64,000 nucleotides of DNA, taken from Lytechinus pictus. Lineage: Eukaryota. The translations under genes were made by a program, and so were the position numbers. A model generated the notes under the pieces. The model worked only from the letters and a program-made list of their open reading frames with translations, had not been told where the DNA came from and ran no database searches. The stretch is taken from the NCBI RefSeq assembly GCF_037042905.1, contig NC_087247.1, positions 11,418,148 through 11,482,147 on the forward strand, given 5' to 3'. Shown here one piece after another: positions 1 through 64,000 of this stretch (the first letter of the stretch is position 1; the number at the start of each line of letters is the position of its first letter).

Positions 1-1709
1 GCGCGTCTTTACAGAGATTTCTTTTTAACAAAAAGGACAATACTCTCATCTTTTTGCAAAGTCTATATCGCATCTTTTCAAGCCTCATTTCAAGGAAAAT
101 ATTAGTCAATACTCTCTGATTGTACAGGAATAACGTTAAGGTTTTATTCTCAATAAATATATAATTTTTCTTCATTTTCATGTCAACATTTGGGGTTAAT
201 TCACCTAGAAATATTGGTGAAATCAACGGCACGGAGATAAAATAGCCCCTACCCTCTTATAAGTTTATTTCATTTTTTTCTTAAAAGTAATTTGGGCGCA
301 AGCACATCATCCGCGTTGCAATACCCAGATACGTGATGGGTATGTCTACGCAGGCACTATTCTGTTGCGTATCATCTATATTTACGCAAGATAAAATCTA
401 TATGCAAGATAAAATTGTAAATTCTATCTGAGAGATAAAATATCATCTCAGAATACCAATTTCATTATAAGAGATAAAATAAAATATTTTAAAGATAAAA
501 TGACCTCAGAATACCGCCCCAGTGCTTTATATTATATTTAAATAGCTTAGCCATCCTCATCATCTGTTTCATCTACTTTCCTGCGGAGCACTACATATAT
601 GGAACAAATATATAGTTAGTAATTTTCACTGACAACTGTTAAAAACCACTGAAATTATTGCAACTAATTGGCTCAGAAAAAGAAGCGTTGTTATGTAAAA
701 CAACCCTAAAAAGCACCGACAAGGTGCTTCATTAAACATTCAGCTGATCTCAAATTAACTAGTACTTCAGAATCTTAAAGGTGCACCAATCAACCAAGAT
801 AAATCCGGAAGACAATGTCAATGATACTGGGTATATTATACAATAAAGTAAACTAGTCAGGAAGACATGACAAAATGGCAAGATTCTGCATCTTGTTAAT
901 CAAGGCCGTGTAACATAGTGCACAGCAATTAATTTGAGGCCCATGTCTATGATTGTATGCATTTATAATCGTGTATCATCAATAATAAAAACTCAGGTGA
1001 ATCACAATCAATCGCGATCACTAGGCTTTATTTTACAGGGCCCAGACTTGACAAGGATGGGAAGGCAAGAAGGCATCCTCATCAAGTTGACTTTTTGTCT
1101 TCTTGTCAGACAAAGTTGACTTGACGAGAAAATTGATATTGACTTTTTACCTGTTTCAACCAGAGAATAATAGATTTGGTCCACTGAATCTAATGTTCTC
1201 TGGTTGAAACAGGTAAACAGGTAGTCAACGAATTGTGACTGGTACTGTACATGTACTTCCCATCAAGTTCACTCGATAAGACACAACACGAAATTTTCAT
1301 CCTGAATTATTTTGTCATCTCCGATCACTTTTCACCTTCCGTATCTTACCTCTACTGGGTCCTTAGCACAGCTAGGGGGCTTCCGAGGTGTCTTCTTAGG
1401 GGTCTTGCCTCGTCTAAAAAAAAACATGAAATGATACAAGAAATTATATTACATTTTTGTCCCATGGCACTGGGCTCAGCAGCCAATCAAAATCAAGGTT
1501 ACCATGGTAGTTGTCATAATGGCAAAGTTACAACAGTTGTAACTTTTTATGAAACGTGGGGCCCCCAATGGGAAGGTTAGGAAAAAAAAATATTACTTTT
1601 TATTTCATTGAAGTATCTTTCGTATACAGTTAATCTTCTATGATAGCAGCAAAATCACATCGATACATAGGAAGATGTCTAAATATGTCAACCCTCAGAT
1701 GCACAAGGT

Positions 1710-2055
1710 TACAAATACAATTTTACATCCTTGTTTGATTGAAAGAAAGGAAGACAGGAAGGAAAGAAGGAAGACAGAAAGCCAAAAAGAAAGAGAAGCA
1801 ATAAAAGGAATTTAAAAAAGAAAGGAAAGAAAGAAAGAAAAAAAAAGAATGAATTACACCTTAGTTCTATTACGGTACTTTTGTATGAATTGACAGAGTA
1901 AAAATGAGGAGCAATAAAAGGAATTTTAAAAAAAGATAAAAGGAAGGAAGAAAGAAGGAAAGAAAGAAAAAATAAAAGCTTCAGGGGAAAGAAATAAAAG
2001 AAATAAGAATGAAGAAAGGTAGAAAGATTTAAAAACAAATCAATAATGTATGACA
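1710..2055. repeat. Polypurine (GAAAGG/GGAA)n low-complexity tract
   Basis: The plus strand is almost exclusively A/G for ~340 bp. Confidence 0.9.
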
Positions 2056-3379
2056 TGATGATGCATGTTGAACATCATGTTATAAAACTAGTTCAACTTA
2101 AATTAAAGGAAGAGAAAAACATGATTGATAAAATGGGTGAAAAGATGAGTGCAAACGAAGCGACGCTGCATTGGATGTAGACCAAAAGCTTTGGTCTCTG
2201 TTATGTTGGTTGTTCCGTTGAACTCCATTGGCTCCACTCACCAAATACAGAGACCGAAGTTCTAGCGCGATCTGTACAGGGGACTCAATGGCCATATGTT
2301 TATGTATTAAGTTCGGATAAAACAGGGAAGTGAAGTTGCGCGACAGCCGAAGTAAGTCACCATGGTCACTGTTTTTTCCCCTTTTAAGTTTATTTTTCCC
2401 AGTTTTGGTGCATTTCAGGCCAAAACGGAAACATCTTTATCTTGGTACAGTTCTTTTTATATATTTTTATGAAATAAAGACAAAATTCGATGAGCCCAAT
2501 CGGGGGGATTTTGCATTGTTAATCCCCTAATGGTGGCTGGAGCCGTCTGTGTACGAGGAGAAATTAACAATAAATAAAAATGTTAAAAAACTACTCGAAA
2601 CAGACGGCTGCCAGCTGTTAACATTGGATGACACTTCACACGATGTGAACTAAAATTAAAAATTAAGTCTTGACAAAGAACAAAATTAAGGCAATGACTC
2701 AAAGCCAAAAAAATAAAAAATAAAAACTCAAAGTTTCAAACAAAAGTCAAAATCCAACTTCGATTGACCAAACATGAAACAAAAATGTAAAGCCAAAGCC
2801 GGCCCAAGGCAAAGGTAAAGCCAAGCCCACTCATCCTACGAACGAGGTTATAATGGCCAAGCCCAAAGCAACACAACGATAAAAAGCACGAAGTAAATTA
2901 CTGACTAAACATGCTAAAAATAAATATTCATTCACAGAATTATATAGGCAAGACAGTGGGTATTCTCTAACTTTAAGTCTTTAGTCTTGGCATTTTTCTT
3001 GCACAAAAATGGTTAAAACAGTATGGTATGCGTATGCATGGTCACCTGGGCCCCCGGGATTTGGCTCCTGTGCAATGCAAATTAGGGTAACACGGATTCG
3101 TGATAAATGAATTGGTCATTGTATGCATACGAGTTGCATACCGGTACGCCAGTAATGAAAATGGTCTAAAAAGAAAAATATTGTGTGGAAAATGACCGAG
3201 GGCTCGGTTCATACCTATACTTTAAATTATCCAGACCACCTTCGTCGTGACCATGTTTTTTATTCTTTGATAGTTACTTACGTTGGCTTCATGTTGGGAT
3301 CCCTTGTCTAGTCAGAAATACAGCTATTTTGGTGATATCTTTGCTCAAATTCAGAAGAAAATCGGTCAGCCACAAAATG

Positions 3380-3660
3380 CATAAAAATCGTCTGCGCACA
3401 ATATTGCATTCAAAAAGCGAGCGCGCTCGATCGATCGAAAGATCAAGAGCCAATCATCGTTGAAATTGCAAGAGTGTAGCCGGAGAGGGAGACATTTCAA
3501 AACACGGAGATTTCGCGAACTTGCATCATTGCTGATCCTTGCGTAGGCATGGTGCAAGACCATTGTCCCCTGAACTTCCGGGGACCTGCTCTATCGCGGT
3601 AAGGTACCGGGCTGGGCCAGGGGCGTGATCCTCGGCATACATGTAACTACAGTCTACAAG
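3380..3660 (+). promoter_or_regulatory. CpG-rich segment ~1.2 kb upstream of the TEP1-like start codon; candidate promoter / 5'UTR exon
   Basis: Local CpG cluster (gcgagcgcgctcgatcgatcg, ctatcgcggtaagg...ggcgtgatcctcggc) in otherwise AT-rich DNA. The acceptor tgcag at ~4799 upstream of the ATG suggests a 5'UTR intron. Confidence 0.25.
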
Positions 3661-4871
3661 CTCAGCTCAGTCTTATGGCACTTGACAATGACAGACTTCG
3701 GAAATTACATTACATGATGTAGAGCGAGCAGAGACAGAGCTGTACGAGACACAGATGAAGCTCAGTTCAAATTGGAATTTGGAGTAAGGAAAGAGTGTCA
3801 TGTCACTGCTTGTAGTAAAGAAGAGGTAATTTCATCAACTTCAAGGCAAGCCAAGTGTGTCTGAGTGAAATTAAGACTGAATACCGATTACCGGTAGTAG
3901 CGGTACTGAACCTTGTTTGACTGACTCACTGAGAGTGAGACACTTGAGTGAATTTCATTCCTGTAGACTGCTTCGAGAGTCAAGATGGTGTTTTGAATTT
4001 TGTCTTATTTTTTTTTATTTTATTGAGCAGGAGTAAGATAAGAAAAATAAGTAAGTTGAGGTTTGATTAAACAGGAGTTTCTCTTATTAAATTAACAGTT
4101 TCAGATGACAGTAAATATTTTACTAAAATATGTAGGCCTAGTAAAAAGTAGTAGATTGCTAGAATCTTTTAAAATGGCACTGTACATACTCCACAACACC
4201 AGACCTGTCAAATACAGTACAATAACTAGACGATGGACTGTACTTCATCAGAAGAAGAGGAAGAGAAGACTCCAGAGTCCAGGTATCTCCAAAGAAGCGG
4301 AGGGATCAGCTAAGAGAGAGGTTTCCCATTCCAGACCAATTTTACTTCCCACCTATGCATGAGCATGAGCGTGTCCAAAACTTTTCTGCATGCAAATCAG
4401 TTCATCAGATTTTGTGTGCGCTTCTGCGGGCAACTGTGTGTGAGATACAGGCGAGATAGCTACTGGCCAAATACTGTCAATAAGTTCAGAAATATATTTA
4501 GAAGAAATGATTTCCCAAAGGAATATTAAATCTCTCAATCAAAAGTGTGTTGTTTATAAATATCAGCATTTCAATGTCCGCAGAGCTCTTCTACCAATGA
4601 TGCATTGCATTTGATGTGCAGATTTACTTGGAGTTGACTTTTAAAGATGGATGATATAAATTTCGGTTATATTTCACAAAACTTTAATCATTTAATTATT
4701 GCTTACTTGAATTTGAATCCTAAATTCGTACTACCATTCAGAAGTCTAATCAACAATTTATTGATTTTCTTTTTCAATCATCTGTTTCTCTTAAATGCAG
4801 AATAATTCATACTTATGAGTGAGGAAAAAATCAGCTTCTACTTTAGATATTAAATTTGTCGACTTGTCAAG

Positions 4872-5567
4872 ATGAGTTACCTGTCAAACCCTCTGTTGAC
4901 GGGTTCATTGTCGTCTGGTCTAACAGCAACAAAGCGAAAGGCAAGGGATGATGGCTGCAGTCAAGCGTCGGTCCCAAGCAAGCAGACGTCCACTGGAATG
5001 TCCCTCCAAAAAAGCAGCCTCTTTGGAAGCTCCCTGCTTGGTGGTGTCTCGAAGAAAGATGGCAAGTCCCAATTTAACCTGGGCATGAAGTCATCTAGTC
5101 TGGGCACCAAGTCCCCACTGATTGAAAACAAGCTGCTCTCTTCTGCAACAGCCAATACTGGTTTGCATAGTAAGCTTCAGGGCAGCTCTGGAAGATCCCT
5201 TCTAGCAGGCGGAAGCTTGCTATCGATGGGCAGCTCTCTCTCATCATCATCCTCTTTATCAGCCTCAGGGTACGGCAGCGTCTTGAAGGGTTCCCAGAAG
5301 ACCCGCAGCTTGAGCCGTAGCAACAGCACCCAAGCCGAGGAGTCCAAGACCAAGAAGATCAAAGCACAGCATCTTCCAGAGCAGTCGAAGGAGGACAATG
5401 TCATTGACCCAACCCTTACCACGTGTGAGCTGCCAGACTACGATTTCTCACGACAGCTTCCAGTTGCAAAGCCAGCTGTGCAGGAATATGATCACCAGTT
5501 TGAGAAGCTGGACATGGCCAAAACTCTGACGACAAAGCCAGGGGAAAACTACTCAACAAAATTAAAG
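4872..5567 (+). CDS. TEP1: TEP1-like exon 1 (putative first coding exon; Ser-rich N-terminal region)
   Basis: ATG with A at -3 and an in-frame upstream stop at 4851. 232-codon ORF MSYLSNPLLTGS...DPTLTTCELPDYD...ENYSTKLK ending at donor AAG|gtagag, phase 0 into the next exon. Low-complexity, so homology is weak. Confidence 0.45.
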
Positions 5568-5939
5568 GTAGAGTATTAATTAAAAAATTCATCTATTCAA
5601 CTTATCAGGCCAAGCTAAATACATTGTGTTTACTTTTTTTTTAAATGAGGCATCTAACTCATCTTATAAGAAAGATTCATAGTACATCTCCATTAGCAAT
5701 CATGACTATACATTATGCATTCTATAAGATCATTTCTTGAAGCAATTTTGTCAATCATTTTGAGAAACAATATCAGATTGATTTAAAGAAATTTAAATTG
5801 TTAAGGGTTATTGTAATATCCTTCAACTTGCTTTGTATTTCATTCAACTGGAAATATACATGTTCATGTTATTTGTTTTGAAAAGTTATGAAATAGCTAT
5901 GAAATAATGTAGCTTATTGCAAGTATTTTGATTCAACAG

Positions 5940-6074
5940 CAACAGTTCATCAATGCTGTTAGTGCCTCCCTGATCGGTGGCCCAAACTTTCATGAGCGTG
6001 GAGATAGCACAAGAAAGAATATCAACAGGCAGGCCACTTCCATCATCAATGAAGATCCTGAATTTATTCTAAAG
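5940..6074 (+). CDS. TEP1: TEP1-like exon 2 (start of TROVE region)
   Basis: Acceptor ttcaacag|CAACAG, donor AAG|gtgagc. QQFINAVSASLIGGPNFHERGDSTRKNINRQATSIINEDPEFILK, compare human TEP1 LLEPEFILK. Confidence 0.7.
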
Positions 6075-7653
6075 GTGAGCAAAGAGAATTACTCCTGCAG
6101 AAGGATTCCAAATGTTTGGAGGGAAATTGAAGGGTGATACGACATTTTCTCCTGGGACGATTGCTCCGGGGCTTGATTTCGTCTAAGGTGTAGAGTTAGG
6201 GTTAGGGTTGCTATAGGGTTTTATGTTGGGTTTAGGTTAAGCTTAGGGTAGGGCATAGTGTTAAACCTTGGGTTGAAGTTGGTTATTCGATTAGTGTGTG
6301 GAATTTAGAGCGGAGCAATTGTCACCGGAGCGATGCCTTGATTTATATATTTCAACTTATTGTGACATTAGGCTGAAATTGTGAAAAAGAAGTATGGTAA
6401 TCTATTTTTTAAAGATGTTTAGGAAGTGTCAACTGTCAAAGTATGAGGAATATAAGAATATGTTTTAGTGACAATTACCGTATGTTCTGTATCTGATTAC
6501 TTAATATTTGCTTTTACAGAATGTTGTCATGTTTTTTATTATTTTTTTACTTTGATAGCTACATGCAGGAACTTTTTTATTTCATCTGATTGCATAACGC
6601 CAGGACATGGTTGCTTTAAACTGAGTATCTAAGTCAATTTTCCCCATTCAAAGCATGTATGTTTCAGATGATTCCATGTGTTGTAATGTGTACATAGCTG
6701 TGCATATTGCATTGGTTCACTTTTATGGCTGATGCAAGGCTTTGAAATACACTACACCCCTTAAATTGCAACCTTGATGTCAAAAGTTGTGCAAGGCTTG
6801 AATGCTGGGAATTGCCATTATAATAATTCTACCATCTTCAGGGAGCCTTTTTTTTTGTATTCAGTGATTTTAATGCGGAATGCTATTCATTGCCTATTAT
6901 TGATTACGTTGATCTCCTAATTTATGAATGACCTCCCTGATATTGAAAATTTTCCTGATAAAATTGGCAGAATAACAGAATAGGTAATTGTTACAAGTAT
7001 CAGATTACCCAATTAACACATCATTACACATTGCTGGGATTTGTTTTCTTCCTTGTACTACTTTCATGCAATGAATGTTAGGGCTATGATTTAAGTATGA
7101 TTGGTCAAAACATGTCTTGTATCTAATAGTTACTGTCCGGTGACATAACATTGCTCGTGCGACATTTGCTCCATATTAGGGTTTATTTGGTTTTGGAGGT
7201 TAGAATTTATGATTGGCTTAATAATAATGTGCAGATTTTCCATCAGAGCAATTGTCGCCGGAGCAAATGTTATGGAACCTACTGTCCATGGTCTAATATT
7301 TGATGAACAATCTTAGAAATGCATATACTGTCTTTTAATATTTCTTGGGTTTTCCATATTTTTTTAGTTCAGACAATTTAAACGTGGCAATGAAGGTTAT
7401 GATTGTATAGATATTTCAATTTATTGCCAATTATTTAACTGATAGAAACAAATGATACGCAGGCCTACTCACAGAGACTATCTTTGTTTTTCACAGATGA
7501 CTTGCAACCTGAAGGTCATTCTGTATGTCATGAATAGGTTTTTATAAACTGCAAACATAAATGAAAAATGCTCACTCTTAAGAAAAAAAAAGAGTAGGCC
7601 TAATATTTATGTTCCAGTGTTAAATATAGTATGTGTCATTTGCCTTTAATCAG

Positions 7654-7815
7654 GTTGCACTGTATACGAGGAAGGAGTTGAATATACGTACCACAGCCAA
7701 TTTCCTGCTAGCTCTTGCGGCCATGACCCCCGAGTGCCGACCTTTTCTCAGGAAGTATTTCAGCTCCAGCATTGCCCTGCCATCTGATTGGATAGATGTA
7801 GCAGAACTTTACCAG
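7654..7815 (+). CDS. TEP1: TEP1-like exon 3 (TROVE)
   Basis: VALYTRKELNIRTTANFLLALAAMTPECRPFLRKYFSSSIALPSDWIDVAELYQ. Human: ASLYARQQLNVRNVANNILAIAAFLPACRPHLRRYF..LPSDWIQVAELYQ. Acceptor aatcag|, donor CAG|gtaatg. Confidence 0.9.
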
Positions 7816-7904
7816 GTAATGATGAATTTGGAACAGATTTTTTCTTAATTTCGAAATCACAAACTGTCAACCAGTGTATAATACATTGATCTATTGGGAG
7901 GTTG

Positions 7905-7990
7905 GGAGGGAGAAAAATTGATATATGGATGGATAGATACATAGATGGGTGGATGGATGGATGGATAAATGGATAGATAGATATGTAGTG
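7905..7990. repeat. (GGATGGATA)n microsatellite
   Basis: gatggatggatagatacatagatgggtggatggatggatggataaatggatagatagat. Confidence 0.9.
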
Positions 7991-8327
7991 CATCTCTTGA
8001 AAAAACAGAACCAAGAATTATCTACGATTTATCATATCTTAATCACAAATACAATAGACACACGACCCACCATTGTAAAGCTTAGAGTCTCCTCTTCGAG
8101 CTGGTATAACTTTAGATAACTCTTTTTTCATGCATGAGTGAGTAAAAACAAAATTTTTGAAGAAAGGATACTAAAAGTCACTTGTTGGGCAGTATCTGAA
8201 TTTCACAAAGAAAATCACTTGTCTAGAAAGTGTAATATCTACTCTTTAATGTGACACTTCAATCGAAGAAAGTGGTCAAGAAATGAATATGTAAAGACAA
8301 ACTTATTGTTGATTTCTCTTCTTACAG

Positions 8328-8424
8328 ACATTCCATGATAAGAATATCAACTACGGATCCCTGCCATCGGCCCTCCGCAAGGCGATGATTGATCGATTTC
8401 CTCGCTTTGATCAGTACCAGCTTG
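8328..8424 (+). CDS. TEP1: TEP1-like exon 4 (TROVE)
   Basis: TFHDKNINYGSLPSALRKAMIDRFPRFDQYQL. Human: LPACLRTAMTDKFAQFDEYQLA. cttacag| and TTG|gtaagt. Confidence 0.85.
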
Positions 8425-8626
8425 GTAAGTGTTTTAGGTTATTATTGAATCAAGCAATAGAATACACTCAAGTCGCGAGCAAAATATCTGTTTGCCAATT
8501 TAATCAGGTAGGAACTTTTATTGGATTTGACACCTTTGCTATTACCATGATCTTCCATTCTTGAAAAGTTGAAAGCAACAGCATTTTCCTTTTTAAATTT
8601 TATATTTAGAAATGAATAGGGATTGT

Positions 8627-8815
8627 TGGGAGGCGCGGTAGCTCAGTCGGTAGAGCGGGGATTTGTATTGCGGTGACCCGGGTGTGATTCCCACTTGGTG
8701 CGCTAGTGCCCTTTGGTAAGGCATTAATCCTCAGTACCAGGTCCTTTGGAGAGGACCTTAAGCTGTCGGTCCTCTGGTTGCTTGCTTACAAGCATTCATG
8801 CTTTCTTAGCAATCA
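8627..8815 (+). mobile_element. tRNA-derived SINE, family A
   Basis: tRNA-like head GGCGCGGTAGCTCAGTCGGTAGAGCG...GTGTGATTCCCAC (A and B boxes) followed by a non-tRNA body. The stems do not close as a real tRNA. Confidence 0.7.
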
Positions 8816-9831
8816 GGTAAAAAATCATCACCATCACCATCATCAGAATACCTCCACAAGGCAATGCTTTCCGAATGGCAGCCGTGGAAAAATGCCCAAG
8901 AGATGTTTTTTGTGCATTATAGATTTGGCTCGGTATTCAACCATTTATTTGAATTGCCTGGTGAGGAAACTACCAAATATTGGCAGCTAATTCTGCTGTC
9001 TCACCAATGAAGATGACTCAAAACTGATCACGGATATCACATTATTTTGAAGGACGCACCATCGGTAGGTTTGGATTCAGTTTTGTTAGTGTCATCATGA
9101 AACCTTATGATCAGGGCAGGTTTCTTAAAGGTAAAAAAGGTAATTGCAATGAACAATTATTTCATGAGAAAGCTGTTAAAATCAAGGTTAATTACTACAT
9201 GTATCATATTATCATAGGTCAAGATCTGGTACATTGCAATCAACTCATCTTTGTGAAATCATGAAATCTTAGCTGAAAAACCTACATGTTTAATGATAAT
9301 AACACAAAAAGGCATATGTGGGACAGTGCATCAATATTTGCTTGGAAAATATTGCTTATTTTGCTCATTTATCAGCAATTCCACTTTTTCTTTTCCAGAG
9401 CCAATTGGCACATATTTTGTTTATTTATACATGCAAACATTTGGGTGGTCATTTTATTGGATTCTGTTTGAACTCATTTTGAGATTCTTACAACTGGTTC
9501 TAACAATGATGTTACAACATCTTTAAGTCAGAGCTGATCTTCCAACTGGAGGAACTTGGGGAGTATTTCATGAAACGCGGTCAGTGATTTAAACTTATTA
9601 TATGTTATAAGCTACTGAAACCCTTGCATCCGAGTGGCTCAAAGCAAATTGGTCAGTGAAAATCACCAAGCAAGCTGTTCGTTAAGTTCCGAATGACTTC
9701 ATGGCTGACTGGTGACGCTTTCTTGTACTACATGATATATCCACATGTAGCTGACTTAGTACCTTAGAAACCCATTCCAGTCTTGCTTAAAGTCGTGCGT
9801 AACTTCATGAATGGCTTTATGAAACATCCAC

Positions 9832-10088
9832 CCGGGTCCCCCGTCTTACAAAAAGTTATGATTGATCCGATCAACTTCAAGTATATGAAAATCCATCTAT
9901 GTCATAATTTTTCCCCAAGAAAATTTGCAAAATGTCATTTGAAAACAGTGACTGCATGAATATACATCATATATATCTAGAAAATAATTCAAACAAACGT
10001 GTATATTAGATGTTGACGTTGCCGGCTTTCCATAGTTGTGGTTGATTGGATCAATCGTAACTCTTTGTAAGACGGGGGCCTGGATCTT
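9832..10088. mobile_element. MITE with ~45-bp TIRs (CCCCCGTCTTACAAAAAGTTATGATTGATCC...) just upstream of the exon 5 acceptor
   Basis: Left TIR at 9836 and its reverse complement at 10040-10088. A second copy lies at 12781-13205. Confidence 0.7.
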
Positions 10089-10122
10089 CCATTCTTTAAC
10101 ATTTGATGCTTTGCTTCTGCAG

Positions 10123-10342
10123 CAAAGTACAACAAGGACAAGAAGAAGAAGAAACCCGCTGCCAAAACCGACAAGCCAGCCAAGGAGGAGAACCTCCCGG
10201 ATGATAGAGATGATGGAGATAGTGAGAACAGTGATACGGATGAGGAGGAGATGGAGAGATTGAGCTTTACCCTCAAGCAGTTGATCCGGAAGCTTCACAT
10301 CAATGATCCAGTAGACAGTGTGATGTGCCTCCTTGGAAAGAG
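10123..10342 (+). CDS. TEP1: TEP1-like exon 5 (TROVE, Lys-rich linker)
   Basis: AKYNKDKKKKKPAAK...LSFTLKQLIRKLHINDPVDSVMCLLGKR. Human: AKYNPRKHRAKRH...FTLKKLVQRLHIHKPAQHVQALLGYR. ttctgcag| and AG|gtaaaa. Confidence 0.85.
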
Positions 10343-10874
10343 GTAAAATGCTTGGAACAACCAGGGGTGGGGGTGCTACTCCCCCCCCCCCATGCAAACA
10401 AATGTAGAACTACTATGTTACCGCAGTCATTGTGAAGTTACTGTTGCATTAATGTTAATTCTAATGTCTTGCCCATCTCTTGATACCAAGTTTTAAGAAA
10501 ATTAAACAAGTGGTTGAGGGTTATGGTTTATTCTTGTAATCATCTGATTTGGCGTCAGAACACCTCCGTTTCAATGGAAATAATAATGAATATAGAAATA
10601 CATGCATCATTGAATATGTAGAAAGTCCAATAGTGCAGGTTTGATTTGTCAGCTCAAATCATTCACAAGTGACTAGGAATATTTTCTGAAATATTTCTCT
10701 TCATCATTAACACTTGAGGCAAGAGTCAAGTAAAGATAGGAAATGTATAATGTAAGTGCATTTTTGAAACTTTTGGCTTTCCATAGTTTTAGCACAGAGT
10801 TAGACCATGGCGTAAGTTAAACTGGACTTAAAGAACACGGGCCAGAGTCTTACAGTTGTCAGTGTTATCTTGCA

Positions 10875-11035
10875 GGTACCCAGAAGACATGGAGTCCTTC
10901 TACCAGAGCCGTCTTCCCGGTACGTGGGACGCCGAGAGGGCCGGTAAGAGGATGAAGCTACCTACCCCAGAGACCTGGGAGACGCAGGTCTCGCTGAAGG
11001 GCAATAAAGCACCAGTCTGGGAGCAACTTATTGGT
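10875..11035 (+). CDS. TEP1: TEP1-like exon 6 (TROVE)
   Basis: YPEDMESFYQSRLPGTWDAERAGKRMKLPTPETWETQVSLKGNKAPVWEQLI. Human: YPSNLQLFSRSRLPGPWDSSRAGKRMKLSRPETWERELSLRGNKASVWEELI. Confidence 0.9.
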
Positions 11036-11099
11036 AAGCTGAATGCTCCCCAAGGGAGTGGAGATGGTGTGCATAGGAAGTATTATATTTGATTAGTTG

Positions 11100-11440
11100 T
11101 CTATTAAGTGCCTACCAGTGAAAAGCAAATAAAAAATTCTTCACACTCTAGAGAACAGGGAAGCATGGGTCTCGGTGAAAGAAATTAAAGCACCAGGTTG
11201 GGAACAAGATGCATGCTCCCCAGGGAGTGTGGATGTTTGTGCATCTAGGAAATCTTGTATTGGTGTATTCAGCACCTACATGTACCATTGAAAAGTAAAG
11301 ATAAAAAATTAACAAGCTTCAGTAATTTTCAGCTCGGATTAAAGTGCAACTGCCATTCATGGCCATGCTGCGCAACCTATGCAACTCGATTGCCACCGGG
11401 ATCAGTTAAGATTAAAGTCTAACATTTGATTAATATGTCT
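11100..11440 (+). repeat. Degenerate tandem duplicate of the exon 6 3' end, intron, and exon 7 5' end
   Basis: 11150-11290 aligns to 10960-11100 (gcaggtctcgctgaagggcaataaagcaccag... versus gcatgggtctcggtgaaagaaattaaagcaccag...). 11320-11400 (aactgccattcatggccatgctgcgcaacctatgcaactcgattgccaccgggatcagttaag) copies the exon 7 start. Confidence 0.8.
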
Positions 11441-11451
11441 TTGCATCTTAG

Positions 11452-11652
11452 ACAACAAGAAACTGCCGTTCATGGCCATGCTGCGCAACCTGCGCAACAT
11501 GATCGCTGCCGGGATCAGTGAGAAGCACCACAAGTGGGTCCTCTACAAGCTGACCGACCGAGGCTCGGTGGTCTACAGCAAGCAGTTTCCTTTCCGGTTC
11601 TTCTCGGCTTACGAGGTGCTTCAGAGCATGGAGCGTGAACTGGAGAAAGCAG
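11452..11652 (+). CDS. TEP1: TEP1-like exon 7 (TROVE core)
   Basis: DNKKLPFMAMLRNLRNMIAAGISEKHHKWVLYKLTDRGSVVYSKQFPFRFFSAYEVLQSMERELEKA. Human: ENGKLPFMAMLRNLCNLLRVGISSRHHELILQRL..SRQFPFRFLNAHDA. Confidence 0.9.
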
Positions 11653-11879
11653 GTGAAGATTCAATTTTTAAGGGTCTTGAAAAGTAGTAGTCACTTGCCG
11701 CCCTTTCACACGGTACCAAAATTGTAATTTGAATGATGACTCCATCGAAAAATAATTCTCAAGACAAATTTTTAGCATGTGCCAAACCAAACTAGAATCA
11801 CGATCGCTAATCACAATCATGAATTCAAATTCTGTTCCGGATGTGAATTCCAGTTAAGTTTCACTCAAATTACGGGACA

Positions 11880-12420
11880 AATTTTACGTCTGAAAGGGTT
11901 GACCTCCAAAACATCTTTTGAGGGGCGATGCTTACGTGACCTTTCAAGCACTTCCGTAGATAATACATTGTCATGCAAAACATCTTTTGAGGGGCGGTGC
12001 TTACGTGACCTTTCAAGCACTTCCGTAGATAATGCATTGTCATGCACTCATCGTAGTTTCTTTTTTGCGATGTAGTGCTTTGATTGGGTTTGATTGGCAA
12101 GTCACCAAGGACACAATACCGCATTCGCTCAGGAATTCGAATTCAAATCACAGTTTTCGAGTGAACGTGTGTATGGTACAATGATTCTAAAGACGAATTG
12201 CAATCATTGATTACGTGACCTTTCAAGCACTTCCGTAGATAATACATTGTCATGCACTCATCGTAGTTTCTTTTTTGCGATGTAGTGCTTTGATCGGGTT
12301 TGATTGGCAAGTCACCAAGGACACAATACCGTATTCGCTCAGGAATTCAAATTCAAATCACAGTTTTCGAGTGAACGTGTGTATGGTACAATGATTCTAA
12401 AGACGAATTGCAATCATCAT
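11880..12420. repeat. Intronic tandem duplication (64-bp and ~215-bp units)
   Basis: caaaacatcttttgaggggcg.tgcttacgtgacctttcaagcacttccgtagataat.cattgtcatg occurs 3 times. cactcatcgtag...gaattgcaatcat occurs twice. Confidence 0.85.
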
Positions 12421-35695: not shown

Positions 35696-35713
35696 GCACA
35701 TTTTATCTTGTAG

Positions 35714-35846
35714 GTTTCCACTCGTCTGAAGGCGATGTCGCACACCATAGGGACACTCCTCCAGGAGGTACTGAAAAGACTGGAGGATGATCATGGTCAG
35801 GATACGATTACTGTGGCCCTTGCATTGCTGGTCTCTACAAGAGATG
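35714..35846 (+). CDS. TEP1: TEP1-like exon 24
   Basis: VSTRLKAMSHTIGTLLQEVLKRLEDDHGQDTITVALALLVSTRDG. Human: VSERLRTLPATVPLLLQHILSTLEKEHGPDVLPQALTALEVTRSG. Confidence 0.85.
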
Positions 35847-36243
35847 GTAAGACACCACTCTTTCATTATATCCAGGGTTTCTTTTTTTCCAATCATGTTA
35901 AAGAGAAAGTCAGTTGAAGTTATTATTTGTTGGGCATCGCCTGTGCCTGGGAGGCGTAGAGCGAACTGAAATACTATGACCTGCAGGTATCTCCTCCCGA
36001 TATAACTGATCAGGGGAGTGGAGGTGGACCACTACACCGGGGTTTCCCCGTACTCCTATACGAATAGTGCAGTGGGTTCTTAATGTGCAAAGGTGGTGGC
36101 TTGCTTAATCAATTAATTATCATACAATTAAATATCAATTAATGAATAAATAGAAATAACAGAATGATTAAATGAATAAATAATTAAGTAAATAAATAAA
36201 TAGTAAATAAATAAATAAGTAAGATGTATACATTTTATTCCAG

Positions 36244-36424
36244 GATTATATGAAGAGGATCTGCACTGCCTGCTCAGTCTACACAGGCAACTCAAGGAAG
36301 GCAAGTACACCTACAAACAAGTGATAGGTACAGCCCTGGGTCCTGAGGTCATGCTACCTCAAGCTGAATTGTCAAGATTAGTACGAGGGATCAAATCTCT
36401 GCTGGCACCTACGGGTGAACACAG
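36244..36424 (+). CDS. TEP1: TEP1-like exon 25
   Basis: LYEEDLHCLLSLHRQLKEGKYTYKQVIGTALGPEVMLPQAELSRLVRGIKSLLAPTGEH. Human: LTVDQLHGVLSVWRTLPKGTKSWEEAV...LVQSLRSLLGEG. Confidence 0.8.
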
Positions 36425-36460
36425 GTAAGGGAGGAAACCTTTTGTGTCTCTGATCTTCAT

Positions 36461-37437
36461 AGCTATTGGCCTGTATTCTGAAGTCAAGTTTAATTTGATA
36501 TCGAGTCTATGGAAAGCCAATTGTGACATGAATCTCTGATAGGACATCTTTTATTTATCGGCTTTTTATATCATTCACAACTGTTTGAGAATAAGAACCT
36601 CTTGGTTGGTATTCCGATAGCCATGGTTTATTTTAACCTGGGTTAACTTTACAGACCACACTTTATGGAGTGCCAGTTGTCAAAGTCATTCTCCAATTAA
36701 AATAATTTTTCCTGCTGCAAAAAAATTGTCAAAAATTAATTGAGACATGATTATGAATTTTGATTAATTAATTTGTATAGTACAATTGCCGTGAATATGC
36801 AACAAATGTTATAAAGCCCAGCATTCCATAGAAGTGCAGTTTAAAATTATAATTTAGACTTGGGTTAAACCTAGGTTTAATTATCAAGATACCATCCAAT
36901 AGATGATGAAAGAGTAAAGTAAACATCAGAAATATAGACATGCCAACCATTCCCTTTTTAGAGTATTTGTTCCTCCTTTTTGCTACAAATACACCAATAC
37001 ATTTTTTGTATGATTTGTTTTTTATTTTTTTATGTCTAATCATGGAGTATGCATTATACACAGCGCCTGTCAGTAGCGCCTGTCCGACAGTTCCAGACCG
37101 GGAAAAATCACTGTCGGGCCAGTAACTTGTTGCATGAAAAGAACAAGTAAATTCTTGCTTACGAGCAAATGTTTAAAAGGTTGAATTATCAAGTTTTCAA
37201 GTAGAGTCATTTCACATGTTTTTTTACCGATCTCACTACAACAGGCTGGTGATTGTTACATTGAGACAAATTTTTAAAAATACTCTTTTTTGTAAAAAAA
37301 TACTTTTTTTCCCTTATAAGAATCTTTTTTGGGGGGTTGTAGAAGGTTTGCAGATCTGGAAATATAAATTATTGCTCAAATTATGACATTTTCAGGTTCC
37401 CATGATTCCCAGCAGACTTCAGAATACAGGCCATGGT
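36461..37437. mobile_element. Cluster of fragments of the GGCCCGTATTCTGAAGT MITE family
   Basis: ggcctgtattctgaagtcaagtttaa at 36466, gggttaaacctaggtttaa at 36850, and cagacttcagaatacaggccatgg at 37405. Confidence 0.6.
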
Positions 37438-37792
37438 ATTTATGCATCGTGAATATCATATTTTTTTTTCATATGAAAGTCATGCATGTTGATTATTGGC
37501 CATCCTAAGTGAATTGCTTCTAAACAAGTCCCCTTGTTTGATTTTAAACTTGAGAATATGTAGATTGAAAACCCATTTCTTGTGAATTATTGTTTCAGAA
37601 TGCAAACTCATACAATAAAAAGGCGATTCTTTTCTTGGAAATTATTTTTTTGGGGGATGGGTATTAGAAAATATTTTACCATGTGCAGAAGAAAACTGAT
37701 TTATGTAGTTGTGTTTTTATTCATTGTCCAGTTTTCTGATTTTCTGATCTGAGCATGAAATATTTATTTTCAAATTTTATTCTTTGTTGCAG

Positions 37793-37902
37793 TGACCATA
37801 GATTAAGGGTCAGTCATGGTCAGATTAGCCAGGCCATTGTCCAGCGCTACATGAAGGGGGCTGCCAGTGAACTCCAGATCAGAACTCACGCATTGCTTGC
37901 AG
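37793..37902 (+). CDS. TEP1: TEP1-like exon 26
   Basis: SDHRLRVSHGQISQAIVQRYMKGAASELQIRTHALLA. Phase 2 in, 1 out. ttgcag| and CAG|gtaatg. Confidence 0.7.
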
Positions 37903-38523
37903 GTAATGCAAAGTAACATAAGAAAGTGAATGAGTGTATCATGTTTTGAATACAAGATAGTAGAGTTAAGGACATGTTCAAATTTGTATTTGAAAGGGGT
38001 ACTCTAGGCTAAAAACAATATCATCTGAATAAATTGAGTAAATAACAAGTTAAACAGTGAAATAACATATATTCTGTGTATAATTTCAATTGAATAGAAA
38101 ATATTGAAATTAAACCAAAAAAAAATTAGAGTAAAGCTTGACTATTACAGAAGAGTCGAGTGTATTAGGCAAAATAGCATGCTGAGGTGATTTATCTTCG
38201 AAAGCTAATTAAAAAAATATGATTAAAAATTATTTGATTTTGTATAGCATTATTTCCATTATGATTACATGGTCAAGGTGCTTCACAATATGAGGAAAAA
38301 AATTGTGAGGAATATAAAAAGAAATATTTGAAATTATTCAAAGAGAGTAAAAACGTAGATGCTCTAGCCCTGTATTGAATGAAAATTCTTTCTCTGCAGT
38401 ATTTGGGATTGGATAGATGATTCGTGAGGAAAAAATGTATCCTTTTTCTTTAATACATTTTGACACAACGATATGCTGTTAATTTTTTTGTATTATTTTT
38501 TTTGTATTATTTTTTTCTTACAG

Positions 38524-38723
38524 GTTACTTCAATCACCTATCAAGGACCAAGAACGTCGCGTCTCCTTGGTCTACAGACTATCCCCATGCTCTCACTGAG
38601 ATGCCGTATCATCTAGTACAGGCTGGATTGTTCGCTGAACTCAAGAATGTACTGTCGGATCCGTTCTTCATCCAGGCCAAGTGCTCCTCGGGGCTGACGG
38701 CGAGTCTCCTGGAAGATTTCCAG
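38524..38723 (+). CDS. TEP1: TEP1-like exon 27
   Basis: GYFNHLSRTKNVASPWSTDYPHALTEMPYHLVQAGLFAELKNVLSDPFFIQAKCSSGLTASLLEDFQ. Human: PEALGDLPYHLLQSGNRGLLSKFLTNLHVVAAHLELGLVSRLLEAH. Confidence 0.85.
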
Positions 38724-38724
38724 G

Positions 38725-39055
38725 TGAGGGGGTCATGATGGTGGTGGCGAAGATGATGGCTTTGATGGTGGCGGTGTTTTTAGCGGTGGTGGTGTTGGTG
38801 GTGGTGGTGGTCATGATGGTGGTGGTGGTGGTGCTGATGCTGGTGCTGGTGATGATGAAGGTGATGGTGGTGGTGATGATTGTGATGATGATGGTGTTTG
38901 TGATGAGATGATGATGATGATTTTGATAATGATGATGATTTTAATGATTACAAACATAATGAAGATGATGTTGGTGGTGATTTTCGTGATTTCACTAATA
39001 ATGATAATTATGATGGAGATGATGATGATATTGAAAATAAGAAGTAAATTTTTGA
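38725..39055. repeat. (GGT/GAT)n microsatellite immediately after the exon 27 donor
   Basis: ggtggtggtgatgatg... for ~330 bp. Gives spurious poly-Val/Met ORFs on both strands. Confidence 0.95.
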
Positions 39056-39128
39056 ATAACAAATGCCTTTTTAAAAAGCCATCAAATGTCGTGTTAATAT
39101 ATTCTTTAATTTCTTGGATGACAAACAG

Positions 39129-39410
39129 GCTAACACATCCACCACATCCAAGGCAATCCTTCGGGAACGCGAGAAATTCCTGACCAACCCGCTCATCACC
39201 GGCTTGCGCTCTTTCATCTCTCGACACCTCCACATCCTGACCCTCTGCCCAGGGTTGCTATGGCAACAGGCAATGAACGAACCAAATAACTCCCTCGTCC
39301 GCGATGCTATGCTGGAATCTGCGGGATCGGGAGGGAAGGGTATGGTGGCTTGGAGGAACAAAAGAGAAACGGCTGATGAATGCGCCATGACCCTGACAGG
39401 GTTCACTGAT
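39129..39410 (+). CDS. TEP1: TEP1-like exon 28 (pre-WD40 region)
   Basis: ANTSTTSKAILREREKFLTNPLITGLRSFISRHLHILTLCPGLLWQQAMNEPNNSLVRDAMLESAG...TLTGFTD. Human: EADVAVFRTFLRQQASILSQYPRLLPQQAANQPLDSPLCHQASLLS. 94 codons, phase 0. Confidence 0.85.
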
Positions 39411-40270
39411 GTATGTTAATACCTCTTTTTTTTTTTTGCTTAATAAACATATCTATCTTAAGTTTAATCCATTGGATCCTTTAGCAAGTTTATGGGAATT
39501 ACCGAAGCTGGGGCCCTGCCTTATAAATCCTGATTTTGATTGGGTGCTGAGCCCTGTTCACCGTAGTACACTGTAGTTGGCATAATTTTGCAGTTGCCAT
39601 AGTTGTAACTATGTAACTATTTATGAAACAGGCCCCTGATACTAAGATGCTAGTTTTATCTTCAAGTTTCTTGCTTTATATGAACTATATCATGAAGTTT
39701 ATTAGACATTCAAGAATAGGCTCATCTGGGAACTGATCCCCTTTTTTCTCCACAAAGCACTACATTATTGTTTGTATTATTGGCATTCCTGAAAGCATCT
39801 GATTATAGAAATACACTTGTGATTGACACAATGAAATGAATATTTTTTTGCTCTCTCACTGAATTATACAAAATGTATTTGATATGCTACCCTCTTCACT
39901 GATTTTTGTCTGCATTGTTGTATGTATTGATAGTCTTCCTGAAGGTGTCTGTTGAAATATACATTTGATTGTAAAAAAAAAAATAGTAATGTTGTTGCTC
40001 TTTATAGCATTATCATTATATTTTGATTTATGACATTTTTAGAATAAATTTTCTCGACAAAATTTTACTATACTTTTGAGTATATTGAGCAGAAAATCAA
40101 CTTTATTTATTGAATTTTTACTATACTTTGATTTATGAAATTCTTAGAATGAATTTCCTTGACAACAGTTTACAATACTGTTGAGTGTATTGAGCAGATA
40201 GAGCATTCTATGGTAAAAGTAAAAATTGATGCAATTAATATAAATATGTATCGCATCTGTTGTTCTTTAG

Positions 40271-40366
40271 GCTGTGCTATGTGTAGCTATAGCTCCTGGA
40301 GCTCAGGTCTTTGCTGTCGGGACCAAGAACTGTCAGCTCAAGCTCTTTGAGATGGAGACCGGCAAG
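40271..40366 (+). CDS. TEP1: TEP1-like exon 29 (first WD40 repeat)
   Basis: AVLCVAIAPGAQVFAVGTKNCQLKLFEMETGK. Human: AVAFSTNGQRAAVGTANGTVYLLDLRTWQ. Confidence 0.85.
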
Positions 40367-40987
40367 GTATATATTGTATTACTTCTTTTTGCCTCTGTGC
40401 GCCGTTTGGTTTTTTTTAATGTCAAATGTTGAAGGATAAATTTATCAGGATATAGTTCTATGCAATATGATAGGTCAGAATGTCGACTGCAGTCAAGAAT
40501 TTCTCTAGTTTTAGACAGTGAACCTGTTGCATTAGACTTGTTATCAATAACATTTGGACGGCAAACTAGCTCCAGTCAGTTAAATGGCCTGGGGCCCGTA
40601 ACACAATGGTTAGCGATTAATGGTTCACTTAATTGTACATTGTAGTCAATGCAATTAATTGTGTTTCGGGGCCCCTGGCTTCATTAGTATATAAACAGTG
40701 TCTTGAGATTTGCCATTGATAAGTTGTGTGGTTTTTTTTTTTTAAACAAGGGTAAGGAAAATAAGTGGCTCCATTTATTAAGTTATAGTTATATCATGTT
40801 GAGCTTGGTCATAGTCATAATTTGTTGTCGAAAATGGGTATGTATCAGTCCAATATTGTTAAAACACCGGGGAAATATGGGGTATTTTTGTAGCGTAAGA
40901 ACAAAAAAACTGTATTCTTTATATTATTACTAACTGTAAACAAATATCTTCATCAGTTTTCTTCTGGAATATTTGGGTTTTATTCAG

Positions 40988-41112
40988 GAATTAAAGAGCT
41001 TCATTGGACATTCTGATGCTGTGACATCTTGTTGCTTTGTTGGTAAAAGCCGTCTTGTCTCCGCCTCGCGTGACAAAACACTGAGTCTTTGGGATGTTGA
41101 GCAGGGCTTCAG
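40988..41112 (+). CDS. TEP1: TEP1-like exon 30 (WD40)
   Basis: ELKSFIGHSDAVTSCCFVGKSRLVSASRDKTLSLWDVEQGF. Canonical GH...WD repeat. tattcag| and CAG|gtaagt. Confidence 0.9.
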
Positions 41113-41587
41113 GTAAGTGGCTCCACTTAAAAGCGGAATGAATTTACAAAAAACAAAACCATGACAACTACCAAAAACATTCCATGAATCATTGATGAGT
41201 GCAAAGTTGGCCTTAAAAAGGGGAATATTTCTGGAATCCTGTGATAAAAGTCTGTGAATATAACTAGTATTACTTTTAAAGTTAATGATTTTTGTTATTT
41301 ATTAGACACCATGCAAAGAGGTAAAGTTCGCCTCTGGTTGACTTCTCATGAAGGATACTGGAACACTATTTTAATGGCACTGTAAAGCATTTGAACATAG
41401 ATAAGCAAAACTTACATCTGGGTAAAATTTCTCTTTTCTTGAGGTCCAAAATTTCAATGATATTGAACAGAAAGTTTGGTACATACATGATGGTCTATTA
41501 GGAATTCATAAGATTATGTCGCATTATGCAATATGCTTTGACAAAACTCTACGAAATCTCACACTATTCCTGCCATCACCCCTCTAG

Positions 41588-41843
41588 GGTCAACACACTC
41601 AAGGGTCACAGGGGGCTCGTCAGCGGGTGCATCTCCGACTCCAAGGGGGTCAACCTGGCCTCCTGCGGCTGGGATTGCCGGGTCCTGATCTGGGACGGCC
41701 GCAGCGGCAAGCAGACCTCGGACATCACCGAGCCGCGCCCCATCAGCTGTCTGTCCTACCATCCGGAAGGGAAGCTTCTCGTCACCGGGTCGTGGGATGC
41801 CACGCTGAAAATCTGGGACACCTTCAACAAGAAGAGAGTGGCC
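41588..41843 (+). CDS. TEP1: TEP1-like exon 31 (two WD40 repeats; very high GC3)
   Basis: VNTLKGHRGLVSGCISDSKGVNLASCGWDCRVLIWDGRSGKQ...CLSYHPEGKLLVTGSWDATLKIWDTFNKKRVA. Human: LNCVAFHPEGQVIATGSWAGSISFFQV. Confidence 0.9.
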
Positions 41844-42173
41844 GTAAGTACACGTTGACATTGGATTATAATAATTCTGATAATGATGCAACTTATAGCG
41901 CCGACAAATCCACACTGCAGAGTGCTCAAGTACCCAACTGTAGCCAACTATCTTTATGGTGCACTGGTGTTTCACTTCAAGAAAATTCTGCAATGTACCC
42001 CTTTACTACCATTGGGTTGAGTGCAGTACAATGTGGACAAATTTCTTGCTGAAGAAAATAAAGGTACCCATTTACTACACCATTTACTAAACCTGGCTTG
42101 TGCAGGAGTCGTCAGGTAGACCACTCACATGGCATTATTAGAAATAACCAATTTATGTTTGAACACTTTGCAG

Positions 42174-42293
42174 ATTCTGCGCGGTCACCGTTCTTCCGTC
42201 CGTGCCGTCACCTATTCACCGACTGGTCGTCACATTGCATCTGCGTCACTAGATGGCGCTGTCAAACTCTGGTCGGCAGACACCGGAACACAG
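42174..42293 (+). CDS. TEP1: TEP1-like exon 32 (WD40)
   Basis: ILRGHRSSVRAVTYSPTGRHIASASLDGAVKLWSADTGTQ. 40 codons, phase 0. tttgcag| and CAG|gttagt. Confidence 0.9.
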
Positions 42294-42803
42294 GTTAGTA
42301 CACATGATTAGGTTGTACTTCAATATCTTTATTCAACAGTGGATGGCACCTTGTCAAAAGTCAGATCCAGAGTCACATGTTCAACTCGAATTAGAAAAAT
42401 GTACTATCATGTCAACTGTATTTGTGATTTATGTCATTCTTCGAACAATGTTTAAATGAAATTCGAATTCCCTAATAGTACATGATACAAACTTTGAAGT
42501 TATCATCTTCCAATTCTCCTTTTTTTTTTCAATTTTAGTTCAATTCAATAAATTCATTTCCTCTAACAATCTTTTCATATTTACAATGATAGTAACAATT
42601 AAATATTTGCACAATGTAAATCAAATGGCACAATACAATAACAGCATGAAATTGAAAGAGAAAAGGAGGCTAACTAAAAATCAGAGCTTGCCGTGTGAAG
42701 GCCCCCTATTATAAGTACAGTACATATAATAAATTATTTCTTAATCAAATTATAACAAATATGAAAAATATTTTTACATTTTATTTTGGTGCCCTCTTCA
42801 CAG

Positions 42804-42902
42804 GTCGGCAGTCTGTGCGGCCATTCCCAGCCAATCAACCACATTGCTTTCTCGCAGAGCGGGAGGGAGCTGGTCACTGTGAGCAATGACCACAAGACTA
42901 AG
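42804..42902 (+). CDS. TEP1: TEP1-like exon 33 (WD40)
   Basis: VGSLCGHSQPINHIAFSQSGRELVTVSNDHKTK. Phase 0. ttcacag| and AAG|gtataa. Confidence 0.85.
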
Positions 42903-43786
42903 GTATAAACAGCTGCAATCAAGTAACTTCTGAAGGTTTCCATGTCAAAGAAAGAAAAAATATAGCGGGTTCATGATACACCATGTATTTTTTTTGCGGG
43001 CATGTGTTGGTCCTGATAAGGACTTCCCAAACTGGATGTTTTGACCAGTGTGTTCTGCTCGTCTTCCGGAGACAAGGAGATGAGAAGAACATGCTTATAC
43101 TTGCCAAAACGTCAAGTTTGGATGGTCATTTAGTTTTCATTTATTCTACCTTCATATGTAAAAGTTTTTCAGGTGCAACACATGCCCACAAAAGAATTCA
43201 GGTGTACCGCGAAACCTCTATACTCTAGCTGCAATCAAGGCTGAGAATTTTGAGAAGATGGAGGAATGAGGTTATTGATTGAGTTCCGAGCATGAAGATT
43301 ATTTGATTGCCCAACATTGTTATTAAAAAAATGATCTTTTTTGTTATGAATATCATAGAAAAAGAGGCAAATTTAAAATTCCAGGTCTGTTATCTTCCAA
43401 TAAGAATGTTAAAAGTTGAATTTCACTGCCAAAGGGATGACCTCCTGAAGAATGTGTATTAAGCAATGTGCAAATGAATATGAAAATGGTGAAATCGAGT
43501 CTATTTGAAGTGTATGGTGATATGAAACTATGTAAAATGGGCTATATTCCTATCATATTCTTATTGGAATTCTCCCTAGGGAGTGGAGAAATGCATACAT
43601 TATATCCGATGACCGGGTTAATGATCTGTAAAGCGCTTAGAGGAATATTCTTGAAATTATGTTTAATGGGCTATATTCCTATCATATTCTTATTGGAATG
43701 CTCCCAAGGGAGTGGAGAAAGTGCATACATTATTAATGATCTGTAAAGCACTTAGAGGAATATCCTTGATTGATTGATGTCCTCAG

Positions 43787-44050
43787 GTTTGGTCAGGCAA
43801 CCTCGGTAAACAGCTGGCTACCTTCAAGGGCAAGGACCAATCAGCATCCACCCAAGCCACCTTCAGCACCGACGGCGAGTTCGTTGCTATGGGATACCAT
43901 TCTGGAGAGGTCAAGGTAATCGAAGTCGCCAGCAAGCGCGAGGTCTTTGCCTCGGTGCTCAGGGAGTCGCGGGTCAAAGGAATCGCCTGGTTGGACGATA
44001 GCAAGGATGGCTTGGCCGTCTTGGTGGGTTACGAGAGCGGACATGCTGTG
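43787..44050 (+). CDS. TEP1: TEP1-like exon 34 (WD40)
   Basis: VWSGNLGKQLATFKGKDQ...FSTDGEFVAMGYHSGEVKVIEVASKREVFA...GIAWLDDSKDGLAVLVGYESGHAV. Human: VWSGSLGRPRGHLGS...LSPDGDRVAVGYRADGIRIYKI. Confidence 0.9.
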
Positions 44051-44741
44051 GTAAGTGGTCTCGCACGTGTTCTTGTTTTTACATTCCAATATTTATGTTT
44101 GTGTACACTTTTGAACCTGTACATGCATTTTAAACTAATAGAAAATCAAGCAGTTGCTTCTTTTTGGAAGCAAGACCAAGAATAGACCTTTTTGCAGATA
44201 CCTGCCTTCATGAAAGCCGTTTCTGAATTGTTTTAAAAAGTTGACAGCAAAGTTATCTATGCCAACTTGCATTAAAGTGAGTGAAATCAAATAGATCAAA
44301 ATCAAAATCAGATGTGCAGTGATTCTTTTAGAAAATAAAGTATCGTCAAATAAAGTTTCTCGTGATAAATAAAGTAAAATTACAGTAGTGTTTGAGAACA
44401 GTCTTGTGTTATCAACTTTAATGCATATATTTTATGATGGTGTGGTGAAGGACATCCGAGGTGCAAGTCTTATACTGTAGTTTTGAAGAAATTTCAATCT
44501 GTTTTGTCGCTGTCCAAAAAGAATAGAATTACAAAAATCTAAATGCCATGAAATTATTTAATGAATGTAGCAGTTGTTCACATTTTGAGCTGTTCATAAT
44601 TAAGAGAGCAACTGATGCCAGACATTTCCTTTTCTGTGTGTGTTTGAATGCAAAAAAGTTCATACCGGTACTTGAATATTTCAACAAATTTTGCTTTGAT
44701 GATGTTAACACATTTCCGTTTCTGCCATTTAATTTTGATAG

Positions 44742-44917
44742 ATAATCAAGGGGGTTGAGAAGTCCAAGCCAACTGTAGTCCCACTCAAAGCAAACCACGC
44801 AGCCATCACCAGCCTGGCTTACTCCAACGCCACCCACACAGCCGCTGTCACCTACGACAACATGTGTGTCGCCCTTTGGTCCTATCCGTTGGCTGCCAAA
44901 GCCGGCGCAAAAAATGG
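44742..44917 (+). CDS. TEP1: TEP1-like exon 35 (WD40)
   Basis: IIKGVEKSKPTVVPLKANHAAITSLAYSNATHTAAVTYDNMCVALWSYPLAAKAGAKN. gatag| and TGG|gtaggt. The longer ORF on the opposite strand is rejected. Confidence 0.75.
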
Positions 44918-45309
44918 GTAGGTAGTGCTGGAAGCGCGACTGCTCTCTGTAATAATATGGATGCATTTTACATTTTGGTTTTGTTGGTGATTTTAACTGA
45001 AAACTGTTCGAAGCTACTGAATGAAAGCCATGCAGTTGAGTGGTTGAGACCAAGTTTGTTGGTGAAAGTCACTGACAAGATGCTTTTAACACTAACCTAC
45101 ATGTAATGTCATTGGATGGTTCTTTTCGTTCTGTGTGTGCATATTACATAACTTCCAAATGTACCACAGACTTTTTTTTTCATCATGACTGTGGAGCAGT
45201 TGGATGTTTAATTTAGCTCGGAACGAACGTTCTCACTGTCATGACCCCCCCAAAATAATATTCACACTCATCTTCTACATGTAACTAAATTATTTTGTTT
45301 AAAGTTATT

Positions 45310-46520
45310 ATTAAAGGACAAGTCCACCAGTTCAAAAAGGTTATTTTGATAAAAAAAAAGAGGAAATTCCAACAAGCATAACACTGAAAATTTCCTTAAA
45401 AATTGGATTTTAAATTTTTGAAAATTTTTAAGTTTTTAAAGTTTCTCTTAATTTTACGAACACTTATATGCACATCCTGATCCGTATGCAAATGAGGAAA
45501 CTGATGATGCCATCCATTTTTTGTATATTATTATATGAAAATGAAATATTCTAATTTTTCTCCTCATTGTCAACTAAAACAATGATTAATTCCTCCCTGA
45601 ACATGTGGAATTAGCATTGCTTAAAGGAGAATGAAACCCTTGAAACCAGCTGAATCCATATCAAAGAGAAAAATCAAAGAAACATATTGTTGAAAGTTTG
45701 AGGAAGATTGAATGAATAATAAGAAAGTTATGAGCATTCGAATATTGAGATCACTAGTGCCATGTAGATCCTCCCAACGGCAATGCGACCAAGATCTGTG
45801 ATATCACACACGTACAACTCCCTCATTACTTTAGTACTTATTTCACTTTCTCACTTTTATAGAGTCTATATCACAAGGTGAGGTGTTCTAGCTCTTTATG
45901 AGATGACAAGTACAGAGGTTTCACAACATTATATCATTGATGAATCGTTTGTCATATGATTAGAATGAGCAAAAAGGGATGTTTTGGGGTATATTTTCAG
46001 TGTCCAAATGGGAGAGTTGTACGTGTGTGACATCACAGATCTTGGTCGCATTGCCAATGGGAGGATCTCCATAGCATTAGTGATCTCGACATTCAAATGC
46101 TCATAACTCTTTTATTGCTAGTCCTATTTTTCTCAAAGTTTTGTTGATCTTATTCTTTGATTTTTCTGCTTTCACAAAACCTAACTTGCTCCAAGAGTTT
46201 CATTCTCCTTTAATACTATATGGTTCAGTCAAATTGGTCCTTATTGTCTAATCTGTAAAAAATGGAATGTTGTATAATTCAAACAATAAAAAACGAAATC
46301 GAAATGGTGAGTGAGGAACATCATAGACTGTCTCATTTGCATGTCACAGAGTTGTGTATATTTCTGTTTTGTGAAAAATAATGCAAAACTTTAAAATGTC
46401 ATACATATAACTTTCTTAATTTACATCCGATTTTGATGACATTTTCAGCGTTATGCTAGTTTGAGTTTTCTCTATTTATTCTAATCAACTTTTTTCTGGG
46501 GTGGACTTGACCTTTAATGA
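45310..46520. mobile_element. Nested inverted-repeat complex: outer pair 45310-45510 / 46290-46520 around a compact foldback element 45603-46230
   Basis: 45630-45800 (ggagaatgaaacccttgaaaccag...atcctcccaacgg) is reverse-complementary to 46010-46225, the same family as the 33961 arms. 45320-45510 (ggacaagtccaccagttcaaaaagg...) is the reverse complement of 46290-46510. This family also occurs at 23130-23340. Confidence 0.75.
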
Positions 46521-46739
46521 AACCTTCCAATAGACTGCTTGATCCCTCCGAATTTGAGGCATGATGACAGTGTACAAATGCACAGAGGAAGCCATCGAAT
46601 TGACTGGTAAATTACATAATATAATTTACTTCAAGACATGATAAAGTCATTCATATTGATATACATGTATTATTTGATATCTTCAAAAGTGAATTCAGAT
46701 CAGCCACAAACTTCAAAGCCTTTGAATTTTCCTTTTCAG

Positions 46740-46842
46740 AATCCCACCTACAAACCTACTGCATCCTAAGTGTAATGGAGTCATAACCTGCTGTACGTTC
46801 AGCCCAAGCGGGGATAGGCTGGTTCTAGGAACGAGAGATGCT
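46740..46842 (+). CDS. TEP1: TEP1-like exon 36 (WD40)
   Basis: IPPTNLLHPKCNGVITCCTFSPSGDRLVLGTRDA. Human: LRGHEGPVSCCSFSTDGGSLATGGRDRS. Confidence 0.85.
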
Positions 46843-47668
46843 GTGAGTACTTTATTTAGAAAAAAAATAATGAAAGTTGCAGTAAAGATAGAAATAATCA
46901 TTTTGAACTTTTGAATTTCTTTTCATATTTAGGGGAAAAAAATCATGAATAATAAAGTTATGCTGCAAAGAATTGCTCTTCCTGTCCAGTGCCCTCAGAG
47001 TCAAAATATAACAAATGATTGGTGAACTGTTTGGCTGACAATTTTGGTGAAGTCCCATACATGCTTATCCATGTGCAGTGCATGTGACCAAAGATTTGCT
47101 TCTTAGATGCATTATAAATTTCACAATCACTGTAAGAGCGTTTTATCCATTATAAGAATTCATAATTTGAATGATATATTCTCTTTAATACCATTACATC
47201 ATGATGATTTATAGATAAAGTTGTAAACCACCTCTGAAAGAATTCTGCAATTTCAAGCAGGATCCATGTACACTCTAATGTTAAATCATTTATTCTGTCT
47301 TATGTCCGAGTGTTCCATTCTGATATTGAAGTTGAAAATTATTATCATTACATTTACATGTTTTCTCTATGATGATTGTTTTTGGTGGAATAAAACTGGC
47401 GAGAACAGTTGAGAAAAAGCAAGTCGTCTATCTGAATAAAATCAGCTTTTGAGAAATAAAGATCACATTCAATGTATACGCTGTGAGCCAAGAAATAACA
47501 AATATTTATAGTTCGTTTTTTTTTTAGGTGCATTGTTCATATTCACGTGGACTCATTCCTCATTCAGCTTCGGACTGCAAGGAATTGTATTTAATTAATG
47601 AGTAAAGTCCATTAGTTATTTCAATTATTCTTTGATATTTTCCATTATTATTATTATTTTTTTTTCAG

Positions 47669-47788
47669 ATGTTGTTCGTTTACAAAGTATGGGGATTAAA
47701 TCCAGAATCTCAGCCTGCCCTTCATCTTGATAACTGTCACAAAGATTGGATCAATTCCTGTGCTTGGTCACCAGCCACTGATGTCTTG
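47669..47788 (+). CDS. TEP1: TEP1-like exon 37 (WD40)
   Basis: MLFVYKVWGLNPESQPALHLDNCHKDWINSCAWSPATDVL. Human: PVLIHSFPACHRDWVTGCAWTKDNLL. Confidence 0.9.
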
Positions 47789-48289
47789 GTAAATATTCAA
47801 ATCCAATATTGTCCTTCAGCTCGTACAATATGTCTTCGCATCCCACTCAAGGCCATCCAATATTTTTAGTATTTAGATATCCCCACAAAGCTTAACATAA
47901 ATTTATAAAGCAAAAAAAAATGTTTTTACTAACCATCATTTATGGCAATCCTGTAAATCATTAGAATGGCGCCTGAGTGTTACCATTAAAAAAAAATATC
48001 TCTGTAAAGATGCGCTAGCGTATAGTGCAAGCGCAATTGAATTCAATAAATCAACGCTTTACCACACCTCATGGTAACTCATACGCAATGCAATTTCATT
48101 GTGACGTAACAATAGCTTCGTGCGCACAATCATTTATTAACCAATGATAATCTTGTGGGCGTGGCAAAATATTCATTTCGTCCAGTATTTTCAATATTGC
48201 ACGTTAAAAATCAGTTTTAATATTTTGTCTCTTTGATACAACTTCGCAAGACCTCAAAAATTGTCTGCCCCTCTAAAACCCTTCATCTA

Positions 48290-48670
48290 AATAATAATTA
48301 TATTATATTGGATGGCTCAGAATGGGATACCAGTGATGTTCCACAAGTTAGGGCCAATAATGCACGAATCATAGATGAGGGCAATATTACATTATTTACA
48401 TTATTATCATTATTATTTTTGATAGCCTAGATTGGCATACCGGTGATATTCCACAAGTAAGGGCCATTATTGCATAAATTATAGATGAGTGCAATATTAT
48501 TGTTATCATCATCATCTTCATTATCTTCATCATTATCATCATCATATTTATCATCATCATTGTTTCATCATCATCACCTTCATCATCATCATCATCTTCA
48601 TCATTACCATCACCATCATCACCATCTTCATCATCACCATCATCATCACCACCATCATCATTGTTTATTA
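48290..48670 (+). mobile_element. Short interspersed element (tattatattggatggctcagaatgg...gaatcatagatgag.gcaatattat) with a ~190-bp (CAT)n tail
   Basis: The element is at 48290-48480 (internally duplicated) and again at 52895-53030. The (catcat)n tail at 48480-48670 ends 30 bp before the exon 38 acceptor. Confidence 0.7.
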
Positions 48671-48701
48671 TCTCAATCTTCCGTTTATCTTACACCTGCA
48701 G

Positions 48702-48809
48702 GCCACTGCATCCAACGATTCTACCATTAAACTATGGGACATGAAAACGGGAAAGGTCAAATCTCACCTCAAAGGTCATCAGGCAGCTGTCTACTCTGTT
48801 GCTTTCTCT
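48702..48809 (+). CDS. TEP1: TEP1-like exon 38 (WD40)
   Basis: ATASNDSTIKLWDMKTGKVKSHLKGHQAAVYSVAFS. Human: ISCSSDGSVGLWDPESGQRLGQFLGHQSAVSAVAAV. Confidence 0.9.
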
Positions 48810-48959
48810 GTAAGTTATCAACTTTTATATATTCCTTCTCTAATCTCTGTGTTTATACCATTTTTTTTTCAAAGTTTCAAATTTGCAGATGTGTAGCTTT
48901 TGAGCCCTGTGCAGTTCTGTTGTGTTATAATGTACATGTTTAACCCTGATCCGAAATTC

Positions 48960-49170
48960 CATTGTAACTTATAATTGGATGATTCCATAACATTCGCTTC
49001 GGTGGCAATTGCGCTGCTATAATTTCCACACTCTAATTGAATGACTAACTTCAACCCTGGGTTTAACACTATACCCTATCCTTGACCTATCATAAGACCC
49101 AATTGCAACCCTATTCCAAACCCTACATCTTAGATGAAGTAAAGCCCAGAGCAGTTGTCGCAGGAGCAAT
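48960..49170. repeat. Interspersed repeat family with a GGAGCAATTGTCGCCGGAGCAAATG core and degenerate (TTAGGG)-like stretches
   Basis: Copies at 6130-6330 (gagttagggttagggttgctatagggtt), 7150-7270 and 48960-49170 (reverse complement, aaccctat...ccaaaccctaca). Confidence 0.6.
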
Positions 49171-49210
49171 TGTTGTGTCACCGTTTGGGTAGCTACTTTC
49201 CAATATTCAA

Positions 49211-49435
49211 TGTGGAGCGTTGTGGCCCAGTGGATTTGTCTCCGGACTTTGAAACAGAGGGTCGTGAGTTCGAATCCCAGCCATGGCATAATTTCCTTCG
49301 GCAAGAAATTTATCCACATTGTGCTGCACTCGACCCAGGTGAGGTGAATGGGTACCCGATAGGAAGAAATTCCTTGAATGCTCGAGCGCCCGATTAAGGT
49401 AGCCGTGCTAAAGCCGGGGTAATAATAATAGCAGG
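49211..49435 (+). mobile_element. tRNA-derived SINE, family C (plus)
   Basis: GTGGAGCGTTGTGGCCCAGTGGATTTGTCTCCGGACTTTGAAACAGAGGGTCGTGAGTTCGAATCCCAGCCATGGC, then body, then ...gctaaagccggggtaataataata. Confidence 0.85.
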
Positions 49436-49676
49436 GCCCGCTGGGAGAACAGTTTTGGGAACTGAAGTGGCTACCCTGGGTAAATATGCCGTTATTATTA
49501 TTGTTATTATATTCGTTTTTTACTATTGAAATTTTGATTACAGTGAAACCTCTCTATGATGACCATTTTAGGGAGACATGAAAGGTGGTCTTTTTGAGCA
49601 GGTGGTCTATATGGACAGGTTCCTTTTACATATGTTTCAATGGGAGAGATTATTCAAGGGAAACCAAACTTATAGG

Positions 49677-49986
49677 CCCGTATTCTGAAGTCGGGTTTAA
49701 CTTAAACTTAGGTTTAAAGTTGTGGTTTAAGTATGGATAGCCAATTTTTACATAAATCACTAACATAGAGGTATCATATTTCAGCTCATTTGGCTCTCAA
49801 ATCAATTATAATTGTCTAGGAAGTATAAATAGATGATTGTCTTCACCATCGATGAATCAGGAAAGAGCACAGTAAACATAAGAAACATACAACTTGATAA
49901 AAATTTTGTCACTTTTGGCTTCCCATACTTAAACCACAACTTTAAACCTGAGTTTAAGTTAAACCCGACTTCAGAATACGGGCTGT
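49677..49986. mobile_element. Intact MITE, family GGCCCGTATTCTGAAGTCGGGTTTAA (near-perfect ~45-bp TIRs)
   Basis: ggcccgtattctgaagtcgggtttaacttaaacttaggtttaaagttgtggtttaagtatgg at 49677. The reverse complement is at 49925-49986. Confidence 0.9.
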
Positions 49987-50958
49987 TGTCTTTATAGATG
50001 AGTGGTCCTTCTGTACAGGTGGTTGCTGAAGTAGGTTCGGCTGTTGCCGTGTAGATTTGAAAAATTCATTGATGTCTTGCTATGACTCCTCATAACACTT
50101 CTCCAATGCCTTCTTCTTGTCGGGTCACTTCACAAGACCTGTCCAGTGGAGGGTACAAGATCTGGCTCTGGAGTTAAAGGACTCCAGATCATCGGCAGTG
50201 CACGGACCAGAAGGTGTTGTATCGTCTGATCCGCCCCACACTCGCAAGCAGTGTCCCCATCTATGTTGTAGCCCCATTTCTGCATAAGGACTTTTCACCA
50301 TCCTGTCCCAGACCGTAGGCGTTTAAGACATAGCCAGGTTGGCCATTCCTTACTTGAACCCAGGGAGAGTGACTCGCTAGGTCCATAGGAAAGCTTGTGC
50401 GTCACAGACTGGAGGTGGTTGGACCACCTGCCTGAATGCAGCATCAAATCCTTGATCAAACACGAAAGATGGAGCTTAGCAACACTAGTCCTCCTGATCA
50501 TACATGACAATATTCAATTTCAAGTCTAATGGGGTATTGCACGAAACTTGCGATCAATTGCAAGTATATTTTCTGTCTCGAAATGAATTATAAGTTTTGA
50601 AATTAATTGTGAATTTGCAATTGATTTCTTATCTGCTTCGTAAGACATGCAGTGTAATCGGATTTGCTACAATTAAACTTGATCTATCAATTGTAAACTT
50701 GCAACAGAATATTTGCAATTGATTGCAAGTATTTTCTTGCAACACCCCCTAAGAAATGATTCAGAGTTGCCCATATCAGCTCTCGACAAGTGAAATCTGC
50801 CACATAGGATAAGCTTTGACATTGCAGTGGATGGGGATTTTGGGGGGCTCTTTTTTTTTATTGTCCTGTGGGCTATTTTGATAATTTTAGGGGGACATCA
50901 CCCCGAACCCCCATGTAATTGTTTTCCCTGGTCTGAAGTAGTCATGGGAAGAGTAATG

Positions 50959-51215
50959 TGTGGAGCGTTGTGGCCATGTGGATAAGTCCTCTGACTTGGA
51001 AACAGAGAGTCGTGGGTTCGAATCCCAGCCATGGCGTAATTTCCATTAGCAAGGAATTCGTCAAAATTGTGCTGCACTCAACCCAGGTGAGATGAATGTG
51101 TACCTGGCAGGAATTATTCCTTGAAATGCCACCGCGCTGTAAAAGGCTCCAGGGCTAAAGCCAGGGTAATGATATCCAAGTCCTTTGGAAGTGCATTTGG
51201 ACGTTTTGACATAAT
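50959..51215 (+). mobile_element. tRNA-derived SINE, family C (plus), second copy 1.5 kb downstream of the first
   Basis: TGTGGAGCGTTGTGGCCATGTGGATAAGTCCTCTGACTTGGAAACAGAGAGTCGTGGGTTCGAATCCCAGCCATGGCG ... gctaaagccagggtaatgatatccaagtcctttgg. Confidence 0.85.
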
Positions 51216-51374
51216 GTGATATGCACTATACAAGAACTGCATTATCATTATCCTGTGGGCTATTTTGATAATTGAGGGGCACATCACCCCGAGCCCCCAT
51301 GTAGTTGTTTTCCCTGGTCTGAAGTAGCCGTCGGGGAAGTAACCATATGTTTACCTCTGATGAATCCTTTGCAG

Positions 51375-51525
51375 CATGGATGTGTTGTAACGGGATGCCT
51401 GGATGCATCGGTCAAGGTCTGGTCTCATCGTGGTGTGGAGATCACCACTCTCTATGGTCACTCACAGAAGGTCAACAAGGTGGACATTCATATACCAGAC
51501 AGAGGAAGCGATGTTCCCGCAATAG
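51375..51525 (+). CDS. TEP1: TEP1-like exon 39 (WD40)
   Basis: HGCVVTGCLDASVKVWSHRGVEITTLYGHSQKVNKVDIHIPDRGSDVPAI. Human: EHVVSVSRDGTLKVWDHQGVELTSIPAHSGPIS. Confidence 0.85.
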
Positions 51526-51689
51526 GTGAGTGAAATGGGTTTGATGATGGTTTGAAGAGCAAGTCCACTCCAGCAAAAAGTTTATTTGAATGAAAAGAGA
51601 AAAATAAGACGAGCATGATGCTGGAAGTCTCGCCAAAATCAGAATTTGAGTAAGGTTGAGCTATGACTATTCAATTTCAAGGAATTGCT

Positions 51690-51860
51690 GATGATGAGGA
51701 AGGTGATGATGATGATGATGATGATAATGATGATGATGATGGTGGTATAGGTGGTGGTATCGGTGGTGGTACTGGTGATGTTGGTATTTGTGATGATGAT
51801 GATGAGGATGATGACAATATTTATGATAACTATGATGATGAATGTGATTGCCGAAAGATG
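51690..51860. repeat. (GAT)n microsatellite in the intron between exons 39 and 40
   Basis: gatgatgatgatgataatgatgatgatgatggtggt...; ends ~35 bp before the exon 40 acceptor. Confidence 0.95.
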
Positions 51861-51892
51861 AAAAATAATGATAATCACTTCTACCCCGGTAG

Positions 51893-52083
51893 ATGACGAC
51901 AGCGATGATGAAGGCAAGGACGACACGCCTGGAGCCAACTGGTCAGATATGATGGCAGAAGAAGAATGGAAGAATCGTCATGGGAAGAAGAAGTTGGACA
52001 AAGACGCTAATATCAACCTGGAAGAGATTATGATTGCATCGGCCAGTGATGATGGTACCACACAGCTCTGGAAACCCCTACAG
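51893..52083 (+). CDS. TEP1: TEP1-like exon 40 (acidic insert plus WD40 end)
   Basis: DDDSDDEGKDDTPGANWSDMMAEEEWKNRHGKKKLDKDANINLEEIMIASASDDGTTQLWKPLQ. Human: VTVGLDGATRLWHPLL. ggtag| and CAG|gtgagg. Confidence 0.8.
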
Positions 52084-52099
52084 GTGAGGTCCTGTGAAA

Positions 52100-52660
52100 C
52101 CATATGTCTTCAAATTTTTTTTTTCTTTGTTATCTTGATTGATGAGATATGTAGCCACTTTCGTTCTTTTCAGAATGATCTCTCTTGTCTTTACTTCATT
52201 TTTCTTTCTCTGTATATCTTTAACTTTATCCCATCTTTCATTTGCTTCCTTTAAAAAAAATTCTTCTCAGAAATTTCACTTTCTAAGGTCATTTCATTTT
52301 CCTGATTTTTTTTTCTCTTTATTATTGTTTTTTTTTTCATTCTTCTTTTTGTTCATCTTCTTCCCCTTCCCTCCTTCTTCCCATTTCTCTTCTCATTCCT
52401 CTGCCTCTTTCTCTTCTTCCTTGTCTTCTCCTATCTATTCCTCTTCTTCTTTCGAATCCTTCCTCTTCCTTTTCTCTCGTCCCTTTCTCTTCTTTTTCCT
52501 CTTCCTCCTTCCCTGTCTCCTTTATCAAAATTCTTCCCCCTCAATTTCCCTTTTCCTTCTTTTCTCTTTTTACACTCCTGTTCCTTTTCCCTTTTCTTTT
52601 TCCCACTTACCTTTTTATTTCTTTCTCTTTCCTTCCTCTGTTTACATTAATTAAAAAATC
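52100..52660. repeat. ~550-bp polypyrimidine (CT-rich) tract right after the exon 40 donor
   Basis: The plus strand is almost exclusively C/T (ttcttctttttgttcatcttcttccccttccctccttcttccc...). Confidence 0.9.
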
Positions 52661-54321
52661 TCCTTGCTTATTGAATCTGTTTCTCTAAGGTCTCAAATTG
52701 GGCTTCTTTAGTTGGATCTGACAAGGAGAATATCATGAATTTTAATTCAGGCATTACTGTGAGTCTCTGCCTGTAAAAGCACACAGCAAATTATATATGT
52801 GCATGTTCACTTGCACTCCGATATTATTTTACTTCTTTAAAAGTTCCTAATAGGCCTGAGTCGGTCACTCCCCCCCCCCCTGAACTCAATATGTACAGTT
52901 GTATATTATATTGGATGGCTCAGAATGGAATATCAGATATATTCCAAGAGTTAAGGCCAATATTGCATGAATCATAGATGAGTGCAATATTATTATTATC
53001 ATTATCATCATCACCATCATATATTGGCCCTTAGGAGTGGATTAATTTCTGGTATTCCATAAAATAAAGCCATCCAATGTAATTATTACTATCTATCCCC
53101 CCCTAAAGTAAAAAAATTGATTAGGCAAGTCATGTCACTAATTCCTACAATCAGTAAATATCGCCTCACTCCATAAAATCAATTTGATTGTTACGACTCA
53201 CATGTAAACTCACTATGACGTCATTGCGCTCTATGCTGTGCAACGCATGGCATTAATTGTTTTACGCATTGTATTTTTCGCACATGGGCATTAGACTATT
53301 GAATACGGTCTCGTATTGAACAGCAAGATTTGTACAGAAGCCTATGGGATATTTATCGGATATTGGTCCTTTGTTCAATATGCTGTCGTATTGAACAGGC
53401 AAATTATGCAGACTAAGATACGTGTTTTGTGATGCATCGCAGAAACACTTTATTAGATAATAATCCTCAATACTTCTTACAAAATTTGTTTTTGGGGAAA
53501 ATGAAATATCAATGATTTTTAAACATTCTAAATGCTCAAATTCCTGAGATCCATTTGACAAAAGACTTTTGAAGTGACCCAGCCCTAGTCCCTACTATAA
53601 ATGTTGTATGGAGCCAAATGGTGATTCTTGCCCGCTATGACCATCATTAACCTTTCAACCTTTGAGCATTGATGTACTTGGCATGTATTTATGTATTATA
53701 TACTGATGCTTCATTAAGTTAAGTTTCTTTCACAGATAAGAAAAGCCCTTCCATTCTTATCGACAGAAACGGCATCCTCTTTCATGATCGTGCAAATATA
53801 TAGCTTTAATCGGCCATGTTCATACATGTACCTCCAAATCAAATGTCTCGGCAAAGTACATGTCTTGAATAATTTGAATGCTATTTTTCTATTTATCATT
53901 TTTATAATTTTCAGTATCTCATATTCATTTGCATGAATGTATATCAATTGCAAATTGTGAATGCTTTTTCTTTGTGAGGGGAGGGGTAGCGAAAAAGTTA
54001 CATGTACACCCGGGCTCGGGGATGACTTCACTCCCCAAATACTCAACAGAGCCGTGGAGAATAAACAAGATAAATAAGGAAGGTAGTACTGTCACGGTTA
54101 TGAACATCAAATATTTGTACGATAATTTATGTCATTAAACAATAAGATGTTCCATGTGTCAAATTCACATCAAATATAAAAATATTTTATTCTAAGATCG
54201 CGTCGCAGACCCATCATAAGTTGTGCAGTGGCCTTTATATGTAAAGCATTCTGTGTTTGTTTGGTATATTCTGTACAGTATTATCATTCAACCTAATGTT
54301 CCCCTCTTGACCTTCTTGCAG

Positions 54322-54441
54322 AGTAATGAATTGACCACCCTGATTGGTCACTCAGACCGGGTGTTGAGTGTTGCTATGGCAACCAGCGGTCAGGTGGTCA
54401 CTACCTCCATGGATTGCACAGTCAAGATCTGGAAGCCCCAG
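54322..54441 (+). CDS. TEP1: TEP1-like exon 41 (WD40)
   Basis: SNELTTLIGHSDRVLSVAMATSGQVVTTSMDCTVKIWKPQ. Human: VCQTHTLLGHSGPVRAAAVSETSGLMLTASEDGSVRLWQVP. Confidence 0.9.
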
Positions 54442-54887
54442 GTATGTTATTTCTTAAAGCCATTTTTTGAACAAATATTTCAAGACAATTTTCAGCTATT
54501 TACTAATTGTATTCTCTGTTGATGTATTATTCAAACATTCTCGATCAGGTGGGTGTTTCATAAAGCTGTTCTTGAGTTATGAAAGAATTTGAATGCTGGT
54601 ACGAGAATAACTAAATTGAGAAAGCTTAGTGTTATTTTGTATTCCAATGATAGTTAATCGCATGCAAAAGAAATCAAATTGATCAGCAAAATTTTGCTTT
54701 TTAATTGTTGATCCACATTGCCAGTTGATTTCGCGTGAAATGAAACCAAAAATGTTTATATTCTGATGATAAATTTAGGAAGATGGCCAGGGAAAACCTA
54801 TATTGTTGTATTTGTTTTTGTTGTCATTATTGTATTATGATTTTTTTTAATTAATATTATAAATCACCTTCTTTTCTTTTTGAACAG

Positions 54888-54982
54888 CTTTCTCCAGACC
54901 TCGTCCATATAGGAGCTCATGATGGCGAGGTATCAGCCGTTGCCATGTCAACCAAGACCAACTTCGCCATCACTGCAAGCAG
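54888..54982 (+). CDS. TEP1: TEP1-like exon 42 (WD40)
   Basis: LSPDLVHIGAHDGEVSAVAMSTKTNFAITAS. Human: CIPRSSAAVTAVAWAPDGSMAVSGNQAG. Confidence 0.85.
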
Positions 54983-55742
54983 GTCAGTGCCCTGTTTCAT
55001 AAAGCATCGTGATCGATCACAAATTTTCTCAGCCAATCACATGTCACCATTTCACAAGCTTATAGAATTTCATGTTTTAACTTTTATTTATAATTTTTTT
55101 TATAGCATGGTTTGGAAAATATTGCAAATCGATGGCCTTGAAAACCGTTAATCAGTGAAATAGTCTGTAACTAGTGTCACTTCATAACTTTATGGAGATT
55201 TTACCTTTACATGCTTCTGTTTTGAAGTACAACCTTTCATTTTGATTATATAATTTTTGTTATCAAGACAATAACTTCACTGTAGAATCAAATGATTTTC
55301 AATCCACTCATTAGTAAGTTTTGGGTGTCACAGTTGCTCTGAATAGCATTGTCTCATAAAAGTGTATAAAAATTACCAGGACTGATTACTTTGGGGGGTC
55401 TCAAAGTCAAAGGTCTGAGTGGTCATTTTGTCCATTTAAATAACTTGTCCTTAGGATAACTTGAGAACCATTAGAAGGATCAACTTCAAACTAATCTCAT
55501 AAGTGCATATTGGAATGACGATGATCTGAACATTGGGGTGCAGATGATTTAATTATACTTGGATTTCTTGAAGCAATAGTGATGGATTTCCCAATTCCAT
55601 TATCATTTAAAATAAAATTCTAAAAAAATCTATTTACCTCTCATAATTCTCGAGTGCTGTTGACAATAAATTGTGGCAGCTCTTGCTTCTGTCCCTCATT
55701 TATATTTTTATTAACAATCAACCCTTTTGTTTGTGACATCAG

Positions 55743-55824
55743 GAATGGCAGTGCTTGTCTGTGGAAGGTGAATGGGTCTAACAAGGATGAAGGCCAATCA
55801 ATGACACTCCTTCATTCGTGGATG
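55743..55824 (+). CDS. TEP1: TEP1-like exon 43 (WD40)
   Basis: NGSACLWKVNGSNKDEGQSMTLLHSWM. Phase 2 in, 0 out. catcag| and ATG|gtaagt. Confidence 0.7.
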
Positions 55825-56576
55825 GTAAGTAAAACAAAATATTATCTTTTCATTTACCATCATATTGTTGTTGTTATTTTTAATAAATTCATTACATAAC
55901 TGCCAACTTTTCCTATTGGAATATATCTATTTTTGGTAAAGGTAAATTGCCATTTTAATCATTGTGTTCCTATTTCTGTGAAATTTTTATGTGGTATTGA
56001 ATGGGAAATTCAAGAATATTCCTAATTCTGGAAATTTCTTGGTAATTTGTTTCCATTTCTTGGCGCTCAGGATTTGCAGGTATGAGAAGATCAGAATTAC
56101 CCTAGCAGGCATGATATTCTCCCGATTTTCAATCGGATATCTGATTTTTTTTCTTTTCCTGTTCATTGTCAATGACCTCAATGTTTTTGTGATTTCATAT
56201 TGTAATAAACGATCATGTTTTGAAAAACAAACAATTTGTTGGGGTTGAATTATTTTCGGTCGATGTAAAGCTTTGAGAGATTCGGTCATATGTTTTATGA
56301 AGGGACTTTAACATGAGCGGGTGAGAAGCTTGTACCGTGGTTTGTGTAGAAATGCATTGTGTGTGTGCGCATGTGAGGACAACAGGGGTGTGTTGGATTT
56401 TATTTTGGCTGAATTGTAACGATGAAGGTAGGCCTCTAGGCCTTGTCGTATACATTGTCGCTTTTATTGCTACTGAATTGATTGGAATGAAAAAGTTTGA
56501 ACTTTCTTTGAAGCAAAGTCCATTATGACATATGTGTTTAATTCATTCGATATTCCTCACCCTCTGTCCAAACCAG

Positions 56577-56710
56577 GCTGCGGAGTGCGCCGTCAATGCA
56601 GTGTGCTTCATTGGAAAGCATATGACCTTCGCCTTGGGTAAGGATGACGGCGTCATCACACTGTGGAAGATACAAGAACTCAAGGACAAACCCGGATCAT
56701 ACACAACCGT
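56577..56710 (+). CDS. TEP1: TEP1-like exon 44 (WD40)
   Basis: AAECAVNAVCFIGKHMTFALGKDDGVITLWKIQELKDKPGSYTT. Donor CGT|gtaagt chosen because the alternative CC|gtgtaa puts a stop in the next exon. Confidence 0.8.
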
Positions 56711-57429
56711 GTAAGTAATGTAATCTATGGTCTCGGAAACAAGCCAACTTCTAAGATCTATCTATGCATTAACAGACGACTATTAATTGTACCCAAGTTG
56801 AAAATACACTGTACAATCAGTTGCTGGATTTATTGCTAGAATTATTTCTGGATTTATGTAGAAAATATTAACTCCACATACCTGGCCTTGCCAATAGTTC
56901 CCATTTATATACTATTAACCTACAAACTAAGGTCCTGTGGCGACTGTTCACCCTTACCAGGCTTTATACCCTATTCATTAATTGTTATTAACTGTTTACT
57001 TTCCTAATGTATGTACTCTCCTTATCAATGTTACCATTTTTTGTTTTGTTCTTTTGCTGAATTATGTATCTATCTTGTATTTCCACATTTGTTATGTCTT
57101 ACATGTTTGTAAACCTTGTACCTATCTGCTTACACAGAAGGTGTCCTAGGTTATTTATTGCAAATATGCTGGCATTAAACCAATAAAGTGTATTTGCTTG
57201 AGAAAAAAAACCCCAAAATTTTGTATTTCATTTGGCTTATAATTTCAATTCAGTTGAGTTTCAATGACCACTGTGTATCATGGGGACCTTCCTGATTTTT
57301 TTTTTGGGGGGGGGAGGGTCACATATACCAAATGGTTTATTATTATGTTGAATGTTTCTTCTTCGTTCGAGCATTGATATATTTTTAGAAGGAATGATAG
57401 CCCAAACCTATCTTCTTTTTTTTCCTCAG

Positions 57430-57597
57430 GAAAGGGAACAATCGTTTCTTGAATGTGCACTCCTTCACCTCCATGCCTAGCCCGGTGACCTGTCTCAGGT
57501 ACGATGATGCTCAAGACATCCTGTACGTCGGCACGTGGAGCTCGGTTATTACCCTAAGGGGTTTCACCTCCAACAAGATCAAACAGAATGCAAAGGG
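57430..57597 (+). CDS. TEP1: TEP1-like exon 45 (WD40)
   Basis: KGNNRFLNVHSFTSMPSPVTCLRYDDAQDILYVGTWSSVITLRGFTSNKIKQNAK. cctcag| and GGG|gtaagt. Confidence 0.8.
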
Positions 57598-57609
57598 GTA
57601 AGTAATGCA

Positions 57610-57906
57610 AGGATGAAAGAGTATTGGTGATGATGGTTGTGGTGGTAGTGGTGGTGGTGGTGGTTGTCTTCATGATGATTTTGATAATGATGATTGCGAT
57701 GGTGATGATGATGATGATGACGACGAAGATTACGACAAAGATGACGATGATGACGATGATGATGTTGATGATGATGATGACGAAGATTACGACAAAGATG
57801 ACGATGATGATGTTGATGATGATGATGATGAAGATGATGACGATGATGATGAGAAGATTAATATGATGACGATTATGATGATGATGATGAGGATGACGAC
57901 GATGAC

Positions 57907-57946
<40 letters not shown>

Positions 57947-57965
57947 GTGATGATGATTACAGTGA
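57610..57965. repeat. (GAT)n microsatellite, ~350 bp, starting 12 bp after the exon 45 donor
   Basis: gatgatggttgtggtggtagtggtggtggtgg...gatgatgatgatgatgatgatg. Yields the spurious poly-His ORF on the minus strand. Confidence 0.95.
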
Positions 57966-58088
57966 TGACCATGAACAATATGATAATGCATGCCCCCCCC
58001 TCAAATAAAAAAGATTGATCAGGCTAAATATCTTTCAATAATCTAAGTAAATCCATTAATGTAATGATAATTTTTGTTGTCATTCTAG

Positions 58089-58179
58089 TGTACCTGGCTG
58101 GGTATTGGACATGACCTTGGTCAAGGATAAAGGCATAGGAGCATCTCTTACTGATGGCAAGGTGGTGTGCGGCAAGGAG
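58089..58179 (+). CDS. TEP1: TEP1-like exon 46
   Basis: VPGWVLDMTLVKDKGIGASLTDGKVVCGKE. ttctag| and GAG|gtaggt. Phase-consistent. Confidence 0.65.
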
Positions 58180-58886
58180 GTAGGTTTTTCCTCCATCCTC
58201 AGGGGCTGTTTCATCATGGCACAGTCACATTAAAGAAACCGGCTCCAAGCCGACCTACGGACTGTCCTTGAAAATAGTGAAGTAGACTTTGACGGTCTGG
58301 AGTCTGTTTTCCATTGTGACTGTATCATAAAGCTTTTGTAAAGTTATGCATGACTTTACCAGCGACTGGGACTTGTCCTTGAGTGCTAAATTTGAACTAT
58401 GCTTGTATACATTTTATATATTTGATTTTATTTTTGTACGTTTTGTTGTCATCAAGTGATAAAGATCTGATTATGAAGATAATGATTATTATGATCATGA
58501 TAGTGATCTGATCATGAAGATCGTCATTCATATCACATGTTTCATGTGTGTTACCTGTGTGGAATAAGATCTTTTAACAGAACCTCATTGTCTGTCTTTC
58601 ACGTGTATTCAACATGTTCTTTCCATAATAAGAGTTCAGTTTTCATCATGATGGTCATATTGAACATGAGAATTACCGACAGATCACCTAATTCATCTCA
58701 TGATGAATTCAAATTCTAGTTGATTTTATTTTTCTATGTTTTGTTGTCATCAAGTGATAAAGATTCATGTTATAAAGATTATCACTTTCTTATCTTTCTC
58801 CTTCCTGAATATTATATGTATATTATTTAGATTTTACCAATTTCATATGAACCCTTATCAAACAACTTTTTTTTTTTTTTTTACAG

Positions 58887-59060
58887 AAAACGATGGAGAC
58901 GCTTGATATATGTGAGCTGTCTCCGGTCCCAGTCTCCTGGTGTCGCTCCTTGATCATCTCTCCTCCTCAAATTGGCAACATTAGAGGATTCCTGGTTGGA
59001 GATTATGATGGCCATGTGATGCATGTTAGTGACAACAGGGTGGTCAATGTGATCAAACAG
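58887..59060 (+). CDS. TEP1: TEP1-like exon 47 (last exon found in window)
   Basis: KTMETLDICELSPVPVSWCRSLIISPPQIGNIRGFLVGDYDGHVMHVSDNRVVNVIKQ. Acceptor (t)14acag|, donor CAG|gtaaga. No further coding-like segment found to 64000. Confidence 0.7.
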
Positions 59061-59639
59061 GTAAGAAGTTCAAGATTTTTAAGGGAGGAGATTTGCTTAA
59101 GTTTTAGGTGATCATCATTATCATTATTTTAAGTGATATTACGTGGAATGATGAAAAATTGTTCCTTCAAATAAATGCTTTTCACTGCAAAAGATGGTGC
59201 TACATGTACATGTATGCTACAGATACCCTCACAATCTATGAGAAAGACATCTGAAATGGGTTAGACTATTTGTGTATAGTCCCACACATACCGTTTTGCG
59301 GGAGTCCCTGGACCTTCTGAAGAATTAATAGTCAATTCCTTATCATTTTTAGTGATTCCATCGCTTTACAGGAATAAAAACAGTATGTTTGTGCCTTTTA
59401 TACAGCCTGTCACAATAACTTTCAGACAATTTCCCTCATTTTTCAAGTTAATGACCAACAAAAAAATTATCTTCAATGTTTTAGGGTGAAAATTGTATCA
59501 AATGGGATGATGTTTCCTTTGACATGGCATAGTGGCTTGACTTATGGGAGCTTGTACCATCGTATTGAATGCTCTTTGTATATTCACAACTAGTTTTATA
59601 GTAAGGTGTTTTTTTTTGTCTCGCCTGCATAGCAGAGCG

Positions 59640-59930
59640 AGACGACAGTGAAGGCGTCGCATTTCCGATGGTGGCGGCAGCGTCGTCAACATTGAAATCT
59701 TAACGTAAGGTTTACTTTTTTAAATGTCATCATAACTTGGAAAGTACATGGACCTAGTTCATGAAACTTGGATCTAAGAGTAATCAAGTATCACTGAACA
59801 TCCCATGCAAATTTCAGGTCACATGACCAAGGTCAAAGGTCACTCATTTTAGCACTGCTGCTTTATTGATTTGCGTAATGCGGGCAAGACTGCCAGAGGC
59901 ATTCCTCTTGTTTTAATATAAGCCCAGGCC
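59640..59930. mobile_element. Solo internal segment of the foldback-element family (one DR1-bearing unit plus junction)
   Basis: gcggcagcgtcgtcaacattgaaatcttaacgtaaggttt...ccaaggtcaaaggtcactcatt...agcactgctgctttattgatttgcgtaatgcgggcaagactgccagaggcattcctcttgtt parallels 34140-34200 and 34985-35050. Confidence 0.7.
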
Positions 59931-61574
59931 ATTTCAGGGAAACCATGTTTTGTGCTTCTTTCTTCATTGTGATTCTTCCAACCTTCCTTTTAAACACTTA
60001 TTAAAATTTTCAGAAGATATCATGTAGTCCGACTGTGGCAAACTATTTTTAGTTTCCATCAGTTTCAAGTGCAAGTGCTCACAATGGTGGCAGTCTCCTG
60101 CGTTAATTTATTACATATTTTTAATGAAAGAAATGTTTATACTTCACATCAGTGTCTTGTCGTCCTTAGATATAACAGCTGAATTATTTATATTAATTTT
60201 ATTATTGATTGATTTAGTTAGTCGAGATTGCATAATGTTAATACATTTTATACATATATTGTATTGTTTGAGTGCAGAAATAAAAGCAAACAGACAAACA
60301 AGAAAAATTGTCCACATGTCATGCTATGGGATGCTCTTACACTACCTACATCTGTTTTGCTTCATTATCTAATAATCATCTTTATTGCATGTGCATTATA
60401 TACTTTATGATTTCCTGACCAAGTCTCCCCTTTCCTTCCAAATGAGCAGATGGAGGTGATAGATGCAAATTTGTTATTTCTTATTGATTAGTTCCTATTT
60501 CTGTGTCAATATTAAGAGTGGTTTATAAGAGTAGATTATCAAAAAAATTCTCATTTGAGAGATACATCTTCATCTATGGATGTCATATCATATCCTTGGA
60601 CTCACATAAAACAAAGTGTTTTTGTTGTTGGTGTTGCTGTTTTCCGTCGTTTTTTTTTCTTTTATTCAATATTTTTTTAGGATGAGCACTCTAAAATCAG
60701 AGACAAGCTTACAATATTATATCATGATTGGTTCATTTGGTTATTTTGGAGTCATCTGATAAAGAGTTGACTGAGCATTTGTCCTTGTGATGACGTTGTA
60801 GATATCATATTTTTGTTATTTTTCTGATGAAGCAAGATCATAGGAATATGATATATAAATTGATTTCTTTATTTTTTTTGGGGGGGATGGGGGAAGCATT
60901 CTAAAAGGTCAATAGAAAACTGAGGGAACAATGCAAGGCTGCATTCCCAATTTCGAACACAACATATTGTCATGATGATAATATGCAACATTTATATAGT
61001 GCTTATTAAGACATTTCTAAGTGCTGCACACTATTTCCCCTGCTATAGCACATCTAACACTCCACCTGGGTGGAGTACGGCAAATTTAGATCTACACCTT
61101 CATTTTCTCCCTCCATTATATGCTACATACCTCTCCAGGAGATGTGTATACTGTATATATACATTTACACTATATCTTTTTAATGGAAATCCAGAATAAT
61201 ATATCTGTCATGATGCTTAATATATTACTTTATGCAGTGTCAACTACATGTACTTTGATGTGTGGGGAGCATCGGAAGTTGCCCAAAGAAACAAGAATTA
61301 CATAACCAAGTTCAAACCTGTTTCTAATTTCTAACAAATGCTGAAGTAACATTTTTAATCAGACAGACAAAGCGAGTTCACCTTTTCCCTGGAAGATATA
61401 TTCATGTGGTGGTTGCTGACCACAGCTTGTACAAATAAAGAATCAACAATTATCAACAGTTCTGTGCATTCAAACTATAGCATTGTCCTATTTGTGAATG
61501 TTCCTGTACCTCAAACTTCTGCTGAAACTTTGACACCGTTCTCACTACCTTCCTAAAATTAGTTTACTGGAAAC

Positions 61575-61990
61575 TAGTTTAGTGGAAACTAGTTTAACAT
61601 GTGAGTGAGAACGGTCGAAGCGATCTTCCATACCGGTTCAGAAAACCACCTCGTGATGCACATGTAGTTTTCAAGATCGCTTTGCCTTGTTAAACTGGTT
61701 TTAGCAAGCGTGAGGACACAACCGTTCTTCGGGAAGCGATCTTTGCACATTTTGAGCGCGCTACTCCACACGACAGGTGTAGAATGCTTACGCTGCGGTT
61801 TCAAATTTCGCGCAAAATGTATCACCCCACTGAGAGCATTTCCATAGCAACAAGATCGCTTTATGTGAAGTGATTTTGAAAAGCACTTTCGTGTGATAAA
61901 GTGGGAACGCTAGCAAAGCGATCTTCCAAACTGGTTTCCTGAATCAGTTTCCAGTAAACTAGTTTTAGAAAGCGTAATGAGAACAGTGTC
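61575..61990. mobile_element. IR-flanked element with internal AAGCGATCTT(C/T) sub-repeats
   Basis: Termini ctggaaactagtttagtggaaactagtttaacatgtgagtgagaacggtc at 61577 and ccagtaaactagttttagaaagcgtaatgagaacagtgtc at 61950. Six internal gaagcgatcttcc / aagatcgctttg motifs in both orientations. Confidence 0.6.
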
Positions 61991-63306
61991 TTTGTCTTTG
62001 GGATAACAATAAATGTAGCTCAACAAATCAAAGTTAATGACACAAAGGGAATGGAAATTAGGGCCTAACCTTTATTGTGGCAGCTGCTCAAGTCACAAGA
62101 CCAAACACAAATTAATCCCTAACCCCTCGTAACCCGCAAGGATCCGACACGGCTCTGTCATCTCACAAAGATCGTGGTGTAATGAAAGCAAATTTCCTGG
62201 ATGTTTAACCAATCATCCGTTCAGATCTAGTACTGCGTTCCAGAGAGAGGAAATTAGGCTACATTACATGTTCAAGAGGGGGGCTTTAGAGATAAAGGGG
62301 GTGATAATCCCTAAGAAAAACTCATATGGGGTGCTGCCACCCCCCCCCCCCCCTTCCCTTTCCCTTTCATAAGTATGAACATGAATTTTTTTAGCTCAAT
62401 GGTATGAATAAATACTTTGATACACAGTTTTGATGGATAGCATATATTTTACACAATATTTATGTAATGATATGCATGTATACTGTACAGGTGTATATAT
62501 AAGTCAGTCTCTAAATTTATGTATTATAGTACCTCCAGAGGGGGGGCATCAAAGTCCACCCCCCCCCCCCCATTTTCTTGGATGGGACTGATGAATCACG
62601 AATCAGTACAGTATGTTTTTAACATTTCGGAACAAGATTGTGACACTATATTTGATAATTTGGTTGACTACATATTGTAAAATTTCAACTGAATTTGTTG
62701 GAGATGCAGCATAGGTGTACTATATTGGTGCATTTTTGTGACTGAGTCTATAAAGAATACCAACTGACTTTGTTTTAATCAACTTGACAGAAATATTATC
62801 CAAAATAACTTTTCCCATATTTTACACTTTTTAATATTAACAATAGCTGGTTATGGTTTTTATACTTCAATACATGTAGGCCCTACATCTTTAAGACATT
62901 TTACCCAAGCCCACTTGTTTACTCTAGGATTTTAAGTATTTCTTTAATAGTAATTCGTATCTGGGGAGTGTTTCATGAAGCATTCGTCTGTGATTTTCAA
63001 TAATAAATGTGTTCTTAGCCAATCAGATGCAAGGATTTCAGTAGCTTGTAACACATAGTGAAATTCATTATTTGTTTTATGAAAGGCTCCCCAGCTGATA
63101 AAAGCTGTTGATACAGATGTACATTTATTTCAATGGCAAAAAATAAAGAATGTCAGTAATGTCTAATATTCAGTTGCAAAATATTAATCATCGTAAATCA
63201 TAGAGAATTCAAGGAGCTGAAAAGGATGGGTGCTGCTTTTAATAATAATAATAATAATAGTCATTGTACATGTATAGCGCATAATACATTATGAATAACG
63301 TCTCTA

Positions 63307-63531
63307 TGCCCTTCCAAAGGACTTGGATATTATTACCCCGGCTTTAGCTAGGCGCTCCAGCATTCAAGGAATTTCTTCCTACCGGGTACCCATTCGCCTC
63401 ACTTGGGTTGAGTGCAGCACAATGTGGATAAATTTCTTGCTGAAGGAAATTACGCCATGGCTGGGATTCAAACCCACGACCCTCTGTTTCAAAGTCAGAA
63501 GACTAATCCACGTGGCCACAACGCTCCACAC
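63307..63531 (-). mobile_element. tRNA-derived SINE, family C (minus)
   Basis: Reverse complement of the 49211 copy: ...ccccggctttagctagg...gccatggctgggattcaaacccacgaccctctgtttcaaagtcagaagactaatccacgtggccacaacgctccaca. Confidence 0.85.
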
Positions 63532-64000
63532 TTAATTGTGCAAAGTGATGATGTACATTTAGCTAACATCCTTTATGCATTAAGAAGGTGATATCGGATA
63601 TCAAAATATGGGAAAAGTTAATTATTAGAGGACAGAGATGGGGAAACACAGCGGTATCGGAAGCATGTTTATGGGCTCATGTGACGGAAACAGGAAAACT
63701 AAGGATTTGGTGAAAATCTGTTTGGATGTGTGTCAAATTCCTCAGTATATTCACAGGAAATTATTGTTTGATGATAGCTGTGGAATTATGGGTAGAATGA
63801 AAATATGACCTAACTTTTACGATTACTCATTTGTTGTTTCCTCTTAAATATTCATTTTGATTTTTTTTCTTTCTTGTTTGTTTTCTTCTTTAGATTGTGT
63901 GTTTCTTTCCTGTTTATTTATATTTATAAAGATTGTCATCTTAATCTTTACCTTTTCTATTAATTTTTGCTAATTTTCATTGATTTTTTTAATACTGTAT

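Follow-up and report, generated by a model that had tools for sequence, protein, structure and literature searches.

The TEP1 gene of Lytechinus pictus: exon structure, domain architecture and the question of its 3' end

Which gene occupies a locus of the sea urchin Lytechinus pictus that appeared, from a preliminary description of its sequence, to encode TROVE, DUF4062, NACHT and WD40 regions in many small exons, and where does that gene end? The candidate was TEP1, which in mammals is physically associated with vault particles and binds vault/telomerase RNA (PMC2193651). High-molecular-weight proteins and an RNA have been found in vaults from sea urchins, and the S. purpuratus genome has been noted to include a TEP1 homologue; the evidence for vault association of TEP1 in sea urchins comprises only suggestive gel bands and that genome homologue (PMC550661). 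We analysed a stretch of 64,000 nucleotides containing the locus (the window); all features described below lie on the + strand.

Identity and gene structure

The reference-guided model contained 47 exons, from an ATG at 4872 to a stop at 59109-59111, and 46 introns (45 GT-AG and one GC-AG; longest 4,879 nt). Phase was continuous, with no in-frame stops, and the open reading frame of 7,626 nt encoded a protein of 2,542 aa. These counts and the continuous phase agree with the 47 exons and 46 phase-continuous junctions proposed in the preliminary description, whose outer limits, 4872 and 59060, are precisely the positions of the start codon and of the exon 47 donor. The protein was identical at 2,542/2,542 residues to RefSeq XP_063952437.1. 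This entry and XP_063952436.1 are named telomerase protein component 1-like isoforms X2 and X1 of L. pictus, respectively, and represent this same gene without differences; a cassette exon at 52690-52758 (69 nt, phase 0, VSNWASLVGSDKENIMNFNSGIT) is included in isoform X1 only. We are highly confident that the locus is TEP1 (telomerase protein component 1 / vault-associated protein) and that it forms one gene of ~54 kb on the + strand, composed of 47 constitutive coding exons and the 69-nt cassette exon. Since an exactly matching gene model already stands in NCBI RefSeq, the identification is correct but ordinary, and not new. The gene model is based on its exact match to a RefSeq entry that was itself predicted computationally (Gnomon), together with conservation between species. 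The preliminary description had also held that TEP1 is rarely annotated well in invertebrates; however, there are dozens of full-length invertebrate entries (2,300-2,730 aa), including that for the L. pictus locus.

A reference-free exon chainer, which tracked phase and drew on PWMs for splice sites and on self-trained codon usage, was run over the same span and yielded an uninterrupted reading frame of 2,418 aa. It recovered 39 of the 47 exons exactly and 6 more in part, far beyond chance, and missed exons 2 and 35.

Domain architecture

The encoded protein consists, in order, of an N-terminal low-complexity region, TROVE, DUF5920 (vWA-like), DUF4062 (TIR-like), NACHT, winged-helix and APAF1-like helical regions, and WD40 repeats. 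When the exons were joined, translated and searched against Pfam, the check that had been proposed for the locus, TROVE, DUF4062, NACHT and WD40 all scored above the curated cut-offs, in the human order as claimed. The six peptide motifs cited earlier were likewise all found on the + strand.

Exon 1 (4872-5567) carries the start ATG and encodes a 232-aa Ser/Leu/Gly-rich region, of which the first 231 residues matched no family in the Pfam search and which sets the L. pictus protein apart from human TEP1. The TROVE domain (PF05731; 366 bits, cut-off 23; residues 232-629, profile 20-442 of 442) begins in exon 2 (5940-6074) and continues through exons 3 (7654-7815), 4 (8328-8424), 5 (10123-10342, with a charged insert) and 6 (10876-11033) to its core in exon 7 (11452-11652), where both LPFMAMLRNL (11463-11492) and QFPFRF (11583-11600) are found; it ends in exon 9 (14076-14256). 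An exon expected between exons 7 and 9 had been reported as not found, but exon 8 is present at 13384-13501 and encodes a basic linker within TROVE. Its length is 118 nt, and omitting it breaks the frame; a missing exon therefore conflicts with the continuous phase claimed in the same description. The linker is of equal length across all three sea urchins compared, whereas vertebrate TEP1, represented by lamprey in the alignment, has a longer linker past the QFPFRF segment, which explains the '~50 more residues' attributed to the human protein. LPFMAMLRNL occurs twice in the window because an intron holds a partial copy of exon 7 (its 5' part, 11347-11406, with the second motif at 11350-11379); this copy meets a stop, has no GT donor and lies outside the CDS.

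Following TROVE, the DUF5920 region (PF19334; 34.8 bits, cut-off 27; residues 662-829) is encoded by exons 10 (14931-15083), 11 (19963-20040), 12 (20880-21025) and 13 (22146-22299), and exon 14 (22977-23053) forms a linker. The DUF4062 or TIR-like NADase domain (PF13271; 58.9 bits, cut-off 24.7) begins in exon 15 (24334-24510), which carries a cited 18-residue motif at 24347-24400 and DLRWGV at 24467-24484, and extends through exons 16 (24895-25137) and 17 (26315-26428) to its end in exon 18 (26680-26800). This region matched PDB 11gz_A ('Telomerase protein component 1', a crystal structure of the human TIR-like NADase) with an E value of 1e-59 over 213 aligned residues. R872 in exon 15, and R940 and E973 in exon 16 (the latter encoded by GAG at 25058-25060), align with R908, R976 and the catalytic E1008 of human TEP1, residues whose functional roles have been defined (bioRxiv 10.64898/2026.05.01.722283; 10.64898/2026.09.04.749371); the human BB-loop R954 is replaced by Ser918. 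Judged from this alignment, L. pictus TEP1 keeps the glutamate that is catalytic in the NADase. Among the four human DUF4062 proteins, only TEP1 hydrolysed NAD+ (10.64898/2026.05.01.722283).

The NACHT domain (PF05729; 31.7 bits, cut-off 26.7; profile 3-165 of 167) emerged as a Pfam match only with the correct exons 20-22. Exon 19 (27385-27567) encodes an intact Walker A motif, GKQGCGKT (27535-27558, residues 1128-1135), exon 20 (29082-29242) continues the domain, exon 21 (30688-30841) encodes the Walker B-like LIIVIDG (30755-30775, residues 1215-1221), and the domain ends in exon 22 (31838-32014). GKQGCGKT is found four times in the window because a 173-bp tandem array of six copies (27446-28452, +), running from exon 19 into intron 19, repeats the end of exon 19: each unit contains the last 122 nt of the exon and ~51 nt of the start of the intron, and copies 2-6 lie within the intron as pseudo-exon ends that carry a donor-like gtaagat.

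Exon 23 (33774-33866) precedes the only GC-AG intron (GAG/gcaagt). Exon 24 (35714-35846) encodes the winged-helix region, HTH_NWD1-like though under the cut-off, and is followed by exons 25 (36244-36424) and 26 (37793-37902), and by exon 27 (38524-38723) with the APAF1_C-like helical domain (30.4 bits, cut-off 22.8). Exon 28 (39129-39410) leads from the helical domain into the WD region, in which the propellers take up ~930 aa at the C-terminal side (WD40 PF00400; 255 bits, cut-off 27). WD40 repeats are encoded by exons 29 (40271-40366), 30 (40988-41112), 31 (41588-41843), 32 (42174-42293), 33 (42804-42902) and 34 (43787-44050); exon 34 also enters the TEP1-specific second propeller (Beta-prop_TEP1_2nd, PF25047; 254 bits, cut-off 89; residues 1931-2160), to which exon 35 (44742-44917) contributes. 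Exons 36 (46740-46842), 37 (47669-47788), 38 (48702-48809) and 39 (51375-51525) lead to exon 40 (51893-52083), with an acidic insert and a WD blade. Beyond the cassette exon lie exons 41 (54322-54441), 42 (54888-54982), 43 (55743-55824), 44 (56577-56710), 45 (57430-57597), 46 (58089-58179) and 47 (58887-59111). The WD region thus spans exons 28/29-47, in keeping with the at least 18 WD40 exons counted before.

Relatives and alternative identities

Full-length identity to L. pictus TEP1 was 84.6% for S. purpuratus, 68.9% for Diadema, 47.5% for the starfish Acanthaster, 44.8% for amphioxus and 38.1% for lamprey, declining with phylogenetic distance so as to follow the species tree. The TEP1 proteins of S. 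purpuratus (P0122, 2,598 aa), other echinoderms, hemichordates and amphioxus have the same domain order over their whole length, and the TROVE, vWA-like, DUF4062/TIR-like, NACHT and WD40 architecture is common to human TEP1. Individual modules are shared more widely: Ro60 (TROVE2) has the TROVE RNA-binding module, and NWD1, NWD2 and NPHP3 have the DUF4062-NACHT arrangement, but none of these proteins joins TROVE to DUF4062-NACHT-WD40.

That the locus encodes another DUF4062-NACHT-WD40 protein (NWD1, NWD2 or NPHP3-like) was suggested by weak matches to HTH_NWD1 (24.3 bits) and NPHP3_N (34.4 bits), and a first homology search with the DUF4062-NACHT part alone also drew bacterial and 'nephrocystin-3' fragments. 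However, the HTH_NWD1 score is under the cut-off of 27, one continuous frame holds TROVE and DUF5920 upstream of DUF4062, and the second propeller is TEP1-specific. We rejected NWD1/NWD2, as NACHT-WD proteins without TROVE, because TROVE sits in the same transcript model. Among the 120 best database relatives listed, every specifically named one was TEP1 or a TROVE-domain protein, and neither NWD1 nor another NACHT-WD protein appeared; a best match to a TROVE-less protein such as NWD1, which the preliminary description had named as evidence against TEP1, was therefore not what we found. We give this alternative identity practically no credence. A decaying pseudogene or non-functional TEP1 duplicate is also very improbable, if marginally less so. 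Such a state might account for the exon fragments repeated within introns (the array of 173-bp units and the incomplete exon 7 copy), for the absence of a conserved C-terminal module (see below), and for a second, divergent L. pictus entry (P0123; 97.7% identical). Against it, the frame is open and stop-free over 7,626 nt, 46/46 introns have canonical boundaries, the 84.6% identity to S. purpuratus spans the entire protein, and neither catalytic nor P-loop residues have been lost. P0123 lacks exon-sized blocks and carries scattered substitutions, a pattern typical of either an allele or an older, partial gene model.

Predicted function

By analogy with mammalian TEP1, the TROVE module of the L. 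pictus protein would bind the small vault RNA, bringing it into the vault particle and stabilising it there. Also within the vault, the TIR-like domain would hydrolyse NAD(P)+, yielding nicotinamide and ADP-ribose (phosphate), and the NACHT-helical-WD40 part would act as a STAND/APAF-1-like regulatory switch.

The 3' end of the gene

In S. purpuratus and other orthologues the C-terminus has an extra ~74 residues (PF25048), which the L. pictus models lack. We searched for this module, which ends in ...GN[VI]Y[LF]L.W, with a profile of 12 orthologues and did not find it in the window in six frames, with nothing past 59108 on either strand; this bears out the earlier statement that C-terminal exons are absent from the window. 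No Pfam family matched the C-terminal 90 residues of the model, whereas the S. purpuratus C-terminus scored 83 bits with PF25048; against the whole L. pictus model, PF25048 (85 bits) gave 0 qualifying stretches. PF25048 goes unmatched because the window and the RefSeq model end early, and not because the protein belongs to another family. Both RefSeq isoforms pass the conserved exon 47 donor (CAG/gtaaga, after 59060) and add 16 more codons, VRSSRFLREEICLSFR, before the TGA at 59109-59111. Neither the window nor either isoform contains the module, and the last propeller of L. pictus TEP1 as modelled may therefore be incomplete.

We lean slightly towards a gene that runs past 64000, in which exon 47 would normally be spliced at 59060 to 1-2 more exons coding for the C-terminal blade, the RefSeq read-through being a minor or artefactual 3' end. 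The donor after '...VIKQ' is a good one, the S. purpuratus protein carries on from precisely this point with 74 conserved residues, and conservation of the module, which none of the window's six frames encodes, extends from placozoan to lamprey. This reading requires an intron of >4.9 kb, above every other in TEP1, and two independent L. pictus RefSeq releases (XP_0639524xx, XP_054750200) share the read-through peptide ending. In addition, an AATAAA hexamer read directly in the sequence at 59170-59175, 59 nt past the read-through stop, is a possible intronic poly(A) signal. It is conceivable, and we hold this more tentatively than continuation past 64000, that TEP1 truly ends at 59108 by intronic polyadenylation at this hexamer, with loss of the C-terminal propeller module. 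If so, the last propeller of L. pictus TEP1 would be truncated in a lineage-specific way not shared by the sea urchins S. purpuratus and Diadema, and the module lost would be one conserved from placozoans to vertebrates.

Reconstruction of the TEP1 gene

The window is AT-rich eukaryotic DNA (~37% G+C). Exons were predicted with a reference-free chainer that scored splice sites by generic weight matrices, trained its own codon-usage model and kept track of exon phase; it accepted GT donors only. The chainer linked the ATG at 4872 and a donor at 59060 through one unbroken frame encoding 2,418 aa; these two positions are exactly those that the preliminary description had given as the ends of the gene. 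When the half of this draft outside the WD region was searched for homologues, the matches included full-length TEP1 proteins from many animals. XP_063952437.1, annotated 'telomerase protein component 1-like isoform X2 [Lytechinus pictus]' (2,542 aa), ranked first and S. purpuratus TEP1 second. Comparison of XP_063952437.1 with the window by tblastn gave 47 exon-sized blocks at 97-100% identity, and exon junctions were fixed by demanding that the spliced translation equal this protein. The resulting model contains 47 exons on the + strand (median length 151 nt; median intron 736 nt) with a CDS of 7,626 nt, and its translation equals XP_063952437.1 at 2,542/2,542 positions, ending with a TGA at 59109-59111. 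GT-AG boundaries were found for 45 introns; the one remaining intron, after exon 23, is GC-AG and has the sole non-GT donor of the gene (33866/33867, GAG/gcaagt).

The draft contained 54 exons. It had reproduced 39 of the 47 final exons exactly and six in part, indicating a coding signal far above chance, and had missed two real ones. Among the six with wrong ends was exon 23, because the chainer allowed only GT donors. Nine short or odd exons (7497-7514, 20217-20234, 28620-28658, 30239-30418, 34814-34839, 41306-41320, 45863-45882, 50891-50914 and 56071-56079) were spurious phase-fixers. The NACHT domain could not be seen in the draft, which was superseded by the reference-guided model.

The cluster that holds XP_063952437.1 also holds isoform X1 (XP_063952436.1, 2,565 aa), which differs from X2 solely by a 23-residue insertion. 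This insertion is encoded by a 69-nt cassette exon (VSNWASLVGSDKENIMNFNSGIT) at 52690-52758, of phase 0 and with good splice sites, which sits between exons 40 and 41 in the WD-coding part of the gene. Identity of the model to isoform X2, along with the location of the cassette exon of X1, establishes that the window is the L. pictus TEP1 locus and that the exact model is already public. The gene is thus an ordinary, annotated one, with its exon structure and both isoforms present in RefSeq.

The preliminary description had rebuilt a TEP1 gene of 47 exons without tools, and this reconstruction was correct, as confirmed by the model identical to XP_063952437.1; all six peptide motifs that it quoted were found on the + strand. 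Its observation is confirmed and its interpretation supported. The finding carries little weight as a discovery, because the gene is already in RefSeq and a TEP1 homologue in the S. purpuratus genome was noted in 2005 (PMC550661). The value of the check lies in method and in three small points: this tool-free reconstruction, the conservation of the NADase glutamate and the absence of the C-terminal module from the RefSeq models. An exon between exons 7 and 9 had been thought missing. It lies at 13384-13501, codes for a basic linker and matches the reference with 100% identity. Since its length of 118 nt is not a multiple of three, dropping it would break the frame, which is incompatible with the phase continuity across 46 junctions that had been reported at the same time. 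The linker has the same length in S. purpuratus and Diadema and is longer in lamprey and some other phyla, so that the extra residues of the human protein reflect length variation and not a missing exon. The remark that TEP1 is rarely well annotated in invertebrates did not hold, as dozens of full-length invertebrate entries (2,300-2,730 aa) exist.

Domain organization and orthology

Pfam searches and exon mapping bore out the expectation that the L. pictus protein shares the domain order of human TEP1. A TROVE domain at residues 232-629 (exons 1/2-9; 366 bits, cut-off 23) is followed by DUF5920 at residues 662-829 (exons 10-13; 34.8 bits, cut-off 27) and DUF4062 at residues 864-973 (58.9 bits, cut-off 24.7), the DUF4062 region being encoded by exons 15-18. 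NACHT had been called from its two Walker motifs (A and B) and nothing else, a correct assignment that stood in need of support: it occupies residues 1124-1288 (exons 19-22) and scored 31.7 bits (cut-off 26.7), with a Pfam match only when the correct exons 20-22 were in place. An APAF1_C match at residues 1489-1600 (30.4 bits, cut-off 22.8) falls in the helical region of exons 24-28, and the WD region extends from residue ~1614 (exons 28/29-47; WD40, 255 bits, cut-off 27) and includes Beta-prop_TEP1_2nd at residues 1931-2160 (254 bits, cut-off 89).

Full-length identity to L. pictus TEP1 dropped in step with phylogeny, from 84.6% in S. purpuratus and 68.9% in Diadema to 46-47.5% in starfish, crinoid and acorn worm, 44.8% in amphioxus and scallop, 43% in sponge, 39% in placozoan and 38.1% in lamprey. 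An older L. pictus TEP1-like entry from outside the window (XP_054750200.1, 2,143 aa) shares 97.7% identity with the model, in which residues 658-999 and three shorter blocks have no counterpart in the entry; the absent blocks are exon-sized. We rejected a paralogue on the basis of this identity and of the exon-sized nature of the absent blocks, and read the entry as either an allele or a partial model of earlier date.

The 3' end of the gene

TEP1 proteins of S. purpuratus, Diadema, starfish, acorn worm, amphioxus, placozoan and lamprey carry ~74 conserved residues after '...VIKQ', which correspond to the C-terminal module PF25048; the S. purpuratus tail scores 83 bits. The L. pictus tail, in contrast, matched no Pfam family. 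An apparent PF25048 match on the full protein was summed generic WD similarity, as shown by testing C-termini alone. Isoforms X1 and X2 and the older entry XP_054750200.1 all end within the window, 16 codons past the donor at 59060 at the TGA at 59109-59111, the older entry with one substitution in this tail (VRSLRF vs VRSSRF). An AATAAA lies at 59170-59175, 3' of the read-through TGA. As both RefSeq isoforms of L. pictus continue past the exon 47 donor without splicing there, their proteins lack the PF25048 module that TEP1 of S. purpuratus and Diadema has. No PF25048-type module was detected on either strand of the window by tblastn or by a profile made from 12 orthologous sequences, and the earlier statement that the C-terminal exons are absent from it was correct in substance. 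Absence of the module from the L. pictus RefSeq models may stem from a gap in annotation or assembly, a possibility that merits a look by curators, or from a genuine truncation; transcripts may also splice to exons beyond 64000.

Duplicated exon fragments and other intron content

Two of the quoted motifs occur more than once, which had gone unmentioned: GKQGCGKT is found four times (27535, 27708, 27881 and 28410) and LPFMAMLRNL twice (11350 and 11463). The extra GKQGCGKT copies arise from a six-copy tandem array at 27446-28452, in which each 173-bp unit joins the final 122 nt of exon 19 to the opening ~51 nt of intron 19. The repeated stretch includes the part of exon 19 that codes for Walker A and the 5' splice site behind it. 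Copies 2-6 lie in the intron, all with a preserved donor-like 'gtaagat', so that five additional sites resemble donors (the G of GT lies at 27741, 27914, 28092, 28267 and 28443). Copies 2 and 3 encode GKQGCGKTALL, yet start with an in-frame stop, and later copies are more decayed. As 173 is not a multiple of three and an in-frame stop occurs within 51 nt of the intron start, use of the downstream donors would be non-productive (out of frame or stopped). Intron 6 contains the second LPFMAMLRNL (11350-11379), within ~60 nt (11347-11406) that partially duplicate the 5' portion of exon 7. This fragment terminates at a stop codon and lacks a GT donor, and the true exon 7 acceptor follows it after ~50 nt.

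The possibility that the introns harbour a nested gene or a non-coding RNA was rejected, since Rfam at gathering thresholds and ARAGORN gave no match in the window and ten non-TEP1 ORFs of 78-178 aa gave none in Pfam. A 162-aa open frame in intron 20 (29934-30419, +), containing MAEQRGEYFADTMSESSSDHSD..., likewise had no Pfam match; it is possibly a decayed mobile-element remnant, and part of it had been misused as a chainer exon.

Several minisatellites are present in the introns, as are interspersed repeats of at least two families. Copies of a ~230-bp repeat lie in introns and the 3' flank at 63299-63532 (+), 49211-49427 (-) and 50958-51196 (-), with fragments at 32198-32279, 42012-42059, 24084-24156 and 35522-35633; copies on both strands are 71-94% identical to that at 63299-63532, and ARAGORN found no tRNA-like gene in this repeat. 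A second family comprises a single copy in the 3' flank (59691-59880) and a tandem array in intron 23 (34166-34972), with 76-88% identity between the single copy and the 163-192-bp array unit. Further intronic minisatellites were seen at 15570-16723 (period ~160/340 bp), 21131-21716 (period ~144 bp) and 11907-12417 (period ~69/210 bp). Long imperfect trinucleotide tracts in introns, (GGT/ATG)n at 38785-38950, (ATC)n at 48505-48661 and (ATG)n at 57672-57957, give rise to extended open frames that are spurious and have a high content of G, D, H and M.

The predicted TIR-like NADase domain

Mouse TEP1 is required for the stability of vault RNA and for its association with vaults (PMC2193651), and in sea urchins an RNA and proteins of high molecular weight are components of the vault (PMC550661). 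Two 2026 preprints identify DUF4062 as a TIR-like NADase and describe E1008-dependent hydrolysis of NAD(P)+ inside the vault by human TEP1, with contributions to activity from R908 and R976 and with R954 in the BB loop (10.64898/2026.05.01.722283, 10.64898/2026.09.04.749371). The L. pictus DUF4062 region matched the PDB chain of this human domain (11gz_A, 'Telomerase protein component 1', 220 aa) with an E value of 1e-59. With human numbering taken as chain position + 893, each of the four human residues named above fell on the amino acid expected, validating the alignment register. E1008 corresponds to urchin E973 (GAG, 25058-25060, exon 16), R908 to R872 and R976 to R940. In contrast to these conserved residues, the BB-loop R954, which points into the NADase active site, is replaced by Ser918 in the urchin, the codon of which is split over intron 15 (24509-24510 and 24895).

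The match of the catalytic glutamate and of R872 and R940 to the human NADase residues suggests that the urchin domain may be an active NADase. By analogy with mammalian TEP1, the TROVE module would bind the small vault RNA, and the NACHT, helical and WD40 regions would together form a putative switch of the STAND/APAF-1 type. The recently defined catalytic glutamate of the TEP1 NADase is conserved in this echinoderm, and as sea urchin vaults can be purified in bulk, they may provide material for testing vault-associated NAD+ hydrolysis.
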